Shown: positions 1-45,168 of the stretch, one piece after another
Position numbering within the stretch: the first letter of the stretch is position 1
Layout: each line of letters begins with the position of its first letter
Source of the DNA: a virus
Length of the DNA stretch: 45,168 nt
Virus genome (UHGV): UHGV-0041136
Reading direction: 5' to 3' (one strand)
The notes under the pieces: model-generated
Database searches by the model: none
Told to the model about the DNA's origin: nothing
The model's input: only the letters and a program-made list of their open reading frames with translations
Program-made: the position numbers and the translations under genes

Positions 1-304
1 ACAGCTTAATAATTGGGATAGTGACGCCGATGTGTAAGGCGAAGCGGGCCAGTGACGGGGGTTTATCCTGAATCAGTGGGCGTTCGTCGCCCTTAGACGT
101 AGGCACAAGTTCCCATGACGTGCGGTCGAAGAACTCGATTAACGCATCGCAATAGTCCGGGTCCCACAACGCGGCGGAATTACGGGATGATTGATAAAGG
201 CTCTGTTTGCCGCGTGGTCGTTTACGGCGACGGTTTGCGCTAACAGCTTCTTCATGTGCAGCTTGCACCACCTCTGGCGATGGCTGCTTGAGTTTCAGCT
301 TCAT
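1..304 (-). CDS. terS: terminase small subunit, N-terminal part (runs off window start; continues in frame at window end)
   Basis: ATG at 304..302 preceded by AAGGGGA; frame open to position 1; translation MKLKLKQPSPEVVQAAHEEAVSANRRRKRPRGKQ...DKPPSLARFALHIGVTIPIIKL has a basic N-terminus and HTH-like segment; lies just upstream of terL across the junction. Confidence 0.5.
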   Translation of the reverse strand, partial: MKLKLKQPSPEVVQAAHEEAVSANRRRKRPRGKQSLYQSSRNSAALWDPDYCDALIEFFDRTSWELVPTSKGDERPLIQDKPPSLARFALHIGVTIPIIKL

Positions 305-321
305 AGAATCCCCTTGCGTAT

Positions 322-363
322 GCGTCTGACCATCAGAGCGCATCAGACGCGCCCTACGCGTCT
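322..363 (-). repeat. repeat cluster in terS 5' leader (GCGTCTGA, CATCAGA x2 spaced 10 bp, TCAGACGC inverted copy, ACGCGTCT)
   Basis: read directly: tgcGTCTGAccATCAGAgcgcATCAGACGCgccctACGCGTCT between a TATAAT-like hexamer (375..370, minus) and the terS ATG. Confidence 0.4.
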
Positions 364-403
364 AAATGGATTATATAAGGGGATTGGGCGGGATGTACAG
401 AAA

Positions 404-421
404 AGCCCTCCGTAGAGGGCT
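404..421 (-). terminator. stem-loop AGCCCTC-cgta-GAGGGCT followed on the minus strand by TTTCTGT; candidate terminator separating the leftward small-gene operon from terS
   Basis: 7-bp perfect stem, 4-nt loop; U-rich tract only moderate. Confidence 0.35.
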
Positions 422-523
422 TGTATCAGTTATATAGGCCGTGTCGCGGTGCTCTTTTACCGTCGCCGCCGTAATGGTCGTTAGCTACGGCGATAGCCCA
501 GGCGTTGGAGATTATTAGTAGTC

Positions 524-703
524 TCATTTTAAGAATCTCAACAGGGCGTCCGCGATACCAGACGCCACTAGCCCGAAAAACATAGGCCACCAGATATATC
601 CAGGCAGATTGGTAAATGTTTCTGGCTTAGTACAGAAAGCCAGTAAAAACGCGAACCAAAACACCACGTAACTGATGTTGTTAATTAATTCTAAGATAAT
701 CAT
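524..703 (-). CDS. small hydrophobic protein (59 aa, about 2 predicted TM segments)
   Basis: ATG at 703..701 overlaps the upstream TGA (ATGA coupling); translation MIILELINNISYVVFWFAFLLAFCTKPETFTNLPGYIWWPMFFGLVASGIADALLRFLK; below the ORF-track size cut-off. Confidence 0.3.
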   Translation of the reverse strand: MIILELINNISYVVFWFAFLLAFCTKPETFTNLPGYIWWPMFFGLVASGIADALLRFLK

Positions 704-936
704 TCCCCGCTCTCCCCTTTAGCAATGCGTTGCTCTGTTTTAGTGATACCACGGCGCGTGAATAACACCGGGCTTGTCTTAACGTGTGTCATCAGACGGT
801 TGTTATAAATTACGTGGCGCTCACAATCAACGTCTTTGCTGTACTTCGCAATCGTCATTTCGTTGATGCCAGTTTGTCGGCATGTCTCGGCCATCGTGCC
901 AAATTCTTTAATCAGGTTCGGAATGCTGGTAATCAT
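700..936 (-). CDS. small HTH-like protein
   Basis: track ORF 700..960 begins at GTG; in-frame ATG at 936; segment AETCRQTGINEMTIAKYSKD resembles a helix-turn-helix. Confidence 0.4.
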   Translation of the reverse strand: MITSIPNLIKEFGTMAETCRQTGINEMTIAKYSKDVDCERHVIYNNRLMTHVKTSPVLFTRRGITKTEQRIAKGESGE

Positions 937-1092
937 CCTAAGAAATTCCTTGTTGTCCACATCGCATTCGGATATTTGTTATCGCGGTCCTGCACTACGG
1001 CAACCATGTTCCCACGTTGCACCAGGCAGAAGTGCCGTTGTTGCTCGCCGTTGTAGCGACGCCAGATTGCCTCTTCGATTGCGGCGTTGATG

Positions 1093-1353
1093 TCACTGAA
1101 CATACCCGATACCCCACATAACTAACATCCCAACCGCTACACCAATCAGAATTGATACAGTGGTATTCGTCCACACCCGTTGGCTACGCAAAGTTCCTGC
1201 GTTCTCCAGAATGTCGCGAACACGCGTTAAGTGTTCAATCTCCAGTCTCGCGGCTATCAGTTCCTGGGATGCTTTTGAATACTTACAGTTAATCTTATCA
1301 AGCGCCTTCTTAAGGTCTTTGTTGTTCTTCTTGATTTGTTCAATCTGTTCCAT
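1093..1353 (-). CDS. tail-anchored membrane protein (N-terminal coiled coil, C-terminal TM helix)
   Basis: ATG 1353 with GAGGTAG SD; C-terminus TTVSILIGVAVGMLVMWGIGYV is hydrophobic; N-terminus is heptad-like and charged. Confidence 0.5.
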   Translation of the reverse strand: MEQIEQIKKNNKDLKKALDKINCKYSKASQELIAARLEIEHLTRVRDILENAGTLRSQRVWTNTTVSILIGVAVGMLVMWGIGYVQ

Positions 1354-1355
1354 AA

Positions 1356-1538
1356 CTACCTCACTATCTCATCGCCAAGCCACGCCGTTTCTCGTATATC
1401 GTCGACCACACAGGCGGCGTGCTCACGGCTAATTGCAAAAATGTAGAAGCTGAACTTCTTCCCGTCGGCGTCGATGTGGTTAACCGAGTAGGGTTTCCAC
1501 AGGACGCCATCGATAACTACTGGCTCAGGCGCTTTCAT
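1356..1538 (-). CDS. hypothetical protein
   Basis: ATG 1538 overlaps stop of an upstream 47-aa ORF; coding-like composition. Confidence 0.4.
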   Translation of the reverse strand: MKAPEPVVIDGVLWKPYSVNHIDADGKKFSFYIFAISREHAACVVDDIRETAWLGDEIVR

Positions 1539-1669
1539 TCTTCATGCGCTCAAGTAACAACTTAAACGCCTCCAGTTGAAACTCACCGTTAATCGACAAT
1601 TGCCCGCCTAACGTCTGTTTCTCCGACTCAAGCACCATAATACGGCGCTCAAGTGATGCGATTGTGATT

Positions 1670-1855
1670 TTAGGCATTTGTGTCACCTTTGTTCAGGTTG
1701 AAGCGGTTAATTAGCTCACGGCGTGTCTCGTAAAGCGACTCGACCATTTGCTCAGCTACTGCGATTTTAGTATTCAGGACGTGCATCACATGGCTGATGT
1801 CTACGCCGCTGTTAACCGCCTCTACCATCATCTTTTCGTATTCACGGTCAGTCAT
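1670..1855 (-). CDS. hypothetical protein
   Basis: ATG 1855; packed in the minus-strand small-gene array. Confidence 0.4.
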   Translation of the reverse strand: MTDREYEKMMVEAVNSGVDISHVMHVLNTKIAVAEQMVESLYETRRELINRFNLNKGDTNA

Positions 1856-2009
1856 TTTTACGCTCTCCCCACATGCGATTGAGGTACTTGTTTTTGTCTG
1901 GCCCCAGGAAACTGTTACGTTTCATCAGTTCCTCGCGTGTCGGGAACGGGGTGTGACTGACTTTACGACCTACACGTAATGGCTGGCTTACTGGACCTTG
2001 TTCGCTCAT
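1848..2009 (-). CDS. hypothetical protein (53 aa from ATG 2009)
   Basis: track ORF starts at GTG 2051; internal ATG 2009 has AGGAGA SD 6 nt upstream. Confidence 0.35.
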   Translation of the reverse strand: MSEQGPVSQPLRVGRKVSHTPFPTREELMKRNSFLGPDKNKYLNRMWGERKND

Positions 2010-2023
2010 TTCTTCTCTCCTGT

Positions 2024-2239
2024 TTAGCATGTTATGTGTAATTCTAGCCACTCGACATCAGACTCAAGCTCTTTAATACGCGCCTCTAGTTTAGCTATTA
2101 AAGAGTCTCGGTACGCCAACTCAGCCGCTATTGCGCTTTTTGAGTTAAGGCCTTCGACCGTCATCGCATTGATATGCGCTGTGTAAAACCCGCCCTCTTC
2201 ATCAAGGACATCGATTTCTCTTTCCGCGTACAATTTCAT
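2024..2239 (-). CDS. hypothetical protein
   Basis: ATG 2239 overlaps TGA of the upstream small ORF. Confidence 0.4.
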   Translation of the reverse strand: MKLYAEREIDVLDEEGGFYTAHINAMTVEGLNSKSAIAAELAYRDSLIAKLEARIKELESDVEWLELHITC

Positions 2240-2385
2240 TTCTTCTCTCCTGCATAAGCGGCTTTCAGTGCCTGCATTGCAGCGGACCAGAACGCGTCCG
2301 CGGGAATGCTGTTGCTCAGGTTACTAACGGCGATGCGTGCCATCAGTTGTGCGTCTTCGAATGCTTCGATATCTGTGATTTTCAT
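2236..2385 (-). CDS. hypothetical small protein (49 aa)
   Basis: ATG 2385 with AGGAG SD; [49 protein letters not shown]; stop overlaps next ATG. Confidence 0.3.
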
Positions 2386-2492
2386 TTCCCAAACACTCCT
2401 TTAGTTTTCAGATTATGACGATAGAACTGCATCACATGCTCATTATGGAAGTTACTCATCTTCTCTACTCCGTTCTCGTTGTCGATGGAGTA

Positions 2493-2521
2493 AATATAAT
2501 AGGGTCTGGAGTAATAGTCAA
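2493..2521 (-). promoter_or_regulatory. sigma70-like promoter, minus strand (-35 TTGACT, 17-bp spacer, -10 TATATT)
   Basis: reverse complement of 2493..2521 reads TTGACT-N17-TATATT; spacer contains a degenerate copy of the shared element (AATATAATAGGGT); sits just downstream of the lysis-operon terminator. Confidence 0.45.
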
Positions 2522-2543
2522 CTAGTCATTGCAGAAAATAGAT

Positions 2544-2573
2544 AAAAAAATCCCGGCTGGGTCAGGGCCGGGA
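2544..2573 (-). terminator. rho-independent terminator after the endolysin gene
   Basis: TCCCGGC / GCCGGGA 7-bp stem; the plus-strand A7 run (2544..2550) gives a U7 tract after the hairpin on the minus transcript. Confidence 0.6.
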
Positions 2574-2647
2574 TAAAACTGGAGAGCAGAGGGATGGAAC
2601 AGGAGGTGATTGAGATGATTTAAGTATCGTCGGATTGGTCTCAGGTG

Positions 2648-3136
2648 TCAACCTTTCACCGCGCGCCCAATAGCCTCTGCCTCCCGCCACGGTTTACCAT
2701 CGAACAGCGCCAGGCGACCGGCGGTACGACGACGCAGACCAAGTAATGGTTTGCCATTCTGGTTGATGAACAGCGCCAGCTTAGCCCGCAGCGTCGCAAC
2801 ATCACCAGAACGCAGCGCCTTACCAGTGCCAGTAGTAGCCGCAATCACGCCAGCGCCTGCGTTATAGACCAGGTCACACACTGCGTCGAACTGTGCCTGT
2901 GTCAGTGAATGGTGTGCCGCTGCATCAACCGCAGCTACGGCTTTAGCCATATCGCGATTCAGTAACAGGAGGCCCTGACCTGGGGTGATGGTCTTACCCG
3001 GTGTTACATCCGGCCCATAGTGACCGTACCCAATAGTCAGGTACTTCTCATTCGGCGTAGCGCGATACGCAGTACCGCGGAACCCCTCGAACGCAGCGGT
3101 AAAATGCAATCCATTATCTGATATATTTCGAGACAC
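2648..3136 (-). CDS. endolysin, T4-lysozyme-like (GH24) muramidase
   Basis: FEGFRGTAYRATPNEKYLTIGYGH matches the GH24 catalytic region; GTG start at 3136 with GGAGGA SD 7 nt upstream (track ORF begins at an unlikely TTG 3187). Confidence 0.8.
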   Translation of the reverse strand: MSRNISDNGLHFTAAFEGFRGTAYRATPNEKYLTIGYGHYGPDVTPGKTITPGQGLLLLNRDMAKAVAAVDAAAHHSLTQAQFDAVCDLVYNAGAGVIAATTGTGKALRSGDVATLRAKLALFINQNGKPLLGLRRRTAGRLALFDGKPWREAEAIGRAVKG

Positions 3137-3386
3137 GCTTATGTCCTCCGTATGACAACCACGCCTGGCGAATCTGACGCAGCGCAACTAATGTGATTAA
3201 TGTTTCTGGCAGCGTCGGCGACATGCTGCCCTGTAGCAGGTGGATGCATCCGGCGGCGCAGACAATAGCGGTCAGGATATAGAGCACCCGACCAAATAGC
3301 CCGTCGTCAACACTCGGATGATACACATTAAACAGCGATGCGCCCCCGATTGCCAGCATACCGCCGAACCAGAATAACTCATTCAT
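3114..3386 (-). CDS. 2-TM membrane protein between holin and endolysin (second holin / antiholin candidate)
   Basis: ATG 3386 with GGAGG SD, overlaps holin stop; MNELFWFGGMLAIGGASLFNV...LYILTAIVCAAGCIHLL has two hydrophobic helices. Confidence 0.45.
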   Translation of the reverse strand: MNELFWFGGMLAIGGASLFNVYHPSVDDGLFGRVLYILTAIVCAAGCIHLLQGSMSPTLPETLITLVALRQIRQAWLSYGGHKRVSKYIR

Positions 3387-3687
3387 CCGGGCCTCCTCGA
3401 CGCGAGATGTATTCTCCGGCGACGATACCGGAGAGGCGGGAATAGATAGGCATCCAGAGGACAGCAATAATAAATCCGAGGCCAGCTATCTCACGTTCGC
3501 CGGTAATGCCAAACCATTGAGCAGCAAGAGGTGCGCCAAATACGGCGCAAGTGAAGCCGGTTGCGATAAAGCAGAAGCCATCGATAGGGCCAGAAATAAC
3601 GGACTTATGTTGCCGCAGTCCGATTACCCCTCCGGCTAGTGCGGCAGCGAGAAGCCACCCCGTCACTGTTTCAGTAAATTTATCCAA
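3379..3687 (-). CDS. holin candidate (about 3 TM segments)
   Basis: TTG start at 3687 with GGAGGA SD; three hydrophobic segments and charged C-terminus; first gene of the lysis cassette. Confidence 0.5.
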   Translation of the reverse strand: MDKFTETVTGWLLAAALAGGVIGLRQHKSVISGPIDGFCFIATGFTCAVFGAPLAAQWFGITGEREIAGLGFIIAVLWMPIYSRLSGIVAGEYISRRGGPDE

Positions 3688-3692
3688 GATGA

Positions 3693-3732
3693 ATCCTCCA
3701 GGTGCGTATTAAGTATGCAGTAACTGGAGGAT
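3693..3732 (-). promoter_or_regulatory. stem-loop that sequesters the holin Shine-Dalgarno
   Basis: perfect 9-bp inverted repeat ATCCTCCAG (3693..3701) / CTGGAGGAT (3724..3732), 22-nt loop; the 3' arm on the mRNA contains the GGAGGA SD of the holin. Confidence 0.45.
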
Positions 3733-3762
3733 AGCACGGTTAGGAATTATCTTAATAACGGT

Positions 3763-4056
3763 TTATTTATGACGCCAGATGTACTGTCGTCTCTGCGGTT
3801 TCGTTGGAATATCCTCGTATCCCAGCGATTTCCAGTAATTAAATAACCGATTAGCGATAGCTGCGCGTTCCTGTGTTTTAAACTCACCGAGATTCACAGC
3901 CTTCCCGTTCTGGAACCCACAGGCGCGGACGGCTTTGCGTCTGGCCTGAATCTCGGGGTACAGCGCATTACGGCGGCGCTTGTATATCTGTGTTTTAGCT
4001 CTCGGTGCCAGCGGCGCAAGGCCGCTTCGTTTCAGGATGTCAGTTGCTAGGTTCAT
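3763..4056 (-). CDS. hypothetical basic protein
   Basis: ATG 4056 overlaps upstream TGA; R/K-rich 97-aa product. Confidence 0.45.
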   Translation of the reverse strand: MNLATDILKRSGLAPLAPRAKTQIYKRRRNALYPEIQARRKAVRACGFQNGKAVNLGEFKTQERAAIANRLFNYWKSLGYEDIPTKPQRRQYIWRHK

Positions 4057-4235
4057 AAGTCGAGAATCTCACGCGCTAATTCATACGTCTTCCAGTCGCA
4101 CTGGCGGTCTATCACCTGTTTAGCAAGCCTACGTAACTTAAGCTCAAGTTTTACGTAGTCCGCGTAGGTCACGACCGCGACCCAATCCGCCCCGCTTCCA
4201 ATTTCACTCCCCCTAACCTCATATCTCTGTACCAT
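4053..4235 (-). CDS. small protein, MVQRY family copy B
   Basis: ATG 4235 with AGGAG SD; N-terminus MVQRYEV...YADYVKLELKL is paralogous to the neighbouring ORF. Confidence 0.4.
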   Translation of the reverse strand: MVQRYEVRGSEIGSGADWVAVVTYADYVKLELKLRRLAKQVIDRQCDWKTYELAREILDL

Positions 4236-4420
4236 CACTTCACTCCTTCCACATGTGTATCCGTCCCACAATTCGCACACTCGACGTAATCCGGGAACTG
4301 GTCTTTGTATTTCTGTAACTCGGCTTCGAGTTTCACGTAATCGTTATATAAGACCCAGTGCCCTTCATCACACGGGGCGACAAAACCACCCTGGAATAAG
4401 TATCTCTGTACCATAATCAC
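4235..4420 (-). CDS. small protein, MVQRY family copy A
   Basis: MIMVQRYLF...YNDYVKLEAELQKY shares the MVQRY...DYVKLE pattern with 4053..4235. Confidence 0.4.
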   Translation of the reverse strand: MIMVQRYLFQGGFVAPCDEGHWVLYNDYVKLEAELQKYKDQFPDYVECANCGTDTHVEGVK

Positions 4421-4620
4421 TTCTCCTGTTTACCAAGTCGCTTAGGTGAGCAGATAGCGCGTACCTCTGAATCGTTAGGCTTGTCACCCTGAAACAGAAA
4501 GTGCGCGTTCTCTGCGGCGCGTGCCGCTGACTGGCACGCCTCCATCGAGTAAAACGTTTCTGTTGCCGCCAGGTGCATATGGCCTGCGGACAGTATCCAT
4601 ATAAATAAGATGCTGGTCAT
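4417..4620 (-). CDS. small protein with hydrophobic N-terminus (possible signal peptide)
   Basis: ATG 4620 overlaps upstream TGA; MTSILFIWILSAGHMHLAA... (track ORF extended to 4677). Confidence 0.35.
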   Translation of the reverse strand: MTSILFIWILSAGHMHLAATETFYSMEACQSAARAAENAHFLFQGDKPNDSEVRAICSPKRLGKQEK

Positions 4621-4979
4621 GTCGTTTCCCCACATCTGCGGCGCACAAAATAATCCTCGTCGGCGTCTAACACCCAATCATGCTCACCTATTTGGCAACC
4701 GGATTGCTCCCGTTCGCGGATAAGTTTGTACAGCTCTTCGCTACCCGTAGCTTTGACCAGTGCCATGTGTAGCTCCTTAACTTGTCCTGTCAGGTGCGAT
4801 ATGTGCTCAGATTTCTTAATGTTGTCTTTCTGCAACTCGCCCACCAGCTCCGACGCATCACGCAACTGGTTCTTAAGTGACTGCACCTCGTGCGCCAGGT
4901 CTTCGCACTGGTTGCTGTTTACCTGCTGCCGTAGCTGGTCAATCAGGTACTCGAATACTTCGTTTTTGCTATTCATCAT
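4617..4979 (-). CDS. hypothetical coiled-coil protein
   Basis: ATG-ATG at 4979/4976; first gene downstream of the promoter at 5118..5146. Confidence 0.5.
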   Translation of the reverse strand: MMNSKNEVFEYLIDQLRQQVNSNQCEDLAHEVQSLKNQLRDASELVGELQKDNIKKSEHISHLTGQVKELHMALVKATGSEELYKLIREREQSGCQIGEHDWVLDADEDYFVRRRCGETT

Positions 4980-5117
4980 CCACCCCCATCATTACTTCAC
5001 AGTTATCACCGTCGCACGCCGAAGTGCTGCGACTTGTTTCATAGGCGTCAACCAGTTCACCTAAAGTAAATTCACAATAGCTGTTCACTCTGTCTCTCCT
5101 CTCGTTTGAGTAAATGA

Positions 5118-5146
5118 ATAGTAGCCTATTCTATCTTAGTGTGCAA
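5118..5146 (-). promoter_or_regulatory. conserved promoter element, minus strand (-35 TTGCAC, 17 bp, -10 TACTAT) with AATAG-N4-CTATT inverted repeat
   Basis: plus strand tgAATAGtagcCTATTctatcttagtGTGCAAg; the same core recurs at 6468, 30060, 39165 and 41829. Confidence 0.5.
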
Positions 5147-5221
5147 GTTAATTTTATTGGTGTTTGTATTGTTGCATCTCCTGCAATAGTCGCTCCGATT
5201 GTTGCGTTTGGTGAAATAGAA

Positions 5222-5260
5222 CAAAAATGAGAAAAATGATACGCTGCTGGGTAGCAGCGT
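5222..5260 (-). terminator. rho-independent terminator after the DUF551 pair
   Basis: ACGCTGCT-gggt-AGCAGCGT 8-bp stem; minus transcript then reads ATCATTTTTCTCATTTTTG. Confidence 0.55.
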
Positions 5261-5274
5261 AAGTCACAAAGCCA

Positions 5275-5288
5275 AATAGTAACCTATT
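5275..5288. promoter_or_regulatory. additional AATAG-N4-CTATT operator-like site
   Basis: AATAGtaacCTATT followed by TTGACC; between the DUF551 gene end and the terminator. Confidence 0.3.
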
Positions 5289-5306
5289 GACCTGTTACAC
5301 CACCTG

Positions 5307-5504
5307 TTACACCAGCGATGGCGGCTCTGGTAACGGCATCCAGTGGGTAACATCGTCACTACTGATATTCGAGTTACGCGGCGCCCAACAATCCCAGAAG
5401 CCATCGCAATCCCGCCACATCACCTCAACGTTACCCCCATCCGAAACCAGCACATCTTCAAATTCTTCCGGCATCCGTTCACTACACTCAATCCACTTAC
5501 CCAT
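5307..5504 (-). CDS. DUF551-like small protein, copy 1
   Basis: MGKWIECSERMPEE...VTHWMPLPEPPSLV; WMPLPEPP C-terminus as I recall for DUF551 phage proteins. Confidence 0.5.
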   Translation of the reverse strand: MGKWIECSERMPEEFEDVLVSDGGNVEVMWRDCDGFWDCWAPRNSNISSDDVTHWMPLPEPPSLV

Positions 5505-5514
5505 ATCTCACCCC

Positions 5515-5700
5515 TTATTCATCACACTTCAGAGACTCAGGTAACGGCATCCAGTGTGTTACGCCAACACACTTAACGTATCCATCACAAACAAAGTCAC
5601 CGATGTATCTTGCTATAAAGCCATACCCGGCGCGGGCATAAACAATTACGTCCTCACCCTCTTCCGGCATCCGTTCACTACACTCAATCCACTTACCCAT
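5515..5700 (-). CDS. DUF551-like small protein, copy 2 (tandem paralog)
   Basis: MGKWIECSERMPEEGEDV...VTHWMPLPESLKCDE; identical first 14 residues and shared C-terminal motif with 5307..5504. Confidence 0.5.
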   Translation of the reverse strand: MGKWIECSERMPEEGEDVIVYARAGYGFIARYIGDFVCDGYVKCVGVTHWMPLPESLKCDE

Positions 5701-5850
5701 AAATCACCTCTGATTCGCGATAAACAACACACCAGCTTTCCACGCCCGCCACGCGAGACGCGTCTTAACGTTCAGGTACTCTTTCTTCGAACCCTTGTTA
5801 ACCGGCAGACCCTCGACGACGGCCCACCGTTCAAATGCTTCTCTCATAAC

Positions 5851-6042
5851 TTAGTCCTCCAGAACTTCGCATTCAGAATTACGGACGAACAAATACTCAA
5901 GGCAATGGTTTACGACAAACCCATACTCATTACGAATCACCACGTCAAATTCATCCCCAACGGAGACACCAAAGTACGCAAGGCTAACGTCCAGGTATTC
6001 CTCTGAGCATGTCTGCTCGATGTCAGTTATACGAATTCTCAT
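5851..6042 (-). CDS. hypothetical protein
   Basis: ATG 6042 overlaps upstream TAA; track start 6051 is TTG. Confidence 0.35.
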   Translation of the reverse strand: MRIRITDIEQTCSEEYLDVSLAYFGVSVGDEFDVVIRNEYGFVVNHCLEYLFVRNSECEVLED

Positions 6043-6242
6043 TAACGGCAACCTCCCTCAGAGTCGTCGGCACGAGCATCATGATTCGATGCCGTTCGTA
6101 TGGAGCGCAAACTGTGAAGCATTCTTCCCGCGGAACTGGTGATAATTGTTATCCCATCTAAAATAACAACCTCGTACCGGTTTACTTGAAAATACACTTT
6201 CTCCAGTTCATGATGTTTCAGTTCTTCAAATAATTCTTCCAT
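6042..6242 (-). CDS. hypothetical protein
   Basis: ATG 6242 shares one base with the upstream TGA. Confidence 0.35.
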   Translation of the reverse strand: MEELFEELKHHELEKVYFQVNRYEVVILDGITIITSSAGRMLHSLRSIRTASNHDARADDSEGGCR

Positions 6243-6433
6243 CACTTCGCCCCTTTGAATTTAAAATTGTTGCCGATGAGCTCTAAATTATCGCGTAAGG
6301 CGAACCCAGTTTTCTTTCTTACCAGACCCCATACGTCAACCAGATTATCCTGGTCATACTCGTTCTCGTCCTGCAACACTAATACATATTGCCCTCCACG
6401 TTTAGTTTTAGCCAATTGACCCTTCTTAAACAT
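6242..6433 (-). CDS. hypothetical protein, first gene of the leftward operon
   Basis: ATG 6433 with AGGAG SD about 25 nt downstream of the promoter at 6468..6496. Confidence 0.45.
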   Translation of the reverse strand: MFKKGQLAKTKRGGQYVLVLQDENEYDQDNLVDVWGLVRKKTGFALRDNLELIGNNFKFKGAK

Positions 6434-6467
6434 AACCCTCACTCCTCTGTCTCGTTCCGATAAGTGA

Positions 6468-6496
6468 ATAGTATCCTATTATGTTGGGGTGTGCAA
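6468..6496 (-). promoter_or_regulatory. conserved promoter element, minus strand (-35 TTGCAC, 17 bp, -10 TACTAT) with AATAG-N4-CTATT
   Basis: plus strand gtgAATAGtatcCTATTatgttggggtGTGCAAg; near-identical to the element at 30060..30089 in reverse orientation. Confidence 0.5.
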
Positions 6497-6568
6497 GAGA
6501 ATAGTTACGTTGCCGTTGTGATTCTTCAGGGAGGGTTGTGCCTTTATTCTTATTACTTGGTAACTAAA

Positions 6569-6589
6569 GGGCAGGCCTTAAGCCTGCCC
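6569..6589. other. perfect 8-bp stem-loop GGGCAGGC-cttaa-GCCTGCCC in the divergent control region
   Basis: read directly; lies between divergent promoters so not obviously a terminator. Confidence 0.35.
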
Positions 6590-6866
6590 GGTAATCGTTA
6601 CATTTTTACGGTTGCGAATCTACGGCACTTTAAGAAAATCAGATACTTAAGAGATATGCTGCCGATGAGAATAGAGCTTGCCCAGAGCAACCGGAGATAC
6701 TAAGGAAGGAAAGTTACGATAATTCTCGTGTTCAGTAAGCCTGTGTTTAACCCTTTGCTTGACGCACGTGTTAAACATTCTTACAAGGTGAACAGGAATC
6801 AAAGTAACTAAGATATAGAAGCACCTTAAACGAAGATTTTCATAATGTCAATAGGTGCAATTATGT

Positions 6867-6895
6867 TTGATTTCCCATTATTCGCAATGTATACT
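6867..6895 (+). promoter_or_regulatory. candidate rightward promoter for the replication operon (-35 TTGATT, 17 bp, -10 TATACT)
   Basis: AT-rich region about 30 nt upstream of the HTH gene ATG 6928. Confidence 0.35.
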
Positions 6896-6927
6896 CGATT
6901 TTGTTAACTGATAATGAGGGTTTGAGA

Positions 6928-7098
6928 ATGACACAGAATGAGGTAGCTGAGCGTATCGGGGTTACTCGTCGAACGCTGAATAACTGGTTAAAGAGTGGGA
7001 AGTTCCCGGATTGTTGTATCCGCATTATGGGCCGCCGTCAGCCAGGTACTTTTGACCGGGAGAAAGTGGAAGCGTGGATTAAGGAGAATGTAAAATGA
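6928..7098 (+). CDS. small HTH DNA-binding protein (AlpA / excisionase-like HTH)
   Basis: ATG 6928 with GAGGG SD (track begins at TTG 6901); NEVAERIGVTRRTLNNWLKSGKFP...REKVEAWIKE resembles AlpA/Xis-type HTH. Confidence 0.55.
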   Translation: MTQNEVAERIGVTRRTLNNWLKSGKFPDCCIRIMGRRQPGTFDREKVEAWIKENVK

Positions 7099-7328
7099 CC
7101 GAGTTCCAGTCACGTGTATTTACGGCGGTCGTTTCGTTAACACGTAAAAAAGGGTCGTGCAGCGTTATCGACTTGCGCCGTAGTTATTTTAAGTACTATA
7201 GTTCAGCCATTATTGAAGGGTCGTTAAAGGTACTGGTTAAATCCGGTGTCGTGAAAAACGTTGGCGGGAAATATAGCGCCGTTGCAGAAGTTCGCGGAAT
7301 GGCAGCCACTTTAGAAGACCTGGAATAA
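7095..7328 (+). CDS. hypothetical protein (C-terminus ...ATLEDLE)
   Basis: ATG 7095 with AGGAG SD, ATGA overlap. Confidence 0.5.
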   Translation: MTEFQSRVFTAVVSLTRKKGSCSVIDLRRSYFKYYSSAIIEGSLKVLVKSGVVKNVGGKYSAVAEVRGMAATLEDLE

Positions 7329-7386
7329 AAGAAAGCCCCGACGCGGTGAACGCCGAGGCCAAATTACTTGCTGAAGGAAATACAAC

Positions 7387-9627
7387 ATGTCCGATGTAAT
7401 TTTATCCTACTCGTGGTCACGTCGCAACGCGCGGGCGGAGAAAAAGGATATAAACGTCAGAACCACGCATACGGCAACACTGGATGACCTGAAAGAGTTA
7501 ATCCAGCCACTGGATGCCGTTCGTGGCGGAATTAACCCTAAGACTGCGCCTGGCTATATTACTGCCGCGTGCGACTCGACGCACAGCACCGTAAAAGACC
7601 CGGAAACCGGTGACTTTAAGCAAGCGCGCAAAGGCTTCTTTTATCGCTGCGACGCGTCTGTAAGCAAATCGTCGCTGGCGTATCTTGACTTCGACAGCGC
7701 AACGCCGGAAGAGTATCAGGAAGCGGTGCGCCTGGTTAAGCGCAGCCGCCATGCTATGTGCCTATACACTACAGCGTCACATACCGATGAGTCGCCGCGC
7801 TTTCGCGTCGTCATGCCGCTGGCCCGCCCGGTCGAAGGCGGCAACATCATCCGTGTTCGTCATGGATTGCTCGAGCACTTCTTCAAAGGCATGGGCGCTG
7901 ACCGCAGCGGGTTCACTCTGTCGCAGCCGATGTACCTGCCGCCGGTCGGCTCACAGGTTATCTGGTCGCGTCGCAACGACCTGATCGACCCTGACGAGTT
8001 ACTGGAAGGCGTACCGGATTACGAGGTGAGCAGCGCATCTGACTATCAGATACCAGAAGAACTGCGCACTGCATTTACTGATGCGTTCGAAGCGCTGGCG
8101 TTTGAGTACGGAGGTATCATGACGCCCCGCGGCCTTAAGATGCCAGCTACGCCGGAACACGCAGAGAACTACAGCGACCCGACACCTCGCCCGGACGACT
8201 TCCTGCTGTGTTTCCCGCGTGAAGGGTACGAAGCGCCGAACGTAACCATGATTCACGACACCGACATTACAGCAACCGAAGGCATGTCGCCGAAAGAGGT
8301 GTGGAAATACGCGTGCGATGCGACCGGGCTGCCGTTCAGTGAAGTCGCCGAGGCTATCGGATGGGGTGCGCGTGAGTCAGTTTCATGCAGCCTCGACGAC
8401 CTGGAAGACGAGGATGACTCCGAGGAGGACGAGCTACCGGAACCGGTAAAGGCTGATTTCGTCGTTGAGGGGTACATGCCGTCGGATTGCATCTGGGATA
8501 TCGTCGGGGAATCTGGCACGTACAAATCGTTCTATACGCTGGGGATGATGTACCTTAGCGCCTCCGGATACCGGTTTGCGGGCGCTGACACACAGCGTTG
8601 CCACCACTTCTATATCGACGGTGAGGGTGGCGCAGCCACACGTACACGTATTGACGCGCTCGCGGCTAAATACGGCGCAGAGGGTAAAGATTATGTACAC
8701 GTCATCGACATGGGTGAAGTCGGCAAACTTAAAAGCCTGATTAAGTTAATGCGTGAAACTGCGGGCGATGAACCTATTGGCATGGTCGCGTTCGACACCC
8801 TCAACCAGACGCTGGCCCTGACGATTGATAAGTTTGACGAGAACAGTTCATCAACGGCAATCGGCATGGGTAAAGTTATCGCCATCCTGAAAGAAGTACG
8901 CGACGCGACTAAAGCCGCGGTAGGTGTTGTCCATCATACGCCGAAGGGGGGAAAGAAAGCCCGTGGCAGCGGGGCACTGTATGCAGGTGTCGACGTGGAA
9001 CTGACAATCGAACGTGCAACCGACCGTCAAATAAATGTATACCACTCTAAATTTAAGCACGGGCCTCAACAGAAAACTGTCGGTATGGTTCTGGAGTCCG
9101 TACAGTTCCGTGAAGCCCCGCCGCCGAAAGAATACCGTGCTGTTGAGTTCCTGGGTAGCACCGAGGAATATGGCACAATCGTAAACCTCGACCTGCCTGA
9201 GCCTCACAAGGCGCTTGTGCTGATGCCGTGGGGCTTCGAGCCGTTCAAGATTGACGAGGAGAAAGAGCGGGAAGAAGGGCTGACGAAAGAAGGTAAAGAA
9301 AACGTAAAGAATGCTGTAAAACGCGGGAAGGATGAAGGGCGTAAGGAATCAATACTCGCCGCGCTGGAAGACCTGCAACAGTCTAACGACACCGGACGAG
9401 GTTTTACCCAACGGCAGATAGTAGCGAACTCGGGCGACCACGCCATCACCAACCACCATCTCGAGAAGATGCTGAAAGACGGGGAGTTGATGCTCGGGTG
9501 CGATGTTAACGGTGAAGTTATGCCAGGCACATACCGGATACCGGAAAAGATGGGTGACAGATTAAGACCGAAGACAATATACGAACCAAATGAAATGCTA
9601 ACAGTGACAGAGGAGGATTTGGAGTAG
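7387..9627 (+). CDS. primase/helicase-type replication protein (N-terminal primase-polymerase-like, C-terminal RecA-like ATPase)
   Basis: YLDFDSATPEEY (DxD) in N-terminal half; acidic linker; Walker A GESGTYKS and VVHHTPKGG motif in C-terminal half; ends VTEEDLE. Confidence 0.7.
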   Translation: MSDVILSYSWSRRNARAEKKDINVRTTHTATLDDLKELIQPLDAVRGGINPKTAPGYITAACDSTHSTVKDPETGDFKQARKGFFYRCDASVSKSSLAYLDFDSATPEEYQEAVRLVKRSRHAMCLYTTASHTDESPRFRVVMPLARPVEGGNIIRVRHGLLEHFFKGMGADRSGFTLSQPMYLPPVGSQVIWSRRNDLIDPDELLEGVPDYEVSSASDYQIPEELRTAFTDAFEALAFEYGGIMTPRGLKMPATPEHAENYSDPTPRPDDFLLCFPREGYEAPNVTMIHDTDITATEGMSPKEVWKYACDATGLPFSEVAEAIGWGARESVSCSLDDLEDEDDSEEDELPEPVKADFVVEGYMPSDCIWDIVGESGTYKSFYTLGMMYLSASGYRFAGADTQRCHHFYIDGEGGAATRTRIDALAAKYGAEGKDYVHVIDMGEVGKLKSLIKLMRETAGDEPIGMVAFDTLNQTLALTIDKFDENSSSTAIGMGKVIAILKEVRDATKAAVGVVHHTPKGGKKARGSGALYAGVDVELTIERATDRQINVYHSKFKHGPQQKTVGMVLESVQFREAPPPKEYRAVEFLGSTEEYGTIVNLDLPEPHKALVLMPWGFEPFKIDEEKEREEGLTKEGKENVKNAVKRGKDEGRKESILAALEDLQQSNDTGRGFTQRQIVANSGDHAITNHHLEKMLKDGELMLGCDVNGEVMPGTYRIPEKMGDRLRPKTIYEPNEMLTVTEEDLE

Positions 9628-9636
9628 GTAAAAAGA

Positions 9637-9655
9637 AAGGGGCGTTAAGCCCCTT
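9637..9655. terminator. bidirectional hairpin terminator between convergent genes
   Basis: AAGGGGC-gttaa-GCCCCTT; A-run upstream on plus strand gives a T-run after the hairpin on the minus transcript. Confidence 0.5.
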
Positions 9656-9860
9656 CACCGAACGCCAGCCACTTGGCGTCTACTTGCAGCACTTCCGCCA
9701 GTTTAAACAGCGTCGCCGGGCGGACGTCCTGAGTTACCCCGAGCGCAAGCTGGTTAATTGCGCCCTGGGAAACGCCAGCCAGAACAGCCAGACGGCGCTG
9801 GGAGATGCCGAGTTCTTTACGGCGTTGTTCTACACGGATGCCTAGTTCAGATGGTTGCAT
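9645..9860 (-). CDS. XRE-family HTH regulator (Cro/CI-type)
   Basis: ATG 9860 with AAGGAG SD; RRKELGISQRRLAVLAGVSQGAINQLALG is a classic HTH_3 segment; only minus-strand gene inside the plus-strand module. Confidence 0.75.
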   Translation of the reverse strand: MQPSELGIRVEQRRKELGISQRRLAVLAGVSQGAINQLALGVTQDVRPATLFKLAEVLQVDAKWLAFGEGA

Positions 9861-9888
9861 GTCAATTACTCCTTAGTTAGTTGATATG

Positions 9889-9905
9889 TGAATAGTACCA
9901 TATTA
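9889..9905 (-). promoter_or_regulatory. operator copy (AATAGtaccATATT) overlapping the extended -10 (TGgTACTAT) of the regulator promoter
   Basis: minus strand reads ...aatatggTACTATtcacatatc...AAGGAG...ATG. Confidence 0.45.
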
Positions 9906-9924
9906 ATTATTTTAGAAAAGCCCA

Positions 9925-9953
9925 TTGACATAATGAATAGTTAGCTATTATAG
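9925..9953 (+). promoter_or_regulatory. class II promoter: -35 TTGACA, operator AATAGttagCTATT overlapping -10 (TATTAT/ATTATA)
   Basis: cccaTTGACAtaatgAATAGttagCTATTatag, 35 nt upstream of ATG 9986; same arrangement at 12629..12656. Confidence 0.5.
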
Positions 9954-9985
9954 TTAGCCCATACCAAACGAGAGGAGAGAAACAA

Positions 9986-10480
9986 ATGTTAGACCAATTC
10001 TTAAAATTACTGGAACGTTTCGTAGTTGCACATGAACTGATTGCCGCGAACAGTGCGAAACAAGTTGTCGTTGCTGAAGTAGATGGGTTAACCGCAGAGA
10101 CTAAAGAACAGGTGAAAGAAAAAGTAGTTAAAGCCGAAACAAAAGAAATCCCGGTGGAAGGCGAAGGCATCGTTGACACTAAACAGGCGGAAGAAGAGAA
10201 GCCTAAACGCAAGCCGCGTAAAGCTAAAGTAGAGGAGCCGACGCCAGAACCGGAAGAAGAGAAGGAAGAAGTTGATTACCAGTCTCTGCGTGACCAGATT
10301 CAGGCTATCGACGATGCGATTAACGAAGGTCCAAGCGATGCCGCGTGCGATGATTCTGATGAACTGCTGGAAGAGTTCACCGGTAAGAAAATGAAGATTG
10401 CTGCGATTAAAGACGAAGACCTGGCTGAATACCTGGAACGCCTCACAGCAATCAAGAACAAGTATTTCGAAGAAGAATAA
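9986..10480 (+). CDS. acidic/lysine-rich protein of unknown function
   Basis: ATG 9986 with GAGGAGAG SD; long E/K/P-rich segment, ends KYFEEE. Confidence 0.55.
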   Translation: MLDQFLKLLERFVVAHELIAANSAKQVVVAEVDGLTAETKEQVKEKVVKAETKEIPVEGEGIVDTKQAEEEKPKRKPRKAKVEEPTPEPEEEKEEVDYQSLRDQIQAIDDAINEGPSDAACDDSDELLEEFTGKKMKIAAIKDEDLAEYLERLTAIKNKYFEEE

Positions 10481-10488
10481 TTATCCCG

Positions 10489-10507
10489 GCGGCCTTCGGG
10501 CCGCTTT
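10489..10507 (+). terminator. hairpin GCGGCC-ttcg-GGCCGC followed by TTT
   Basis: UUCG tetraloop stem-loop directly after stop at 10480; short T tract. Confidence 0.4.
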
Positions 10508-10524
10508 AACTGAGGGTCGGAAAT

Positions 10525-10914
10525 ATGAAATACGAAGCTATGAGCGATTTTGAAATTAATTGTGCAGTGGCAGTCGCATTAGATTTGAATGAACATTTGT
10601 TCTTTCCATCTGGCGTCGATGACTTTGATAGTGATACTGATGATTCAGATATGGGGCCAGTGTGGCAAACACGAATGCCGTTTGTTAAAGGTTTTAGACC
10701 ATCTAATGGTAATTTATTCAACCCGTGCAACAACATAGATATTGCGTGGCAAATTATTACTCGAAATCATATATCGATTGAATGCGTTACGGTTAACCGA
10801 CATACGTTTACGTATAGGGCGTATCACTCGGCATCGTTCACCAAAAGTACGCACGAAAACCCACTCCGCGCCGCCATGATTGTATTTCTGAAAATGCAGG
10901 AGATGGCGCAATGA
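10525..10914 (+). CDS. hypothetical phage protein (possibly DUF2591-like)
   Basis: ATG 10525; motif LFNPCNNIDIAWQII; family assignment from memory only. Confidence 0.4.
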   Translation: MKYEAMSDFEINCAVAVALDLNEHLFFPSGVDDFDSDTDDSDMGPVWQTRMPFVKGFRPSNGNLFNPCNNIDIAWQIITRNHISIECVTVNRHTFTYRAYHSASFTKSTHENPLRAAMIVFLKMQEMAQ

Positions 10915-11183
10915 TTTACCAACTCTACCGCGCCGTCGACAGGCGGGATAACACGGAGGCGTTATGGCTATTGCGTGCGCCGTCCGGTGCGCACCAGATG
11001 GAAGAGATGGCGTACTTAGGCAAAGCACCGCGGCCTAAAGATATCGGCCGTCACGTGTCGCAGATTAAGCGCACGACTTTCGCCAAACCTGACTTTTATG
11101 TCTTCGAGTCGATGTATAGCTGGGCCTTACATTGTGACCACAAGACCAGACATTTAATTGACCAGTGGGAGAACAGGGCATGA
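10911..11183 (+). CDS. hypothetical protein
   Basis: ATGA overlap with upstream gene. Confidence 0.45.
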   Translation: MIYQLYRAVDRRDNTEALWLLRAPSGAHQMEEMAYLGKAPRPKDIGRHVSQIKRTTFAKPDFYVFESMYSWALHCDHKTRHLIDQWENRA

Positions 11184-12454
11184 TTCTAAAAGAACGCGGT
11201 GGCAATAACGATGTGCACGCCTTACTGTCGCCGTCTGGCGCTAAAAAGTGGCTAAGCTGCGCCGCATCACTGGCCTGTGAGAAAGATATTCCTAACACAT
11301 CCGGTAAAGCTGCGGTATTAGGCACGGCTATGCACACCATAGCTGAGATGCACCTTAACCAGTACATCAAAGGCACTGCGTTGCCGTTAGAGCGTGAAGT
11401 TGGTGCTTATGTTCTGGATGAGGGTAGAGGCCAGATTAAGGCGCTAATCAGCCCGATGAAAGGCGCGGTACTGATTACGGCTGACATGATTGAACAGGTT
11501 CGCAAGTACACCGACTACTGCAAAGCGATTATCGATGTAGCGACTTACGCCAAGCTGGAAATGCGCGTCAATCTTACTGAGGTATTGCATCCGGGTTACG
11601 AAGGCGTTGAGACGTTCGGGACCGCTGACCTTGTTGCCGTACAGGAACTGGCGAACACCGACGAGCACATGTTAATTATCGGTGACCTGAAAACAGGGCG
11701 ACATCGTGTTGAAGCAAAAGAAAACAAGCAGCTTATGCTTTACGCTCTCGGTGTTTATCGCCGACTCAAGAGACGTTACAACATCACAGTTGTGCGTCTG
11801 GTTATCTTCCAGCCGTATGCTGGAGGTGCGTCGGAGTGGGACATCTCGGTTGAAGGTCTGGAACTGTTCGCTAAGTTCGCACAGAAACGTGCGCTGTTAG
11901 CGCTTGATGCTTATTTCCGTGGCAAGAAGAATCTGAAAGCATCTGACTTCAGGCCGTCGGTAGATGGTTGTCAGTGGTGTCGGTTCGCTGAACAATGCGC
12001 TGCGCGTACAAAAACCGTTAACTCGGTACTGGCGGAAGAACTGGAAGACGACTTTGCGCTGGAACTGACGCCTGAGCAACTCGTAGCTGAGTATGAGAAG
12101 TTGCCGTTGCTGCGACAGCACATTGATAAGGTCGAGAAAGCTATGGCTGCCGCGTTGCATTCCGGTAAGAAAGTGCCGGGGTACAAGTTGGTAGAAGGAC
12201 GCCCAGGCAATCGTGCGTGGAAAGATGAAGACGCCGTAAATAAATTCAGAGAAAACCATGTAAACGGCTACTTATTAGATAAACTAGTGCCAGTTACCCC
12301 AACAGAAGCAGAAAAAACCATAGGTAAAATTGACCCAGAACTGTGGGAAGAATTGGCTAAACTCGTGACCCGTAAGCCAGGCGCGCCATGCGTCGCAACG
12401 GCAGATGACAAACGTCCTGAGTGGATTCAGGTAACAGAGGAGGATTTAGAATGA
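11180..12454 (+). CDS. PD-(D/E)XK nuclease, Cas4-like / DUF2800-type
   Basis: ATG 11180 (track starts at GTG 11165); N-terminal LLSPSGAKKWLSC; C-terminal cysteines DGCQWCRFAEQC typical of Cas4-like Fe-S nucleases; ends VTEEDLE. Confidence 0.6.
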   Translation: MILKERGGNNDVHALLSPSGAKKWLSCAASLACEKDIPNTSGKAAVLGTAMHTIAEMHLNQYIKGTALPLEREVGAYVLDEGRGQIKALISPMKGAVLITADMIEQVRKYTDYCKAIIDVATYAKLEMRVNLTEVLHPGYEGVETFGTADLVAVQELANTDEHMLIIGDLKTGRHRVEAKENKQLMLYALGVYRRLKRRYNITVVRLVIFQPYAGGASEWDISVEGLELFAKFAQKRALLALDAYFRGKKNLKASDFRPSVDGCQWCRFAEQCAARTKTVNSVLAEELEDDFALELTPEQLVAEYEKLPLLRQHIDKVEKAMAAALHSGKKVPGYKLVEGRPGNRAWKDEDAVNKFRENHVNGYLLDKLVPVTPTEAEKTIGKIDPELWEELAKLVTRKPGAPCVATADDKRPEWIQVTEEDLE

Positions 12455-12624
12455 TGGTTTATATTCTCACGCGGTATCACCGCCGATATTCTATTCAAGA
12501 ACTTGATATTGTTTCTGTTCACGCTAAACGCGCCGACGCCGACAAAATTGCAGAAGAGAAGAACTCAAAGCATGAGGCGGTGCAGCCTTATATTTATAAG
12601 GTAGTTCCGAAGAAACTTAAATAA
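12451..12624 (+). CDS. hypothetical small protein
   Basis: ATG 12451 with AGGAGGA SD, ATGA overlap (track starts at GTG 12421). Confidence 0.45.
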   Translation: MMVYILTRYHRRYSIQELDIVSVHAKRADADKIAEEKNSKHEAVQPYIYKVVPKKLK

Positions 12625-12628
12625 AGTG

Positions 12629-12656
12629 TTGACACCTGAATAGTTAGCTATTATAG
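12629..12656 (+). promoter_or_regulatory. class II promoter: -35 TTGACA, operator AATAGttagCTATT, -10 TATTAT
   Basis: gtgTTGACAcctgAATAGttagCTATTatagtt, same arrangement as 9925..9953. Confidence 0.5.
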
Positions 12657-12725
12657 TTTTAATCACTGGCCGGGCAGCTTCCCGGAGTAAACTTTGAAAT
12701 ATAAACTGAAAAGCGAGAAATCACG

Positions 12726-13355
12726 ATGGGTATTAAACTGAATCTGCGTAAAGTAAACACTGCATGGGTTAACGTATTCGAACGCGCTGCTGATTCTGAG
12801 GACAAGAAAACCGGTAAACTGATTAAGGGCAAATATCAGGTTACGGTTCTTATGCAGCCTGACCATCCTCAAATTGATGCGCTTTATGATACCGCGTTGG
12901 AAGTTGTAACAGAGGCGATCGGGGCAGCTGCTGCTGAGAAATGGATGAAGGCGAACTACGGCGAAGACCACCATGCTGATAAATGCTGCGTCCGTGACCT
13001 GGCAATGCGCGACAATCCGATTGAAGATTTTGAAGAAGGTCTGTATTTCCGCGCTACTAACAACCGACAACCTGTGATTATGACATCGGCTAAAGGCGAA
13101 AAACAAACCGAGCCTGATTTCAACATCGACGGGAAGGAAATAGAAGGCGAGCAGGTATATAGCGGATGTGTCGCAAACGTATCTGTAGAGTTATGGTGGC
13201 ACAAAGATTGGAAAAACCTGTGCGCTACCATCCTCGGCATCAAGTATATGGGTGAAGGTAAACGCTTCGGCGGCTCCAGTGTAGTAGCGAGCACTGACGA
13301 CCTGGAAGACGACGAAGAAGATGCTGCACCACGCCGCGAACGTCGTCGCCGCTAA
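12726..13355 (+). CDS. ssDNA-binding-like protein (DUF2815-type)
   Basis: position between Cas4-like nuclease and DNA polymerase as in PolA-type phage modules; acidic C-terminal region DDLEDDEEDA then RRERRRR. Confidence 0.5.
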   Translation: MGIKLNLRKVNTAWVNVFERAADSEDKKTGKLIKGKYQVTVLMQPDHPQIDALYDTALEVVTEAIGAAAAEKWMKANYGEDHHADKCCVRDLAMRDNPIEDFEEGLYFRATNNRQPVIMTSAKGEKQTEPDFNIDGKEIEGEQVYSGCVANVSVELWWHKDWKNLCATILGIKYMGEGKRFGGSSVVASTDDLEDDEEDAAPRRERRRR

Positions 13356-13374
13356 TATCTGAATCAATTTAACT

Positions 13375-13396
13375 AGGCCCTTTATTGGGCCTTTTT
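13375..13396 (+). terminator. hairpin AGGCCC-tttatt-GGGCCT followed by TTTT
   Basis: directly after stop at 13355. Confidence 0.5.
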
Positions 13397-13414
13397 ACTA
13401 AGGGGTCGAAAATA

Positions 13415-13570
13415 ATGTTTTTCTGTAAGCACGTTTACCGCTATATGAAACCGCTTCCGTGGTATGCAGATGAGTACCGGGCTGGGTACAGGCATGTGTG
13501 GATTTGCCGTGATTGTATGAAAATAAGATTAAGCGAAACGAAGGCACTGGATTTAAGGAAAAAGAAATGA
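13415..13570 (+). CDS. small Cys/His-containing protein (51 aa)
   Basis: ATG 13415 with AGGGG SD; FFCKH...WICRDC; stop overlaps polymerase ATG. Confidence 0.35.
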   Translation: MFFCKHVYRYMKPLPWYADEYRAGYRHVWICRDCMKIRLSETKALDLRKKK

Positions 13571-15768
13571 GCTACTTATACCTGGACTTTGAAACATTCT
13601 CCGAAGCCGATTTAAAGAAAGTCGGCTCCTACGCTTACGCCGAACACCCGTCAACCGAAGTGCTTATCTGCACATATGCTTTTGACGACGAGCCTGTGCG
13701 GGTATGGGATTGCACCGACGGCAGCGACATGCCAGGTGATTTACACCGCGCGCTACGCCGTCTGGTTAAACCGAACAGCCGCATCAAGATGGTATGGCAC
13801 AACGGCTCAATGTTCGATAGGTTAATCATGAAGCACTGCTGGGGTTTTGACATCCCGGTAAGCAACACCATTGATACGATGATTTGGGCGTTTCGCCACG
13901 CGCTGCCGGGTTCACTTGATGCATTGTGCGAAGTGCTGGGTGTATCTGCGGACAATGCAAAAGATAAACGCGGCAAGGCGCTGATTCAGCGTTTTTCTAA
14001 ACCGACACCGAAGAACTACAAAATTCGCCGCTATACCGCCGAAACGCACCCGGACGAGTGGGCGCTGTTCATCAAGTACGCCGTCAGCGACATCACCGCA
14101 ATGCGTGAAGTCTTCCATAAGCTACCACGTTGGGGTAACTCCGAGTTCGAGGACCTGGTACTGGAACTGGACCAGTTAATCAACGACCGAGGGTTTAAGG
14201 TTGACGTCGCACTGGCGGAAGCCGCGATTGAAGCCGTAGAGAAGCACAAGACACAGTTACAGGAAGAAGCCCAACGCAAATACGGCGGCTCGCTTACGGG
14301 TAAGGACTTTCTGCCGATTCTGCGTGAACTTGCGCCAGCGCACCGAATCCACAACGCGCAGAAGTCGACGCTAAATGACCTGTTGGCGGATGATGATTTA
14401 CCGGGCGACGCACGCACGATTATCGAAATGCGCCTCGGGGCCGCGTCCACAGCGTCAACGAAATATAACCCGCTTCTGTTGGGCCGCTCGTCTGACGACC
14501 GCCGTCGTGGTTGCTTGCAGTACGGCGGGGCAAAACGCACTCTGCGATGGGCGGGTAAAGGCTTTCAGCCGCAGAACCTGGCGCGCGGTTACTATCACGA
14601 TGATGAACTGGATAAAGGCATTTCAGCGTTACTTAAGGGTCGAGCTCATCGCCGTTTTGATGTAGCCAAGCTAACGGCATCGACGGTTCGTAGCTGCATC
14701 ATTCCGGAAGCAGGGCATAAGTTTGTCGTCGCCGATTACTCGAACGTTGAAGGCCGGGGGCTTGCGTGGCTGGCTGGTGAAGAAACCGCGCTCGATACTT
14801 TCCGCGCTGGACTGGATATTTACTGTGTAACCGCGGGTAAGATGTTCGGCATGGACCCTGACGATATTAAGAAAAACTTCAAGGAAATCAGACAGATAGG
14901 TAAGGCATGCGAACTGGGCCTCGGCTATGAGGGGGGCGTCGGAGCGTTCGTTACGTTCGCTAAAAACTTAGGTCTTGACCTTATCGAGATGGCAAAAACA
15001 ATGGACGGTACATTCCCTGACCACATCTGGGCCGCTACCGCACGTGGGTATGAGTGGGCGCGTATTCAGGAAGCCAAGCGACCGCCGCATCCCGGTGAAA
15101 AGGATGACCGACCGTCATATATTCTGGACAAGAAAGTGTGGCGTACTTGTGACGCTATCAAGCGTATGTGGCGCGAGGCACACCCTGAAACAGTAGCGTT
15201 CTGGCGCGACCTTAAAGACGGAATTTTAGCTGCTGTTCGTAATCCTGGTCGTGAATTTTGGGCGGGGGCACACTTGCGCAGGAATGGGGAAAGGGCCATC
15301 CGCATATGGCGTACTGTTGAATTTGATTCGTCCGGTAGGAAGGTTCCCGGTTGGTGGTTGTGTATGGAGTTGCCGTCGGGTCGTATCCTCTCGTATCCGG
15401 GAATCGGGGTTAGTGTGACAAAGGAAACAGATGAAGACGGACGGGTGAACACAAATGTGCGAATCAAGTATCAAGGCGAAAACCAGTTAACCCGCCAATG
15501 GACTACCCTGTACACACACGGCGGCAAAGCCTGTGAAAACCTGGTCCAGGCACTGTGTCGTGATTTACTTGCGTATGCGATGATTAACGTTGAGCGGGGT
15601 GGGTATCCTATCGTACTTTCGGTACACGATGAACTGGTATGTGAAACTCCAGACACACCTGAGTACACGGTGTCTGAACTGGAAAAATTAATGTGTGAGT
15701 TGCCAGAGTGGGCGGAGGGTTTTCCTCTTGTAGCAGAAGGGGCGGAGATGAAGCGTTATGCTAAGTAA
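13567..15768 (+). CDS. DNA polymerase, family A, with 3'-5' exonuclease domain
   Basis: ATG 13567; exo motif LDFETFS; motif A VVADYSNVEGR; motif B KKNFKEIRQIGKACELGLGYEGG; motif C LSVHDELVCE. Confidence 0.9.
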   Translation: MSYLYLDFETFSEADLKKVGSYAYAEHPSTEVLICTYAFDDEPVRVWDCTDGSDMPGDLHRALRRLVKPNSRIKMVWHNGSMFDRLIMKHCWGFDIPVSNTIDTMIWAFRHALPGSLDALCEVLGVSADNAKDKRGKALIQRFSKPTPKNYKIRRYTAETHPDEWALFIKYAVSDITAMREVFHKLPRWGNSEFEDLVLELDQLINDRGFKVDVALAEAAIEAVEKHKTQLQEEAQRKYGGSLTGKDFLPILRELAPAHRIHNAQKSTLNDLLADDDLPGDARTIIEMRLGAASTASTKYNPLLLGRSSDDRRRGCLQYGGAKRTLRWAGKGFQPQNLARGYYHDDELDKGISALLKGRAHRRFDVAKLTASTVRSCIIPEAGHKFVVADYSNVEGRGLAWLAGEETALDTFRAGLDIYCVTAGKMFGMDPDDIKKNFKEIRQIGKACELGLGYEGGVGAFVTFAKNLGLDLIEMAKTMDGTFPDHIWAATARGYEWARIQEAKRPPHPGEKDDRPSYILDKKVWRTCDAIKRMWREAHPETVAFWRDLKDGILAAVRNPGREFWAGAHLRRNGERAIRIWRTVEFDSSGRKVPGWWLCMELPSGRILSYPGIGVSVTKETDEDGRVNTNVRIKYQGENQLTRQWTTLYTHGGKACENLVQALCRDLLAYAMINVERGGYPIVLSVHDELVCETPDTPEYTVSELEKLMCELPEWAEGFPLVAEGAEMKRYAK

Positions 15769-15971
15769 ATTAATTATCACGATACTGGCGGGATTTGCTG
15801 CCGGTGTCTACTGTCACGAGGGTCAATACGGCATGATGGTTGCCATATTGGGCATGTTCATCGCAATTTATCTGTGGGTGCTGGAATGAAAATTTACTGG
15901 TTTTATGAAGAAGACTGCCGAATCTGTCCGCGCTGTGGGATTGAGCATACAAAACGTGAGGGGTGCGTGTT

Positions 15972-16124
15972 ATGACAATGCTCGTATTCTGGTCGATAGT
16001 AACCATGCTCGCACTGTTACTCGGTGCGGGAATAGCCGCAATGTTCTGTTATGGCCTGTTCTTTAAGTTTGTCGGCGTTGCCGTTCTAGGTGGTGCTTTT
16101 CTTACTTGGGTTCTGCGCTCATGA
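15972..16124 (+). CDS. small hydrophobic protein (50 aa)
   Basis: MTMLVFWSIVTMLALLLGAGIAAMFCYGLFFKFVGVAVLGGAFLTWVLRS; ATGA coupling at both ends. Confidence 0.3.
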   Translation: MTMLVFWSIVTMLALLLGAGIAAMFCYGLFFKFVGVAVLGGAFLTWVLRS

Positions 16125-16405
16125 CCCCAGAAGGCAAGATTCAGAAATACGCAAAAGAGCGATTCGAGGCCATTGGCGGCCTCGTTCGTAAACTTTCCTA
16201 CGAAGGACGTTCCGGCGCTCCTGACCTGCTGGTAATTCTCCCCGGCGGCATCGTCTGGTTCGTTGAGGTTAAGAAAGATGAAAACACGAAGCCCGACCCC
16301 CACCAGTTACGCGAGCACGAGCGGATGCGTAAAAGAGGTGCAAATGTTTTTGTCGTCGGTTCGTTTAAACAGGTTGACGACCTAATAGCGAACTATTATA
16401 GTTAG
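16121..16405 (+). CDS. VRR-NUC domain nuclease
   Basis: ATG 16121; GAPDLLVILPGGIVWFVEVKK...RGANVFVV matches the VRR-NUC pattern. Confidence 0.65.
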   Translation: MTPEGKIQKYAKERFEAIGGLVRKLSYEGRSGAPDLLVILPGGIVWFVEVKKDENTKPDPHQLREHERMRKRGANVFVVGSFKQVDDLIANYYS

Positions 16406-16435
16406 TCCTACACCAACAATATAAGGAATTGAGAA

Positions 16436-16627
16436 ATGAAACACGAATACGACCGCAAACCAGCACGTGACATCGTACCGGGCGACATGATTTTCAACGT
16501 TAAAACCCGACAGCCGGTTGCCGTTGATACGGTGTACGTCGAGTCGAACGGTAAACTGGTTATCGAAGACGTAACTGGAAACGTTACGGCGTTCGGGCGT
16601 AAAGAGTTAGTTCTGGTGCTGAAATGA
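16436..16627 (+). CDS. hypothetical protein
   Basis: ATG 16436 with AAGGA SD. Confidence 0.5.
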   Translation: MKHEYDRKPARDIVPGDMIFNVKTRQPVAVDTVYVESNGKLVIEDVTGNVTAFGRKELVLVLK

Positions 16628-17307
16628 TTGTCTGGTCATTGTTTGACGGTTCGGGCCTCATGGCCCAACCGTGGGCGGAAGCGGGCCATACGTGCTATTG
16701 TTTCAACTACGACGGTGCTGACCACGGCGACTACGCACGATTGGGTGCAAAAGTTGAACACGATAACATTCACTATATAAACGCGTGGATTGATAATAAG
16801 TTCGACTTCGAGGTTGCACCGGATATTATTTTCGCGTTCCCTCCGTGCACAGATTTAGCCGTTAGTGGCGCTGCGCATTTCGAAACGAAGCGGAGAAGGA
16901 ACCCAACGTTTCAGGTGGAGGCCGTGATTACATGCAAAGTGGCTGCGCGTCTGGCTAAAAAGTACAACGTACCCTATATGATTGAGAACCCTGTTAGCGT
17001 TCTCTCGTCTTTGTGGCGTAAGCCTGACTACGCGTTCAATCCATACGAATACGGCGGCTATTTACCCGAAGACGACACGCACCCAATGTTCCCCGAATAC
17101 ATAAAACCGCGGGACGCGTACCCTAAGAAGACATGTATTTGGGCGGGTAACGGTTTTGTGATGCCTGTTAAATCATGTGTCGCCGTGGTTGGCGGTTACT
17201 CTGACCAACACAATAAATTAGGCGGTAAATCGGTGAGGACAAAAACAATCCGCAGCCTTACCCCGCGGGGTTTCGCAAAAGCAGTTTATGAGGCCAATCA
17301 TGTCTAA
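16624..17307 (+). CDS. DNA (cytosine-5)-methyltransferase-like protein, unusually short (227 aa)
   Basis: motif I-like LFDGSG, motif IV-like FPPCTDLAVSG (Pro-Cys), motif VI-like MIENPV; no room for a canonical target-recognition domain. Confidence 0.5.
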   Translation: MIVWSLFDGSGLMAQPWAEAGHTCYCFNYDGADHGDYARLGAKVEHDNIHYINAWIDNKFDFEVAPDIIFAFPPCTDLAVSGAAHFETKRRRNPTFQVEAVITCKVAARLAKKYNVPYMIENPVSVLSSLWRKPDYAFNPYEYGGYLPEDDTHPMFPEYIKPRDAYPKKTCIWAGNGFVMPVKSCVAVVGGYSDQHNKLGGKSVRTKTIRSLTPRGFAKAVYEANHV

Positions 17308-18724
17308 GTTTCAAAGGCGCGAATACCAGAAGCTCATGACTTCGTTCATGTTGCGGCACCATCGCTGCAACATATGGGCAAGCATGGGCGCTGGGAAGAC
17401 TGGCAGCGTACTGTGGGCATTAAACCGACTGTTCCGCAACGGTCAACTTACGGACGACGACCGAGTGCTGATACTCGCCCCGTTACGTGTTGCATCTGGT
17501 ACGTGGCCCGCAGAACAAGAGAAGTGGCGGTTCCCTTGTCTGCGTGTCGTCGATGCTACCGGTTCAGAGAAGCGCCGTATCGCGGCGCTGGAGTCTGACG
17601 CTAACGTGGTATGCACTAACTACGAAGTTATCGAGTGGCTGATTGACTACTACGGCAAAGACGACTGGCCTTTTACCGTTATCGTTGCCGATGAAAGCAC
17701 GAAGCTTAAATCATTCCGCAGCCGTTCTGGCGGAAGCAAGCGTGCAAAAGCGCTTAGTAGAGTGGCGTTCGGAAAGGTTAAGCGTTTCATCAACCTGACG
17801 GGTACACCGTCGCCAAATGGCCTCAAGGACTTGTGGGGGCAGAACTGGTTTATCGACGCTGGCGAGCGCCTTGGTTCTTCATACACGGCATTCACAGACC
17901 GCTGGTTTAACTCGGTACAGAAAGGTAAGTCGGCGATGGCGCGTGAGTATCATGCACGCCCTGGCGCGGATAATGAGATCCACCAGAAGATGAAGGACAT
18001 TAGTCTCACGATTGACGCCGCTGAGTGGTTCGGCTGTGAAGCACCGATTATTGTACCGGTTGAAATCGACCTGCCGAAGAAAGCACGTCAGGCGTACATC
18101 GATATGGAGGAGAAGCTATTCGCGGAACTGGAGAGCGGAGAAGTTGAAGCGGCTAACGCCGCAGCGAAGACGTCGAAGTGTTTGCAGATTGCTTCCGGTG
18201 CCGTGTATGTTTCGGGGCCAGACGGCGAAGCAACGAAAGACTGGGAGAAAGTGCACGACACGAAACTGGATGCGCTGGAATCGATTGTTGAGGAGTTACA
18301 GGGTGCGCCATTACTGGTGGCCTATCAGTTCAAGCACGAACTTGAGCGCATCCTTAAGCGATTCCCGCAGGCACAGGCGTTTGCCAAAGGTGCGAAGGGT
18401 AATAAGCAGATGGAAGCGTGGAACCGTGGCGAAATCGAAATCCTATGCGTACATCCTGCGTCAGCCGGTCATGGTTTGAACTTACAGGATGGAGGACATC
18501 ATCTGGCGTTCATCTCGCAAGGCTGGAACCTTGAGCACTATTTGCAGGTCGTGGAGCGTATAGGGCCTGTACGCCAGAAACAGGCAGGCCACGAGCGCCC
18601 GGTGTTTCTTTACCATATAGTTGCTAAAGACACGCTGGACGAGGTTGTTGCCGCGCGTACCGACGAGAAGAAATCTGTACAGGAAGAGTTACTTAATTAC
18701 ATGAAGAGACGAGGTAAGAAATGA
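17288..18724 (+). CDS. SNF2-family helicase / ATPase
   Basis: Walker A GAGKTG, DEST box, LTGTPSPN motif; alternative ATG at 17300 has a better SD. Confidence 0.75.
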   Translation: MRPIMSKFQRREYQKLMTSFMLRHHRCNIWASMGAGKTGSVLWALNRLFRNGQLTDDDRVLILAPLRVASGTWPAEQEKWRFPCLRVVDATGSEKRRIAALESDANVVCTNYEVIEWLIDYYGKDDWPFTVIVADESTKLKSFRSRSGGSKRAKALSRVAFGKVKRFINLTGTPSPNGLKDLWGQNWFIDAGERLGSSYTAFTDRWFNSVQKGKSAMAREYHARPGADNEIHQKMKDISLTIDAAEWFGCEAPIIVPVEIDLPKKARQAYIDMEEKLFAELESGEVEAANAAAKTSKCLQIASGAVYVSGPDGEATKDWEKVHDTKLDALESIVEELQGAPLLVAYQFKHELERILKRFPQAQAFAKGAKGNKQMEAWNRGEIEILCVHPASAGHGLNLQDGGHHLAFISQGWNLEHYLQVVERIGPVRQKQAGHERPVFLYHIVAKDTLDEVVAARTDEKKSVQEELLNYMKRRGKK

Positions 18725-18858
18725 ACATCATAGCCCCGATTCCAGCACTGCAAAAACGTATCAAGGAGCTTGAGGAGGAGGTTATACGACTACGGCAGCA
18801 GAGAGATGCCGCTAATGCGCAACTGGCGTTTGTACTGGAGAAGTTATCAGAAGAGTAG
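18721..18858 (+). CDS. small coiled-coil protein (45 aa)
   Basis: ATGA overlap with SNF2 stop; followed by hairpin at 18864..18880. Confidence 0.3.
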   Translation: MNIIAPIPALQKRIKELEEEVIRLRQQRDAANAQLAFVLEKLSEE

Positions 18859-18899
18859 AGAAAAGGCCCCGTTTGGGGCTACTTTCAGGAGCAAATACA

Positions 18900-19220
18900 A
18901 TGAAACGTATTACCGCAATTGCAATCACTCTGGCCGCTGTTCTGGGCTGCTCGTATGTGGGGTCCGCCGCTGCCGTCACTCCGGTCGAAATGTGCCAGGA
19001 GCTGGCCGAAATGGGAGGCGTTATTGTCGACGCCCGCAACCGTGGCGACTCGCTGGAAAACGTAACCAGCATTATCAACGGCAGCGATATGACCCCGAGC
19101 CTTAAAGCGGGCATGACGCGCATCGCCATTACGATCTACAGCAATCCGTCGCTGAAACGCGCCGATGTTGTGGCGTATGGGTTTAAGGGCTGTATCGACG
19201 GAATGTCGGAGGATATGTGA
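18900..19220 (+). CDS. putative lipoprotein / secreted protein
   Basis: ATG 18900 with AGGAG SD; signal peptide MKRITAIAITLAAVLGC with lipobox-like VLGC. Confidence 0.5.
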   Translation: MKRITAIAITLAAVLGCSYVGSAAAVTPVEMCQELAEMGGVIVDARNRGDSLENVTSIINGSDMTPSLKAGMTRIAITIYSNPSLKRADVVAYGFKGCIDGMSEDM

Positions 19221-19388
19221 AAAACTGGAAGTGGTCTTTCAAATGGTGAAGTAGGTTTGACCTACTATTTGCCTTGTATATTGGGCATTTAATAGAAAAA
19301 TACCATCCAGAGCTTACAACTGACAACATGTTAAGAGTGGCGGTGATTTTCTTTATTGTAATCGGCATAAATATTCGGGGTAAGAGAA

Positions 19389-19757
19389 ATGACTGAGAAA
19401 GAATTACGCAAAGCCGCGCTCTTATATTTGGAAATGGCTGCGCTATCCTGCGCCAGGGGTGCGTACTACGATACGCTAAGTGGTTACAGAACATACATTA
19501 TAGGAGCCACACTAAGAGACGGAGGGGCGCGTACAGATAATCACGCTGATAATATGTTCCAGGCTGAAGAGAATGCCAGAAAAGCATTACAATCCTTAAT
19601 TGGAGAAAGAACGATATCAGTATTTGAAGAACATCATGGCGCAATCAGGGTAACTATTTGGCATGGCGAAAAATTAATAGGGCATTATTCTATTGAACAA
19701 AAATCCGTAAATGTTTTTGACGGTGAACCGCTAACTGCGGAAGGCGAACAAAAATGA
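19389..19757 (+). CDS. hypothetical protein
   Basis: ATG 19389; lies in AT-rich accessory segment. Confidence 0.45.
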   Translation: MTEKELRKAALLYLEMAALSCARGAYYDTLSGYRTYIIGATLRDGGARTDNHADNMFQAEENARKALQSLIGERTISVFEEHHGAIRVTIWHGEKLIGHYSIEQKSVNVFDGEPLTAEGEQK

Positions 19758-19965
19758 CTGAAGAACAACTGAAAGAGTGCGAGGCATAAGCAAACACCAT
19801 GTATACGTATCTACTGATAGGATTTGTGTTCTATTTGTGGTCAATATTACGTTGCCCAATAGCATTCTCAATACCCGTGAATATAGTGTTAATGATAATC
19901 TACACAATATTTTACCCTTTTATATTGTTATTCGCTGCGATAGCGCGATGCAAGGAGATATTGAA

Positions 19966-20223
19966 ATGACAAAATTAGTAATTCGCAAGAAAGAAGCACA
20001 ACCATGTGTGTTTATATTTCGGGCTGATGGTTCTTGTTACACTGAGTTGTTGCCCGGCATGGCGCCATCGAATCTTGACGTTGACCATATTAGCATTACT
20101 GGCCCTTACGATGCCGATTTGCTGAGAAAAGCTGCATACTTCGCCAATCTCATAGCTTGCACCGAAAAATTAAGAAGTAATTTTAATGAGTTGGGCTGCG
20201 ATATAGAGGTTATTTGTAAGTGA
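19966..20223 (+). CDS. hypothetical protein (85 aa)
   Basis: ATG 19966 with AAGGAG SD; track ORF from GTG 19777 extends through AT-rich non-coding-looking DNA. Confidence 0.4.
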   Translation: MTKLVIRKKEAQPCVFIFRADGSCYTELLPGMAPSNLDVDHISITGPYDADLLRKAAYFANLIACTEKLRSNFNELGCDIEVICK

Positions 20224-20226
20224 AAG

Positions 20227-20248
20227 ACGGGGCGTGACAGCGCCCCGT
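20227..20248. terminator. bidirectional hairpin terminator at the junction of the replication and structural modules
   Basis: ACGGGGCG-tgacag-CGCCCCGT 8-bp stem between convergent gene ends. Confidence 0.5.
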
Positions 20249-20255
20249 GTTAAAA

Positions 20256-20558
20256 TTAAATTACATCTTCTGTGTTCGCAAAATCCGGCAAAGTTCGAAG
20301 ATGCGCATAAGCCTGGTCTATTAAGTTAACTGTGCTATTCCAGTCCGGTGTAAATTGTACAGACTTGAAAACACCAGGCGCTGTTTCATCAACAATGTTA
20401 AAACCGTTAGTCTCAACGATCCATAAATCAGAGAGAAACACATCAAGACTAACAGAATTAACACTTCCTCTGAAAGTCTGGATGATGGCATATTTATAGC
20501 TAACATCACCATTTGAGGTTGTTGCATTAAAGGCGCCCTTAAGTGCTTTAATTGCCAT
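20256..20558 (-). CDS. hypothetical protein, last gene of structural operon
   Basis: ATG 20558 with GGAGGA SD overlapping the tailspike stop. Confidence 0.5.
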   Translation of the reverse strand: MAIKALKGAFNATTSNGDVSYKYAIIQTFRGSVNSVSLDVFLSDLWIVETNGFNIVDETAPGVFKSVQFTPDWNSTVNLIDQAYAHLRTLPDFANTEDVI

Positions 20559-20560
20559 AA

Positions 20561-22936
20561 TTATTCCTCCAGCGTATAACGCCATTGTGGGTTGGTTACG
20601 GTTCCGCTGGTAAGCGCAAATGTAACTTGTTCCTGGTATTTTAACTCAAGATTTATGTTATGTGTACCTACGGCAGTTGTCTGGAACACCGGAAAACCGT
20701 TTTTATTAACAGAGCATGAGCCTCCGCCGGATGGAATTGTTACCGACACGAAGTATTTCCCTGGACGTCGGAATGAGTAACTATAGGTGCTGCCGTCTGT
20801 CGGTATTTGCGCTGTGCCGTTATCGTGTGACGCCTCTCGCATCGCAAAAGAAGACTGCGACCCATCATTGGTGTAGCGCACACGGCAGAAGTCCGTTTGA
20901 CGGGTGCGTACCTTACCCAGCTGGTTTTTGTTCGCCAGGCGAACAACATAGTTTGTGGTATTACCCTCTAATTTGGCATCTTCACCAAATGATACAGTGC
21001 CAGTTGCACTGGTTGAAGCCACAGACACAATAGCAAGATTAGCCTCGGATTCCGACCCATAGCCCGCATGAACATTGTTTGTCCAGCAGTTCCAGTAAAA
21101 TTTAAAATCACCGCCGACAGTTGAATCAATTTCAATTGGGGGTGTGCAAGCCCATCCAAACTGGGAAGCGTTAAGATTCTGAGCAAAACCACTCTTAACG
21201 AAAATTCTGCTCGGATCTCCAGTAATCGCCTGGCGCTGCCCTCTATACTTAAGCTTGCTTAAGTCGTTTGTCATCAGGAAAAGCTTTGATACATCCCAGC
21301 AGGTAAGATGATCTATAGTCAGTTGAGAGTTAAACCCTACGCGTGCGAAACGCCCGGAGTTTTGAGCATGGACACCGCCCATGTGCACCTCTGAGTTACA
21401 AATCTCCAGCGCATAAAGATCATCGGTCTGGTTAGACGCTGCCCACGTGGTATTGCCACAGATAGCGATATGGCGGTTCATATGAACGTTGCGGCAGTCC
21501 CATATAGCTAGATGCCCTATACCACCTGCGCCAATTAAAATATTTTCCAGAGATAAAGTTCCGCATTCACTAAATACCAGGCCACCTGATTTTTCATTGT
21601 GGGGCACGTAATCTTCAAACGTCATCGTTAAATCATAACAGTTAGAAATATACCCATACGTGCGGTTATTTTGCGTCCACACCGAATGGAAATGGCCCAT
21701 ACCAGAACCAGTATTTGACAGCTTAAAGTCACGACCGCAGGTTTTGATATTGAAGGCCGCTTTACCAACGTTCTGGATTGATGGTAGGACAGAGGTAAGA
21801 TCTGGCCATTGGGCTGTTACTGCTGAGTAGTCTGATTTACCTGTACTGAAAAGCACGGTGCCAGGGTAGTTTCCTACCTGAACATCAAATTCAGGAGCAT
21901 TCACCATTGACTCTAGCCGTAGAATATAGTTTGTGTCTACTAACGATGCTATTTGAGTATCGGTATAATTGCCAGTTCTAAAAGCTATCTGCGTATTATC
22001 AATGCGAAGTTTGAATAGCGGATTATTGGCTTGCACGACAAAAAAGCCGCCATTCTCACCAATAGCAAAGTTGCCGTCTATTCCGAAACGATCTCCACCA
22101 CCAGAAGCAGGAAGCATCCACGATAATGATTCAGGAAATGTACCACAGCGGATATAGTGACGTTGTGCAAGATATACCGTGCCAAAATCAAGACCCTTAA
22201 TAATGCTTTGTGGGTATCCAGAATTAGATAATGACGCGGCTGCTTTTAAACAATTTTCAAATGCCGCATCTTGTGCTGCTGATGTTTGAAACTGATTTTT
22301 TGCACCAGCCCAAGCCATACGGATTTCATTATTTTCAAATGACCGCTTCCATAAACGGCCAAGACCATCACGAAGATGGACGCAATCATCGTCGGGTGTT
22401 GTAGTATCCCCATCTACCCGAAAAAATACGCCTTGCGCCCCATCGTATGACGCGGTTCTACCCCCGCAGAAAATAGATTTTAAAGGACCGTTGTATGCTC
22501 TGATTGCCGAATAGAAAGGCTGGCCGAGGAGCGACAGACCGGCGGTTCCCGATAATTCCTGCCGTAAAAGCTGGTCCGTTCTTGGTTTCCAGTTACTATC
22601 CGCGGTCGGGTCTGTCCCCGGGCTAACAACATGCGGCAGCGCCCCGGCCCATGAGTACCAGTTATTGTCCGCTGGGTTAAAAACCACAGTATCGCGTGAA
22701 GATACCGTGCCCCCGGTGGTGAAATCAAAAGACGCAGGGTCATAGCCTATGTCCCGTAGAATAGCGGGCAAAGTTTTTTGTGTTTGCCCGGTTACCTGGT
22801 TGGTGGCAAAATCTATAGGAGACCCTGACGAAACTCCGCCAGTGAGTCCAGTGATAACTTCGGCCTCAAAGGTCTGGTGCTTCTTGGCCGTTTTCAGATC
22901 TTCCAGCGATAAGACGTCGCCGCATCCGCTTGACAT
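20561..22936 (-). CDS. tailspike protein (conserved N-terminal anchor, probable beta-helix depolymerase body)
   Basis: 791 aa; ATG 22936 with AAGAGGA SD; G/N/S/T-rich repetitive core typical of beta-helix tailspikes; position after the J-like gene. Confidence 0.6.
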   Translation of the reverse strand: MSSGCGDVLSLEDLKTAKKHQTFEAEVITGLTGGVSSGSPIDFATNQVTGQTQKTLPAILRDIGYDPASFDFTTGGTVSSRDTVVFNPADNNWYSWAGALPHVVSPGTDPTADSNWKPRTDQLLRQELSGTAGLSLLGQPFYSAIRAYNGPLKSIFCGGRTASYDGAQGVFFRVDGDTTTPDDDCVHLRDGLGRLWKRSFENNEIRMAWAGAKNQFQTSAAQDAAFENCLKAAASLSNSGYPQSIIKGLDFGTVYLAQRHYIRCGTFPESLSWMLPASGGGDRFGIDGNFAIGENGGFFVVQANNPLFKLRIDNTQIAFRTGNYTDTQIASLVDTNYILRLESMVNAPEFDVQVGNYPGTVLFSTGKSDYSAVTAQWPDLTSVLPSIQNVGKAAFNIKTCGRDFKLSNTGSGMGHFHSVWTQNNRTYGYISNCYDLTMTFEDYVPHNEKSGGLVFSECGTLSLENILIGAGGIGHLAIWDCRNVHMNRHIAICGNTTWAASNQTDDLYALEICNSEVHMGGVHAQNSGRFARVGFNSQLTIDHLTCWDVSKLFLMTNDLSKLKYRGQRQAITGDPSRIFVKSGFAQNLNASQFGWACTPPIEIDSTVGGDFKFYWNCWTNNVHAGYGSESEANLAIVSVASTSATGTVSFGEDAKLEGNTTNYVVRLANKNQLGKVRTRQTDFCRVRYTNDGSQSSFAMREASHDNGTAQIPTDGSTYSYSFRRPGKYFVSVTIPSGGGSCSVNKNGFPVFQTTAVGTHNINLELKYQEQVTFALTSGTVTNPQWRYTLEE

Positions 22937-22948
22937 ATCAGAATCCTC

Positions 22949-25504
22949 TTATGAAAAACCGTTGCTGAATCCGTCGGAGAAACCGCGACCTAAAGGCGCG
23001 ACACCGTCGTATTTGTAGAAATCTTCATCGTAGTTGTATCCTGTAATCTTAACTGTGCGGTCATCGCCCGGGGCGATTGAAGAAACAACTATCTTCTGAG
23101 CATTATGCCTTGCTTCGTTGCCAAATGAAAACTCAGTTTTTAGCGCACTATTCCCTGTGTAGATTGCCTCCTCCGGCGCAGAGAGCATAATCACCTCGCG
23201 GTCGTGGCCTCCTTTGATAACTGAGATGCTTTGTACTGAGCCGTCGCGCTTCTTGAGAATGATGGAATGGTCGTCACCGGGGGTAAACATAACAGGCTGA
23301 GACAGCGTAAGTGTAAGCCCATTAACGGCGACAACATAGCCATCCTGTGGCGCGATACGTGAGCCCTTAACTACGCTGATTACCCCGCCGGGAGTAGCGA
23401 GAGCGCCTTCTTCGGTAGCCTCAAACTCTACGACAACTTTACTTAACGCATTGCGCTGGTAGCGGCGCCACGCTAACCAATAGGCCTGTTGGTAGTTTCG
23501 CACACCCTTCGATTCGTATTCCTCGGTGTTTGCGCCGAGTTCTTCTGGGATATAAATAGTTTCCTGTACGTTCGTATCAGGGTCGATGTACGAGAATGAC
23601 AGACTATCGTAGGTTGTCGAATCGTTGAACGTACGGGACCATTTCTCCGTCCCGGTAGTTTTGCTGCGGTGGGTGAACACCATCTCTGGTCCAGCGACTG
23701 GGCGGTCGAATCGCAGCATAATATCTGCGCCTTTACGGTACGCGGTGCAGAACACGGCTTCCGCTATAGTCTGAACGATGTCCTGCATCGTGGTGTCGTA
23801 GTCGTCGAACGTGTAGCAGAACTGCCCTGCCAATTCACTTCCGAAATAGGACTCAATTTCTTCCTGCACGGATAGTAACTTATCCATGTTTGACGTTGTC
23901 AGTTCCAGATTACCAACTGCGGGGTCGCGGGCCAGTCTGATTAGCGACTGCACCGCCTGCGTATTAGGTGTCATTACCGTAGCGAATACACCATTACCGA
24001 GATATTTGTAGCACATCTCGGTTGCAATCATACGCAGTTCCGGGTTATCGATACTGGCGGCCCGCGGCGTCTGTTTACGCGCGCAATGCACGGTAGTTCT
24101 GTTGCCGTAGTGGGGGGTAGTGTCCAGTGACTGCCCATACAGGTTGGTGAAGGTTATCTCGTCACTTACCGTACCGTCGAAATCTTTATCAGAGTTACTA
24201 ACCCGTCTAGCTCTTACGCGGACCCTGCTTGCCATTGGAAGGTAGCCGTAGGCGCTTGTTCCAGTGTAATCGGTGTTGCGACCAGTTACTACAACCCGTG
24301 TCGTGTAAATATCGCCAATCGGCTGTCTTTGTTCGTTTACTGCTTGAAATTGCAGCTCTATCGTGGCGCTTGCAGTGCTGTAGCTGCCGTTGTAACGGTA
24401 CATGCCGTTTGCCCCTGCAAAGTTGGCCAGGACTCGGTCAACACTTCCTCTGGTGATGTAGTACCAGTCTGTTAGCGACTTGTTGTATGTGTCCTGCGGG
24501 CGCATAGAGTTCTCCGCATCGTTGCCGCGGATAGCGTAGCCGACGGCAGCGTTCCAGTCAGATGTACGCCCTGTAATATCCAGTGTCACCGTATTTTCTG
24601 ATACGTCTAAAACCTGGTAATATCCGGTAAGGGACACGTTGTTTGTCGTCCACATAGGGTCGCAAACTACGATGTCACCTACGGATATATCTTCACTAAA
24701 ATCTACCGCTGACGAAGTTTCGGTAAGAGTGCCCGTGTTGCCAGATACAGATACGAATGCGGTTTCACCGTCAAAAACTACGCCTAAATCATTAGGCGCC
24801 TTAAGCACAACACCGTCAACGTCATCGTTCATAAAAGTAACGTATAACCTTTGATTTATAACGTCGCCGATTTGCAGTTGCGGTGTAGCTGTGTTGTTGG
24901 GGGAAGTGTACGGCGCGTACACGGCAACGGACGAGCCAGTAATATCACTAATCCTTGTATCACCTTCAGTAACACCATCCGCTTCGATATGCAGATGCCC
25001 GCGCCCTGCGTCGTAGTACGAATACTCCAGCAAAGCGCCCGTGGAGTTAAACGCCTTGTACGTCTGCATCAGGTCATTAGGAATTGTCTGTACAGTCCCG
25101 CATATGTCATAAGAGCGTTCGTAAGGGCGCGGCTTGTTGGAACGGTCGGTAAGGCTGTTGTTCGGTGACGTTGTCTGATTGTTAGTCGCCGTGTAGTCGG
25201 CATTAGGTGCCCTGTTAAGACCAAACAACTTAGCGATTGGCTTAAGGATAAAACCAAACACCTTCCCAATAGCGTTACCTATCCCGCCGCCCGCACCCTC
25301 GATAATGTGATATACAGCGTCTTCATCTTTAAGTGCGTCGAAGTCGTCCGTTACGTCGGTATCGTCACCAATCTCACCGAGGTAGACGCGCACCGGCACG
25401 CCGTCGGGGATACGGTTAATGACAAACTCCATCGGCATCCCGACGTGTTTTGTATGGTCGAAAGCCCCGTCGGCATTTCGCGTGTAGTGCAGGATTATCG
25501 CCAA
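22949..25504 (-). CDS. central tail fibre / tail tip protein (gpJ-like position)
   Basis: 851 aa following K/L/M-like genes; TTG start at 25504 with GGAG SD (alternative ATG 25438). Confidence 0.55.
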   Translation of the reverse strand: MAIILHYTRNADGAFDHTKHVGMPMEFVINRIPDGVPVRVYLGEIGDDTDVTDDFDALKDEDAVYHIIEGAGGGIGNAIGKVFGFILKPIAKLFGLNRAPNADYTATNNQTTSPNNSLTDRSNKPRPYERSYDICGTVQTIPNDLMQTYKAFNSTGALLEYSYYDAGRGHLHIEADGVTEGDTRISDITGSSVAVYAPYTSPNNTATPQLQIGDVINQRLYVTFMNDDVDGVVLKAPNDLGVVFDGETAFVSVSGNTGTLTETSSAVDFSEDISVGDIVVCDPMWTTNNVSLTGYYQVLDVSENTVTLDITGRTSDWNAAVGYAIRGNDAENSMRPQDTYNKSLTDWYYITRGSVDRVLANFAGANGMYRYNGSYSTASATIELQFQAVNEQRQPIGDIYTTRVVVTGRNTDYTGTSAYGYLPMASRVRVRARRVSNSDKDFDGTVSDEITFTNLYGQSLDTTPHYGNRTTVHCARKQTPRAASIDNPELRMIATEMCYKYLGNGVFATVMTPNTQAVQSLIRLARDPAVGNLELTTSNMDKLLSVQEEIESYFGSELAGQFCYTFDDYDTTMQDIVQTIAEAVFCTAYRKGADIMLRFDRPVAGPEMVFTHRSKTTGTEKWSRTFNDSTTYDSLSFSYIDPDTNVQETIYIPEELGANTEEYESKGVRNYQQAYWLAWRRYQRNALSKVVVEFEATEEGALATPGGVISVVKGSRIAPQDGYVVAVNGLTLTLSQPVMFTPGDDHSIILKKRDGSVQSISVIKGGHDREVIMLSAPEEAIYTGNSALKTEFSFGNEARHNAQKIVVSSIAPGDDRTVKITGYNYDEDFYKYDGVAPLGRGFSDGFSNGFS

Positions 25505-25860
25505 AATTCAATCTCCGTGTACGTGTCTCTGATGTCCGCCAGCCTGTCAAGCCGTACCTGACGGGACGCAAGCTCGCAATGGCTCACCATCCCGTCGAAG
25601 TAAACTCCTGCGTGCCACACGATACGACCCCCGCGGCGATACCCCATAAGCACCGCACAGAAGTTTTCAGGCTTATCAATTTTTGTAAGCCCCTTCGTGT
25701 TGCGATGTCCTTCGTCAAACGCGTCGTTAATTGCCGTTGGGCTTGTAACGTCGAACGCCGGGGTTTCTAACCCGGCATCCGCGCGGACAATGCGCACATG
25801 GTGCCAGCAATTACGTTTGCGAAAGTCGTAAGGTATTCCCGTGTAGTCGTTAATATTCAT
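25495..25860 (-). CDS. tail assembly protein, NlpC/P60-like (gpK-like)
   Basis: Cys/His motifs RNCWHHV and WHAGVYFDGMVSHC; ATGA coupling; synteny. Confidence 0.45.
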   Translation of the reverse strand: MNINDYTGIPYDFRKRNCWHHVRIVRADAGLETPAFDVTSPTAINDAFDEGHRNTKGLTKIDKPENFCAVLMGYRRGGRIVWHAGVYFDGMVSHCELASRQVRLDRLADIRDTYTEIEFWR

Positions 25861-26372
25861 GTGGTCAACAGGCCGCGCAATAACGGTATCTCTTTAGGTG
25901 TCATCAGTATACCAGTGCTTCGTTGGTTCAGCATAGGCGTACCGACATCCGCAGAGAACTCGCCTTTCTCCTGGTTGATAGCCTGTAACTCGTACACGAC
26001 CGGGCCGTCAGCCGGATAAGACAGGTCGGTGCTGACGTAACGGCGGAAGATGAATTTCGGCAACTCAGTGTTACTCATCGGGATTTTATCCATCTCATCA
26101 TCAAGTTGATTGAGAATATCCGGTAAAGTAAACGTGGTAGTCTGGTCCATATCACTGTTGTTAGAGGCCCCCGACGCCTCCATCGGGGTAGGCTCGAACG
26201 TGATAGTTTCGCCTGTCTCCAGTGTTGCCGTAAGTTCCTGTAACCCGCGCACAAGATAGTACGTCTTTGACAGCAACGGGTGACTGATTTGCAACGTGAT
26301 GTAGTCCATCTCGCCGTCTGGGTTTGAGGCCAGCTTACGGCGATAGGCTGCTTCTACTGATTCCTGGCTCAT
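25857..26372 (-). CDS. minor tail protein (gpL-like position)
   Basis: ATG 26372 overlaps upstream TGA; synteny only. Confidence 0.4.
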   Translation of the reverse strand: MSQESVEAAYRRKLASNPDGEMDYITLQISHPLLSKTYYLVRGLQELTATLETGETITFEPTPMEASGASNNSDMDQTTTFTLPDILNQLDDEMDKIPMSNTELPKFIFRRYVSTDLSYPADGPVVYELQAINQEKGEFSADVGTPMLNQRSTGILMTPKEIPLLRGLLTT

Positions 26373-26869
26373 TGCATCGGATCCCAAATTCGTGGAAACG
26401 TTGATTGTGCGGTTCCATAGGCTTTAAGCAAACAGCCCAGCCCATCACCATAACAGCCATACAAATCTGGCAGATTATTAATCAGGCACTGGTTCTCAAG
26501 GTCCTGGAACGGCGATTTCTCAGCGGTTGCCGTGAAAGTGATTGTCCAGTTAATGCCGTCTTCGGTGGACTCCGCGATGGTGGACGTGATGGTTACCTGA
26601 TAATCCTCGATACCCATGCCGAAGTCGTGCGCCATCCAGAAACTTGACGCACCACCATCGACTTTTTCGAGGAACGACAGAAACGCCTGCCGCCCCAGCG
26701 ACGATGTAATCAGGGTTACACTTATCGGGAACACGTCGTAATACGTGTCACGCCCCTGGCGCACCCCACCACCTGCTAAATCGACGCTCCAGACGTTGTT
26801 GCGTCTGGTCATTGAGTAGCCTTTTGACACCACCGGCTTAAGGCTACGTGGGAAGTATAAGTCAGTCAT
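26369..26869 (-). CDS. minor tail protein (gpM-like position)
   Basis: ATG 26869 overlaps tape-measure stop; synteny. Confidence 0.4.
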   Translation of the reverse strand: MTDLYFPRSLKPVVSKGYSMTRRNNVWSVDLAGGGVRQGRDTYYDVFPISVTLITSSLGRQAFLSFLEKVDGGASSFWMAHDFGMGIEDYQVTITSTIAESTEDGINWTITFTATAEKSPFQDLENQCLINNLPDLYGCYGDGLGCLLKAYGTAQSTFPRIWDPMQ

Positions 26870-29181
26870 TATTTGAACCCCGGCGCATTTCTTGTGGCCT
26901 TGCGGGCCTTGCTAATCTTACTGTTGCTGTTCTGCAAAGATGCCGCCACTTGCTCTTCGATGATGATACGCAAACGGCCTTCATCATCCTGCTCAGTGGA
27001 TACGTGGCCAATCTGACTCGATGTGTTATTTACAATGGTAACATTAGACGGACCGGAAGAAGACCCGTTTTGCCCCATAATTTCTTTCATCTGCTGTGCG
27101 GTGCGCACACGCGACGCGCCAGCTGGCATGATAACTTCTGGTTTACCGCGTTCAGCGATGGTGGAAGCCTGCCCCGCGGATAACTGACCGCCCTGTTCGC
27201 GTGCGGACCTGATAGCGGAAACCTGCGCCATACCTGCTCCAACGGCAGCAGCAGCGGCTACGGGAGCCAGGAACGGACCAACTACAGGGATAGCAGCCGT
27301 TGACTTGTACGCCTCAATAGCCGCGGTGTATGTGGCGATAGTGGCCTGCACGATAGCGAATGCCTTATACGCACCAGAAGCCTCGCCCAATGCGGATCCG
27401 ATGTTTGAAGCCATATTACCAAAGGCCGTTGCCGTTGCGTCAGCCCGCTTGGTTGCGTATTGCTCATTGATAGCGTTAAGTGCCGCCTGATACTGTTCCT
27501 CGTTAATAAGCCCCTGTTCTCGATACTTATCGGCGACAGCCAGTTTCTGCTGTTCCTGGATGTCGAGAAGCTCAAGCTCAGTAGCGTTCTGGCCCATAAT
27601 CTGAGCCATGAAGTCATCACCTTTCTGCTGCTTTTCCTGCCGGTCTTTCTCTCGCTTATCCAGCTCTTCCTGTCTGGCCTGCTCAGCTGTGAGCATAATT
27701 TGAGTTTTGGCGTTTTCGTACTGCTGCTGGCTTATAGTTCCGGCGCGGTTGAACTCTTCAAGTTTCGCCAGTTTCTGCTCTTCTGCCGCCGTGATGCGAG
27801 AAATTTCATCCCCCGTTGTGCGGTCGACAGTAGCCAGGAAATCTTCGGCGGCTTTCTTCTGACGTTGCGCCGCCGTTTCTTCGCGTTTGGCTTGTGCCGC
27901 CAGGCGTTTCTCGTTCGATTTAGCCTCACGGTCTGCCTTCTCTTTTTCTGCCTTGTCGATGCGAGCGATGTCTTGCTGTGCTTCCGTGTCGCGGGCGGCG
28001 TTATATGCGGCTATCTGTTCTTTGGTGACAGCTTCACGTTTAGCGAACGCCTGCTTATCCAGTTCAGCTTGCGCCCGGATGCGCTCACGGTCACTTAAGA
28101 TGGCGATTTGCTGATTCTTGACGATAGCTTCGTTCTGTTCCTGGAATCTCTGCGTGGTTGAGTTGACGTTACGGCCGAGATTCTTTTGGGCCTCCGCCGC
28201 TGCGTTTGCGGACTTCTCCGCGTTCTCCAGTGCTGTGGCGTTCTTGTTGGCGTTGTCTGTCAGGCGGATAAGTTCCGGGTTCAACTGTTTTGTGTTACCG
28301 AGCCAGTCGGTAAACACATCGGCGATGCGACGGGCATTCTCAGCGGTTGGCTCTTTGTTAAACGCGCTCTGCGCCGCTATCATCTCCAGCGCCTGGTCAC
28401 GGTTAACCCCGAACTTATTGCTAAGCTCTGCGATATTCTGCGCCAGCATGTTGACGCCTACGATGTTGCCCTCGTAAGTGCCTCCGAGTTTTTCTAATGT
28501 GTCACCTACATCTGCACCCTTAGACACCAGTGCATCATACTGGCTAATCGCCGATGCCGTGGAGGCTTTCCACGTTTCCCATGATTCTGCGTCTTCTCGC
28601 ACGGCTTTAGCTGTTTGCTGGGCGATAAGGTCCGCGTTAGCCTTAGCCAAAGCAAGCTGCGTCTCTGCGGCCTCCCGGCTGATTTGGGTAAGCTGGATAA
28701 GGCCGTCTGTCAGTTCGAGAGAGCCGGACGCCGTTTGCTGGAAGGTGTCCTTTAACTGTTTCTGTGCGGCTTCGAGGTCTTTTGAACTGCCTTCTGCTTC
28801 GGTTAGTGATTTGTACAGGACGCCGCCAACAGCTGATGCAAGAGCAATTACAGCCCCAAGCACCGCGCCGCCAGGGCCGAAAGCACCCGCAAGCTGTGAA
28901 CCTTGTTGCCCGATTGCCACGAATGCGGACGTGCCGGATTGCAGCTGGACTACCATGTCCTGCACCTGGAAGCCAACCTGCCCAGCGGCGTTACGGAACT
29001 TAGCGAAACCATCAGAGGCCGCTTTAGACGTAGCGGAGTTTACTTTATTAACATCAGGAGTCAGCTTGTTTACTGCGGTATCCGCACGGTCTGCAGACGA
29101 CGCCATAGCGTCAAGCTGTTTGGCAGCTACGTCAGCACCTTCTGTTTTTACTCTGGCAATTAGGGAAGCCGTATCAGCCAT
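26869..29181 (-). CDS. tail tape measure protein
   Basis: 770 aa, Ala/Gln/Glu-rich coiled coil, follows G/GT chaperone pair; ATG 29181 with GAGGG SD (track begins at TTG 29196). Confidence 0.8.
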   Translation of the reverse strand: MADTASLIARVKTEGADVAAKQLDAMASSADRADTAVNKLTPDVNKVNSATSKAASDGFAKFRNAAGQVGFQVQDMVVQLQSGTSAFVAIGQQGSQLAGAFGPGGAVLGAVIALASAVGGVLYKSLTEAEGSSKDLEAAQKQLKDTFQQTASGSLELTDGLIQLTQISREAAETQLALAKANADLIAQQTAKAVREDAESWETWKASTASAISQYDALVSKGADVGDTLEKLGGTYEGNIVGVNMLAQNIAELSNKFGVNRDQALEMIAAQSAFNKEPTAENARRIADVFTDWLGNTKQLNPELIRLTDNANKNATALENAEKSANAAAEAQKNLGRNVNSTTQRFQEQNEAIVKNQQIAILSDRERIRAQAELDKQAFAKREAVTKEQIAAYNAARDTEAQQDIARIDKAEKEKADREAKSNEKRLAAQAKREETAAQRQKKAAEDFLATVDRTTGDEISRITAAEEQKLAKLEEFNRAGTISQQQYENAKTQIMLTAEQARQEELDKREKDRQEKQQKGDDFMAQIMGQNATELELLDIQEQQKLAVADKYREQGLINEEQYQAALNAINEQYATKRADATATAFGNMASNIGSALGEASGAYKAFAIVQATIATYTAAIEAYKSTAAIPVVGPFLAPVAAAAAVGAGMAQVSAIRSAREQGGQLSAGQASTIAERGKPEVIMPAGASRVRTAQQMKEIMGQNGSSSGPSNVTIVNNTSSQIGHVSTEQDDEGRLRIIIEEQVAASLQNSNSKISKARKATRNAPGFK

Positions 29182-29545
29182 CTTCTCTGCCCTCAAATAT
29201 TCCGTCTAAGCCCATGATAACCTCGGCTTCGAACAAACTTATGCCGTAACCGGCGACATCACGAAACGCTACCAAATCTTGCCATTTGAGCGCATCGCGC
29301 GGGATTATAACGATAGTATCATCTGTTTCGCGCTGTAGGAATTTAATGGCACGGTATTTCTCGAACACGTCGATAAGAGAAACGGGGCATTCTGGCCCCG
29401 TCGCTTCTTTCATCTGCGGTTCTTTAATCACACCCATTGCGACCAAAGCTGCTTGATGCCCCGCCGCGATGTCGTCGAATTGCTTACGTTTCTGGCGGTC
29501 GACAAAGCACCATTGCGCAAATTCATACAGCGCTTTTACTTTTCC
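29174..29545 (-). CDS. T segment of tail assembly chaperone GT (reached by -1 frameshift from G)
   Basis: -1 frame relative to G is open from GGAAAAG (29545..29539) to stop at 29174. Confidence 0.4.
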   Translation of the reverse strand, partial: GKVKALYEFAQWCFVDRQKRKQFDDIAAGHQAALVAMGVIKEPQMKEATGPECPVSLIDVFEKYRAIKFLQRETDDTIVIIPRDALKWQDLVAFRDVAGYGISLFEAEVIMGLDGIFEGREDG

Positions 29546-29952
29546 GAGAGTTTCTCACGGCTATCGGTGTGGTGTTTAACTACGGCTTCTGCCAGCCCGC
29601 TGTACTGGTCGAACAGGTTAGCCAGCGCCTCTTTGCTGAACGGTTCGTCGAATGACCAACCGGTGACGATTTCCACGGCAAGCTGCTTGTTAAGGTCCAT
29701 CACCCGCCAGCCCTTCTCGTCATTATAGCGCGCCCAGTTATTCAGCGCCTCGCACTCTTTATCTAATGGCGCGAGTTCTTCCGTAAGGCGTCGAATTGCC
29801 GTTGTGTAGGCGCGGCCTGCTCGAACGCCAGCATCGCAGTCTGGGCCAATGACTTGCAACCATTCGCCGGAGTCTTTACCACTCGGCAGAAGGATAGGCA
29901 TTTTAGTGCCGGCAGCGTGGCGGTCCGCAAAATAAAAATCAGAAAGTTTCAT
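29536..29952 (-). CDS. tail assembly chaperone (gpG-like)
   Basis: 138-aa ORF immediately upstream of tape measure; ends at slippery-like GGAAAAG-UAA. Confidence 0.5.
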   Translation of the reverse strand: MKLSDFYFADRHAAGTKMPILLPSGKDSGEWLQVIGPDCDAGVRAGRAYTTAIRRLTEELAPLDKECEALNNWARYNDEKGWRVMDLNKQLAVEIVTGWSFDEPFSKEALANLFDQYSGLAEAVVKHHTDSREKLSEK

Positions 29953-30059
29953 TCTTTAATCCTTTGGTTAAGAGGTTACAGGTTAAGGAAAATGCGCCAG
30001 ACGGGAACCACCCGCTTTTCGTGTGCGACACTAGGCGCAAACTTATTCTAGCACACTAC

Positions 30060-30089
30060 TTGCACACCCCAATATAATAGGGTACTATT
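30060..30089 (+). promoter_or_regulatory. conserved promoter element, plus strand (-35 TTGCAC, 17 bp, -10 TACTAT) with AATAGggtaCTATT
   Basis: cTTGCACaccccaatatAATAGggTACTATTcac, 28 nt upstream of ATG 30117. Confidence 0.5.
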
Positions 30090-30116
30090 CACCTGTAACT
30101 TACTGAGGAAATAATT

Positions 30117-30443
30117 ATGCGTAAATTAGTATTAGCTCTGGGGTTTATGTCTTTTGCTACTTTTGGGTCCCCGTGCGAACAGGTATTTAGTGAATCTGTT
30201 CTTATGGCTTCTGGTGCGCTTGAGAAAGCCGACCCTACTATTGTAAAGGCATTTAAGGACTCTACAGTTCGCGAGTGTGAGGCCGCCGTAGATGTCGGTA
30301 AATCGGGCCTACCCCCGCAAGCCGTAACATACACGGTAGTACGTTCGGTAGAGCAAAACGGAGACGCGTTTTATAGCCTACTGACAGCCACCCGTCTGCA
30401 AATGGTGATGACTGGATGGGCGATAGGCGCGGAAAGTAAATAG
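30117..30443 (+). CDS. secreted small protein (signal peptide)
   Basis: MRKLVLALGFMSFATFGSP... cleavable signal-like N-terminus; first gene of cassette A. Confidence 0.55.
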   Translation: MRKLVLALGFMSFATFGSPCEQVFSESVLMASGALEKADPTIVKAFKDSTVRECEAAVDVGKSGLPPQAVTYTVVRSVEQNGDAFYSLLTATRLQMVMTGWAIGAESK

Positions 30444-30507
30444 TCGCCTTTATTTAAAGGAATCCACTGTGGTTAAATAGGACAAATCCTAAGCACGAGG
30501 AATAAGC

Positions 30508-31638
30508 ATGGCCCGGAAGAAAATAACCGACGAACAGTTGCAGGAAGAATTGAACGCCGGTATGAAGAATATCGACATCGCCCGTAAATACGGCATCTCA
30601 GACCGCGTAATTCGCATCCGTAAAGCGAAGCTGGCTAAGAAAGGCGTAGGCCACGGGCGCGACGTCAGCCACCTTGTGCCAGATGGCTACAAGATTAAAG
30701 GAACGTCGTCCCTGGTGGACGAGTTTGGCAACACTAAGTTGCAATGGGTTAAGACTGACACCGATGCTGAACGTCAGGTCGAGTTGATGAAAGCCGTAAT
30801 TGAAGGCATGAAGTCAGAGATTACCCCCGTTGCGCCTGTTAAAGCGACTCGAGCCAAACGTGACGATAAACTGCTCAATCTTTACACTGTATCTGATTTC
30901 CATCTCGGTATGCTGGCATGGGCCGACGAGAGCGGCGACGACTGGGACATGAAGATTGCGGAAGACCTGTTCTCTCGATGGTTCGACGCTGCGTTTCAGA
31001 AGGCACCAGACGCCGGGACAGGGGTTATTAACCTGCTGGGCGACCTTGCGCACTTCGATAGTCTGGACGCGGTTACCCCCGCAAGTGGTCACGTTCTTGA
31101 CGCCGATACCCGCTACCAGAAACTTGTCCGCTACATGATTCGCATGGTCCGTCGTGTTGTTGATATGGCCCTTGTTAAGCATAAAAATGTTCGCTTGCTT
31201 ATTGTGCAAGGTAACCACGACGAGAGTGGCATGATTTGGTTGGCTGAGATGTTCAGTACGCTATACGACAACGAGCCGCGTGTGTTTGTCGATACGTCGC
31301 CGGATGTTTACAAAATGGTGCAACACGGCAAAACGACGCTGTTCTTTACACACGGGCATAAATGCCGGTTTGAGGTGGTCGAACCCATTATGATAGCTAA
31401 GTTCAGAAAAGCATTTGGCGAAAGCGAGTACAGTTACGCACATGTCGGGCATCTCCACCACCAAAAGATTGTAGAAAGTAGGAATATGGTGGTGGAGCAG
31501 CATCGCACTCTCGCGGCGAAAGATGCATATGCTTCTCGCGGCGGGTGGATGTCTAAGAGGTCCGCTAATGTCATAACCTATAGTTCAGAGTTCGGGGAAG
31601 TAGGTAGGCTTTCAATCTCACCGGAGATGCTAAGATGA
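30508..31638 (+). CDS. HTH-domain protein fused to calcineurin-like metallophosphoesterase
   Basis: N-terminal NIDIARKYGISDRVIRIRKAKL (HTH-like); MPP motifs VSDFHLG (DxH), GDLAHFD (GDxxD), GNHDE, FTHGH, GHLHH in canonical order. Confidence 0.7.
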   Translation: MARKKITDEQLQEELNAGMKNIDIARKYGISDRVIRIRKAKLAKKGVGHGRDVSHLVPDGYKIKGTSSLVDEFGNTKLQWVKTDTDAERQVELMKAVIEGMKSEITPVAPVKATRAKRDDKLLNLYTVSDFHLGMLAWADESGDDWDMKIAEDLFSRWFDAAFQKAPDAGTGVINLLGDLAHFDSLDAVTPASGHVLDADTRYQKLVRYMIRMVRRVVDMALVKHKNVRLLIVQGNHDESGMIWLAEMFSTLYDNEPRVFVDTSPDVYKMVQHGKTTLFFTHGHKCRFEVVEPIMIAKFRKAFGESEYSYAHVGHLHHQKIVESRNMVVEQHRTLAAKDAYASRGGWMSKRSANVITYSSEFGEVGRLSISPEMLR

Positions 31639-31865
31639 CTTCAAAATACAACCGAACAATGACAAATATTCACGGCAGCACTATGACGGTAGACGTTTAT
31701 GATGTGCTGCGTGCCTTCGATATCCGCGACCCGGCGTTACAGCACGCATTGAAGAAACTATTGTGTATGGGCCTTCGCGGACACAAAGACACAGGAACCG
31801 ACTTAGCAGAAGCAATTGAAAGTTTGGAGAAGTTACGGGAGTATAGAAGCAATATTGATGAGTAA
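31635..31865 (+). CDS. hypothetical small protein translationally coupled to the phosphoesterase
   Basis: ATGA overlap at 31635..31638. Confidence 0.45.
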   Translation: MTSKYNRTMTNIHGSTMTVDVYDVLRAFDIRDPALQHALKKLLCMGLRGHKDTGTDLAEAIESLEKLREYRSNIDE

Positions 31866-31869
31866 GAAA

Positions 31870-31889
31870 AAGGCCCCGAAAGGGGCCTT
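31870..31889 (+). other. stem-loop AAGGCCCC-gaaa-GGGGCCTT (GNRA loop) without T tract
   Basis: between 31865 and HNH gene. Confidence 0.35.
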
Positions 31890-31908
31890 ATCGCGATAGG
31901 AGATAATT

Positions 31909-32397
31909 ATGGATTGGAATGAATTTTTCATATACGACTTAATTTCAGGAAGGATATTTAACAGAGTAACACGGTCCGGGAGGGCTAAGGCTGGAGAGGA
32001 GGCGGGTACTATACAGCGAGACGGATATAGAAGGATATTTTTCAGAGGCAAATGGCACGCGGCGCACCGTATAGCATGGGACTTAAACAATCCTAACGAT
32101 AAGCTAACGTCGTCAGATCAAATAGACCATCTAGACCATAACCGAATAAACAATAGACCGCTTAACTTAGCTAAAAAGTCCAATGCGGAAAACCATAAAA
32201 ATATGTCAAAACAGCGTAATAATAAATCAGGAGTAACTGGGGTTTACTGGAATGCAAAAGAAAGGTTGTGGTATGCACAGATATTCAACAATAACGTAAA
32301 AACGCATATAGGGTGCTTTAAGACGCTACTAGATGCAGTTGCCGCGAGGAGAGTTGCTGAAAGAGATTTGGGGTTCCACAATAACCACGGCAAATAG
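31909..32397 (+). CDS. HNH homing endonuclease with AP2-type DNA-binding domain
   Basis: HNH core GKWHAAHRIAW...IDHLDHNRINNRPLNL...NH; C-terminal GVTGVYWNAKERLWYAQIFNNNVKTHIGCFKTLLDA resembles AP2; AT-rich codon usage. Confidence 0.7.
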   Translation: MDWNEFFIYDLISGRIFNRVTRSGRAKAGEEAGTIQRDGYRRIFFRGKWHAAHRIAWDLNNPNDKLTSSDQIDHLDHNRINNRPLNLAKKSNAENHKNMSKQRNNKSGVTGVYWNAKERLWYAQIFNNNVKTHIGCFKTLLDAVAARRVAERDLGFHNNHGK

Positions 32398-32399
32398 TA

Positions 32400-32425
32400 A
32401 GGCCCCGTTATGGGGCCTTTTTCTT
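32400..32425. terminator. bidirectional terminator AGGCCCC-gttat-GGGGCCT + T-run
   Basis: ends cassette A on plus strand and follows the major tail gene stop on minus strand. Confidence 0.55.
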
Positions 32426-33593
32426 ACGCGTAACTAATCCGCTGTATTACAATAGAGGATTGATATTGATTGCCTGTGGACTGTCCTTCTATGCTTTGAG
32501 TGATTGACTCAGGCCCCCCGATCTCTGGTGTAACCGCTGTGAGTTCCGCGCGTTTCAGACTGAAAGACATAGCCCCGTTTACCCCCGCCAGAATAGAGTT
32601 AATCTCTACCTGCTGTTCGTTGATAAACTTCTGAATCATCGCCATGTCGTACAGCTTACCAGAGATAGAGAAGGTGTTGGCCGCGCGACCACGTTCCACG
32701 AACGCCACGCTACTGTTGCCAAGTTCGAACTGCGCGGAAGCACCGTTGTCGTTGGTGATGGTCAGGCTATCGCAACGCAACGGGGTTGCGCCGTCGAACA
32801 CGGAAACGTCAACCGAAGAGAACGGCTCGTCGCCAAACGTGACAGAGGAGAAATCAGAACCAGACGGCGGCGCGGTAAGAATTTCCTGGCTCAGACCGAT
32901 GAACGGGAAGCTGCCGGTTACCATAGCGTTTACGGCCTGCTCGATGGTGAAACCGGAGATTTCCACGCCTTTGGTCAACATGTACGCGTCCGGGTTCCCG
33001 CACTGCCCTTTGAACCATGTCAGGATGGAGAACGTCTTACACGCGTTACCGGTTTCCAGTTTATCGCCAGTTTTACCGTCGGTCTCGATAGGTCCTTCGG
33101 CGGTCAGGGTGTGTTGAATACCCGCACCCGTAACCACAGTAGCAGTTACTGCGGTAACGATGAACGGCTTAGAGTTATCACCGGTTAAAGCGTCAAAATA
33201 CAGAAGGTCCCCGACCTCTACGCCGTCAGTAATGAAGCTGCCGGTGGTGCGGGTAAAGGTTTTAGCCACAGGGTCTACCGTAATGCCAACAGCGGATAAG
33301 GTTACCCCATCCTGCCACGTAGACGTCATCGCGCCCGCGAGGAAATCATCCTGGCTACGGGAGCTAAGTTCGATGGCATACTCCCCGCTAACCTGCTTGT
33401 TACCGGTTCGGATGGATGTAGTTTCACGGCTGCCGTCCAGCTCGTTGGAAGTCAGCGCATCGCGGGTTACCGCAGGAACGCCGCCAGTGTTGCGCAACGG
33501 CGACCAGACCGGGTTACTTGGGGTTACGCCCGGGGTCACTTCCGCCACATAGAATTGCGCGGTATTCGCGCCCTTAAAAGGAGTTGTAGCCAT
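32424..33593 (-). CDS. major tail protein
   Basis: about 390 aa, T/S/G-rich, upstream of chaperone/TMP; ATG 33593 (track GTG 33599). Confidence 0.6.
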   Translation of the reverse strand: MATTPFKGANTAQFYVAEVTPGVTPSNPVWSPLRNTGGVPAVTRDALTSNELDGSRETTSIRTGNKQVSGEYAIELSSRSQDDFLAGAMTSTWQDGVTLSAVGITVDPVAKTFTRTTGSFITDGVEVGDLLYFDALTGDNSKPFIVTAVTATVVTGAGIQHTLTAEGPIETDGKTGDKLETGNACKTFSILTWFKGQCGNPDAYMLTKGVEISGFTIEQAVNAMVTGSFPFIGLSQEILTAPPSGSDFSSVTFGDEPFSSVDVSVFDGATPLRCDSLTITNDNGASAQFELGNSSVAFVERGRAANTFSISGKLYDMAMIQKFINEQQVEINSILAGVNGAMSFSLKRAELTAVTPEIGGPESITQSIEGQSTGNQYQSSIVIQRISYA

Positions 33594-33595
33594 AT

Positions 33596-34012
33596 TCACA
33601 GCCTCTTGGTGAATGCAATAAAGTTAATTGACAATGGTCGTTTGGCCCATCCGTTTTCTACAATCAGCGGCCCCAGGCTAACCGATTGAACCTCGGCGCA
33701 GATGTCGTTACGTGAAAATGACTTACCTGCTTTAAACGCCGTGTTAAGTAAGTCTGCCATTTTATTGATTGGCGCGCTACCTTTCACCGATGCGTAGTTA
33801 ATGTCGACCTGATAGACGCCAGCGCGTTGTTCCGTGAAGAACAAATCCGCTTGCTCGGTATCCGCAAGTAACATGTAACTTGCCAGATACGGCGTATCGG
33901 TTGACGTCGGTGCGTCGATATTTTCGAGCGCGACCTTGATGCCGTTGGCGGATCCGAAAGCTACCAGCGGCACGTCGAACGCTTTGGTTAAGTCCTCAAA
34001 GTAGCCCATCAT
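33596..34012 (-). CDS. tail terminator / tail completion protein candidate
   Basis: synteny immediately upstream of major tail gene. Confidence 0.4.
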   Translation of the reverse strand: MMGYFEDLTKAFDVPLVAFGSANGIKVALENIDAPTSTDTPYLASYMLLADTEQADLFFTEQRAGVYQVDINYASVKGSAPINKMADLLNTAFKAGKSFSRNDICAEVQSVSLGPLIVENGWAKRPLSINFIAFTKRL

Positions 34013-34404
34013 TTCACCTTGTTGGCTTCTTCGTTAATGAGTTGCTGGAAGCGGGACACATTCACTCGTACAAATCCTTGTGGTGCCTGTTGCGACCAAC
34101 CATACTCCAGTCGTTGTGCATACGGCAGATTATTTGTCAGCGTGAACTCGCGCCAGTCTGGGGCTTTCAGTACGAAACTTGTAGCGTTTCCGATTGCTAT
34201 GTTTCCTGATTTATCCGTAGCGTCTGTAGTTCCGGAGGCAGGAGTCCCCTCAGAGGCCATCCAGTTCATACGAAACCGACCAGTATCTACCGGACTCGCC
34301 TTTATAATAGCGGAAAACAGCTTGATAGACACCTGACGCATCACCGTCTCAGGGTTCTTCTTCGCCTTTTCCACGAACTTAGAGACATAAAGCGCGAAAC
34401 TCAT
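34009..34404 (-). CDS. head-tail connector protein, HK97 gp10-like
   Basis: motif SPVDTGRFRMNW; ATGA coupling. Confidence 0.45.
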   Translation of the reverse strand: MSFALYVSKFVEKAKKNPETVMRQVSIKLFSAIIKASPVDTGRFRMNWMASEGTPASGTTDATDKSGNIAIGNATSFVLKAPDWREFTLTNNLPYAQRLEYGWSQQAPQGFVRVNVSRFQQLINEEANKVK

Positions 34405-34760
34405 TTTCTCACCTGAATAAAGTATGCCACTACATCATCGTTAACCATCTTCTTCTCGATAGCTACGACGGACCATTGCTCGCCGCCTAATTGCACCTTG
34501 TCTTCCATCTTCGGAACGACACTGCAATCGGCTTTAACAATCACGTCACCGGCCTGAATCGTTGTACCGTTCACCAGTCCTGCGTTCACCGGAACCGGAA
34601 CAGCCCTCAACGGCAGCACTTCATCCGCGGACCAGACGTACTCACCGAGAACCTCATCCCACACTTTCGAGCCAGCACGAACCAGAGATACTGTGCTCCC
34701 GAATTTGGTTAGCAGGCGTGTGCCAACGCCTTGCATACGTTTACTGAAAGCTGTTCCCAT
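34401..34760 (-). CDS. head-tail joining protein candidate
   Basis: ATG 34760 overlaps upstream TAA; synteny. Confidence 0.35.
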   Translation of the reverse strand: MGTAFSKRMQGVGTRLLTKFGSTVSLVRAGSKVWDEVLGEYVWSADEVLPLRAVPVPVNAGLVNGTTIQAGDVIVKADCSVVPKMEDKVQLGGEQWSVVAIEKKMVNDDVVAYFIQVRK

Positions 34761-35374
34761 TACGCGGCCTCCAGTCTCGAGATAACCAGTAATGCGGATG
34801 GGGCTGTCCCCCATGCAGTTACAGTAGCCGCTTGCGGGTATACGCCACCAAAGTTGCTTCCGGAACTATCACGCATAATCTGAACGGCAAACGTCTGGCC
34901 TGCGGTCGGGTTAATAACAACGCGAGACTCAATCGGAATCGTTACGTCGGCGCTAACCAGTTTCGTGGCAGCCGGCGAGCCGTACTGAGCGCCGTTAATG
35001 AGGATACGCGACAACAGGATAGATGTACCGCTCGCTCCAGTGCGCCCTGCCTGTAACTTGATGCGAACGGCGTAGTTACCCGCGGTGTTGAACGTAACAA
35101 GCCCCGCCGCATTAATCATTACCGGGTCAGACGCGCTTCCCTGAGCGGAGCCGAAAGTTAACTGCAATGCCGTATCTACTGCAGTGGGCGCTTGGGTTAC
35201 GGTAGACGCAGCACGGAGAACTTCAACCTCTTTAACACCAGGCGTGGCGTAAATAGGTGAGTCCGCCATCTGCATCATTACCTCGCGTAACTTCTCGGGT
35301 GTGATAAGCCCGGTGGTGTTATCGGGAAGATTCGCTCCGATAAGGGTAAACATCTCTGTTTTAGTCTTCGCCAT
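34760..35374 (-). CDS. structural protein of unknown role
   Basis: 204 aa, T/A/G-rich; between capsid and tail genes. Confidence 0.4.
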   Translation of the reverse strand: MAKTKTEMFTLIGANLPDNTTGLITPEKLREVMMQMADSPIYATPGVKEVEVLRAASTVTQAPTAVDTALQLTFGSAQGSASDPVMINAAGLVTFNTAGNYAVRIKLQAGRTGASGTSILLSRILINGAQYGSPAATKLVSADVTIPIESRVVINPTAGQTFAVQIMRDSSGSNFGGVYPQAATVTAWGTAPSALLVISRLEAA

Positions 35375-35376
35375 TT

Positions 35377-35889
35377 TTAACCCCGGTACACGTTAAATGA
35401 GAAGCCATTGTTAAGACCGCCACACAGTAACGGGCGTAAGGCGTCGTCGGCGGCAGTAATAGCTGTAGTAGCGCCACTGTTGCCGTTGTTGAAGTACGTC
35501 ACTGTCACCGCGCCCTCGACACGCTCAGTCTGCACGGAGCGCCCATCAGAGTTAGCCCGAACCTCAGTACCCGCGCCATATGTAGCGGCGGCAGTTACCT
35601 GCGCAAGAATCACCTGCTTCGGGATGGCATTGTTAGCTACCGGGAATCCATTCAACGTTACACCAGTGCGAGGGTACGCCAGAGACTGTTCAGCGGATAC
35701 ACGACGACCGCACATCTGCGGCTCTGCAAGCCCGACATAAGTAGCGCCGTTTCGCAGGGCGACCTCTGCGACGGTATCGTCAGCGGGTAACTCCAGACCA
35801 TAATTAGCCGCTAACGCGCGGGCGTCGGCCAGACTAATGTAACTGTCGGCATTCGGGACGATTGCCCCAGTTTCCACGATTAGCGGCAT
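35377..35889 (-). CDS. structural / head-tail adaptor candidate
   Basis: ATG 35889 with GAGGAA SD; synteny. Confidence 0.4.
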   Translation of the reverse strand: MPLIVETGAIVPNADSYISLADARALAANYGLELPADDTVAEVALRNGATYVGLAEPQMCGRRVSAEQSLAYPRTGVTLNGFPVANNAIPKQVILAQVTAAATYGAGTEVRANSDGRSVQTERVEGAVTVTYFNNGNSGATTAITAADDALRPLLCGGLNNGFSFNVYRG

Positions 35890-35892
35890 AAA

Positions 35893-36072
35893 TTATTCCT
35901 CTGACTTACGGCGACGACGCTTAGTACCACCGCCGTTGTTGTGCGCTTCTTCGTTGTCTGGTTGAGTCGCAACCAGTTCATCCGCTTCTACCACACCGCG
36001 AACAGGCATCACCTGACCATCAACAACATCAACGTGGGTGTACTTTTCGCGGATTACATAATTATCTGCCAT
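35893..36072 (-). CDS. small protein (59 aa) with basic C-terminus
   Basis: MADNYVIREKYTHVDVVDG...GGGTKRRRRKSEE; stop provides the SD for the next gene. Confidence 0.35.
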   Translation of the reverse strand: MADNYVIREKYTHVDVVDGQVMPVRGVVEADELVATQPDNEEAHNNGGGTKRRRRKSEE

Positions 36073-36108
36073 GACCTTTCCTTATTACGGCCCCGAAGGG
36101 CCGTTGTA

Positions 36109-36453
36109 TTAAGACACAGTTGCTACAGTGCTGCTGGAGATAATATTACCATACACATCGTGAACAACCACTTTATACGTGCCGGAATCGGTAGATGCGA
36201 CAGTGGTGGACTTGGTGTACGTAGCCTCGGTAGCGCCCGCGATGGCGTTGTTATTCTTATACCACTGGTAGGAATAAGGCGCCAGACCGCCAGTTACCAC
36301 AACGGTGAGAGTCAATGCGGCGGGTGCGGTAACCTCTGTAGTAGCGTTAAGTGGGGTAGAAAAAGACGCGGGAGAAATAGTCGCCATGTCAATCTTAGCG
36401 CCCGGGGCGTCAGCGGAGACGCCGGTGATGCGTCGCTTCAATACGTCTGCCAT
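36109..36453 (-). CDS. Ig-like domain protein (head decoration candidate)
   Basis: LTLTVVVTGGLAPYSYQWYKNN...TYKVVVHDVYGN fits an Ig-like pattern; follows capsid gene. Confidence 0.5.
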   Translation of the reverse strand: MADVLKRRITGVSADAPGAKIDMATISPASFSTPLNATTEVTAPAALTLTVVVTGGLAPYSYQWYKNNNAIAGATEATYTKSTTVASTDSGTYKVVVHDVYGNIISSSTVATVS

Positions 36454-36469
36454 TTAGGAATCCTCTTAG

Positions 36470-36497
36470 TAAATGAAAAGAGGGACCGAAGTCCCTC
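36470..36497 (-). terminator. hairpin GAGGGAC-cgaa-GTCCCTC + T-run just after the capsid gene (attenuator)
   Basis: minus transcript reads the hairpin then TTTTCATTT. Confidence 0.45.
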
Positions 36498-36514
36498 TCG
36501 ATTATAGCTTAACC

Positions 36515-37564
36515 TTAAGACCCGACACCAGTTACCAGGAAGGCAATCGGTACGTGCTTACGCTCAACCACACGGTTCCAGTTGGAGGCATTCGCCAGGT
36601 CCTGCCATGAAGCAGAGCGCGGGGTGGTCTCAGTACCGTTACCAGTGATTACCTCGCTTGTGAAGCTGTAGCCAAACGGATGCAGCAGCCAGGTCTTACG
36701 GGTCCACAGGGTTTCAACACCACCACCGTTGCCGCGAGACGCTTCGCGTTCGTATTCCAGCGGGTTGGACGGATTGCCTTCACCGTAACCGATAGCGCCG
36801 TTGCCGAAGATGATGGAGATGAACTTACGGGTCGGGCCAGTGCCGACTACGGTCATGCTGTCGTCAACAATCACGCGGTAGCCCTGGTAGGTGGCAAACA
36901 TGGTGTTGTTGTCAGCGTCACGGATGAAGTCGATAAGCTGCTGCTTACGTGCCTGCGCATAAACGAAGCTGTGCATCGCGATAGCACCCAGCACTTCCCC
37001 GCCGTTGCCCATCAGCGCATCGCCCATAGTCTGGGTAGCGTCGATAAACGCGCCGGAGTCGAAGCCCAGAGAAGCAGACACGGCTACAACCATGTCGTTC
37101 TGCTCGTGGTAGGCATCGGTAGCGGCTACGTTGTCATTGTACAGACCGAGCGCGGTGGCGATCAGACGGCGTTGTGCCTGGCGTTGCCAGAAGTTATCCA
37201 GGCGAGAAGCCACGGATTGCAGCGGGTTCTGGCTGGTAAGTTCTACAGTCAGGTCCGCCTGACCGAAACCTTCGTTCAGGTACGCAACGCGCGCCATCAT
37301 CTCGCCGTTTTGGACATTACGCGGGGTTGCGATGTCCTGGTATACGTCGTTCGAGTAGTTAGGCTCGATGGAAGTGTCAATCGCTTTCCAGAAAGGAATA
37401 TTAGCGACGTTGGACGGGCCGCGGGCAATCTCGGCAGCGTATGGAGTCGGGGTCAGAATACCGGACTGGAAGAACGCGGTTTTTTCTACCGGGTCCTCGG
37501 TCATATAAGACGCCAGGACCGGGATGTTGCCAGTTACGATATCGCCGATAGTGGTAATTGCCAT
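36515..37564 (-). CDS. major capsid protein
   Basis: 349 aa directly after scaffold gene with GAGGAAA SD; followed by attenuator hairpin. Confidence 0.65.
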   Translation of the reverse strand: MAITTIGDIVTGNIPVLASYMTEDPVEKTAFFQSGILTPTPYAAEIARGPSNVANIPFWKAIDTSIEPNYSNDVYQDIATPRNVQNGEMMARVAYLNEGFGQADLTVELTSQNPLQSVASRLDNFWQRQAQRRLIATALGLYNDNVAATDAYHEQNDMVVAVSASLGFDSGAFIDATQTMGDALMGNGGEVLGAIAMHSFVYAQARKQQLIDFIRDADNNTMFATYQGYRVIVDDSMTVVGTGPTRKFISIIFGNGAIGYGEGNPSNPLEYEREASRGNGGGVETLWTRKTWLLHPFGYSFTSEVITGNGTETTPRSASWQDLANASNWNRVVERKHVPIAFLVTGVGS

Positions 37565-37566
37565 TA

Positions 37567-38268
37567 TTATTTCCTCAGGGCTTTAAGTTGCCGTTCAAAT
37601 TCGGCAGGGTTCGATTTATACAGAGCTAAACGCTCCGCTTCACTCATGTCTTTAAACGCTGGTGCGGCCCCGCCGCCTTTGCTACCGGAAGCCCCGCCGC
37701 CGGAAGCTGCATTTGCTTTAATCAAATGCGAAAACGCTTTGTGTTCACGCAGGTATTTGCGGAACTGTTCCGGGTCAGTCGTGATTACATTACCGTCTGC
37801 GCCGACAAACTTAGTAACCACATCATCACCTTCGAACTCAGTCTTAACGAACGGAGCAAGAATGTCCACTGCTTCCGGGGTAATAAAGTCACCCGCGAAA
37901 GAGCCTAACACCGCTTTACGTTCGCTGCCGAGGATGCGCTCCGCCATTCTGGAGATACGACCATCTTTCTCAGCTAACACCGGGTCATACTGGCTACGAA
38001 TCGTTTTTTCGAACTCGTCCATCTTACCGGCGGCTTTTAACGCCTCCTGGTGTGCGCGCTGCCGTTCTTCTTCGGCCTCTTTCGCTTTACGAGCGGCTTC
38101 TTTCTTCTCCGCCAGCAATGCGTCCTGATTGGCCTTAAGCCCGGCGACTTCTTTCTCAATCAGCGCCTGAACTTCTTCAGCGGTGAACATTTTCGGCGCA
38201 TCACCGCCGCCAGCTTTATCTTCTGCTCCAGCTTCTTCCTGGAACGGATAACGTAAAAAACGATTCAT
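37567..38268 (-). CDS. scaffolding protein
   Basis: ATG 38268 (track begins at GTG 38322); charged alpha-helical A/E/K-rich 234 aa upstream of capsid gene. Confidence 0.55.
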   Translation of the reverse strand: MNRFLRYPFQEEAGAEDKAGGGDAPKMFTAEEVQALIEKEVAGLKANQDALLAEKKEAARKAKEAEEERQRAHQEALKAAGKMDEFEKTIRSQYDPVLAEKDGRISRMAERILGSERKAVLGSFAGDFITPEAVDILAPFVKTEFEGDDVVTKFVGADGNVITTDPEQFRKYLREHKAFSHLIKANAASGGGASGSKGGGAAPAFKDMSEAERLALYKSNPAEFERQLKALRK

Positions 38269-38350
38269 AGTCAGTATGTCCCCTGGACGTTGGAACCCGG
38301 GCCACCCGGATTTACATGTCAAGAATAAATTATTCCAACATGCAAGGCAA

Positions 38351-38614
38351 CTATTCCAGAATATTCCTCACGTAATCCTGCAACATGAACACTTTCAGGC
38401 GCAATTGCCGTACACATTCGGCGTTCTGAACGTCGATAGCCAAATCCTCGTCGGCGTCGCTACTTGGCGGGGCCAGTTTGCACGGCGGCTGCATCATCGT
38501 CGTATCCGGGGATGGAATTGGCGTTTGCGACGGCGCGGGACTTGAGCTGCACGCGCTCAGGGTCAAAAGTGCACATGCTGCGACCAGGCGTTTTAATGTA
38601 CTTAACGACTTCAC
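38351..38614 (-). CDS. o-spanin candidate (outer-membrane lipoprotein, Rz1-like)
   Basis: GTG 38614 with GAGGTGA SD; signal + lipobox ...ALLTLSAC; proline-rich mature part; overlaps the i-spanin gene in another frame. Confidence 0.55.
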   Translation of the reverse strand: MKSLSTLKRLVAACALLTLSACSSSPAPSQTPIPSPDTTMMQPPCKLAPPSSDADEDLAIDVQNAECVRQLRLKVFMLQDYVRNILE

Positions 38615-38846
38615 GGGTGATCACCTCTGATTTCGTCTTGCCTTCGTTGTCAGCGGCGGCGGCCTTTGATTCGTCCTGCTGCTGCCGTTGTGTTTTCTTC
38701 GCTAACTCGGCCTGGGCTTTTTGCTGTTGCTGCGAAACGAGATTCGCCCGACCCTCGTTCCAGCCGATGCGATACTGGTAGATGCCGTGTGCGTAAGCCA
38801 GGATGATGAAACATGCTCCCGCTACGACAGTTGCTTTAAGATTCAT
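38460..38846 (-). CDS. i-spanin candidate (Rz-like)
   Basis: ATG 38846 with AAGGAG SD; N-terminal TM helix then Q/A/K-rich periplasmic helical region. Confidence 0.55.
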   Translation of the reverse strand: MNLKATVVAGACFIILAYAHGIYQYRIGWNEGRANLVSQQQQKAQAELAKKTQRQQQDESKAAAADNEGKTKSEVITREVVKYIKTPGRSMCTFDPERVQLKSRAVANANSIPGYDDDAAAVQTGPAK

Positions 38847-39096
38847 GTTTCTCCTTTCTCGATAAGTAAAGCCCCGCCATAAAGCGGGGCGCTAGTCCTT
38901 ATCATTTAAACATAGAAACGGCGTAATCTCAGTAAACCAGTTACTTTTTACACAAGCAATAGAGTATGGCCCTTCCGAACGCGTCAGCGTAACTACACTC
39001 AGGACTTACGTCCCGCTCCGTTACCTGCCCGCGCCGCGGTCGCTTGCGATATCTCACAAGCTCAGGTGGAGCTTATCATATTTTTAGTGAAAAGTC

Positions 39097-39112
39097 AACT
39101 ATTCGAATAGTT
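39097..39112. repeat. perfect 16-bp palindrome AACTATTCGAATAGTT
   Basis: read directly; contains the CTATT/AATAG half-sites in everted arrangement, about 55 bp upstream of the promoter at 39165. Confidence 0.45.
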
Positions 39113-39163
39113 TATTCCAACATTTACAATTGAGCGGAATAACTGGAATAGGTAAACAAATAG

Positions 39164-39215
39164 TTTGCAGACACCAATATAATAGGGTACTATTCAGTTA
39201 ACTTAAACAGGAGGT
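39164..39215 (+). repeat. 52-bp direct repeat, copy 1 (promoter + leader + SD of cassette B)
   Basis: identical by eye to 41828..41879. Confidence 0.6.
39165..39194 (+). promoter_or_regulatory. conserved promoter element (-35 TTGCAG, 17 bp, -10 TACTAT) with AATAGggtaCTATT
   Basis: TTGCAGacaccaatatAATAGggTACTATTcag then AGGAGG and ATG 39221. Confidence 0.5.
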
Positions 39216-39220
39216 AGTAT

Positions 39221-40033
39221 ATGCAACATGTGATCAGTTTTTCAGGCGGCAGGACATCAGCGTACACAACCCTTGAAGTGCTTAAACTTCACCCCGATGC
39301 TGAGGTCATCTATATGGACACCGGGGCGGAGCACCCCAAGACCTACGAGTTCATCCGCAATTTTGCTAAGCACTTTAATATTGCAGTGACGTGCCTCAGG
39401 GTTGTTCCTAACCCGGAGATGCGTAAGGCCAGCACCTATGAAGTCCTTAGCGTAGATGAAATAGGTCCTGACCTGGAGCCATGGCGCAGAATGCTGCGCA
39501 AGTACGGCCACCCATACGTCGGTGGCGCGTTCTGCACAGACCGGATGAAGACGGTGCCGTTCACCAAATACTGTGACGAGAAATACGGTAAAGGCAAATA
39601 CGACAGATGGCTTGGCATCCGCTGTGATGAACCTAAGCGCCTGGTAAACAGGAAAGAGGGGTTCCACTATCTTGCAGACATCAGCGACTTCGAAAAACAG
39701 GACATTATTGACTGGTGGGCAAACCAGGAATTTGACCTTGGTATAGAGGAGCACTTGGGTAACTGTGTTTTTTGTATTAAAAAGAGCCTACAAAAAGTAG
39801 CACTGGCCGCTAAGGATGAACCACAGTTGGCTGAACAATTTTGGGAAATGATTCAGGAAGAAGACATAAAGCGGGATAAGGTTATGTACCGGTCCAACAG
39901 AAGCCTCGGCGAGGTTATCGCGCTGTTCCGGGATGAGGGTAGGGGTGAGCTTGCGTCTCGTATGCGGTCAATGCGGCAGTACGACACAGGGTCATGTAGC
40001 GAAAGTTGTGAGGCGTTTGGGGGTGGCGAATGA
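39221..40033 (+). CDS. PAPS-reductase-like PP-loop ATP pyrophosphatase family protein
   Basis: PP-loop ISFSGGRTS at N-terminus, YMDTGAEHPKTYEF, GAFCTDRMKTVPF; Cys-rich C-terminus GNCVFC...GSCSESC. Confidence 0.65.
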   Translation: MQHVISFSGGRTSAYTTLEVLKLHPDAEVIYMDTGAEHPKTYEFIRNFAKHFNIAVTCLRVVPNPEMRKASTYEVLSVDEIGPDLEPWRRMLRKYGHPYVGGAFCTDRMKTVPFTKYCDEKYGKGKYDRWLGIRCDEPKRLVNRKEGFHYLADISDFEKQDIIDWWANQEFDLGIEEHLGNCVFCIKKSLQKVALAAKDEPQLAEQFWEMIQEEDIKRDKVMYRSNRSLGEVIALFRDEGRGELASRMRSMRQYDTGSCSESCEAFGGGE

Positions 40034-40251
40034 TTACCGAAAAGCACGACAATGGCTCCATTTCTATTGATACCAATGATGGAAGGCATTTCTTTGCCCA
40101 CTTCATTAATGGCTCGTACAACTTGATAGAGGTTGTATCTGGCGGTTGTGTGGGAATAGGCAGAATTAAAGACGAGGAAAACATTAATCGCATAATACTG
40201 AGATGGGTCGAGCTTAACAAAGAGGTTCCACTCGCAGAGCCACTTAAATAA
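40030..40251 (+). CDS. hypothetical small protein coupled to the PAPS-reductase-like gene
   Basis: ATGA overlap. Confidence 0.45.
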   Translation: MITEKHDNGSISIDTNDGRHFFAHFINGSYNLIEVVSGGCVGIGRIKDEENINRIILRWVELNKEVPLAEPLK

Positions 40252-40255
40252 AACT

Positions 40256-40280
40256 AAGGCCCCACTATGGGGCCTTTTAT
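40256..40280. terminator. bidirectional terminator AAGGCCCC-actat-GGGGCCTT + TTTT
   Basis: A-run on one side, T-run on the other; between convergent gene ends. Confidence 0.55.
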
Positions 40281-40741
40281 CATTCTGGCTTAGTAACCTT
40301 CGCCGCCTTGCTTACCGCCTCTACACCATCGGTATCGGTAACTTTAACGAAGTATTCGCCGACAGCATTAACCGTCAGAGACAAAGCCTCTTCAGGTGCG
40401 TTGACAACTTCCTTTCCGTCTTTGTACCAGGTCAGAGCATATGGCGCTTTCCCCGCTTTAACTTCGACAGTGATAGTTGCGCTGCCGTCGGTCAGTTCAA
40501 CGTCCTGCGGTTGCACAGAGAAGTACACGTCACCAGCGTCCGCCAGATACGGAATCTCGTAAAGCATGCCCGCCGCGGGTAGCGCAATACCGGTTTTATC
40601 CGCAAACGGCATATCGTCTACCGGTGTACCTAGTACACTTTCATCTTCAATAAACACCACGTTCTCGCCGGAGCCAGATACGCGGGCGTACTGGACTACA
40701 CGACGTGATGGCACATCAGTTACTTTGAAAAAGCCCATCAT
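40280..40741 (-). CDS. Ig-like domain protein
   Basis: ITVEVKAGKAPYALTWYKDGKEV...EYFVKVTDTDG matches the Ig-like pattern also seen at 36109..36453. Confidence 0.5.
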   Translation of the reverse strand: MMGFFKVTDVPSRRVVQYARVSGSGENVVFIEDESVLGTPVDDMPFADKTGIALPAAGMLYEIPYLADAGDVYFSVQPQDVELTDGSATITVEVKAGKAPYALTWYKDGKEVVNAPEEALSLTVNAVGEYFVKVTDTDGVEAVSKAAKVTKPE

Positions 40742-41784
40742 TAATCCCCTTTCAGATAATCAGCAACACGTTTATCGAGTTCCGCCATCTGCTTAAGCGT
40801 GAGCGGATTCCCGAAACCATCTACAGATATTACGCGAAACTCTTCCGGTGATATACCGCTGTTACGGAAAATCTTACCGCGAACAGGGCCGAGCGCTTCA
40901 TCCTGAAACCATGCGGGTTGTTGCTTAAGGAACTCGTAGTAAGTGGTGTCTGCGCTCACCTGAGTACCGCCATCCGCACCTTTAGCCGCTCGTTTCGCCC
41001 CTTTATCGAGGAAGTCGAACTCTGAACTGATTACTGGGGCCGTGGTACTTCGGCAATTCGGATGGGCGGGTGGCATTGGGCCTCTACCGATTTCCCACGT
41101 CATCCCGTCTCTGGCTCTGCAAATTGTACTAGTGCGGCTGTCCAGCGTTGACACCCACTCGTACTTCTCGATGATGTCGTCGTTCTGGCGATACGTCTCG
41201 TTACGTGCTTCGTTGGATATGTGGGACAGCGCGGTGCGGATTACCGTAGCTGCATTACGTTCAGTGATGTCCGCCAGCCCGCCGGCACCAACAACATTCT
41301 TAACAATCTGCCGTGTAGTCTGGCCTTGGACAAAGCCCATCTTAACGCCGGCTACCAGGCGCGATACTTCTGTTTCACCCCAGCCCGACATCAGCTTAGT
41401 GAAGTCAACCGGCTTATCACTTAGTGACAGAGGCTGAAACTCGGCAGCGGCCCACACTTGTTCCGCGGTGGGGGTAACGAATTCCGCGTTAACGTTGGCT
41501 GCCAGCGTTTTTACGTTCCACTCAGCCTCATACGCCGCCAGTTCCTTAAGGTCTTCTGTCAGCTTTGTTTGCCAGTCACCTGTAAGCCCTGTCAGTGCTT
41601 CTTCGAGGTCACGTAACAGTTTATTTAGCCGAGCAGTGCTTCGCCCGTCGTCGCCGAATAACAGCACCTGTCGTTTGATTTCGTCCCGCATTTCCTGAAT
41701 GAATGGTGCGAGGTCTTTCACTTCACCGGACGCGGTGCGTTGTAGCCATATCTGGTGACTGATTAAGGATGTAAGTAAGCTCAT
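40741..41784 (-). CDS. head morphogenesis protein (Mu F / SPP1 gp7-like minor head protein)
   Basis: ATG 41784 with GGAGGG SD (track extends to 41841 across the opposing promoter); motif STLDSRTSTICRARDGMTW...PPAHPNCRSTT. Confidence 0.6.
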   Translation of the reverse strand: MSLLTSLISHQIWLQRTASGEVKDLAPFIQEMRDEIKRQVLLFGDDGRSTARLNKLLRDLEEALTGLTGDWQTKLTEDLKELAAYEAEWNVKTLAANVNAEFVTPTAEQVWAAAEFQPLSLSDKPVDFTKLMSGWGETEVSRLVAGVKMGFVQGQTTRQIVKNVVGAGGLADITERNAATVIRTALSHISNEARNETYRQNDDIIEKYEWVSTLDSRTSTICRARDGMTWEIGRGPMPPAHPNCRSTTAPVISSEFDFLDKGAKRAAKGADGGTQVSADTTYYEFLKQQPAWFQDEALGPVRGKIFRNSGISPEEFRVISVDGFGNPLTLKQMAELDKRVADYLKGD

Positions 41785-41827
41785 ATGCCCTCCTGTGGTA
41801 TCGCCAGTGTAACGCATAAAAATAATA

Positions 41828-41879
41828 TTTGCAGACACCAATATAATAGGGTACTATTCAGTTAACTTAAACAGGAGGT
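41828..41879 (+). repeat. 52-bp direct repeat, copy 2 (promoter + leader + SD of cassette C)
   Basis: identical by eye to 39164..39215. Confidence 0.6.
41829..41858 (+). promoter_or_regulatory. conserved promoter element (-35 TTGCAG, 17 bp, -10 TACTAT) with AATAGggtaCTATT
   Basis: same sequence as 39165..39194; ATG 41885. Confidence 0.5.
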
Positions 41880-41884
41880 GAAAA

Positions 41885-42169
41885 ATGTCTCACAAATTTA
41901 AAGGTACGGACGGTGAATGGGTTAATCTCGGAACAGCTATCTGGGCGGGTGACGTTTATGTGGCGGAGGTAATGAGTATGCGGGAGAAGTCCTCAGTAAA
42001 ATTGGCTAACGCAAAACTTATCTCCTCGGCGCCTGAATTACTTGAAGCCCTTCGCCAGCTTCGCGATTACGTCGAGGATGTTTGCGCTGTATCTTCCGAT
42101 GATTGTCATGAGGATCACCCATTAAATCAGGCCAGCAGAGCAATCAAGAAAGCATTAGGAAAGCAATAA
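41885..42169 (+). CDS. hypothetical protein (cassette C cargo)
   Basis: single gene flanked by conserved promoter and bidirectional terminator. Confidence 0.5.
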   Translation: MSHKFKGTDGEWVNLGTAIWAGDVYVAEVMSMREKSSVKLANAKLISSAPELLEALRQLRDYVEDVCAVSSDDCHEDHPLNQASRAIKKALGKQ

Positions 42170-42173
42170 AACT

Positions 42174-42199
42174 AAGGCCCCTTTTGGGGCCTTTTCTTT
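42174..42199. terminator. bidirectional terminator AAGGCCCC-tttt-GGGGCCTT + T-run
   Basis: between stop 42169 (plus) and portal stop 42198 (minus). Confidence 0.55.
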
Positions 42200-43667
42200 A
42201 CTCCTGTTGCTGCGCCGACTGCGGAATCTCTCCGGCCACCTGAGTAACGGCACCTAACGGCAACGGTGCATCCTCAATAGCGTTCTGAATATCCTCATCA
42301 GTCCAGTCAGTTACGCCAGCTTTACGCAATGCCGCATAGTAGGCGGTAGCGGGTAACAAGCCGGCGTTGATATCCGCCATCCACTGAGCGCGGTCCTGAG
42401 CCGTCATCGGTTGCAGGAAGAACTCCATGTTAAGTTTGAACTCAATCTCTGTGCCTTCACGCAACCCAAGCATTGCCGCCGCCCAGCGCAACGCATCAGT
42501 GTACGCCATGCTTACGTTACGTGCGATTGTCGCCATAACTGACGTATCAGCGCCGCGTTGTAGGCGGGCCGATTCAGCGGTGATTTGCTGCGTCGGGGTG
42601 ATAAGCTGCGCGCCAATCTGGATAGCCTGATTCTCTTTATCAAGCATATTTTGTTTGGCAAGGTTGTTCTCTCCCGCCTGAACCAGAAACGCATTGCCGC
42701 CGTAGCCAATGTTATGGCCTGAGCGCGACCCCATGCGCACGCCGTGGGGGTTGGCTTCTTTCCATTGCTCCATGCTCATGTTTTCACCAGGAGCGATGAA
42801 TAAAGTGGGCTGGCCTACAACGAAGCTGGACTCCTCATTGTCTGCGCTGTTGCGGAAATGCCCGATATTAAGCTCAGCTAACGGCAGCAAAGGGGCGTCG
42901 TCGATGGTAGCATCGTTGTTGCTTGCCCCAATGAACGTGAACGGGATTTTGCCGCGCAACTGTTCACCAAGTTCCGGGAAGATTTCGATTACTTCACCCT
43001 GAGCACCACCCTCGGCATCGAAGCGGTAAATGCGCTGGCGGTAGCGCCCGTCAATCAAATCGAGAACGCGGTATTGTTCGCCGAACTTGGTTTCGAACTC
43101 AGCGCCCGGTTCTGCGTATTCCCACACCTCACGCAACACGACCATCATCACACGGTTAACTGAACCGATGCGGGTCAGTCGCCAGTTGATGATGTTCTCT
43201 GCGGTGTAGAATGCGATGACCGGGTTTAATAATCCCGCGTTCTGTTCTGCCGCCGTTGCCGCTGCTGTCTCCGGCGCGTCCACCAGCAACCCGCCACGCC
43301 CTACCGAGTCAATCTCCATCAGCGTATCCTGCGCATGCTGCCACAGCCCGACACCGGAGCCGTCGGCGTTACGTAACAGGTACTCCAGTTCAGGCGGGAT
43401 AATTTGCTCGGGGTCTTTGCGCATCACTGACCCGACCATCCCCGCCAGGGTGCGTTTAGTGAAGTTGTAGCAGATAGCGCCGTTCTCGTATTCTTCCTGG
43501 CGCTGGGCGGCGTAGGTCGGGTCAGGCTCGTTCTTCCCGACGTTGCGCAGGTAACGGATGAGGTCGCCTTCCAGCGCGTGGCGGACCTTCTGCCATTTAT
43601 CGAAGTGATGCAGCCATTCCCGGTGTTTAGTCTTAACACCCTGATTCTGACCGTTCATAGTTAACAT
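42198..43667 (-). CDS. portal protein
   Basis: 489 aa immediately downstream of terL with AAGAGGA SD; size and position. Confidence 0.65.
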   Translation of the reverse strand: MLTMNGQNQGVKTKHREWLHHFDKWQKVRHALEGDLIRYLRNVGKNEPDPTYAAQRQEEYENGAICYNFTKRTLAGMVGSVMRKDPEQIIPPELEYLLRNADGSGVGLWQHAQDTLMEIDSVGRGGLLVDAPETAAATAAEQNAGLLNPVIAFYTAENIINWRLTRIGSVNRVMMVVLREVWEYAEPGAEFETKFGEQYRVLDLIDGRYRQRIYRFDAEGGAQGEVIEIFPELGEQLRGKIPFTFIGASNNDATIDDAPLLPLAELNIGHFRNSADNEESSFVVGQPTLFIAPGENMSMEQWKEANPHGVRMGSRSGHNIGYGGNAFLVQAGENNLAKQNMLDKENQAIQIGAQLITPTQQITAESARLQRGADTSVMATIARNVSMAYTDALRWAAAMLGLREGTEIEFKLNMEFFLQPMTAQDRAQWMADINAGLLPATAYYAALRKAGVTDWTDEDIQNAIEDAPLPLGAVTQVAGEIPQSAQQQE

Positions 43668-43679
43668 TGAATAATCCTC

Positions 43680-44930
43680 TTAAAGTGCGAAAGTCACCGG
43701 GATGTTGATTACGGGTTTAACCACCGGCATCTCGTAAACTACAGGATAGCCGAGAGCGTCCGCCATATGGTCAATAACGCCATCTTTAGCAGGCTCTCCG
43801 TTATCGTCATATGCCTGCTGCTCCAGCGTCTTCGCTATCTCAGGGCATAAGTGGTCGTTAACCCACAGCTTACCTTTTTCCAGTGCGGTATTCACGGCTA
43901 AAACACGGTCTTTAACCGGAGGGTTGGCAGATTTAGCGCGAACATCAAACCCGGCCTGCTGGAGTAATGCAATATCAGAGATTGATGCTGAGTTTGTCTT
44001 GCGGTTCTTGCCGCTGGCGTCCGGGTAAACGACGATGCGGTGGCCTTGTGACTTCCACTTCTCCGTAATCACTCTCACGGTGTCCGGCGTATCGAACAGG
44101 CCTTTCAGTTCTGCTACCGCGTGCCAGCCGTCTTTGCGCTGTACGTATACGGCGCTTGCGTTCTTCGTAACGTTGAAGTCCTGCCCGATGTATAGCGTGT
44201 CGCCTGGTTGGATTGTCTCTTTGCTGCGGTGCTTGCGTCGGTCATACGCGTAATACACGCTGCCGGAGGTAAGGTTGACGAACTCACCATTCAAATACGC
44301 GTTAATCAGTTGCGCGGGGTAAGTCTCGGTCAGTGAGCTAATGTAGTCAGGTGGCAGGAATCTCGCGTTCTCGTGAGTGGATGCCTGCACCATCGAGTAA
44401 CTCGGCGTCGGGTTCTCTTTGAACTTGGCGTAGACGAACTTGAACCCTTCCGGTGTCGTGGTAACGGAGATGTGGTTAATTACGCCAGGGATAACAAGAC
44501 GCATACGGGCGACAATTTTGTTCCATGCCAGTTCCGCTTTCTCACGGCTAAGTACATCGAGCTCATCCACGACAGCGGCCGCGATTTTGAAACCGACTAT
44601 CGAGCCGGGGTTATCCATCGAACGGCAGATAACGGTCCCGAGCACAGTCTTACCGCGAGTAACCACGACTTCTTTGTCACCGGATTTAACCAGCACATCG
44701 AGGCCGAGCAGGTTAGCAGCTTCCTCGAATGTCGGGTAAAAGATGTCACGTATGGCCGGGTATGTCGGGCCGAAGTAGCCCAGGCGCGTACCGGGGTGCT
44801 TGAGCATAAACGTAAGCAGGTCAAGGCAGCCGACAAACGTCTTGCCGCTACCGAAGCCGCCGACATATGCCTTGTATTTGTTATCGCAATTCAGGAACAG
44901 CGCCTGAGGGGCGGATAGCTGAATACTCAT
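43680..44930 (-). CDS. terL: terminase large subunit
   Basis: Walker A YVGGFGSGKTFVGC near N-terminus; acidic nuclease-type C-terminal half; ATG overlaps terS stop. Confidence 0.85.
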   Translation of the reverse strand: MSIQLSAPQALFLNCDNKYKAYVGGFGSGKTFVGCLDLLTFMLKHPGTRLGYFGPTYPAIRDIFYPTFEEAANLLGLDVLVKSGDKEVVVTRGKTVLGTVICRSMDNPGSIVGFKIAAAVVDELDVLSREKAELAWNKIVARMRLVIPGVINHISVTTTPEGFKFVYAKFKENPTPSYSMVQASTHENARFLPPDYISSLTETYPAQLINAYLNGEFVNLTSGSVYYAYDRRKHRSKETIQPGDTLYIGQDFNVTKNASAVYVQRKDGWHAVAELKGLFDTPDTVRVITEKWKSQGHRIVVYPDASGKNRKTNSASISDIALLQQAGFDVRAKSANPPVKDRVLAVNTALEKGKLWVNDHLCPEIAKTLEQQAYDDNGEPAKDGVIDHMADALGYPVVYEMPVVKPVINIPVTFAL

Positions 44931-45168
44931 TCCTCTACCTCGCCCATGTTCGTTGTTACGATTTTACCTACAGGCTCTGCAACACTGAAAATAATCTCGG
45001 TAGGGGTTGTTTCTTCGGTCGATTCAACTGGTTTCTCTTTGCCGAGGCCCAGCTTAGCTGCGGCAAACGTAGCAGAGATGCCGGCCGCGCCTGTCTCAGT
45101 GAAGTACGCCTCTTCCAGCGCCTGCGCGGTCTCCCAGGCTTCGGCAAATGCGGGAATCTCGCGCAGCC
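44927..45168 (-). CDS. terS: terminase small subunit, C-terminal part (starts beyond window end; joins 1..304 in frame if circular)
   Basis: minus frame open from 45168 to TGA at 44929..44927; ...LREIPAFAEAWETAQALEEAYFTETGAAGISATFAAAKLGLGKEKPVE...NMGEVEE. Confidence 0.5.
   Translation of the reverse strand, partial: LREIPAFAEAWETAQALEEAYFTETGAAGISATFAAAKLGLGKEKPVESTEETTPTEIIFSVAEPVGKIVTTNMGEVEE

Follow-up and report, generated by a model that had tools for sequence, protein, structure and literature searches.

A small terminase gene read in frame across the ends of the record of a circularly mapping Kagunavirus-type phage genome

The packaging genes and the frame across the record ends

The window, by which we mean the whole 45,168-bp stretch of phage DNA analysed here, carries its packaging module on the minus strand around the two ends of the record. 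The third gene of the module, at 42198..43667, encodes a portal protein of 489 aa (PHROG 145, 2.8e-148; Pfam DUF4055), and the second, terL, at 43680..44930, encodes a large terminase of 416 aa that matches Pfam Terminase_6N (4e-21) and Terminase_6C (4.4e-11) as well as PHROG 2. The first gene, terS, is divided between the two ends of the record, and an unbroken minus-strand ORF of 181 aa appears when base 45168 is linked to base 1. Its 5' part (1..304, minus strand) begins with an ATG at 304-302, downstream of a Shine-Dalgarno sequence (AAGGGGA), and holds 101 codons plus one base, a T; its 3' part (44927..45168, minus strand) supplies GG, codons 103-181 (79 codons) and a TGA stop at 44929-44927. 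Base 1 and the GG from the 45168 side thus make up the junction codon TGG (W102), and the joined peptide reads ...GVTIPIIKL-W-LREIPAFAEAW... across it.

The original prediction had placed a split 181-aa ORF here with TGG as its junction codon, and on joining and translating the ends all of its coordinates match, with no stop and no frame break. The ATGA overlap it described between terS and terL is likewise present at 44930-44927, where the terS stop (44929-44927) shares bases with the terL ATG (44930-44928). The joined gene aligns free of gaps with the annotated terS genes, also 546 nt long, of the Kagunavirus phages L AB-2017 (KY295896) and BUCT789 (PQ999132). W102 is unchanged in all 21 close homologs and is the sole invariant column among 65 distant ones, and a 300-nt query across the junction is found in one piece in every matching related GenBank phage record (447/447). 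Judged from the sequence, the in-frame join across the ends is far beyond chance. A longer, 194-aa terS model is proposed by some gene callers, but its ATG at -39 is present in only 9 of 41 sequences and variation there does not favour third positions; we therefore prefer the 181-aa model, the 13 added codons being non-coding.

The gene order is as stable as the reading frame: terS lies directly upstream of terL in every locus inspected, and the exact TerL sequence occurs on dozens of public contigs of 20-50 kb, each with an intact terS upstream. Ahead of terS lies a near-invariant non-coding leader (305..424, minus strand), nearly all positions of which reach 90% identity or more among 41 unique relatives. 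Within the leader lie the hairpin that terminates the operon before it (401-420), a promoter-like site with the sequence TGTACA-18-TATAAT (399-370, score 10/12) and a structured terS 5' UTR (369-305). The leader folds at -26.6 kcal/mol (z -1.97) and matched no Rfam family.

Closure of the circle and relatives

Two independent contigs run through the window's junction. The ENA contig k141_265343 is 45,172 bp long, that is, 45,168 bp plus a 4-nt end overlap, and maps onto the window as record position + 35,841 mod 45,168, running from window 35842 through the wrap to 35845; it is identical to the window in every part retrieved, including junction-crossing stretches of 7,251 nt and 22,241 nt (100.000%). 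A second contig, scaffold_599, measures 45,180 bp (45,168 bp plus a 12-nt end overlap), starts at window 35834 and shows one mismatch and no gaps in 14,200 nt across the junction (99.99%). A Logan contig ends at window 35845, and an A/G SNP lies at 35841. The public metagenome contigs are thus opened near window ~35,840 (35834..35845), about 9.3 kb from the window's own break, and since the window is continuous at 35834..35845 while the contigs run through its junction, the circle is closed. Near-identical contigs confirm 40,036 of the 45,168 window bases; positions 19,628-24,759 (11% of the circle) are backed by length arithmetic and collinearity with relatives only, and were left untiled because exact-protein look-ups with a 791-aa tailspike, an 827-aa tail protein, a 109-aa ORF and a 478-aa helicase model gave no matches.

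Rotated accordingly, the window follows the complete, circular genome of GertrudWoker_Bas73 (PQ850603) collinearly along the full length of that record, the HSPs running in order from Bas73 position 40 to 43,856 and wrapping through the junction. Together with the two contigs of 45,168+4 and 45,168+12 bp that span the junction, this bears out the earlier proposal that the window is one full genome: the seamless join and the independent contigs give a circular map with a unit of exactly 45,168 bp and no sequence missing.

The same evidence bears on a quite different reading, in which the phage has a linear genome with fixed ends at this point (cos ends or short direct terminal repeats), or the assembly is incomplete or over-long, and the in-frame join is fortuitous. 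The record is indeed written as a linear string. However, fixed ends would not be expected inside an essential gene where no terminal repeat is present, and the 45,168-bp window showed neither a direct repeat of 5-400 nt at its termini nor any long duplication within it. The junction is also contiguous in 447 relatives and, at 100% identity, in independent contigs opened elsewhere, the contigs amount to 45,168 bp plus small overlaps, and relatives have circular restriction maps (PMC10783031). We consider this reading effectively refuted and give it almost no weight.

All best matches of the window are Kagunavirus. Besides Bas73, these include M01 (OR061069), L AB-2017 and BUCT789, which share the window's gene order all the way round the circle, with terS, terL and portal genes at 90-93% DNA identity to the window's, terS again of 546 nt and overlapping terL, and genomes of 40-46 kb with a GC content of ~50%, as in the window. 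At the same time, the tailspike region at 18.9-22.8 kb and several small cassettes of the window are not shared with these phages, and most Kagunavirus records are opened, by convention, at the start of terS, whereas the window's record opens inside it. Overall similarity, roughly estimated from BLAST as aligned fraction times identity, is 0.695 to Bas73 and 0.692 to M01, the ICTV guideline for a genus being ~70% or more nucleotide similarity over the genome. We read the window as the genome of a Kagunavirus-type (Guernseyvirinae) virulent siphovirus of E. coli. The Jerseyvirus phages K47 and SeF1 belong to the same subfamily and have a homologous packaging module, with ~82-85% DNA identity in the terS region.

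The TerS fold and the mode of packaging

TerS matches PHROG 3064 (terminase) at E 9e-73, while direct sequence searches with it in Pfam, NCBIfam and the PDB gave no match, nor did a Pfam search with the 97%-identical homolog P0001. Unlike P22 gp3 and Sf6 gp1, the window's TerS and its close family fall below every Pfam and NCBIfam threshold. Remote relatives gathered by exhaustive profile search are more informative, 48 of the 65 matching Pfam PF16677 (GP3_package) and 22 matching PF20901 (Sf6 gp1), so that, at the level of sequence, TerS would belong to PF16677 only transitively; the family profile against Sf6 gp1 itself gives E 0.024. The structure of the monomer was modelled with AF2, using P0001 (97% identical to the joined TerS) as lead sequence and an alignment of the 65 sequences, and reached a pLDDT of 80, exceeding 90 over residues 60-140. 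It replaced a first model, built from 20 close homologs, which had a pLDDT of 60 and non-significant fold matches. The best five Foldseek matches of the final model in the PDB are all chains of 3p9a, the P22 TerS nonamer (probability 0.98-0.99, E 0.045-0.08, TM 0.34/0.47), and the predicted core, made up of two short strands, a helix-turn-helix and a long helix, matches that of P22 gp3. Two features set the window's TerS and its close family apart from P22 gp3 and Sf6 gp1: an additional helix at the N-terminus, which is basic (RRRKRPRGK), and an acidic tail that is disordered. Comparing the TerS family profiles with the lone P22 gp3 sequence by hhalign gave no significant match (E 0.25). The PHROG and Foldseek matches, the PF16677 relatives and the position overlapping terL all agree with the earlier assignment of the ORF as terS: it is a genuine small terminase with a P22 gp3-like fold, remotely linked to P22 gp3.

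How the virus packages its DNA is best judged from its relatives. For the Jerseyvirus K47, a restriction digest fits a circular map, PFGE gives a diffuse band and PhageTerm indicates headful packaging (PMC10783031); packaging is of the pac type in SeF1 (PMC9409062) and in Shashou (PMC6776780), and fBC-Eco01 has no termini (PMC9825357). The evidence on packaging (restriction map, PFGE and PhageTerm) belongs to K47 and SeF1, whereas the window phage is known from sequence alone. Because the relatives package by headful (pac), the virions here most likely carry linear DNA that is terminally redundant and circularly permuted and lacks fixed ends, and the window, having no terminal repeats, fits headful packaging. 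The original prediction had left the termini undefined, which accords with these observations, and its wording "circular or circularly permuted" can be narrowed, by analogy with the family, to linear, permuted, terminally redundant virion DNA. Packaging type could not be taken from likeness to the P22 large terminase, as BLASTP detected no meaningful similarity between the window's TerL and P22 gp2, and that approach was dropped.

We envisage that the phage would replicate to concatemers, on which TerS, as a P22 gp3-like DNA-recognition ring, may recruit TerL to a pac region; TerL would then make the first cut and later cuts after each headful, at slightly more than one genome length, so that each virion would hold a linear molecule, circularly permuted and terminally redundant. 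Sequence reads of these permuted molecules would assemble as a circle with no fixed ends, and a linear record of it would therefore open arbitrarily. Scanning terS for synonymous-site constraint (51 unique sequences), as might betray an embedded pac site, revealed no significant window (p 0.31); the scan showed only a 5'>3' gradient (p 0.005).

The position of the record's origin

As originally predicted, the record was linearised inside terS, the break sitting in codon 102 of what is now a confirmed small-terminase gene, and it looks like an arbitrary linearisation by the assembler. Among 447 related GenBank records none is opened within ±150 nt of the window's break, none of 50 IMG/VR loci is opened at it, and no conserved cis element was found at the break point; with no shared opening in either set, we no longer take the origin for a terminus that is widely reported. 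Against an arbitrary break, one may object that the a priori chance of falling inside a 546-nt gene is only 1.2% per record. One opening in the 300-nt span around the break is unremarkable, since ~2 random openings in a span of that size are expected among ~450 records.

The record of phage P22, a headful packager with the same TerS fold, invites another explanation. NC_002371.2 is likewise linearised inside terS, with a CDS that spans the record ends (gene 3 = join(41461..41724,1..225)), but its origin was placed deliberately at an experimentally mapped and annotated pac site (4-25), a mark that the window's origin does not bear. Conceivably, the window's record too was opened on purpose at or near the start of a packaging series, a pac terminus located by PhageTerm or a similar tool. 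Besides the P22 precedent and the Foldseek match between the window's TerS and gp3, the positions are close: in the hhalign alignment the P22 origin (L88|R89) corresponds to E105|I106 of the window, 11 nt from the break, and in a Trp-to-Trp register it lies ~17 nt away, a proximity to the P22-homologous position that a random break would reach with a chance of ~0.1% for any single record. Yet that homologous position depends on an alignment which is itself not significant, so that matching residues to the P22 pac site gives no more than an indication. Moreover, none of the 447 related records is opened nearby although several had PhageTerm analysis (PMC6776780), the break and the sequence just downstream show no synonymous constraint, with the P22-pac-homologous codons 107-114 varying freely in the scan described above, and packaging in the direction from terS to terL, as in P22, would set the record's orientation against the direction of packaging. 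We regard deliberate opening as improbable and read the nearness of 11-17 nt to the pac-based P22 origin as coincidence. That the origin is a real packaging-series terminus, with pac cleavage in the helix-turn-helix-coding part of terS, seems to us about as improbable. If true, it would mean that P22-like podoviruses and Guernseyvirinae siphoviruses have kept the same location of pac inside terS despite a TerS identity of ~20%.

With high confidence, then, we take the window to be one unit length of the circular map of a virulent Kagunavirus-type phage, opened arbitrarily in terS; the phage probably packages by headful. The split gene is an ordinary result of writing a circular map linearly and no biological oddity, and as both headful packaging and circularly permuted DNA have been described in Guernseyvirinae before, the main value of the observation lies in annotation rather than in new biology. 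Gene callers that assume a linear record may miss or shorten a terS split over the record ends, and the genome could then be wrongly scored as incomplete or as having no small terminase. Given the exact unit length, the record can be re-opened at the start of terS, like most Kagunavirus records, for clean comparison.

Continuity of the small-terminase gene across the record ends

Joining the window's last base to its first and translating across this junction (45168|1) gave neither a stop codon nor a frame break. The small-terminase gene, terS, starts on the minus strand at an ATG at position 304, with AAGGGGA just before it; the frame consumes 303 bases of the 5' part plus one more (the T complementary to base 1), completes the junction codon TGG (W102) with GG from bases 45168 and 45167, and ends at TGA 44929-44927, where the stop and the ATG of the large-terminase gene terL (44930-44928) overlap as ATGA. 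The joined product of 181 aa is identical to the translation in the original prediction, whose in-frame reading across the ends, TGG codon and ATGA overlap are all borne out. No direct repeat of 5-400 nt was found between the window ends, nor any long duplication inside the window.

Of the 185 phage records matched by a 1,000-nt junction query, every one is Kagunavirus or Jersey-like and 41 cover at least 80% of the query in one piece; a 300-nt query centred on the junction and lying entirely within terS was held as one place in all matching records (447/447). Kagunavirus L AB-2017 (KY295896) and BUCT789 (PQ999132), with an annotated terS of 546 nt overlapping terL, aligned to the joined window with zero gaps and about 13 identical bases either side of the junction.

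The window's exact TerL protein is present on dozens of public contigs of 20-50 kb. One contig, k141_265343 (45,172 bp; ENA ERZ27287544), showed 100.000% identity to the window in all stretches retrieved (7,251, 22,241 and 11,086 nt). With window position equal to record position + 35,841 (mod 45,168), it runs from window 35,842 via 45168|1 to 35,845, its length comprising 45,168 bp and an overlap of 4 nt. Similarly, ERZ28617718 scaffold_599 (45,180 bp, or 45,168 + 12) has its first base at window 35,834 and reads through the junction with a single mismatch and zero gaps in 14,200 nt. The window is unbroken where these contigs open and both are unbroken where the window opens, and therefore the map closes into a circle measuring exactly 45,168 bp. 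Through these contigs 40,036 of the 45,168 bases were confirmed, the remainder being 19,628-24,759 only.

Positions 35,834-35,845 are a break point shared by three independent assemblies (ERZ27287544, ERZ28617718 and Logan ERR7738265), and an A/G polymorphism at 35,841 adjoins it. Strain microdiversity breaking the assembly graph is the likely cause of these breaks, though a physical feature there may be responsible instead.

Packaging and the position of the record origin

Among related phages, Jerseyvirus K47 gave a restriction pattern equal to its circular map, ran as a diffuse band in PFGE and was called headful by PhageTerm (PMC10783031); SeF1 (PMC9409062) and Shashou (PMC6776780) were called pac, and for fBC-Eco01 no termini were shown (PMC9825357). 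By analogy with these Guernseyvirinae, which package by headful, we infer the same mode for the window phage, and a TerS/TerL headful mechanism is expected here because its relatives use one. TerS would recognise a pac region (the packaging-initiation site) on concatemers, and TerL would cut there once and then once per headful, yielding linear virion DNA that is circularly permuted and terminally redundant. Reads of such permuted DNA would assemble as a circle without ends to record, so that the origin of any linear record would have to be arbitrary.

The window is thus very probably the complete genome of a headful-packaging phage whose linear record begins inside terS by chance. Linearisation inside terS, as originally predicted, is correct, and the phenomenon is ordinary. 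It is quite improbable that the record was opened on purpose at the packaging start: with about 450 records in the group, one or two arbitrary openings are expected per any 300-nt span. The P22 RefSeq record NC_002371.2 is itself opened within terS, its gene 3 likewise joined over the record ends, join(41461..41724,1..225), at a pac annotated at 4-25, and is a useful precedent for judging records that begin inside terS. The window breaks 11-17 nt from the position aligning with the P22 origin, but the alignment setting this correspondence is not significant (E 0.25), and none of 447 relatives or 50 IMG/VR loci was opened in the junction region. Moreover, synonymous sites vary freely in those codons that correspond to the P22 pac site, and a synonymous-constraint scan of terS showed no significant dip anywhere (p 0.31). 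The relevance of a chance origin lies in annotation hygiene (split terS, completeness calls) and not in biology.

Identity of TerS and its upstream leader

Pfam, NCBIfam and PDB sequence searches with the 181-aa TerS returned nothing, while PHROGs placed it in phrog_3064 'terminase' (9e-73). Its close homologs are confined to the Kagunavirus/Jersey-like group, with W102 invariant among them. An exhaustive profile search gathered 503 remote relatives with a common core; of 65 sampled, 48 matched PF16677 (GP3_package, P22 gp3 small terminase) and 22 matched PF20901 (Sf6 small terminase), and W102 was the sole invariant column in their alignment. The TerS profile reached E 0.024 against Sf6 gp1. 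An AlphaFold2 model built from the 65-sequence alignment had a mean pLDDT of 80 (>90 through the core), and its five best Foldseek matches in the PDB were all chains of 3p9a, the nonameric P22 small terminase (probability 0.98-0.99, E 0.045-0.08). The gene lies upstream of terL (Terminase_6N/6C) and the portal gene. Together, the PHROG, the remote relatives matching PF16677, the fold model and gene position make the predicted terS label sound; by Pfam threshold, TerS falls outside the P22 gp3 family and is related to it only remotely.

Residues ~144-181 (window 44927-45040) occur as two unrelated C-terminal tails among close homologs with a near-identical core, ...GKEKPVESTEE..IIFSVAEPVGKIVTTNMGEVEE vs ...NKTVVAEEVRDEPISEVTIKVVSGER, a sequence pattern that suggests modular exchange of a presumed TerL-binding tail.

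Gene callers place the TerS start variously, giving 181 or 194 aa (e.g. for Bas73_0001). We rejected the 194-aa form: its ATG at -39, located in a hairpin arm, is present in only 9 of 41 unique sequences, and the 13-codon extension (window 304-343, minus strand) is non-coding, its scarce variation falling at 'codon' positions 1 and 2, not 3. Upstream of terS lies a non-coding minus-strand leader of ~120 nt (305-424), with at least 90% identity at almost all positions in 41 unique relatives and better conserved than terS third codon positions. It holds a terminator hairpin (401-420) and a promoter-like TGTACA-18-TATAAT (399-370), and the terS 5' UTR folds into two neighbouring hairpins (-26.6 kcal/mol, z -1.97). 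The leader, which matched no Rfam family, is a candidate late promoter, regulatory leader or pac recognition region.

Comparison genomes and variable cassettes

With the window reverse-complemented and its start moved to the terS ATG, it shows collinearity with the Kagunavirus GertrudWoker_Bas73 (PQ850603), a circular complete genome, over Bas73 positions 40-43,856, the latter being the final base of that record. This collinearity and the exact circle uphold the prediction of a full genome with nothing missing. A fraction of 0.79 aligns, at 88% identity (overall ~0.69-0.70), with the same figures for M01 (OR061069); what stays unaligned is the tailspike together with variable cassettes of the usual kind. 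Neither Bas73 nor M01 matches window 18,880-22,770; the minus-strand tailspike gene (20561-22936) carries a weak Tail_spike_N match. For the tailspike, a tail protein of 827 aa and an ORF of 109 aa, exact-protein look-ups found no identical product on record. Despite these unmatched products, k141_265343 is otherwise identical to the window and equal in length, and substitutions in the receptor-binding region probably set the two apart.

Within the minus-strand structural module, a promoter-like motif, TTGCAnACACCAATATAATAGGGTACTATTCA, with an RBS at its end, is repeated on the plus strand at 30048-30110, 39153-39215 and 41817-41879, ahead of plus-strand ORFs at 30117-30443, 39221-40033 and 41885-42169; inverted copies lie at 6464-6497 and 9864-9905, and related 22-mers at 9934, 12637 and 16382. 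A terminator, AAGGCCCC-N4-GGGGCCTTTT, closes each cassette (32393, 40250 and 42168), and the cassettes look moron-style. The ORF at 39221-40033 (270 aa, PAPS_reduct, 3.5e-09), inserted between head genes, is missing in Bas73 and M01 but found in a few metagenomic relatives. Another plus-strand ORF (31909-32397; 162 aa, HNH_3 endonuclease, 5.5e-06), without an aligned counterpart in either genome (alignment gap 31,891-32,398), is probably a free-standing homing endonuclease. Finally, a small minus-strand gene, DUF551-type by the annotation of a database record, is duplicated in tandem (5307-5504 and 5515-5700), with a 77-nt repeat (5444-5520 / 5640-5716) at 84% identity.

Follow-up and report, generated by a model that had tools for sequence, protein, structure and literature searches.

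The closest described systems are the left arms of sequenced Kagunaviruses (Guernseyvirinae), of which K1G, K1ind2, NTEC3, vB_VIPECOMC04, SZH-1, phiWAO78-1, Golestan and BASEL Bas70-76 were compared. These arms carry, in order, a helicase-primase, a divergent control region, small ORFs, a holin-holin-endolysin set, small ORFs and terS, and in several of them a gene for an HslV-like peptidase lies between the holin and the counterpart of g14 (see below). The palindromic motif discussed below was published earlier as a PHIRE promoter motif of the Kagunaviruses Golestan (PMC7203180 Table S4) and fBC-Eco01 (PMC9825357).

The window analysed here, 45,168 nucleotides in length, is the genome of a virulent Kagunavirus siphophage, an E. 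coli phage of a kind already known. Its left arm has the gene order given above and shares with the relatives the promoters P1 and P2, the terminators T1 and T2 and the palindromic motif. Among the 435 phage records matching the region the best are Kagunaviruses, with 90-92% identity in the shared DNA and at most 70-75% of the region alignable to any single one. The present genome differs in lacking the HslV-like peptidase gene of several relatives and in carrying a tandem pair of DUF551 genes; its g4 is found in only seven phage records, and its g9 has a homologue in one other Kagunavirus, the remaining homologues being mostly in T5-like phages. We consider it likely that the region is the left arm usual for a virulent Kagunavirus, composed of three leftward operons, conserved small genes, a lysis cassette and exchangeable cassettes.

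Promoters, terminators and transcription units

From their sequence features, positions 399-6496 comprise three predicted leftward units: P1 to T1 (g25-g20), P2 to T2 (g19-g14 and the lysis cassette) and P3 to T3 (g10-g0). The signals are as follows.

6468..6496, minus strand: promoter P1, TTGCAC(6496-6491)-17-TACTAT(6473-6468); the 16-bp palindromic motif TAATAGGATACTATTC at 6466-6481 overlaps the -10
5274..5289, minus strand: orphan copy of the motif (CAATAGGTTACTATTT), with no -35
5228..5261, minus strand: intrinsic terminator T1, 9-bp stem then U-run; 5240-5261 folds at -15.8 kcal/mol, z -5.7; called by the scan
5118..5146, minus strand: promoter P2, TTGCAC(5146-5141)-17-TACTAT(5123-5118); palindrome GAATAGGCTACTATTC at 5116-5131
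2543..2574, minus strand: intrinsic terminator T2, 8-bp GC stem then U7; 2550-2574 folds at -13.8 kcal/mol, z -3.0
2493..2521, minus strand: promoter P3, sigma-70 TTGACT-17-TATATT, 10/12 matches, without the palindromic motif
399..421, minus strand: terminator-like hairpin T3, AGCCCUC-UACG-GAGGGCU then UUUUCU; dG -15.6 kcal/mol, z -3.4

P1 and P2 share a 53-nt repeat in which the palindrome AATAG-N4-CTATT sits over the -10, and each of them is present in 11 of 11 relatives. P2 is also conserved in 26 IMG/VR contigs, and the 5'UTR and Shine-Dalgarno sequence (AAACGAGAGGAGAGACAGA) downstream of it are conserved as well. Both were missed by a simple sigma-70 consensus scan because their -35 matches at only 3 of 6 positions. 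P3 has conserved hexamers and a variable spacer (18 loci). The scan found 12 promoter-like and 7 terminator-like sites in the region versus 8.8 and 6.0 in shuffles, which is no excess, and therefore the support for these elements comes from conservation and repetition and not from consensus score. T1 is present in 37/37 related loci, T2 in 29/37 (identical in 28 loci) and T3 in 21/37; beyond T3 lie a promoter-like site from the scan (399-370) and then terS. An earlier sequence-only reading had placed promoters at 6468, 5118 and 2493..2521 and terminators at 5222..5260 and 2544..2573, all of which are borne out by these repeats, matches, folds and counts. It had counted two transcription units; three are present, the third closing at the hairpin at 399-421.

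Host sigma-70 RNA polymerase would read the three operons consecutively leftwards, with an intrinsic terminator closing each. Units 1 and 2 would start at a genus-wide promoter class, TTGCAC-17-TACTAT, and unit 2 would express six small genes and then the lysis cassette, while unit 3 would be a set resembling a nin region (NinH-like, DUF2737 and others) read from a plain promoter. Since no transcript data for Kagunavirus were found in the searched literature, the unit boundaries and their timing are read from sequence alone; operator function and any host-directed activity we likewise infer.

The palindromic motif and a candidate regulator

The motif TAATAGGnTACTATTC is a 16-bp palindrome embedding the -10 of the P1/P2 class throughout the genus. 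It occurs 15 times against 0.86 expected and is found at no fewer than 8 promoters across the genome, some of them promoters of plus-strand genes in the structural block; in strong rightward promoters it takes up a different register. The orphan copy is preceded by a 12-nt tandem duplication (GGTGTAACAGGT x2) spanning the stop codon of g20. Two of the copies lie upstream of a gene outside the region under study (9648..9954):

9648-9860, minus strand: XRE-type HTH gene

One copy (9890-9905) lies over the -10 of this gene's own promoter and the other (9935-9950) inside the rightward promoter TTGACA-18-TATAGT (9925-9954). The XRE-type protein and the motif copies are candidates for the regulator and operators of the class including P1 and P2. 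In the likeliest reading, a phage-encoded dimeric HTH protein would bind the palindrome and turn the whole promoter class on or off at once. The arms of the palindrome measure only 5-6 bp and overlap in part with the -10; judged from P1 and P2 by themselves, the motif could be no more than promoter sequence. Two more HTH proteins (6929-7098 and the NinH-like g2) are equally available as binder, the choice among them being a guess.

Small genes and their coding status

The genes of the three units are listed below.

5307..6433, minus strand: unit 1 (g25-g20), PHROG matches for all six
6242-6433, minus strand: g25, PHROG match
6042-6242, minus strand: g24, PHROG match; conserved only from residue 16 on
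5851-6042, minus strand: g23, PHROG match
5704-5847, minus strand: g22, PHROG match; precomputed PF26207 match
5515-5700, minus strand: g21, DUF551
5307-5504, minus strand: g20, DUF551
4969..5088, minus strand: g19, 39-aa hyper-acidic microprotein, net charge -9, GTG start; hypervariable slot 1
3763..4979, minus strand: unit 2 genes g18-g14, small genes upstream of the lysis cassette
4617-4979, minus strand: g18, coiled coil and degenerate Zn-ribbon module
4417-4620, minus strand: g17, weakly hydrophobic N-terminal segment; conserved
4235-4414, minus strand: g16, paralog of g15
4053-4235, minus strand: g15, paralog of g16; no PHROG match
3763-4056, minus strand: g14, pI 11, weak AP2-like fold, conserved
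2648..3687, minus strand: lysis cassette within unit 2, ~1 kb, two holin-like proteins and a soluble GH24 endolysin
3379-3687, minus strand: g13, holin, TTG start
3114-3386, minus strand: g12, holin (holin PHROG)
2648-3136, minus strand: g11, GH24 endolysin, PF00959 (Phage_lysozyme), E 5.6e-27
426..2385, minus strand: unit 3 (g10-g0), starting at P3 and ending just before terS
2236-2385, minus strand: g10, core gene
2006..2252, minus strand: slot 2, 17-nt junction CAGGAGAGAAGAAATGA twice (2236-2252 and 2006-2022), a 100% identical direct repeat exactly flanking g9
2024-2239, minus strand: g9, cassette insert
1848-2009, minus strand: g8, DUF2737
1670-1855, minus strand: g7, mostly core
1525-1677, minus strand: g6, mostly core
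1356-1538, minus strand: g5, core gene
1093-1353, minus strand: g4, C-terminal hydrophobic segment (TM); no PHROG match
933-1103, minus strand: g3, mostly core; no Shine-Dalgarno
700-936, minus strand: g2, NinH-like, below Pfam cutoff
524-703, minus strand: g1, two hydrophobic segments
426-527, minus strand: g0, ORF call

In total, 26 minus-strand ORFs were called between 426 and 6433 (24 of them within 700-6433), joined by six ATGA overlaps, with several more overlapping by 1-23 nt, so that the dense leftward array described before is confirmed. An independent gene caller, run on a metagenome contig of 45,172 bp in ENA that is near-identical to this genome, gave 23 of the 26 with identical lengths and skipped g0, g3 and g19. 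Against 11 related phages, substitutions at codon positions 1/2/3 number 617/381/2467, so the ORFs evolve as coding sequence under purifying selection. It is very improbable that many of them are no genes at all but frames open by chance or remnants in decay between genuine genes. Such a reading could draw on the three ORFs that the automatic caller skipped, the missing Shine-Dalgarno at g3, the lack of a third-position excess in g15, the conservation of g24 only from residue 16 onward and the loss of 2 of 4 Zn ligands in g18. However, the overall third-position bias is strong, g3 itself has substitutions of 5/1/68 by codon position with 95-100% identity in 8 of 11 relatives, PHROG E-values range from 1e-7 to 1e-54, and the g19 family is kept across 133 clusters.

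Matches to PHROG or Pfam families were obtained for 24 of 25 scanned ORFs. Of the 23 non-lysis ORFs, 21 match PHROG families that have no assigned function (g0 was outside the scan; g4 and g15 have no match). The statement that none of the proteins matches a family was wrong, as the span holds Phage_lysozyme, two holin PHROGs, two DUF551 proteins, DUF2737 and a NinH-like protein. The lysis genes match phrog_2359, phrog_2508 and phrog_33703/phrog_7, all annotated as lysis, and the same genes are annotated holin/endolysin in relatives. The paralogs g20 and g21 (E 8e-16) score 57 and 53 bits for DUF551 against a cutoff of 22. The g19 protein matches phrog_35344 (E 1.5e-7); its family alignment has the motif Y..TLgEL..aYe..vCDGD, and none of its clusters (90% identity, in a 5.8-billion-protein collection) bears a descriptive name. 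Among the individual proteins singled out earlier, the hydrophobic one at 524..703 and the HTH-like one at 700..936 (NinH-like g2) stand. For the proposed tail-anchored coiled-coil membrane protein at 1093..1353 a C-terminal hydrophobic segment was found, and the supposedly hydrophobic or secreted g17 (4417..4620) has only a weakly hydrophobic N-terminus. From their sequences g2, g14 and g18 look like DNA-binding or regulatory proteins; the DNA-binding assignments of g14 and g2 are under family thresholds. The very basic g14 lies directly upstream of the holins.

Core genes and exchangeable cassettes

Roughly half of the ORFs are core and the remainder lie in cassette slots bounded by conserved junctions. 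About ten genes are near-invariant in the genus (g2, g5, g8, g10, g14, g17 and g22, mostly also g3, g6 and g7). Slot 1, after P2, is in most cases occupied by a hyper-acidic microprotein of ~40 aa that diverges fast, with 11 occupant clusters in 36 genomes, and the slot 2 junction precedes 8 different gene clusters in 28 genomes. The conserved backbone (g2, g3, g5-g8, g10, g14, g17, g18 and g22) would probably comprise regulatory, DNA-binding or membrane proteins which the phage itself needs, and exchangeable cassettes sit at the conserved junctions, namely promoter-5'UTR-SD after P2 and SD-ATGA after g10. The hypervariable slots and the fast-diverging acidic microprotein form the pattern expected of host-interaction genes, which is circumstantial; only the cassettes, the hyper-acidic microproteins among them, are plausible candidates for a part in host interaction or counter-defence.

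Possible functions of the arrays

The sequence-only reading took these operons with operator-bearing promoters for a pool for host takeover and anti-defence. Its observations hold in part: the arrays exist and are conserved, as are the two operator-bearing promoters and the two terminators, and the label is wrong for the lysis and core part and has no direct support. That the whole arrays form an early pool in which most ORFs inhibit host defence or macromolecular synthesis appears unlikely to us. Such a pool would fit the small size and frequent acidity of the proteins encoded behind early-type promoters (pI 4.1-5.1 for g9, g16, g18, g19, g20 and g23), the two hypervariable slots and the diversification of the g19 family. 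The Old protein of phage P2 is triggered by RecBCD inhibitors. BASEL Kagunaviruses vary in their sensitivity to Old (PMC11990801), which would therefore be compatible with a variable RecBCD inhibitor and also speaks for a pool. However, the span holds the lysis cassette and the near-invariant core genes, and units 2 and 3 are not obviously early, since unit 2 carries lysis and unit 3 adjoins packaging genes. NCBIfam and PADLOC gave no credible match for any ORF, no small ORF matched a PHROG of known function or host-takeover annotation, and a PDB sequence search with three ORFs gave no match; no link to a known anti-defence family was found in NCBIfam, PADLOC or PHROG. None of the Kagunaviruses looked up is listed in the AntiDefenseFinder sheet of BASEL, the genus name standing only in seven phage-list rows (Bas70-76), and Type I, II and III RM systems cut plating of Bas70/Bas71 ~10^4- to 10^6-fold (EOP ~3e-6 to 5e-4) (PMC11990801).

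It is possible, with less probability than a standard Kagunavirus left arm, that a lambdoid nin/ea accessory region was retained in a virulent phage, its small genes mainly modulating the phage's own DNA transactions and expression and not host defence. They would then act as a nucleoid-protein mimic, as recombination or replication helpers and, upstream of lysis, as a late-gene regulator. In lambda the order is nin-Q-SRRz-Nu1, which is mirrored here by small genes, lysis, small genes and terminase. The NinH-like g2, the DUF2737 and DUF551 proteins, the position of the basic g14 before the holins and a NinX-family gene in the rightward arm all favour such an origin. Lambda NinH resembles Fis and both binds and bends DNA (PMC7166090). 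DUF551 occurs in an Ea22 variant of an Stx phage, in its C-terminal domain, and also in YfdS, a prophage protein (PMC10834534, PMC4776307). On the other side, lambdoid counterparts exist for only 3 or 4 of the 23 small ORFs, g2 scores under the Pfam cutoff for NinH, DUF551 and DUF2737 are themselves families with no assigned function, and the hypervariable acidic cassettes are left unexplained.

Comparison with known systems

The early anti-defence clusters of T7 (0.3-0.7), T4 and T5 resemble the present arrays in having small acidic proteins directly behind strong early host-type promoters and a content highly variable among close relatives. Unlike them, the arrays showed no sequence relation to Ocr, gp5.9, Arn, Stp, Acb, Tad, Gad or other catalogued families (here, or by AntiDefenseFinder on relatives), and Kagunavirus relatives are fully restriction-sensitive.

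In comparison to Cro/CI-type circuits, a 16-bp palindrome likewise overlaps core promoter elements at multiple promoters, and two copies 45 bp apart stand between the leftward XRE-type gene and a strong rightward promoter. However, this phage has no integrase or lysogeny module, and the putative operator recurs at many promoters across the genome.

The lambdoid nin and lysis regions (lambda ninA-I, Q, S-R-Rz, Nu1) differ in that the present phage is virulent, has small ORFs on both sides of its lysis genes and has no Q-type antiterminator, Rz/Rz1 spanins or NinB/NinG recombination genes recognised in the block. The two share tiny, translationally coupled and largely dispensable-looking ORFs, including a NinH-like one, a holin and endolysin followed by terminase, and gene exchange at conserved junction sequences.

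Identity of the phage and gene order

A megablast search with positions 1-7400 returned 435 matching records among 50,697 phage records, the closest of which are Kagunavirus (Guernseyvirinae) coliphages, e.g. BEU33, vB_VIPECOMC04 and NTEC3, with 90-92% identity. The best 25 of the 435 come from phages infecting Escherichia or Shigella that are either Kagunavirus or Kagunavirus-like, with 89-92% identity over 65-75% of the searched positions, and the maximal query coverage by any one phage record is 75%. A near-identical contig of 45,172 bp is held in an ENA metagenome assembly. Annotated relatives have a common gene order, in which terL and terS are followed by small ORFs, the endolysin, two holins, further small ORFs, a divergent control region, an HTH gene and the helicase-primase. 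Nucleotide similarity and synteny with ICTV-classified genomes both assign the phage, on sequence grounds, to Kagunavirus, and the window represents the complete genome, circularly permuted, with its start inside terS. The region analysed here, a left arm typical of the genus Kagunavirus, is real and well delimited, ordinary, and already sequenced. No tRNA or tmRNA was found in a scan of the whole window, and an Rfam scan of positions 1-7500 (E up to 0.1) gave no matches.

Coding capacity of the leftward array

On the minus strand, 26 ORFs (named here g0-g25) were called between 426 and 6433. Their junctions are tight, with six ATGA overlaps and several more ORFs overlapping by 1-23 nt. The gene caller applied to the ENA contig independently gave 23 of the 26 genes with identical lengths, missing only g0 (33 aa), g3 (56 aa) and g19 (39 aa). 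In alignments to 11 related loci, substitutions at codon positions 1, 2 and 3 number 617, 381 and 2467, a pattern that indicates protein-coding sequence under purifying selection; for g3, which was not called automatically, the corresponding numbers are 5, 1 and 68. PHROG families are matched by 20 of the 22 non-lysis ORFs scanned (all except g0), with E-values of 1e-7 to 1e-54. The two ORFs with no PHROG family match are g4, with homologues in 7 phage records, and g15, which is a paralogue of g16 (E 4e-6). Codon-position bias, PHROG matches and independent gene calls together confirm the packed array of genuine small genes proposed by the sequence-only reading.

Homologues of g24 (6042-6242) in K1G, K1ind2/3 and other phages align from residue 16 onward only, and several of those records carry no annotation for the homologous stretch. 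The true start of g24 may be the GTG at 6197, giving a protein of 51 aa.

Lysis cassette and other named families

It had been stated that none of these ORFs matches a nameable family. This is incorrect, as matches to PF00959, two holin PHROGs, DUF551 (twice) and DUF2737 were found. Three of the genes belong to lysis.

Lysis genes of the leftward array
2648-3136, minus strand: g11, GH24 phage lysozyme (PF00959, 95 bits against a cutoff of 22.3, E 5.6e-27)
3114-3386, minus strand: g12, predicted holin (phrog_2508, E 1.2e-33)
3379-3687, minus strand: g13, predicted holin (phrog_2359, E 5.9e-29), TTG start

The match of g11 spans profile positions 2-122 of 125 in PF00959, and PHROG endolysin families are matched with E-values of 2e-47 and 1.6e-39. 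In its sequence Glu17 lies in FEG and Thr34 in LTIGYGH, 17 residues apart compared with 15 in the T4-lysozyme spacing, and no Asp or Cys aligns unambiguously with the middle position of the catalytic triad. The proteins g12 and g13 are predicted to be holins by family, hydrophobicity (maximum 19-residue Kyte-Doolittle scores of 2.06 and 1.78) and position, as their genes overlap one another and the endolysin gene; in relatives the two holins are annotated as class I-like and class II-like. The endolysin and holin matches thus place a lysis cassette at 2648-3687, in the middle of the second transcription unit of the sequence-only reading.

Every ORF of 30 aa or more in positions 1-8000 was inspected. 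No Rz/Rz1-type or unimolecular spanin was recognised beside the cassette, although the phage infects a Gram-negative host, and a canonical lipobox is absent from all of these ORFs. Two small membrane proteins were considered as spanins and rejected: the topology of g4 is the reverse, its coiled coil being cytoplasmic and its TM segment C-terminal, and g1, which has LAFC followed by a second hydrophobic segment, is at 59 aa too short to span the periplasm. The conserved g17, with a hydrophobic segment at its N-terminus, is a small membrane protein like these two. In several relatives the g14 homologue is separated from the first holin by a gene of about 440 bp for an HslV-family peptidase; this genome has only a gap of 75 nt there (3688-3762). 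Within this gap CCUCCAG can pair with CUGGAGG, the Shine-Dalgarno sequence of g13 (dG -16.1 kcal/mol, z -2.6).

Outside the lysis cassette, g20 and g21 form a tandem of DUF551 (PF04448) proteins (57.1 and 53.5 bits against a cutoff of 22) which are paralogous with an E-value of 8e-16. DUF551 occurs in an Ea22 variant of Stx phages and in the prophage protein YfdS, with no function assigned (PMC10834534, PMC4776307). DUF2737 (PF10930) is represented by g8 (33.1 bits against a cutoff of 25), on which a literature search gave nothing useful, and g22 has a precomputed match to PF26207 (Phage_phiTE_015).

The protein g2, encoded at 700-936, had been described as HTH-like. It resembles NinH (PF06322) over profile positions 7-56 of 60 with an E-value of 5.5e-5, and its counterparts in relatives are annotated as NinH or transcriptional regulator; it matches phrog_268 strongly (E 3e-30). 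The Pfam score of 23.4 bits lies under the gathering score of 29.8, so we call g2 NinH-like only. NinH of lambda is a Fis-like protein that binds DNA as a homodimer and bends it (PMC7166090). For the basic g14 (pI 11), a possible AP2/ERF-like DNA-binding domain was considered, to which its similarity is weak.

A Gam-like identity was considered for the coiled-coil protein g18 (4617-4979) and dropped, as the members of its widespread family of 1,237 proteins share a coiled coil at the N-terminus and carry one to three CxH..CxxC modules at the C-terminus. In the present g18, two of the four putative zinc ligands are gone (ECEHDW to IGEHDW, ECRRCG to VRRRCG) and the short RKEDAQ segment is absent.

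Promoters, terminators and transcription units

Signals of the leftward units
6496-6468, minus strand: promoter P1, TTGCAC (6496-6491), 17-nt spacer, TACTAT (6473-6468)
5146-5118, minus strand: promoter P2, same arrangement as P1
2521-2493, minus strand: promoter P3, TTGACT-17-TATATT
5240-5261, minus strand: terminator T1, -15.8 kcal/mol, z -5.7, followed by a U-run
2550-2574, minus strand: terminator T2, intrinsic terminator fold followed by U7
399-421, minus strand: T3, terminator-like hairpin after g0

P1 and P2 have a 53-nt repeat in common and are present in 11 of 11 relatives, while P3 keeps its hexamers across related loci and varies in its spacer. T1 was found in all 37 related loci compared, T2 in 29 and T3 in 21, the loci differing in extent. 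A generic sigma-70 scan left P1 and P2 undetected (their -35 matches at 3 of 6 positions) and its site counts showed no excess over shuffled sequence, for which reason they were not counted as evidence and the case rests on repetition and conservation. By repetition, folding and conservation, the promoter and terminator coordinates proposed earlier hold. The number of units does not: two had been proposed, and the T3 hairpin after g0, followed by a promoter-like site at 399-370 and then terS, indicates three (g25-g20; g19-g14 with the lysis cassette; g10-g0). The region consists of three predicted sigma-70 operons, the first two of which stand behind a published class of palindrome-bearing promoters. 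A search of the literature on transcription or early genes in Kagunavirus and Jerseyvirus gave nothing useful.

Some further features of the control sequences were observed. The T1 stem is invariant in the 37 loci and its 4-nt loop is ACAC in 22 and GTGT in 15, which are mutually complementary; the loop in the window is CCCA. The AT-rich divergent control region of 467 bp between P1 and the rightward HTH gene contains a strong GC hairpin, GGGCAGGCcttaaGCCTGCCC, at 6569-6589 (about -20 kcal/mol on either strand), with no more than a weak U-tract on the minus strand. At 5274-5320 a 12-nt tandem duplication (GGTGTAACAGGT twice) spans the g20 stop codon and is followed, just upstream of T1, by an orphan copy of the promoter palindrome without a -35. 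This arrangement may be a recombination scar of the DUF551 duplication.

A palindrome shared by leftward and rightward promoters

The -10 hexamers of P1 and P2 are embedded in a 16-bp palindrome, (T/G)AATAGGnTACTATTC. With three mismatches allowed, it has 15 matches in the window against 0.86 expected, and none of 100 shuffles reaches 15. By reading of the ORF lists, 10 of 12 palindrome sites are intergenic. Five promoters have a -10 that is overlapped by the palindrome; two strong rightward TTGACA promoters have the palindrome in their spacer, about 5 bp nearer to the -35 than in P1 and P2; P3 and the promoter-like site before terS are without it.

Palindrome-bearing promoters and candidate regulatory gene
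9925-9954, plus strand: rightward promoter, TTGACA-18-TATAGT, 11 of 12 matches, palindrome in spacer
12629-12657, plus strand: rightward promoter, TTGACA-17-TATAGT, 11 of 12 matches, palindrome in spacer
30060, 39165 and 41829, plus strand: full copies of the P1/P2-type promoter, driving plus-strand genes in or beside the minus-strand structural block
9648-9860, minus strand: XRE-type HTH gene of about 70 aa, matching PF13560 and PF01381

The motif has already been published twice. PHIRE gave it as a conserved "phage promoter" of the Kagunavirus Golestan (PMC7203180, Table S4), and for fBC-Eco01 the consensus tgAATAGTa-ccTATTat-T was reported (PMC9825357). Since the palindrome keeps its sequence and shifts its register relative to the hexamers, it behaves like an operator rather than a polymerase recognition sequence. 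The palindrome-overlapped promoters are, above chance, a candidate operator-controlled class, and we accept the earlier description of P1 and P2 as operator-bearing promoters as the best reading of the repeats and the register shift, from which we infer binding of a protein. The leading candidate for such a binder is the XRE-type protein encoded at 9648-9860, while the HTH_17 protein (6929-7098) and the NinH-like g2 are further candidates.

Reading of the translations downstream of the full promoter copies gave the following. At 30060-32397 (plus strand) the first gene is for a 108-aa protein with a signal-peptide-like N-terminus; after it come genes for a 376-aa protein, in which metallophosphoesterase-like motifs occur, and for an HNH-AP2-like endonuclease. 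The product encoded at 39165-40033 (plus strand) is PAPS-reductase-like, has 270 aa and contains an FSGGRTS motif. The third copy is followed by a 94-aa ORF (41829-42169, plus strand). Up to and including the Shine-Dalgarno sequence, the copies at 39165 and 41829 do not differ from one another.

Core genes and cassette slots

A tblastn matrix against 11 relatives was used to separate core from variable genes. Near-invariant in most or all of them are g2, g5, g8, g10, the lysis genes, g14, g17 and g22; g3, g6 and g7 are mostly conserved; and g1, g4, g9, g15, g16, g19, g20, g21 and g23-g25 are variable or rare. The conserved backbone is probably made up of regulatory, DNA-binding and membrane proteins.

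At least two cassette slots are present. Slot 1 is the position directly after P2. In 36 genomes it is preceded by a conserved promoter, 5'UTR and Shine-Dalgarno sequence, and the first gene belongs to 11 unrelated clusters. Its occupant in 20 of the 36 genomes is a g19-like acidic microprotein of 37-59 aa with a net charge of -4 to -13, the motif Y..TLgEL..aYe..vCDGD and an acidic tail. A search with the family alignment gave 133 clusters at 90% identity, mostly on contigs of phage-genome size, and none of the 133 is functionally annotated. The AF2 model of g19 from a 47-sequence alignment is a single helix with pLDDT 61, too poor for a fold search. Slot 2 begins at the g10 stop, where a 17-nt junction, CAGGAGAGAAGAAATGA, occurs at 2236-2252 and again at 2006-2022 and brackets g9 exactly. 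This junction precedes eight different gene clusters in 28 genomes, and g9 is found in one other Kagunavirus, most of its remaining homologues, which are about 65% identical, being encoded by T5-like phages of Escherichia and Klebsiella. The slots represent classical modular exchange at conserved boundary sequences.

Dozens of deposited Kagunavirus genomes contain the same arrays, promoters and lysis genes, mostly annotated as hypothetical, and little of this is new. What the analysis offers in practice is a corrected map for a group of phages with uses in therapy and synthetic biology, which shows the position of the lysis cassette, the core and the exchangeable small genes, natural cargo-swap points after P2 and after the g10 junction, and a palindrome that probably co-regulates the non-structural promoters.

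Possible anti-defence functions

The small ORFs had been proposed to form a host-takeover or anti-defence pool, and the families considered in this respect were Ocr, ArdA, gp5.9, Gam, Arn, Stp, Acb, Tad, Gad, Apyc, Acr and others. Searches of 20 ORFs against NCBIfam gave chance-level matches only, far under the curated cutoffs (g2 and the coiled-coil g18). PADLOC gave three weak matches for 22 ORFs (best E 1e-3), which were not attributed to particular ORFs and were discounted. PHROG gave no match of known function outside the lysis genes, and a PDB sequence search with g20, g2 and g14 gave nothing better than E 0.17.

The BASEL study includes the Kagunaviruses Bas70-76. Bas70, 72, 74 and 76 are absent from its AntiDefenseFinder sheet, and the name Kagunavirus occurs in the tables only in the seven rows of the phage list. 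The same study found Kagunaviruses to be highly RM-sensitive and variable in their sensitivity to Old; the efficiency of plating (EOP) of Bas70 was about 3e-6 to 5e-4 on type I, II and III RM systems, e.g. 8e-6 on EcoKI, 7e-6 on EcoRI, 3e-6 on EcoRV and 4e-5 on EcoPI (PMC11990801). The strong restriction of Bas70 argues against an effective, conserved anti-RM function in close relatives. These results give no positive support for any anti-defence role, and the proposed label could apply at best to the variable minority of the ORFs. Among the variable cassettes, the acidic microproteins of slot 1 are the most suggestive candidates for inhibitors; if such a microprotein does inhibit a host factor, it would represent a modest new family.

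We consider it improbable that slot 1 is an arms-race locus with a new class of g19 inhibitors, joined to a Cro-like circuit for early shut-off. On such a model, slot 1, directly downstream of P2, would be dedicated to this role, with the g19 family, known only from Kagunavirus-type genomes, as its usual occupant. The g19-like proteins would be early inhibitors, intrinsically disordered or mimicking DNA, and their target would be a host nuclease or a defence sensor such as RecBCD. Exclusion by Old is linked to inhibition of RecBCD, so that a RecBCD inhibitor which varies between phages would be in keeping with the variable sensitivity to Old, although this is speculation on our part; the model would tie in with this variability.

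In the same model, the palindrome-bearing promoters would form the early shut-off circuit and the XRE-type HTH protein encoded at 9648-9860 would run it. The gene for this protein is embedded in the rightward replication arm. Two palindromes, 45 bp apart, lie between the leftward XRE-type gene and the strong rightward promoter at 9925, and the layout of 9648-9954 resembles a miniature version of a Cro/CI-style switch, here in a virulent phage.

Follow-up and report, generated by a model that had tools for sequence, protein, structure and literature searches.

The lysis cassette of this phage raises a question of translation control: the Shine-Dalgarno (SD) sequence of its holin gene lies within one arm of a perfect inverted repeat, and transcripts may enter the gene from more than one origin. 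Which of these transcripts would yield holin? The DNA analysed, hereafter referred to as the window, is a stretch of 45,168 nucleotides (UHGV-0041136) and represents a Kagunavirus (Guernseyvirinae) genome. The cassette is located on its minus strand in the order holin 1, second membrane protein and endolysin, all overlapping, with the following components.

3379..3687, minus strand: holin 1, 102 aa, TTG start, three hydrophobic segments
3114..3386, minus strand: second holin or antiholin, 90 aa, phrog_2508 (E = 1.1e-33)
2648..3136, minus strand: GH24 (P22 gp19-like) endolysin, GTG start, GGAGGA SD, PF00959 (E = 5.6e-27)
2543..2574, minus strand: intrinsic terminator closing the cassette, 8-bp GC-rich stem, 9-nt loop, T run

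Holin 1 was assigned to phrog_2359 (E = 5.9e-29), being identical at 97 of its 102 residues to Schulenburg gp071, for which three TMDs are predicted by TMHMM, and 46% identical over the full length to the Dhillonvirus holin. The second membrane protein starts at ATG 3386, not 3389, and overlaps the 3' end of holin 1 by 8 nt (ATGAATGA); its Schulenburg homologue is annotated with two TMDs. The endolysin, which also matches phrog_7 and phrog_33703, overlaps the second holin by 23 nt and its start agrees with that of Schulenburg gp073. The stem of the closing terminator is formed by 2574..2567 and 2557..2550, followed by the T run, and a terminator is annotated at the equivalent place at the end of the Schulenburg cassette. 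The initial annotation, made from the same DNA, had described an overlapping cassette of a TTG-start holin with three TM segments, a 2-TM protein and a GH24 endolysin ending at a strong terminator, and this description was borne out by the matches to phrog_2359, phrog_2508 and PF00959 and by the stem-loop and T run at 2574..2543. The cassette is thus confirmed as the Guernseyvirinae type (phrog_2359, phrog_2508 and a GH24 lysozyme, overlapping and terminator-closed), and its synteny agrees with that of Schulenburg, Bas71 and RP180. The TTG of holin 1 (3687..3685) is the earliest start in the ORF, and none of the 40 IMG/VR relatives examined departs from it (40/40); the next in-frame start is a GTG at codon 8, which is without an SD.

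Upstream of this TTG, the inverted repeat is organized as a potential RNA hairpin.

3724..3732, minus strand: 5' arm, DNA ATCCTCCAG, RNA AUCCUCCAG, an anti-SD mimic
3702..3723, minus strand: loop of 22 nt, nearly invariant in Kagunavirus
3693..3701, minus strand: 3' arm, DNA CTGGAGGAT, RNA CUGGAGGAU, containing the SD GGAGGA

The two arms (3732..3724 and 3701..3693) are exactly complementary over 9 bp, and the GGAGGA (3698..3693) lies entirely inside the 3' arm, 6 nt before the TTG, as had been described in the initial annotation. Folding of the minus-strand RNA, put forward there as a check, gave a predicted energy of -16.1 kcal/mol for 3740..3685 (z = -3.65), and none of 200 shuffled sequences folded as well. 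For the read-through RNA, the predicted cost of opening the segment from SD to start was 10.2 kcal/mol, but this value ranks 10th among 66 crude gene starts in the window (median, 5.5), so folding energy alone makes no argument. The number of exact 9-bp inverted repeats with loops of up to 40 nt was five in the window as against 4.68 +/- 2.28 in shuffled sequences, and the 9-bp repeat by itself is no more than expected by chance. Since neither the repeat frequency nor the opening energy is exceptional, the case against chance rests on the position of the hairpin and on its conservation. Scanning of the whole window against Rfam 15 at the gathering score matched no family.

Every one of the roughly 120 Kagunavirus records has the leader; this Kagunavirus leader is present in 121 phage records, as compared with about 120 that carry the holin, and its nucleotide diversity is 0.007-0.015 versus about 0.2 for the holin gene, that is, the leader is 15-30 times less diverse. 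A predicted stem with the SD in its 3' arm was found in all eight lineages compared, the stem sequence being different in each (5' arm / 3' arm).

Kagunavirus: AUCCUCCAG / CUGGAGGAU
Jerseyvirus: AAUCUCCGAAG / UUUCGGAGAUU
Cornellvirus: CUCCGUAUGG / CCUAUACGGAG
Dhillonvirus: AGUCCCAGUGAG / CUUACUGGGACU
phiEap-2: CCCCUG / CAGGGG
Tsm2: GCCUCGG / CUGAGGC
37P2: CCCCCGAAU / AUUCGGGGG
KLB22: CCCCGG.. / ..CGGGG

These stems are single-sequence folds made separately for each lineage; a consensus fold across lineages by RNAalifold failed because the 3' arms were out of register in the MAFFT alignment, and six pairs could be counted for formal cross-lineage covariation, of which one was compensatory. A pairing-preserving swap from A-U to U-A distinguishes Jerseyvirus from Cornellvirus. 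At finer scale, an A to G change in the stem of L039 leaves a G-U pair, loop changes in L025 and L029 extend the stem, and in the Dhillonvirus leader L072 a C insertion is matched by an A to G change. The predicted SD-sequestering stem-loop is under selection: it is conserved in Kagunavirus and rebuilt with other stem sequences in the seven other lineages.

Transcripts carrying both arms would have to come from upstream, where one promoter stands out.

5118..5146, minus strand: upstream promoter TTGCAC-17-TACTAT, PWM rank 89 of 90,264

This promoter is kept, with three or fewer mismatches, in 30 of 40 related loci, where it precedes differing genes. Its -10 overlaps a palindrome, GAATAGGCTACTATTC (5131..5116), the family of which is represented by 15 copies in the window versus 1.3 expected. 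Between 5118 and 3732 the scans detected no canonical terminator and weak intragenic candidates only, and none is annotated in the corresponding interval of the curated relative Schulenburg, in keeping with the initial annotation, in which no terminator had been seen between this promoter and the cassette. The promoter at 5146..5118 is the likely source of transcripts entering the lysis cassette, and read-through from it appears plausible. The leader is situated at a mosaic boundary: the gene block between the 5146 promoter and the leader varies among phages, and the gene just upstream of the leader encodes an HslV-like peptidase in some relatives and is a 97-aa ORF in others.

A second candidate promoter was recognized within the leader itself, overlapping the hairpin.

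3728..3736, minus strand: proposed extended -10, TGcTATCCT, composed of TG (3736..3735), one intervening base and the hexamer TATCCT (3733..3728)
3740..3755, minus strand: imperfect palindrome TTAAGA-TAAT-TCCTAA, lying in the proposed lysis-promoter spacer
3719..3723, minus strand: predicted start of lysis mRNA, A3721 being likeliest, 7 nt past the -10 hexamer and just beyond the 5' arm

The last five bases of TGcTATCCT are the first five of the hairpin 5' arm, and a sigma-70 -10 element adjoins or overlaps the 5' arm in 8/8 lineages. T-12, A-11 and T-7 are invariant across the 15 leaders from seven lineages aligned by MAFFT, as is one further promoter-proximal column, a C two columns on and inside the 5' arm; KLB22 is outside this alignment, and its TACTAT has the identical bases at the three positions. 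The -10 is partly stem in Kagunavirus, Jerseyvirus, Cornellvirus and Dhillonvirus, and conservation there is confounded with pairing, but in phiEap-2, Tsm2, 37P2, L082 and KLB22 the hexamer is outside the stem, and pairing therefore cannot account for its conservation. The lineages with a good -35, the phiEap-2 class (TTGCAG-N18-TATACT) and KLB22 (TTGACC-17-TACTAT), are without TG, whereas those with a degenerate -35 have TGn, the n of which varies between lineages and is C or G within Kagunavirus. The 7-8 nt immediately 5' of the -10 are variable while the hexamers are constant, and conservation of the leader starts exactly at the -35.

By a rough PWM, the -10 site of the window ranked 61st among 90,264 (top 0.07%), above the 5146 promoter, and in ten leaders representing the seven aligned lineages the site came within the top 0.01-0.5% of positions. 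The match to consensus is weak, with 4/6 for TATCCT and 4/6 for TTAAGA (3755..3750), the sole -35-like hexamer, at a spacing of 16 nt, and the promoter scan omitted the site. An alternative -10, GATAAT at 3751..3746, was rejected on account of a poor -35, a PWM rank of 1337 and its absence from other lineages. The spacer palindrome reads TTAGGA...TCCTAA in most relatives, and has counterparts in GATTAATCC of the phiEap-2 class, GATTAAT of Dhillonvirus and, about 25 nt further upstream, GGATAAATCC of Jerseyvirus and Cornellvirus; it may be the operator of a lysis-timing regulator. A search across the window for further copies of the loop, the -35/-10 block and the spacer palindrome, aimed at detecting a shared late promoter or operator, showed each to be unique or at chance level.

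The start near 3721 was placed by standard sigma-70 geometry. For starts 5-9 nt past the hexamer, the predicted SD-opening cost decreased from 10.2 to 4.6 kcal/mol in the window, the latter representing structure still predicted in the short transcript, and from 9-20 to 1-8 kcal/mol across the lineages, with the exceptions of phiEap-2, and of 37P2 at the earliest modelled start, which remained near 9-10.5 kcal/mol. In the literature on transcription start sites and RNA-seq of Kagunavirus, Jerseyvirus and Dhillonvirus, no 5'-end mapping was found; one coarse time course, of vB_Eco_K1B4, places the lysozyme in the "middle" class (PMC12645636). From the features of the leader, with promoter and start both predicted, we infer the use of the -10, the start point and the effect on translation.

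The explanation that we favour, with somewhat better than even confidence, is that a dedicated lysis promoter is embedded in a hairpin, that masking of the ribosome site by this hairpin is confined to read-through RNA, and that the hairpins of some sister lineages also terminate such RNA. The 75-nt holin leader would then be a compound control element, in which a weak sigma-70 extended -10 promoter (3736..3728) overlaps the 5' arm while the 3' arm is the holin SD. RNA polymerase would start at about 3721, past the 5' arm; the lysis mRNA, without this arm, would be unable to fold the hairpin, leaving the GGAGGA free, and the loop (3702..3723) would become the 5' end of its leader. Transcripts derived from upstream would carry both arms and fold co-transcriptionally, with the ribosome site masked. 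Holin synthesis would be set by the dedicated promoter and the weak TTG start, insulated from upstream transcription. As to timing, the element as proposed gives insulation and does not alone explain when lysis occurs, and no late-specific factor is known.

Part of the initial annotation would have to be modified accordingly. It had concluded that the stem-loop and the TTG restrain holin translation; the SD-masking stem and the TTG are real, but the hairpin more probably screens out read-through RNA than holds back holin translation at all times. It had also proposed that the lysis genes may be transcribed early and controlled post-transcriptionally, of which read-through from 5146..5118 remains plausible, while the accompanying premise that no internal promoter or terminator separates the cassette from the upstream genes is called into question by the conserved -10 signature at the 5' arm and by the U-run hairpins of four sister lineages; as regards the promoter, that premise is probably wrong.

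The U run concerned, of U5-U7, lies directly 3' of the hairpin in four lineages, Jerseyvirus, Dhillonvirus, 37P2 and KLB22, where hairpin and U run together would also terminate upstream-derived transcripts. It is absent from Kagunavirus, Cornellvirus, phiEap-2 and Tsm2, in which the SD is still in the 3' arm. Two GenBank records, vB_SenS-Ent1 (HE775250.1, 39696..39735) and KLB22, carry the hairpin as an annotated terminator. The annotated hairpin is the homologue or analogue of the present one, equally placed and extending over the region of the start codon, and the annotations mention neither the SD in the 3' arm nor the -10 overlapping the 5' arm. Unlike these two, the window version has no U run: its tail after the 3' arm, UUCAUCUU, is a poor U tract, and with its 22-nt loop it departs from the short loop and immediate U tract of an intrinsic terminator. 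The consensus terminator scan omitted the hairpin, and the permissive scan alone flagged it, with the tail TTCATCTT. Two other phages were counted as natural controls in favour of the masking of read-through RNA. In Erwinia phage RF1 the upstream genes are divergent, so that no read-through is possible, and the masking hairpin is absent; in Pantoea phage MED16 a separate terminator is followed by an open leader.

It seems unlikely that there is no internal promoter and that the cassette is simply the distal part of the 5146..5118 operon, the hairpin on all lysis mRNA and the TTG permanently throttling the holin and so delaying lysis. In its favour, the hairpin and the TTG do exist and are conserved, as is the 5146 promoter, with no canonical terminator before 3732, the internal promoter candidate is weak by consensus and unlisted by the scan, and holins, as in the case of lambda S, often have structured or weak initiation regions. 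A permanent throttle leaves unexplained, however, the invariance of T-12, A-11 and T-7, including lineages with the hexamer outside the stem, the reciprocal pattern of TG extension versus good -35, and the onset of conservation exactly at the -35. In addition, hairpins with a U run would mostly stop upstream transcripts before the holin, and a promoter beyond the 5' arm is required in those phages.

Rather improbable, in our estimate, is that the main role of the hairpin is intrinsic termination or attenuation of the upstream unit, with the SD placed in the 3' arm through compact spacing and the window copy decayed and leaky, masking being incidental. The U5-U7 runs, the terminator annotations of the Jerseyvirus Ent1 and of KLB22 and the permissive-scan hit in the window speak for termination, but four lineages keep the hairpin and the SD in its 3' arm without a U run, and it is masking, not termination, that is universally conserved; the window hairpin, with its long loop and poor tail, would be a poor terminator. 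Even a terminator would still need an overlapping promoter for the cassette, and at this point the explanation merges with the dedicated lysis promoter preferred here.

A miniature lambda-type late switch, consisting of a constitutive promoter, an immediate terminator hairpin and a Q-like antiterminator binding the spacer motif, would fit the conserved and partly palindromic motif between -35 and -10 in most lineages, the hairpin with U run directly downstream in four, and the precedent of lambda pR', where the Q-binding element lies in the promoter spacer, but it is very improbable, since the -10 adjoins or overlaps the 5' arm and the transcript of this promoter cannot hold the whole hairpin, the upstream ORFs vary between relatives and no Q-like protein was seen among them, and the motif is displaced by about 25 nt in Jerseyvirus and Cornellvirus. 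An inverted repeat without RNA function, either a chance repeat in a leader conserved for another reason, such as a recombination junction of mosaic modules, or a DNA operator for a dimeric protein, is likewise highly doubtful: 9-bp repeats do arise in this genome about as often as chance predicts, the leader marks a mosaic boundary with differing genes on its upstream side, and palindromic operators are used elsewhere in the genome, but stems at the same place with unrelated arms in eight lineages would not be tolerated by a protein-binding site, the G-U-compatible change of L039 suits RNA pairing and not DNA symmetry, the SD invariably falls within the 3' arm, and the motif is unique in the window.

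The arrangement of promoter and hairpin can be compared with known systems. In phage T4, as summarized in section 29 of PMC3014915 (McPheeters et al. 1986), the genes e (lysozyme), soc, 49 and I-TevI have a translation initiation region that is inhibited by a hairpin, inside which a promoter lies, and the relief of a ribosome-binding-site-masking hairpin by an internal promoter is proven logic for these four genes. As far as gene e is described there, the likeness consists in a lysis gene downstream of earlier transcription units and in long read-through transcripts that fold a helix sequestering the SD or start, predicted in our case. The present leader differs from that description in that its proposed promoter is of the host sigma-70 extended -10 type (TGnTAnnnT) instead of the gp55-dependent TATAAATA, there is no sign of a built-in temporal switch, masking falls on the holin, the first of three overlapping genes, and not on the endolysin, the hairpins of sister lineages carry a U run and probably also terminate, and the control is predicted from sequence alone. 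Since the hexamer TATCCT with TG is of the sigma-70 type, the leader is, by this comparison, best described as a putative sigma-70 analogue of T4 gene e control, not a member of the T4 late-promoter class.

Promoter-coupled terminators, composed of a stem-loop (serving as -35), a T tract, a -10 and a start about 10 bp past the termination site (Fletcher et al., bioRxiv 10.64898/2026.08.19.745784), resemble the leader in that termination and initiation share overlapping DNA between tandem genes. They differ from the leader, in which the proposed -35 and -10 are situated before or across the 5' arm, the predicted start falls between the two arms, and the ribosome-binding site is part of the 3' arm. 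A reading of this kind, with the -10 downstream of the T tract, was rejected: downstream of the hairpin there is a single -10-like string, GATAAA, and as it falls within holin codons 2-3 it could not express the holin.

Lambda S, P22 gene 13 and phage 21 S are controlled through an sdi stem-loop at a dual-start holin/antiholin gene, the lambda sdi structure apportioning ribosomes to one or the other of a pair of in-frame starts (Met1-Lys2-Met3). In both systems holin translation would be tuned by an RNA stem-loop where initiation takes place, and holin expression is deliberately weak. Unlike in lambda S, the holin here has a single TTG start with no second start codon nearby, and the antiholin candidate is a separate gene.

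Taken together across the lineages, the combination of promoter, anti-SD hairpin and, in some, terminator might constitute a three-in-one insulator common to Guernseyvirinae, Dhillonvirus and at least one unclassified Klebsiella siphophage, a generalization that we put forward tentatively, at slightly under even confidence. As the principle is known from T4, this would be an extension and not a new concept: translation of a lysis gene would depend on the origin of the transcript also in phages using host sigma-70. Terminator-annotated hairpins right before lysis genes may then be dual- or triple-purpose elements. In virulent phages no trait bears more on fitness than the time of lysis, and Kagunavirus, Jerseyvirus and Dhillonvirus rank with the siphophages most frequently recovered for use in E. 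coli and Salmonella therapy. If the proposal is true, the -10, the stem and the TTG start would offer simple handles for engineering of lysis time, and a short portable sequence would restrict holin production to transcripts born at one promoter, which would shield the lysis clock from the highly variable upstream accessory genes and explain how these phages tolerate the constant turnover of small genes upstream of the cassette.

The region 2400..5300 was 87-91% identical, with equal gene order, to the best-matching Kagunavirus (Guernseyvirinae) E. coli siphophages, among them Bas71, RP180 and vB_Eco_K-02, and the window spans roughly one genome length. Three overlapped lysis genes ending at a terminator had been proposed in the initial annotation, and the coordinates, the phrog and PF00959 matches and the annotation of Schulenburg, a curated relative, all agree with this.

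Lysis cassette of the window
3687..3379, minus strand: holin 1, TTG start, phrog_2359
3386..3114, minus strand: second holin or antiholin, phrog_2508
3136..2648, minus strand: GH24 endolysin, GTG start, PF00959 (E = 5.6e-27)
2574..2543, minus strand: cassette terminator, stem and T run

Holin 1 overlaps the second holin by 8 nt, and the latter overlaps the endolysin by 23 nt. In Schulenburg, the same three genes are annotated, with three and two transmembrane domains predicted for the first and second products, and terminators are marked at two places only, upstream of a promoter of the type found at 5146..5118 and after the endolysin. Spanins are reported to be encoded elsewhere in the genome in a Kagunavirus study (PMC9825357). 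Inside the holin gene, past the first transmembrane segment, a terminator-like hairpin (GGACUgcggcaacauaAGUCC then GUUAUUUCU; 3600-3621, minus strand) may be an internal attenuator or have arisen by chance; the corresponding site in fBC-Eco01 was called a terminator by ARNold. In Escherichia phage fTaEco03 (MT711528.1), about 300 bp are duplicated in tandem at 2190-2620: a copy made up of the upstream gene's 3' end, the lysis leader and the first ~38 holin codons precedes a second leader and the complete holin gene, and the shortened holin copy is annotated as putative antiholin/holin.

The 9-bp inverted repeat (3732..3724 and 3701..3693) is exact, and GGAGGA (3698..3693) lies within its 3' arm with the TTG 6 nt downstream, confirming the claim that the holin Shine-Dalgarno (SD) sequence is placed in this arm. 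Upon folding of the leader RNA, a check suggested in the initial annotation, the predicted stem formed (-16.1 kcal/mol, z = -3.65). The repeat taken alone is no proof, because exact 9-bp inverted repeats with short loops occur in the whole window at chance level (5 observed vs 4.7 expected) and the cost of opening the SD-to-start region, 10.2 kcal/mol, ranked 10th of 66 crude gene starts.

The leader was found in 121 phage records, essentially all those with this holin. Among 39 of 40 sampled IMG/VR loci, with the window added, nucleotide diversity was 0.007-0.015 between -44 and +15, compared with about 0.2 for the holin gene. This block remains conserved where the upstream gene is replaced, and the rare changes in the stem-loop of Kagunavirus loci preserve or extend the stem: an A to G change yielding a G-U pair (locus L039), one additional G-C pair (L025) and four additional pairs (LSPA1/L029). 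Directly upstream of the leader lies a 97-aa ORF (3763-4056, minus strand; phrog_9632, no Pfam match), whose place is taken in many relatives by a gene for an HslV-family peptidase; the start of the conserved leader coincides exactly with this mosaic junction.

In seven more lineages, Jerseyvirus, Cornellvirus, Dhillonvirus, phiEap-2, Tsm2, Klebsiella 37P2 (with locus L082) and Klebsiella KLB22, a predicted hairpin likewise sits immediately upstream of the first lysis gene and carries the SD in its 3' arm; the stem sequences of these lineages are mutually unrelated. An A-U pair is exchanged for U-A between the stems of Jerseyvirus and Cornellvirus, and in one Dhillonvirus locus (L072) an inserted C is compensated by an A to G substitution. 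Jerseyvirus, Dhillonvirus, 37P2 and KLB22 have a run of U residues after the hairpin, and the GenBank records of Ent1 and KLB22 label the hairpin a terminator. Since four lineages, Kagunavirus, Cornellvirus, phiEap-2 and Tsm2, keep the hairpin without a U run, the comparison indicates that SD masking is the universal property and termination an add-on. Two cassettes serve as natural controls: in Erwinia phage RF1, a homologous cassette lies behind divergently oriented genes and lacks the masking hairpin, and in Pantoea phage MED16 a conventional terminator is followed by an open leader.

The absence of an internal promoter, assumed in the initial annotation, is probably wrong, because a conserved -10 signature lies on or against the 5' arm. 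Upstream of the loop, an alignment of 15 leaders from seven lineages (KLB22 outside) showed invariant T, A and T columns spaced as T-12, A-11 and T-7 of a -10 hexamer, and an invariant C two columns on, inside the 5' arm. The candidate hexamers are TATCCT (window, 3733..3728), TAATCT, TAAYCT, TATAGT and TATACT, and TACTAT of KLB22 has the same three bases. In four lineages the candidate -10 overlaps the stem and conservation of the two is confounded. In phiEap-2, Tsm2, 37P2, L082 and KLB22, the hexamer is wholly outside the stem, and therefore pairing cannot account for its conservation there; this group has -35 partners (TTGCAG at 18 nt or TTGACC at 17 nt), and the 7-8 nt immediately 5' of the -10 are freely variable. 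All four lineages without a good -35 carry TGn, with n variable, directly 5' of the hexamer, a distribution that reads as the classical trade-off between -35 and extended -10. By a rough PWM of hexamer frequencies, the candidate sites were among the highest-scoring 0.01-0.5% of positions; the window site ranked 61st of 90,264 and the promoter at 5146..5118 89th. In or near the spacer of the proposed lysis promoter (3740-3755, minus strand), a conserved, partly palindromic motif (loci L074, L075, L076, L082, L042 and L041), which could be a regulator site, reads TTAAGA-TAAT-TCCTAA in the window and TTAGGA-TAAT-TCCTAA in Kagunavirus; the phiEap-2 class contains GATTAATC, the Dhillonvirus counterpart is GATTAAT, and Jerseyvirus and Cornellvirus have a related motif, GGATAAATCC, about 25 nt further upstream.

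As the hexamer adjoins or overlaps the 5' arm in every lineage, transcription initiated 5-9 nt downstream would begin at the end of this arm or beyond it, with a predicted start at about A3721 in the window. In modelled transcripts from such starts, SD masking was mostly lost, decreasing from 10.2 to 4.6 kcal/mol in the window and from 9-20 to 1-8 kcal/mol in other lineages, with the exceptions of phiEap-2, and of 37P2 at the earliest start modelled, which remained near 9-10.5 kcal/mol. We infer the lysis promoter, its start site and its translational effect from sequence and comparison.

The promoter at 5146..5118 belongs to a conserved cassette composed of an AT-rich stretch, TTGCAC-17-TACTAT and a leader ending GAGAGGAGAGACAGA plus start codon, which in relatives stands 0.7-2.6 kb away from the holin and precedes varying first genes. 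Scans of the window detected no canonical terminator between this promoter and the hairpin, as claimed before for the interval up to the cassette, and read-through into the lysis genes is therefore expected, from a small-gene block that varies between phages. The promoter and leader (TTCATTTACWCAAACGAGAGGAGAGACAGA plus start codon; 5075-5160, minus strand) are preceded by differing sequence across Kagunaviruses, as if they formed a portable promoter-leader module. Within the variable block, two neighbouring genes (4053-4235 and 4235-4414, minus strand), both starting MVQRY and sharing a DYVKLE motif, look like a tandem duplication. Two small paralogous genes also lie side by side at 5307-5504 and 5515-5700 (minus strand), both starting MGKWIECSERMPEE, of a type annotated DUF551 in relatives.

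The palindrome GAATAG-N4-CTATTC overlaps the -10 of the 5146 promoter. Its family, which has variants TAATAG...CTATTA, occurs 15 times in the window vs 1.3 expected and is absent from the lysis leader; several copies overlap the -10 or lie in the spacer of the strongest sigma-70-like promoters.

Palindrome copies in the window
2512-2527, 5116-5131, 5274-5289, 6466-6481, 9890-9905, 9935-9950, 12638-12653
16383-16398, 19675-19690, 30075-30090, 39089-39104, 39180-39195, 41844-41859, and others

The palindromes probably serve a phage regulator as operators. The family corresponds to a repeated motif found by PHIRE in fBC-Eco01, and the matching motif tgAATAGTa-ccTATTat-T was ascribed to a phage RNA polymerase (PMC9825357). 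Back-to-back promoter-like sites at 6860-6895 (minus, TTGCGA-16-CATAAT; plus, TTGATT-17-TATACT), located where the leftward block of small genes gives way to the rightward replication genes and adjoining an HTH-protein gene, may be an early control region.

The best-supported mechanism for the lysis leader is of the type known for T4 genes e, soc, 49 and I-TevI, in which a helix covers the ribosome site in read-through RNA and an internal promoter yields translatable mRNA (PMC3014915). Read-through RNA would fold a helix covering the holin ribosome site, and a promoter within the helix-encoding DNA would make translatable holin mRNA. Unlike the T4 genes, the candidate promoter is of host sigma-70 type, the masked gene is a holin, and the helix probably also terminates in some lineages; in recently described promoter-coupled terminators, the order of elements is opposite. 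The initial interpretation is half correct: the structure exists and is under selection, but its exclusion of an internal promoter probably fails. The start codon, TTG in the window, GTG in Jerseyvirus and ATG elsewhere, would be a separate, lineage-specific throttle. Because no late-specific factor is evident for the lysis leader, we read its function as insulation that keeps holin dosage independent of upstream transcription, and not as a temporal switch. The T4-type device itself is already known; its sigma-70 variant would be new.

Follow-up and report, generated by a model that had tools for sequence, protein, structure and literature searches.

The operators of phage 434 are 14 bp long and have a 5-N4-5 geometry. 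In other phages, such as P1 with its C1 operators and mycobacteriophage L5 with its gp71 sites, one repressor acts at many sites scattered over the genome and on many transcription units. The proteins C1 and gp71 are unrelated to HTH_3, their sites are asymmetric, and they serve lysogenic maintenance in temperate phages. Closer to the phage studied here is fBC-Eco01 (Kagunavirus), whose PHIRE consensus is the same element as the repeat described below, in a similar copy number, and the repeated sequence has thus been published before, under a different interpretation (PMC9825357). That report labelled it as belonging to a phage RNA polymerase, while its dyad symmetry, an HTH protein and its variation across genera lay outside the analysis. 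For VB_EcoS-Golestan, seven PHIRE promoters are given, as a count only (PMC7203180), and both papers report no lysogeny genes (PMC9825357, PMC7203180). In the literature searched we found no binding, footprinting or expression data for any Guernseyvirinae phage.

The window, which is the whole stretch of 45,168 nucleotides that was analysed, is a near-complete Kagunavirus genome (Guernseyvirinae) of a lytic E. coli phage. The inverted repeat AATAG-N4-CTATT has nine exact matches in the whole window, starting at 5117, 5275, 6467, 9936, 12639, 16384, 30076, 39181 and 41845, as compared to 0.05 on average and never more than 1 in dinucleotide-preserving shuffles, which confirms the original observation. 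It ranks first among all 5-Nx-5 palindromes in an unbiased count of the window, and no palindrome ranks higher in either of the two Kagunavirus genomes examined. The 14-bp repeat lies in nine predicted promoters of sigma-70 type, eight of the copies being exact and one imperfect but conserved. The eight promoters listed originally all have correct coordinates; the ninth, at 16384-16397, had been overlooked. The promoter copies and the gene of the proposed regulator are:

5117..5130, minus strand, operator copy in a predicted leftward early promoter (-35 TTGCAC 5141-5146, -10 TACTAT 5118-5123, 17-bp spacer, centre at about -12.5), reading into a 39-aa ORF that starts at 5088 and into the genes left of it
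6467..6480, minus strand, operator copy in a predicted leftward early promoter (-35 TTGCAC 6491-6496, -10 TACTAT 6468-6473), with a downstream gene that starts at 6433
9645..9860, minus strand, 71-aa 434-Cro-like HTH_3 gene, the proposed operator-binding repressor
9891..9904, minus strand, imperfect operator AATAT-GGTA-CTATT (one mismatch) in the HTH_3 gene's own predicted promoter
9936..9949, plus strand, operator copy in the spacer (TTGACA 9925-9930, N18, TATAGT 9949-9954, centre at about -18.5) of a promoter divergent from the HTH_3 gene, for the gene 9986-10480 and recombination genes
12639..12652, plus strand, operator copy in the spacer (TTGACA 12629-12634, N17, TATAGT 12652-12657), upstream of the genes for an Enc34-type ssDNA-binding protein and DNA polymerase
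16384..16397, plus strand, operator copy in the spacer (TTGACG 16374-16379, N17, TATAGT 16397-16402), upstream of 16436-16627, the gene 16624-17307 and a helicase gene
30076..30089, plus strand, operator copy over the -10 of the cassette 1 promoter (TTGCAC 30060-30065, N17, TACTAT 30083-30088); this opposite-strand cassette (30117-32397) encodes an unknown protein, a metallophosphoesterase and an HNH endonuclease
39181..39194, plus strand, operator copy over the -10 of the cassette 2 promoter (TTGCAG 39165-39170, N17, TACTAT 39188-39193); the cassette (39221-40251) is PAPS-reductase-like
41845..41858, plus strand, operator copy over the -10 of the cassette 3 promoter (TTGCAG 41829-41834, N17, TACTAT 41852-41857); the cassette spans 41885-42169

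The three cassettes are promoter-gene-terminator units placed antisense within structural genes, and phiWAO78-1 has a site orthologous to 30076..30089. The counterpart of 16624-17307 in phiWAO78-1 is annotated as a DNA cytosine methyltransferase; no Pfam family was found for the ORF in the window.

All nine promoter copies fall within about -25 to -6 of predicted -35/-10 pairs, with predicted transcription start sites. In class 1 promoters (TTGCAC-N17-TACTAT) the repeat has its centre at about -12.5 and its right half-site overlaps the -10, and in class 2 (TTGACA-N17/18-TATAGT) it is centred at about -18.5. Two classes had been proposed originally, with the repeat over the -10 in both. This holds for the TTGCAC/TTGCAG class, but in the TTGACA class the -10 is better read as TATAGT with a 17/18-bp spacer, which puts the repeat within the spacer, merely abutting the -10. 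The three TTGACA/TTGACG-TATAGT promoters are the three best sigma-70 matches in bases 1-20000, and the class 1 promoters match the consensus moderately, 3/6 and 4/6. Relative to transcription the repeat occurs in both orientations, and SE2 shows a third register. Each promoter has one operator, except for the pair at 9891 and 9936, which are 45 bp apart. Class 1 promoters are alike also beyond the repeat, for instance in CCCCAATAT; their similarity is therefore due in part to shared ancestry of the promoter copies.

In a position weight matrix scan of the kind proposed originally, the maximum over 100 shuffles was 18.2. The copy at 9891..9904, in which an extended -10 (TGGTACTAT, 9892-9900) results from the mismatch, scores 18.9 and exceeds all 100 shuffles, so the predicted site at 9889-9905 is significant, although it is a one-mismatch copy and not an exact one. 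It is nearly invariant in distinct Kagunavirus sequences, with two spacer variants, one of them in contig L042, which has a divergent HTH_3 protein, and Jerseyvirus carries a different imperfect copy. Three further features were of interest:

2493..2521, minus strand, conserved sigma-70-like promoter (TTGACT-N17-TATATT)
5275..5288, orphan exact copy without a -35, adjoining a terminator
19676..19689, putative one-mismatch copy AATAGGGCATTATT inside a strain-specific ORF, matrix score 18.5

A conserved one-mismatch copy at 2513-2526 overlaps the -35 of the first of these, but the degenerate copy claimed there scores 13.8, within the chance range, and would be a weak operator at most. The copy at 39090 (15.4) is also within that range. 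The extra copy claimed at 5275-5288 is indeed exact; it too scores 13.8, within the chance range, is about 87% conserved, was not found in phiWAO78-1, and is probably not functional. No orthologs of the copy at 19676..19689 were found in other Kagunavirus loci.

The protein encoded at 9645-9860 belongs to Pfam HTH_3 (1.2e-12), and its closest solved relative, by sequence as well as by fold, is the Cro protein of phage 434. A phmmer search of the PDB aligned the two over residues 6-68 (E 4.9e-7), and both are 71 aa long. The AlphaFold model (pLDDT 84) has five helices, and its top Foldseek match is 2cro, with a TM score of 0.72-0.78.

In a comparison of about 37 Kagunavirus contigs, conservation of the half-sites is at least 99% and the spacers are variable; at six promoter sites, with 29-36 distinct Kagunavirus sequences each, the half-sites are 99-100% conserved, the spacers 84-98% and the flanks 83-96%. 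The half-sites at 5117 are 99% conserved in 29 distinct sequences, those at 6467 100% in 34, and at 9936 they are invariant around a spacer that occurs in seven forms. The half-site outside the -10 is as invariant as the other. Jerseyvirus retains the AATAG motif. When the consensus is relaxed to AWTAS-N4-STAWT, all 18 half-sites of the window read AATAG, and in two Cornellvirus genomes 19 of the 20 are ATTAG, ATTAC or AATAC, at orthologous promoters and with the same geometry, both half-sites having changed symmetrically and genome-wide. Invariant half-sites with variable spacers, two registers and this genome-wide change support the idea that the repeat, within core promoters, is the operator of a dimeric HTH protein. 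The 71-aa HTH_3 protein is found in all three genera, and the first glutamine of its recognition helix is invariant. The helix reads SQGAINQ in Kagunavirus, SQSLITH in Jerseyvirus and TQSAISH in Cornellvirus; the first two genera share AATAG, yet the Jerseyvirus helix is nearer to that of Cornellvirus. Within Guernseyvirinae the recognition helix thus fails to track the motif in a simple way, which counts against the HTH_3 protein as the binder.

Homologs from outside the subfamily link the protein to this kind of operator. The sample was six IMG/VR contigs of uncultivated temperate phages (loci L057, L059, L061-L063 and L065; 79 kb), representing five non-Guernseyvirinae lineages, since two contigs are about 95% identical upstream and were counted as one. 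Their HTH_3 homologs are 36-44% identical to the window protein, have (S/T)Q(G/S)xIxx recognition helices, and are all six divergent from a small HTH gene. A CI-like C-terminal extension (220-230 aa) is present in three of the six (L057, L061 and L062), and that of L061 can be aligned to 434 CI along its entire length. All 14 exact matches to AWTAS-N4-STAWT in the 79 kb lie in operator-like clusters: seven precede the homolog by at most 120 bp (Poisson 8e-13), and the other seven belong to a second cluster, which is promoter-like. The operators beside the homologs follow A[AT]TAG-N4-CTA[AT]T, and some overlap a -10, as in TTGACA-N7-ATTAG-N4-CTAATAT. The Cro-like partner in L061 and L062 has a helix, GVTQSAISH, identical to that of the Cornellvirus protein, and ATTAG-type operators. 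As a control, the Cro of the lambdoid phage RCIP0098, with the helix KQQTIQQ, close to that of 434 Cro (KQQSIQL), adjoins ACAA-N6-TTGT operators, and homologs with an (S/T)Q(G/S)xIxx helix adjoin those of AWTAS type. The original choice of 9645..9860 as regulator is thus strengthened, both by its homology to 434 Cro and by temperate-phage relatives that adjoin operators of the same half-site and geometry.

Judged from these sequence comparisons, the 71-aa HTH_3 protein that the phage itself encodes is likely to have (T/G)AATAG-N4-CTATT(A/C) as its operator. A dimer would place one recognition helix on each 5-bp half-site, with the centres 9 bp apart. At about -25 to -6 of sigma-70-type promoters, bound protein would block the host RNA polymerase. 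The regulon would comprise two leftward early promoters, three in the replication/recombination arm, three cassette promoters and the regulator's own promoter, where the conserved copy is weaker, as autoregulation would lead one to expect. As the protein accumulates, early, middle and cassette transcription would be lowered together. The comparative evidence backs the single regulon of leftward early operons, replication genes and three cassettes that was originally suggested. A point against a repressor is that repression of nearly all recognisable promoters leaves late-gene transcription unexplained.

An alternative explanation can be that the repeat belongs to a paralogous family of phage promoters and supplies -10-like sequence, the dyad being incidental and without a dedicated binder. 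The right half-site does overlap the class 1 TACTAT, CTATTATAGT abuts the class 2 -10, class 1 promoters have further flanking sequence in common, and repeat finders of the PHIRE type detect the motif as a promoter consensus. We still regard this as unlikely, because the half-site outside the -10 is equally invariant, the repeat occurs in two or three registers and both orientations relative to the -35/-10, both half-sites changed symmetrically in Cornellvirus, and operator clusters of the same dyad adjoin CI/Cro homologs in unrelated phages. As for promoters of a phage-encoded RNA polymerase, to which the seven PHIRE hits of fBC-Eco01 (consensus tgAATAGTa-ccTATTat-T) were assigned (PMC9825357), there is hardly any chance that the label is right: the promoter copies are embedded in sigma-70-type -35/-10 pairs, and it is effectively refuted by the lack of a polymerase gene among the ORFs of the window and in the annotations of phiWAO78-1, SE2, SP-031 and Shemara.

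If the repeat is an operator, its binder might be another protein, namely the HTH_17 protein (6928-7098), a NinH-like protein (700-960) or a host transcription factor, but we consider this quite improbable. The HTH_17 protein (excisionase/MerR-like), originally proposed as a second regulator, is 89% identical between Kagunavirus and Jerseyvirus, the two genera with a common motif, and could not be detected in Cornellvirus, which has a different one. However, Cornellvirus retains a dyad of the same geometry, and the Kagunavirus contigs L026 and L018 lack the protein and keep 6 and 3 motif copies, with unrelated genes filling its slot in L026, so it is unlikely to be the binder. The NinH-like protein is common to all three genera, but it is 61-71% conserved though the motif changes, and its match to NinH falls short of the Pfam threshold. 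Jerseyvirus and Cornellvirus share the host Salmonella and differ in their half-sites, which argues against a host factor, and we know of no E. coli regulator with an AATAG-N4-CTATT consensus. It is also very doubtful that the HTH_3 protein, once bound to the repeat, activates transcription or regulates it both ways, whether at some of the promoters or at all of them. Activation could be needed by the weak TTGCAC/TACTAT class, with its moderate sigma-70 match, or at 2493-2521, where the imperfect copy covers the -35. Sites at -12.5 or -18.5, however, fall inside the RNA polymerase footprint, the position of repression in the 434, lambda and P22 systems, and the class 2 promoters are near consensus, so activation should be unnecessary there.

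With the HTH_3 protein as repressor, the system can be compared to those known. Resemblance to P1 C1 and L5 gp71 would be a functional analogy only, not membership. The CI/Cro regions of the temperate IMG/VR phages have divergent repressor pairs and operators clustered at two loci, in contrast to the short protein alone and the single dispersed operators of the window. The annotation of a close relative contains no CI, S24-peptidase or integrase gene, which sets the window apart from a lysis-lysogeny switch of CI with OR/OL. To 434 the likeness is close. Its Cro and the N-terminal domain of its CI are of the same family and size as the 9645-9860 protein, and the window has the five-helix HTH_3 fold, the 14-bp 5-N4-5 operator and the overlap with predicted sigma-70 promoters that characterise the 434 type. 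OR/OL and the AATAG repeat are both 14 bp, with 5-bp inverted half-sites, a 4-bp gap and adenine at operator position 1. They differ in the half-site, AATAG as compared to ACAAG in 434, in the second residue of the recognition helix, Gly or Ser in window-type proteins as compared to Gln, and in arrangement, single operators at nine dispersed promoters as compared to the tripartite OR and OL. The effect would be akin to that of Cro at PL and PR, but without a CI partner and without lysogeny, a Cro-type switch that is familiar in kind and new to the descriptions of this phage group.

The inverted repeat AATAG-N4-CTATT is strongly over-represented in the window. At 45,168 bp the window represents an essentially complete genome of a Kagunavirus-like siphophage (Guernseyvirinae), and phiWAO78-1, SZH-1 and NTEC3 are among the Escherichia and Klebsiella phages to which it is about 90% identical. 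Nine copies of the repeat were found, as compared to 0.05 expected from dinucleotide-preserving shuffles, which bears out the original prediction of a phage-wide repeat, and the coordinates given there were right on re-checking. An assumption-free count of all 5-Nx-5 palindromes ranked the repeat first by enrichment in the window and likewise in phiWAO78-1, where 8 copies stand in orthologous places. The layout of the genome, read from the ORF list and a comparison with the phiWAO78-1 annotation, and the predicted promoters with the repeat (sites named by the first base of the copy) are as follows.

About 6.9-20 kb, plus strand: replication/recombination arm
6.4 kb down to 0.2 kb, minus strand: small early genes and lysis genes
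45-20.5 kb, minus strand: structural genes
30117-32397, 39221-40251 and 41885-42169, plus strand: cassettes 1, 2 and 3, within the structural genes
31870-31889, 32399-32419, 40256-40276, 42174-42193, also 13375-13392, bidirectional: terminators of the AAGGCCCC/GGGGCCTT hairpin type
5117 and 6467, minus strand; 30076, 39181 and 41845, plus strand: predicted class 1 promoters, TTGCAC/TTGCAG-N17-TACTAT
9936, 12639 and 16384: predicted class 2 promoters, TTGACA/TTGACG-N17/18-TATAGT
6928-7328: HTH_17 gene and a 77-aa gene, upstream of the helicase-primase gene

The original prediction had also counted an extra copy at 5275 and a degenerate one in 2493-2521, and had proposed a scan with a position weight matrix. 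Our symmetrised matrix, built from the eight promoter copies and compared with 100 shuffles (shuffle maximum 18.2), lifted two more sites above all shuffles, 9891 within the promoter of the proposed regulator (18.9) and 19676-19689 (AATAGGGCATTATT, one mismatch, 18.5), whereas 2513, 5275 and 39090 fell within the chance range. Site 19676 lies inside the strain-specific ORF 19389-19757, with no promoter context and no counterpart region in other Kagunavirus loci, and the orphan copy 5275 is only 87% conserved and missing from phiWAO78-1. The sites 19676, 39090, 2513 and 5275 were set aside, each being unconserved or within the chance range. Directly adjoining 5275, and just upstream (minus strand) of the terminator 5240-5261, ACCTGTTACACC occurs as two perfect tandem copies in direct orientation (5290-5313), which could be a binding site of another factor.

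The position of the dyad differs between the promoter classes; promoters and start sites are predicted. In class 1 the TACTAT box forms part of the right half-site, and the dyad is centred at about -12.5 on the assumption that transcription starts 7 nt past the -10. The class 2 promoters, the three best sigma-70 consensus matches of the first 20 kb, have the dyad inside the spacer, centred at about -18.5, and its slightly asymmetric flanks (TGAATAGT…CTATTAT) are oriented oppositely relative to transcription. A third register is found in the Jerseyvirus SE2, TTGCAT-N7-AATAG-N4-CTATTAT. These several registers imply that the dyad is a module that can move independently of the -35 and -10, always within the polymerase footprint. 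A start codon follows 26-73 nt past every site, with a recognisable Shine-Dalgarno sequence at all but 12639.

The promoter of the gene for the HTH_3 protein, a 71-aa Cro-like product of 9645-9860 (minus strand), has no good -35 and instead an extended -10, TGGTACTAT (9892-9900, minus strand), nearly invariant in Kagunavirus; only in two contigs is the TG lost, through a variant spacer. Its operator copy, AATAT-GGTA-CTATT, is imperfect and conserved, and the G-to-T mismatch supplies the T of the extended -10 TG, from which we infer that operator strength has been traded against promoter strength. There is no motif copy at TTGATT-N17-TATACT (6867-6895), the predicted promoter of the HTH_17/helicase-primase operon. 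The sigma-70-like promoter at 2493-2521 (minus strand, TTGACT-N17-TATATT) is highly conserved; it contains two AATAG words and no complete dyad, only a one-mismatch copy over the -35. It follows directly on the terminator after the lysis genes, upstream of small genes leading into terminase, and is a candidate for the late-operon promoter.

Conservation was followed in 60 IMG/VR loci (≤20 kb per locus) retrieved around homologs of the HTH_3 gene. In each Kagunavirus locus, with 2-6 copies per ≤20 kb, in L042, whose HTH protein is only 78% identical, and in each Jerseyvirus locus, where it takes the form TAATAG-N4-CTATTA, the motif is the top or joint-top AT-rich palindrome. For the six promoter sites that these loci cover (29-36 distinct sequences) the half-sites are 99-100% conserved, the spacers 84-98% and the ±45-bp flanks 83-96%. 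The spacer of site 9936 occurs in seven forms (CGAA, CTAA, CGAG, TGAA, CAAA, CTAG and, on the plus strand of the window, TTAG), and both half-sites are invariant across all of them.

In the Cornellviruses SP-031 and Shemara AATAG-N4-CTATT is absent, and the orthologous promoters have dyads with identical geometry and different half-sites:

Early operon: TTGCAA-N6-T-ATTAG-TGTC-GTAAT-AT
gp53 promoter: ATTAG-TTTA-GTATT, in the spacer ahead of TATAGT
Cassette promoter: dyad followed by the leader TTAAACAGGAGG, as in the window

When the consensus is relaxed 16-fold to AWTAS-N4-STAWT, 9 sites match in the window (shuffle mean 0.54), 18/18 half-sites being AATAG, and 5 match in each Cornellvirus (shuffle mean about 0.5), with the half-sites ATTAG, ATTAC and AATAC, and AATAG in only 1 of 20. 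A symmetric, genome-wide change of half-sites at orthologous promoters is as expected from co-evolution with a dimeric trans-acting protein.

Each cassette ends with a near-identical bidirectional GC-rich terminator, AAGGCCCC-N3/4-GGGGCCTT, which makes every cassette a promoter-gene-terminator unit. Hairpins of this family are also found in the genomes of Jerseyvirus and Cornellvirus. A metallophosphoesterase and an HNH endonuclease are encoded in cassette 1, and a PAPS-reductase-like protein (Pfam PAPS_reduct, 3.5e-9; PHROG 33262, 6e-104) in cassette 2 (39221-40033); these genes are accessory and expressed antisense to the structural operon. The leader TTAAACAGGAGG is identical in cassette promoters 2 and 3 (39203-39214 and 41867-41878), and the related taaattaaacaggagga follows the orthologous Cornellvirus promoter despite its different operator half-sites, so the promoters are orthologous and the dyad alone has been altered. 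Just upstream of the cassette-2 -35 (39136-39163) we also observed the repeated half-site-like words GGAATAAC, GGAATAGG and AAATAG, with comparable words, CTATTCCTATT and GGAATAATTTATTC, at the orthologous promoter of SP-031 (L003, about 26560-26610). They may act as auxiliary half-sites or form an UP-like element.

Two small HTH proteins are encoded in the window, and the better candidate for the binder is the HTH_3 protein (Pfam match, 1.2e-12). All three genera have it, with identities of 93-100%, about 51% and about 40%. Among solved structures the nearest relative is the Cro of phage 434, also 71 aa (E 4.9e-7, residues 6-68), followed by the 434 repressor and P22 C2. A single-sequence AlphaFold model (pLDDT 84) has five helices, and its best Foldseek match was again 434 Cro, including the Cro-OR1 complex 3cro, with TM 0.72-0.78. 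The 434 operators are 14 bp, ACAAG-N4-CTTGT, the same geometry as the window motif.

The most informative evidence on the binder comes from homologs in other phages, found in six contigs of five lineages outside Guernseyvirinae (L057, L059, L061/L062, L063 and L065). In each of the six contigs the homolog is encoded divergently from a small HTH gene. Three of the homologs, of 220-230 aa, are extended at the C-terminus in the manner of CI, and for one of these three the alignment with 434 CI spans 99% of its length. AWTAS-N4-STAWT has 14 exact matches in these 79 kb, all in two kinds of place: 7 precede the homolog by no more than 120 bp (Poisson P about 8e-13), and 7 make up a second promoter-like cluster, for example ATTAGTTTCCTATTGACA-N7-ATTAGCGTTCTAATAT. 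Homologs with the helix (S/T)Q(G/S)xIxx have AWTAS-type operators, and the Cro-like partner in L061/L062 has the exact Cornellvirus helix, GVTQSAISH, beside ATTAG-N4-CTAAT operators. As a specificity control we used the lambdoid Klebsiella phage RCIP0098 (L005, 31026-31066 and 29663), whose Cro is 45% identical to the window protein and has the 434-like recognition helix KQQTIQQ (434 Cro, KQQSIQL). Its cI-cro region has two 434-type operators, ACAA-N6-TTGT, and no AWTAS sites, and it appears, from these sequences, to have 434-like immunity. This pattern is visible only with the wider family. Within Guernseyvirinae the co-variation of helix and motif is not clean: the Jerseyvirus helix resembles that of Cornellvirus, and the Jerseyvirus motif matches that of Kagunavirus.

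Other binders were considered. The original prediction had also named HTH_17 (6928-7098, excisionase/MerR-like), and its distribution was at first suggestive, the Kagunavirus and Jerseyvirus proteins being 89% identical and none being detected in Cornellvirus, but the Kagunavirus loci L026 and L018 lack it and keep 6 and 3 motif copies, on which ground it was rejected. These two also lack the neighbouring 77-aa gene (a 'replication protein' in the annotation of a relative), and in L026 the slot (12559-13144) holds an unrelated 149-aa protein and a zinc-ribbon-like 47-aa protein with two Cys-X2-Cys pairs, which suggests a swappable module beside the helicase-primase/replication genes. The NinH-like protein (700-960) is common to all genera, but at 61-71% identity it is too conserved to fit half-sites that differ between genera, and it scores under the Pfam threshold. 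A host factor is unlikely, since Jerseyvirus and Cornellvirus both infect Salmonella and their half-sites differ.

The repeat itself is already known. In the paper on Kagunavirus fBC-Eco01 seven PHIRE hits with the consensus tgAATAGTa-ccTATTat-T were assigned to a "phage-encoded RNA polymerase" (PMC9825357, the only result of a literature search for the motif string), and the available text of the VB_EcoS-Golestan paper gives seven PHIRE promoters (PMC7203180). No RNA polymerase gene was found in the window or in the annotated relatives phiWAO78-1, SE2, SP-031 and Shemara, and the published label is thereby corrected. Symmetry of a bidirectional promoter was considered for the dyad at 30076 (minus-strand GTTACA-N17-TATATT) and for SE2 33752, but is not general across the sites. 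An RNA hairpin would be an unlikely role for a repeat upstream of the predicted starts, with a 5-bp AT-rich stem that is probably weak. Neither the dyad symmetry nor a link to an HTH protein appears in the available portions of the two papers, and the literature searched contained no transcriptomic or binding studies of these phages; the operator reading with comparative support is new.

In the proposed mechanism the Cro-like protein has a promoter of its own, pointing away from the one at 9936, and once enough protein has built up, dimers would fill the strong operators and shut RNA polymerase out of two leftward early, three replication-arm and three cassette promoters. The own promoter, with its imperfect operator, would be least sensitive, giving autoregulation, and the HTH_17/helicase-primase promoter without a copy and 2493-2521 with its one-mismatch copy may escape the shut-off. 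It is conceivable, but in our judgement rather unlikely, that this obligately lytic subfamily runs a 'Cro-only' circuit, in which one repressor derived from an immunity region, without CI, shuts off essentially all early, middle and cassette promoters in the transition to late expression, and in which the infected cell silences superinfecting phages with the same operators, since the incoming early promoters all carry them. If so, AATAG (Kagunavirus, Jerseyvirus) and ATTAG/ATTAC (Cornellvirus) would be immunity types among virulent phages.

Guernseyvirinae (Kagunavirus, Jerseyvirus and Cornellvirus) are among the commonest isolates for biocontrol of E. coli and Salmonella and are now being adopted as small synthetic-biology chassis, and their transcriptional programme is essentially unstudied. 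The proposed model is concrete, with a single 71-aa repressor acting through a 14-bp operator at nine promoters. It would yield a few orthogonal promoter-operator-repressor parts, for which Cornellvirus provides a natural variant in specificity. A Cro-type switch retained in a lytic phage and dispersed genome-wide, as the sequences suggest, would be interesting and not unexpected. The proposed mechanism is that of a standard Cro, and the context is unusual, since the phage is lytic and lacks a CI partner, and its operators are dispersed singly over nine promoters.

Follow-up and report, generated by a model that had tools for sequence, protein, structure and literature searches.

The window analysed here is a 45,168-nucleotide stretch of viral DNA (UHGV-0041136) that was assigned to Kagunavirus; the nuclease it encodes and the counterpart in Raoultella phage RP180 share 99% identity. 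On the plus strand, a gene for a 77-aa winged-helix protein (7095..7328; phrog_5169, function unknown) is followed by that of a replicative helicase-primase with an AAA_25 core (7387..9627; Pfam PF13481, E=8.6e-18; phrog_3228). A minus-strand HTH gene of the Cro/CI type (9645..9860; Pfam HTH_3, E=1.2e-12), whose terminator hairpin was placed at 9636..9656 by a terminator scan, lies between the helicase-primase and a plus-strand gene for a 164-aa acidic low-complexity protein (9986..10480; phrog_3127) that ends ...NKYFEEE. Further along the plus strand are a Cas4-like DUF2800 nuclease of the PD-(D/E)XK type (11165..12454; Pfam PF10926, 238.9 bits), a 57-aa gene that starts at ATG 12451 and overlaps the nuclease stop (region 12437..12624 with its Shine-Dalgarno sequence), a gp2.5-like (DUF2815) ssDNA-binding, annealing protein, hereafter SSB (12726..13355; Pfam PF10991, E=2.4e-11; phrog_112), and a family-A DNA polymerase, PolA (13567..15768; Pfam DNA_pol_A), that ends ...MKRYAK.

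The termini read from the open reading frames agree with the preliminary description. The helicase-primase (...NEMLTVTEEDLE) and the nuclease (...PEWIQVTEEDLE) do finish with the same heptapeptide, as TVTEEDLE and QVTEEDLE (tail codons 9607..9624 and 12434..12451), the small protein, described as ending ...TLEDLE, ends ...ATLEDLE (tail codons 7308..7325), and the DDLEDDEED noticed near the SSB C-terminus is part of TDDLEDDEED (13293..13322). The SSB motif is internal, being followed by AAPRRERRRR with the basic octapeptide PRRERRRR at 13329..13352. When ORFs were taken from stop to stop in all six frames of the window, with a minimum of 40 aa, only the helicase-primase, the nuclease and the 77-aa protein have a [DE]L[DE] end. 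When the nuclease tail was compared with the last 12 aa of the 74 other window ORFs, the helicase-primase ranked top (34) and the 77-aa protein second (22), the 95th percentile being 13.3. The best matches of the nuclease tail among all ORFs of 7 genomes were likewise primase, SSB, winged-helix or TerS-like proteins.

The tail motif lies outside the folded domains and is preceded by linkers of variable length. The AF2 model of the winged-helix protein, for which Foldseek gave weak winged-helix matches alone (LexA-N, MotA-N, RPA32-C), has pLDDT >90 over residues 1-64 (H-H-H-beta-beta) and <50 over residues 65-77. In the helicase-primase model, which is poor overall (mean pLDDT 51), the last confident domain covers about residues 650-720, and residues 722-746 have pLDDT <50. 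The Pfam DUF2800 match spans residues 18-418 of the 429 residues of the nuclease, so its tail is outside that domain. The phrog_3127 protein may tentatively be counted as a further bearer, since positional analogues elsewhere carry the tail of their own lineage (SO-1 gp46 ...YFELED, Chi-like gp71 ...EEDDV, Aeromonas ...EEEEEDL, Achromobacter ...EDDDMLA); the reading is tentative because homology among these analogues is weak.

Alignment of C-termini across homologues showed the motif to be conserved in the nuclease, the helicase-primase and the 77-aa protein. In the nuclease tail E-E-D-L-E, D and L are invariant in 115/115 clusters, conserved as the core residues are, unlike the variable linker just before the tail in the same clusters; elsewhere in the nuclease, C32/C269/C272/C278, D155, D174 and K176 are invariant. 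A TEEDLE-type tail was present in 116/120 helicase-primase cluster homologues, including those with a mosaic N-terminal half, and the 77-aa protein ends ...E[DE]LE in 29 of 31 homologues (one ends ...EDLA and one is truncated). The codons turn over synonymously at all tail positions in Kaguna-, Jersey- and Dhillonvirus (GAG/GAA, TTG/TTA/CTG/CTC, ACA/ACG/ACC), and the tail is kept whatever lies 3' of it, be it a gene that overlaps, a terminator or a promoter. Together, these sequence comparisons demonstrate purifying selection that acts on the tail as a peptide and not as DNA.

Two explanations at the level of the nucleic acid have been largely refuted. The near-identical DNA noted earlier for the two heptapeptides is an exact 14-mer, ACAGAGGAGGATTT, which occurs exactly twice in the window (9607-9620 and 12434-12447) against a chance expectation of 0.16 matches allowing up to 2 mismatches. 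It could be read as a cassette recently copied between two gene ends by gene conversion or at a shared recombination junction, with no selection on the peptide, and both gene ends are indeed mosaic junctions where accessory genes are gained or lost among relatives. The 14-nt identity needs no extra cause, however, because it is expected from a common peptide and codon usage: given identical peptides and the codon usage of the phage, the probability of at least 4/7 identical codons is P=0.26. The codons on either side show synonymous differences (GTG/GTA, TTG/TTA, GAG/GAA), the winged-helix tail uses codons different from those of the other two (GAA GAC CTG GAA), and the peptide persists with entirely different codons between lineages at 45% nuclease identity. 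We regard such copying as extremely improbable.

The other explanation makes the Glu-Glu-Asp peptide an incidental by-product of translational coupling, with GAGGAGG serving as the Shine-Dalgarno sequence of an overlapping downstream gene. In the nuclease tail codons, GAGGAGG (12437-12443) does stand 7 nt upstream of ATG 12451, the small gene overlapping the nuclease stop as GAATGA, and in the relatives designated L011, L014 and L002 the helicase-primase stop overlaps a downstream start in the same way. The earlier statement, made for the helicase-primase, that a ribosome-binding site does not account for the motif holds; the nuclease tail, however, does overlap such a site. The next plus-strand gene after the helicase-primase, put at about 360 bp, starts 359 nt away at 9986, and the hairpin and minus-strand HTH gene in between mean that no plus-strand gene uses the helicase-primase tail as a ribosome-binding site; a hairpin also follows the winged-helix tail, with the next plus-strand start 59 nt off. 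The next starts are 40-55 nt from the Chi-like and Aeromonas tails, the SSB motif is internal, and a Shine-Dalgarno role would not involve the invariant Leu and Thr/Ser. In L014 and L002 the nuclease peptide is kept (SEEDLE, TEDDLEA) without a downstream gene and with non-Shine-Dalgarno codons (GAA GAA), and the double coding is facultative. Since the codons can double as a Shine-Dalgarno sequence, part of the conservation of the nuclease tail may, in certain genomes, lie with the RNA, but coupling as the origin of the peptide is very improbable.

The SSB family profile matches Enc34 ORF6 (5ODJ) with E=5e-58, and in alignment A4 Leu193 of the window SSB falls in the column of F or W within the DDFDD and DAWDED motifs of other lineages. 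The DDLED of the SSB represents the tail motif seen throughout the gp2.5-like SSB family, a point missed by the preliminary description, and therefore the enzymes bear a copy of the SSB tail, beyond a merely acidic end. The gp2.5-like SSB is a candidate both for the source of the motif and, through its OB cleft, for the receptor. PolA had no acidic tail in any lineage sampled. By analogy with T7 gp5 it is another candidate receptor; a basic stretch, KDKRGKALIQRFSKPTPKNYKIR, is conserved in it near residue 148-175 but is no more than suggestive.

The tails differ between phage lineages and do so in step. Jerseyvirus has TTEGDLE / VTEDDLEA / TPEDLE and Dhillonvirus ATDDDLKD / ATDEDLSNE. In Chivirus a ...DDEDEV-type tail is found on five or six proteins (primase FDDEDEV, nuclease WDDEDDDEV, SSB WDEDEDWEDEV, SNF2 VWDDEE, TerS-like DEVDDDEV), and an Aeromonas phage carries MHDDDDEL / MFDDDDDEL / DEDDDDL. 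A prophage-like IMG/VR contig group (hosts not identified) pairs nuclease NDFDDVEAAESLI with SSB DDFDDVSEGADAESLI. In permutations over clusters at 60% identity (18-19 lineage clusters, which are not fully independent), the similarity of nuclease and primase tails was 15.1 within the same genome and 9.7 across genomes (p=1e-5); for nuclease and SSB the values were 18.2 and 15.4 (p=0.003), a modest effect. The longest shared k-mer gave p=1e-5 and p=2e-4. As a control, the nuclease–PolA pair showed no own-genome excess in the permutation test (p=0.77). Only about 6/18 lineages have a helicase/primase with a tail. Identical 5-7-mers (VTEEDLE, DFDDV, AESLI, DDDDEL, ASADEF) are shared within a genome by proteins that are not homologous, and among 147 DUF2800 representatives (50% identity clusters) 69% of the nucleases have [DE][DE]Φ or [DE]Φ[DE] within their final 25 aa vs 16% of background windows. 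In these sequences, the tails of non-homologous proteins co-vary by phage lineage.

Two further readings take the peptide as functional or compositional with no phage partner in common. The tails might imitate the C-terminus of bacterial SSB (...DFDDDIPF) or a clamp-binding motif, which would recruit the phage enzymes to the SSB interactome or beta clamp, or pull host factors to the phage replisome. The tip of E. coli SSB is DFDDDIPF, which the wider family motif DDFDD[ILV] resembles, and the ...DLF, ...DLI or ...SLI ends of some lineages recall clamp-binding pentapeptides. Host SSB-Ct pockets recognise a terminal Pro-Phe plus free carboxylate, however, and the window tails end Leu-Glu. Phages of one host also differ, Salmonella phages having ...DLE in Jerseyvirus vs ...DDEDEV in Chivirus, and E. 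coli phages ...EEDLE in Kagunavirus vs ...DDLKD/...DLSNE in Dhillonvirus, so that a co-evolving phage partner fits better than a fixed host pocket. Although no classical ssb gene is present in the phages that carry this module (PMC8093625), we consider mimicry of a host hub unlikely.

Alternatively, each tail could act independently as a DNA mimic or autoinhibitor that shields the DNA-binding surface of its own protein, the similarity reflecting only composition and the shared ancestry of the genomes. Every bearer here is a DNA-binding protein, and the acidic tails of T7 gp2.5 and T4 gp32 regulate DNA binding in cis. Enc34 ORF6 without its tail is altered in ssDNA/dsDNA discrimination (PMC5686142). 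This reading, too, is quite unlikely: the identical 5-7-mers exceed composition, equally acidic tail pairs from different genomes score lower, and the single hydrophobic position is invariant.

A common docking tag is therefore the most likely reading, as the tail is conserved and its changes in one protein are matched in the others across related phages. We propose that the ...[TS][DE][DE]DLE ends, represented by the tail peptide EPNEMLTVTEEDLE, are probably a short linear docking motif common to the SSB tail and the replication enzymes. The earlier suggestion that they may be docking peptides is thereby supported with respect to conservation, selection on the peptide, independence from ribosome binding and co-variation. 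In this motif, acidic residues flank one hydrophobic residue at the tip of a flexible tail, and the helicase-primase, the Cas4-like nuclease and the small winged-helix protein each carry one copy of the SSB motif (TDDLED). Since the tails are alike, the bearers could engage the receptor site of the SSB tail itself. A common site would tether the enzymes that make and process ssDNA into one replication/recombination machine, in which bearers could exchange or compete. If docking is real, the basic cleft in the OB fold of the SSB would be a reasonable possibility as receptor: the helicase and nuclease would carry SSB and hand it onto the ssDNA that they generate, which would displace the tail. 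The family-A polymerase, bound through basic patches as T7 gp5 is, would be a more doubtful receptor, as would a host or other protein; these options are not mutually exclusive. Acidic C-termini are common in general, which counts against docking. So do the Glu end of the window enzyme tails, since T7 gp2.5/gp4 and bacterial SSB depend critically on an aromatic or hydrophobic residue at the very end, the internal position of the window SSB motif ahead of its basic octapeptide, and the small share of lineages with a tailed helicase/primase.

One close likeness is to T7, in which flexible, similar acidic C-terminal tails are also found on the helicase-primase and a gp2.5-fold SSB, around a tail-less family-A polymerase. 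The tails of the T7 helicase (gp4) bind basic patches of gp5 (PMC8472574), and that of gp2.5 has gp5 and the helicase as binding partners and is required for stimulation of the gp6 exonuclease (PMC4124056); it also contacts gp6 and the cleft of the SSB itself. The window differs in that its helicase-primase has an AAA_25/RepA-like core, not of the gp4 type, that the tail is also on the Cas4-like nuclease and the winged-helix protein (Chi-like phages add SNF2 and TerS-like proteins), and that the tails end Leu-Glu instead of a terminal Phe, with a basic octapeptide after the SSB motif. In T4, the unrelated proteins gp43, gp55 and gp33 have interchangeable, near-alike acidic-hydrophobic C-termini after divergent linkers of variable length, all acting on one hub, the clamp (PMC2988020), so that the logic and the anatomy match those proposed for the window. 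The T4 motif differs in sequence and its bearers couple replication to transcription, not to a nuclease; no sliding clamp was identified in the examined part of the window.

The window SSB belongs to the Enc34 ORF6/DUF2815 family (PDB 5ODJ, 5ODK, 5ODL, 4JG2, 4KLK) and shares its acidic tail and conserved hydrophobic position, Leu193 aligning with Tyr/Trp/Phe. In crystals of this family the tail is bound in trans by the molecule next to it, the traceable end in Enc34 ORF6 entering the neighbour's concave beta-sheet with 842 Å² buried (PMC5686142). By our reconstruction that end would be ...TSDAYD, with its Tyr aligned to Leu193. The published tail is that of the SSB alone, the same motif on the DUF2800 nuclease or primase not being reported there, and the basic C-terminal extension of the window SSB is absent from Enc34. 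The tails also resemble the acidic-hydrophobic C-terminal peptide of bacterial SSB, a handle that organises many genome-maintenance enzymes. In bacteria the peptide is on SSB only and the pockets are on the enzymes; here the polarity is partly inverted, as the enzymes bear the peptide, and the terminal Pro-Phe is absent. The window has exactly the gene set of the duf2800–gp2.5–polA module, whose conservation among phages that infect Firmicutes or Gram-negative bacteria has been described (PMC8093625). That module is defined by gene neighbourhood, and in the papers found there was no mention of a tail motif common to its proteins. With the tails described here, the docking logic of T7 and T4 would extend to a nuclease.

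The preliminary description had reported an acidic C-terminus of the (V)TEEDLE type shared by several replication proteins, and its statements on the tails in the window were all correct on re-reading the sequence. Among the ORFs of the six frames of the window, only the three that it named end in [DE]L[DE]: the 77-aa winged-helix protein (7095..7328, plus strand), the helicase-primase (AAA_25; 7387..9627, plus strand) and the DUF2800 PD-(D/E)XK nuclease (11165..12454, plus strand); EPNEMLTVTEEDLE is an example of a tail peptide. When the nuclease tail was compared with the C-termini of the other 74 ORFs, the helicase-primase scored 34 and the 77-aa protein 22, the 95th percentile being 13.3. 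The DUF2815 gp2.5-like SSB (12726..13355, plus strand) has TDDLED, similar to the TEEDLE of the helicase-primase of the same phage, at an internal position followed by PRRERRRR. The 164-aa acidic protein (9986..10480), encoded 5' of the nuclease, ends in …YFEEE; it is a tentative tail bearer only, because homology between it and the small acidic proteins at this place in other lineages is weak.

Few replication modules of tailed phages are as widespread as the duf2800–gp2.5–polA module, and we know of no biochemistry on it beyond one SSB crystal structure. The gene set in the window is this module, known from gene neighbourhoods (PMC8093625). The region 7000-13600 matched 458 phage records by Megablast, most of them from Guernseyvirinae (Kagunavirus, Jerseyvirus), siphoviruses that infect Escherichia and Salmonella. 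The nuclease of the window is 99.3% identical to that of Raoultella phage RP180 (species Kagunavirus RP180). The remaining genes of the region encode, on the plus strand, an excisionase-like HTH protein (6901..7098), a 164-aa acidic protein (9986..10480), NinX (10525..10914), a 90-aa protein between NinX and the nuclease, a 57-aa protein (12451..12624) and a family-A polymerase (13567..15768), and on the minus strand a Cro/CI-type HTH protein (9645..9860). No sliding-clamp gene was found among the genes at 6.9-15.8 kb, which were scanned against Pfam and PHROGs. The SSB matches PF10991 (44.1 bits, curated cut-off 26). A single-sequence phmmer search of the PDB with this protein gave no match, and a 13-sequence profile was needed before the family matched PDB structures; this profile, built from the SSBs of 13 lineages, matches the solved 5ODJ (E=5e-58) and also 4JG2 and 4KLK. 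The nuclease matches PF10926 at 238.9 bits, and in a seven-lineage alignment D155, D174 and K176 are invariant together with C32, C269, C272 and C278; these D...D-x-K residues and the four-Cys cluster mark it as a predicted Cas4-like PD-(D/E)XK nuclease. Jerseyvirus nucleases (SETP13, L002 9007-10437) carry about 50 extra residues past the Cys cluster (476 aa vs 429 aa in the window), and the nuclease ORF of contig L013 stops early (…SHGVCF), which suggests an interrupted gene or a sequencing break.

Near-consensus sigma-70 promoter-like sites (TTGACA, 17-18 nt, TATAGT; 11/12 matches) lie at 9925-9955 and 12629-12658, upstream of the plus-strand gene blocks that start at 9986 and 12726. Both contain the identical 21-mer GAATAGTTAGCTATTATAGTT, which includes an inverted repeat, AATAG…CTATT, across the -10 region. 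This element is also present 3' of the nuclease in L014 and SETP13, and it may be an operator for the divergent Cro/CI-type HTH gene. Two neighbouring small paralogues on the minus strand (5307-5504 and 5515-5700), each starting MGKWIECSERMPEE…, are a tandem duplication, of DUF551 type according to the RP180 annotation.

Comparison of C-termini across homologues, by which the shared motif was to be checked, found the tail conserved in the nuclease, helicase-primase and 77-aa protein families. The E-E-D-L-E of 115 nuclease clusters (80-98% identity) shows no change at D and L and hardly any at E, and the three linker residues that precede the tail are variable. A TEEDLE-type ending is present in 116/120 helicase-primase clusters, and many of these have another mosaic variant as their N-terminal half. 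The ending is …E[DE]LE in 29/31 homologues of the 77-aa protein; of the remaining two, one has …EDLA and one is truncated. Many helicase-primase homologues (P0339-P0411) are about 90% identical, yet align with just 53-58% of the query, so that among Kagunaviruses it is the N-terminal (primase) half that is swapped as a mosaic block, and the C-terminal half and tail are retained. The slot directly 5' of the helicase-primase also varies between the window and five relatives (L001, L008, L011, L014, L015): some Kagunaviruses have the 77-aa protein with its EDLE tail, and others instead a 96-aa or 70-aa protein that is unrelated and has no such tail (…HLMECLAKR, …AWFSGCK), with the same hairpin 3' of all variants.

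A motif of this kind could be the by-product of a ribosome-binding site or of copied DNA. The nuclease tail does include GAGGAGG (12437-12443), 7 nt 5' of the ATG at 12451 of the small gene that overlaps the nuclease stop. The motifs of the helicase-primase, the winged-helix protein and the SSB have no SD-like purine run 5-10 nt before a start. The tail of the helicase-primase had been described as not explained by a downstream gene, and this was borne out, as a hairpin and a minus-strand gene come next; a hairpin also lies 3' of the tail of the 77-aa protein, where the next start is 59 nt off. The relatives decide the question, because the peptide is kept without a downstream gene: L014 retains SEEDLE (AGT GAA GAA GAT TTA GAA TAA) with a promoter immediately 3', and SETP13 retains TEDDLEA. 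The helicase-primase tail of the relatives is likewise retained before a terminator as well as before an overlapping accessory gene. A ribosome-binding site as general cause was thus ruled out by positions and relatives, leaving a facultative overlap for the nuclease. With regard to copying, the near-identical DNA noted in the preliminary description was found, the 14-mer ACAGAGGAGGATTT being present exactly twice in the window (0.16 occurrences expected with ≤2 mismatches). It adds nothing beyond the shared peptide, since at least 4/7 identical codons are expected with P=0.26 given one peptide and the codon usage of the phage. The codons flanking the 14-mer differ synonymously between the two tails, and gene conversion was ruled out by these differing codons and the expected codon identity. 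In Kaguna-, Jersey- and Dhillonviruses alike, synonymous turnover is seen at each codon of the tail (ACA/ACG/ACC, GAG/GAA, GAT/GAC, TTG/TTA/CTG/CTC), with amino acids unchanged or conservatively replaced. Codon turnover under stable amino acids argues that selection acts on the tail as a peptide.

The tails are predicted to be flexible acidic extensions past the last folded domain. The DUF2800 Pfam match stops at residue 418/429 of the nuclease, whose last invariant residue in the seven-lineage alignment is P418 (…DDKRP…), followed by a variable-length linker and the acidic end. For the 77-aa protein, a winged helix was predicted for residues 1-64 (pLDDT >90), with residues 65-77 below 50; Foldseek gave generic winged-helix matches only, with E above 1e-3. 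The AF2 model of the helicase-primase was poor overall (mean pLDDT 51, shallow alignment), and only its relative drop was used, from pLDDT 71-81 in the C-terminal domain (~650-720) to <50 at residues 722-746.

In the alignment of SSBs from 13 lineages, Leu193 of TDDLED shares its column with Phe (DDFDD) or Trp (DAWDED, DLWDDD), about 10 residues past the conserved …DGEAFGGG that ends the OB fold. A search for DUF2800 nucleases at E≤0.001 gave 11,803 representatives. Among 147 nucleases representing 50%-identity clusters, 69% have [DE][DE]Φ or [DE]Φ[DE] (Φ, hydrophobic) within the last 25 residues, vs 16% of background windows. F takes the Φ position 107 times, L 59 times and W 3 times. In the relatives closest to the window (36-58% identity), …D[DE]DL… is present without exception. 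The shared column and the survey together indicate that …EDLE is the enterobacterial-phage form of a family-wide nuclease tail, which is a copy of the tail of the cognate SSB. The basic octapeptide PRRERRRR (13329-13352) ends the SSB of the window, and the Chi-like and Enc34 SSBs end acidic; possible roles of the basic end are binding to nucleic acid and folding back onto acidic tails. The SSB tail of Dhillonvirus SO-1 (L003 10659-11444) alternates acidic and basic modules, with …DDDDEDEAPRKRRK… repeated.

ORFs were called in annotated relatives and in 80 viral contigs retrieved with the nuclease alignment, classified with phmmer, and their C-termini tabulated. Kagunaviruses have TEEDLE on both helicase-primase and nuclease, TDDLED… in the SSB and TLEDLE on the 77-aa protein; in Jerseyvirus SETP13 these are TTEGDLE, VTEDDLEA, VDDLED… and TPEDLE. 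The helicase-primase and nuclease end in ATDDDLKD and ATDEDLSNE in Dhillonvirus SO-1 (no entry for SSB or other bearers), in PFDDEDEV and AWDDEDDDEV in Chivirus SeWh-1 (SSB AWDEDEDWEDEV; SNF2 VWDDEE; TerS-like GDEVDDDEV; gp71 EEDDV), in MHDDDDEL and MFDDDDDEL in Aeromonas phiWae15 (SSB DEDDDDL; TerS-like EAEDDEL), and in PEDIEALF and SDIDDLL in Achromobacter AchV4 (SSB DEDDPLA; no others). Among IMG/VR contigs, a large prophage-like group shows a two-part match of nuclease and SSB tails: …NDFDDVEAAESLI vs …DDFDDVSEGADAESLI, …SSDFDDLTAEEESLV vs …DDEFDDLTEGADADALV, and …EAAAEFI vs …TDAGEFV. The primase tail is present in only about a third of lineages, and no tail was found on the polymerase in any lineage sampled. 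In SeWh-1 (L004 9035-11150) and phiWae15 (L005 10796-11479), the protein that annotation or gene position marks as the terminase small subunit has the replication tail of its lineage at its end (…DEVDDDEV, …EAEDDEL), which hints at a link of packaging to the replication hub; the SNF2 helicase of SeWh-1 also ends in this tail (…VWDDEE).

Tail similarity was measured as the best ungapped BLOSUM score for own-genome and cross-genome pairs, with one representative having both proteins from each of 22 nuclease-core clusters at 60% identity, giving 18-19 pairs per comparison. Own-genome pairs scored higher for nuclease–primase (15.1 vs 9.7, p=1e-5) and nuclease–SSB (18.2 vs 15.4, p=0.003), in a sample of few and partly non-independent lineages. 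The nuclease–PolA control gave p=0.77 and the nuclease–SNF2 control p=0.04, the latter apparently due to the Chi-like case. The longest exact k-mer in common gave p=1e-5 (nuclease–primase) and p=2e-4 (nuclease–SSB), own-genome k-mers being VTEEDLE, DDDDEL, ASADEF, SADDFD, DFDDV, FDDLT and DLWDD. Composition alone does not explain the co-variation, as cross-genome pairs are just as acidic.

Acidic C-terminal tails that organise the replisome are textbook in T7, T4 and bacterial SSB. In T7, patches of positive charge on gp5 are the binding sites for the acidic tails of the gp4 hexamer (PMC8472574). The tail of gp2.5 binds both gp5 and the helicase, and stimulation of the gp6 exonuclease requires this tail (PMC4124056). 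The window likewise has similar tails on a helicase-primase and a gp2.5-fold SSB; unlike the T7 tails with their terminal Phe, those of the window lack a terminal aromatic and end in Leu-Glu (in other lineages the last residue is V, L, I, F, D or E). The terminal ...D-[IL]-P-F with free carboxylate of the bacterial SSB-Ct is also absent from these …EDLE tails. In T4, the C-termini of gp43, gp55 and gp33 are highly similar, hydrophobic-acidic and freely interchangeable, with divergent linkers and one hub bound (PMC2988020), and the window likewise has very similar C-terminal motifs on unrelated proteins with divergent linkers. Enc34 ORF6 is the solved homologue of the SSB of the window (family profile E=5e-58). 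Its final 11 residues are disordered, and the traceable tail end enters the concave beta-sheet of a neighbouring molecule (842 Å² buried), as also reported in two other DUF2815 crystals and gp2.5 (PMC5686142). Co-crystals with ssDNA were obtained only once the tail was removed. From the published primers and our alignment, we infer that the traceable end is …GRVDTSDAYD, which would place Tyr in the Φ column.

On the T7, T4 and Enc34 precedents, the tails are probably docking peptides for one shared receptor, as had been proposed. By the same analogy, the likeliest receptor is the basic cleft of the SSB and/or PolA. Docking in the SSB cleft would hand SSB to the ssDNA made by helicase and exonuclease. 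Sequence scans found conserved basic stretches in PolA and SNF2, and the one in the tailless PolA is only suggestive of a tail-binding patch. A host protein is a less likely receptor, because phages of one host bear different tails. Returning to a receptor within the phage, it is possible, if on balance doubtful, that the module is organised by one 'SSB-tail code', with enzymes copying the SSB tail and the OB cleft as receptor. The enzymes that make ssDNA would then bear a copy of the tail and move pre-loaded with SSB, which they would hand over once the tail is displaced by nascent ssDNA; they are the helicase-primase, the Cas4-like exonuclease and, depending on the lineage, SNF2 and the terminase small subunit. 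The lineage endings (…DLE, …DEV, …DEL, …SLI) would be specificity determinants separating the machineries of co-infecting phages.

The docking-tail principle is already known, and an incomplete search of the literature on Enc34, DUF2800/DUF2815, RP180 and SSB-tail mimicry turned up no paper that describes tails common to the proteins of this module. What appears new is which proteins carry the tail (a Cas4-like nuclease, a non-gp4 helicase-primase and a winged-helix protein, with SNF2 and TerS-like proteins in Chi-like phages), the copying of the SSB tail and its breadth across the family. A known device is thus placed on a different protein set, above all on a Cas4-like nuclease, and the tails can help account for the coupling of nuclease and annealing SSB. 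The co-variation offers a testable handle, peptides of 6-15 residues, for mapping the protein contacts of this replisome, and a DDF/DDL-type tail can serve as an annotation rule marking members of this replication machine. The tails may also predict the compatibility of swapped replication modules in engineered or mosaic phages. If true, the 'SSB-tail code' would span the thousands of phages and prophages with the module.
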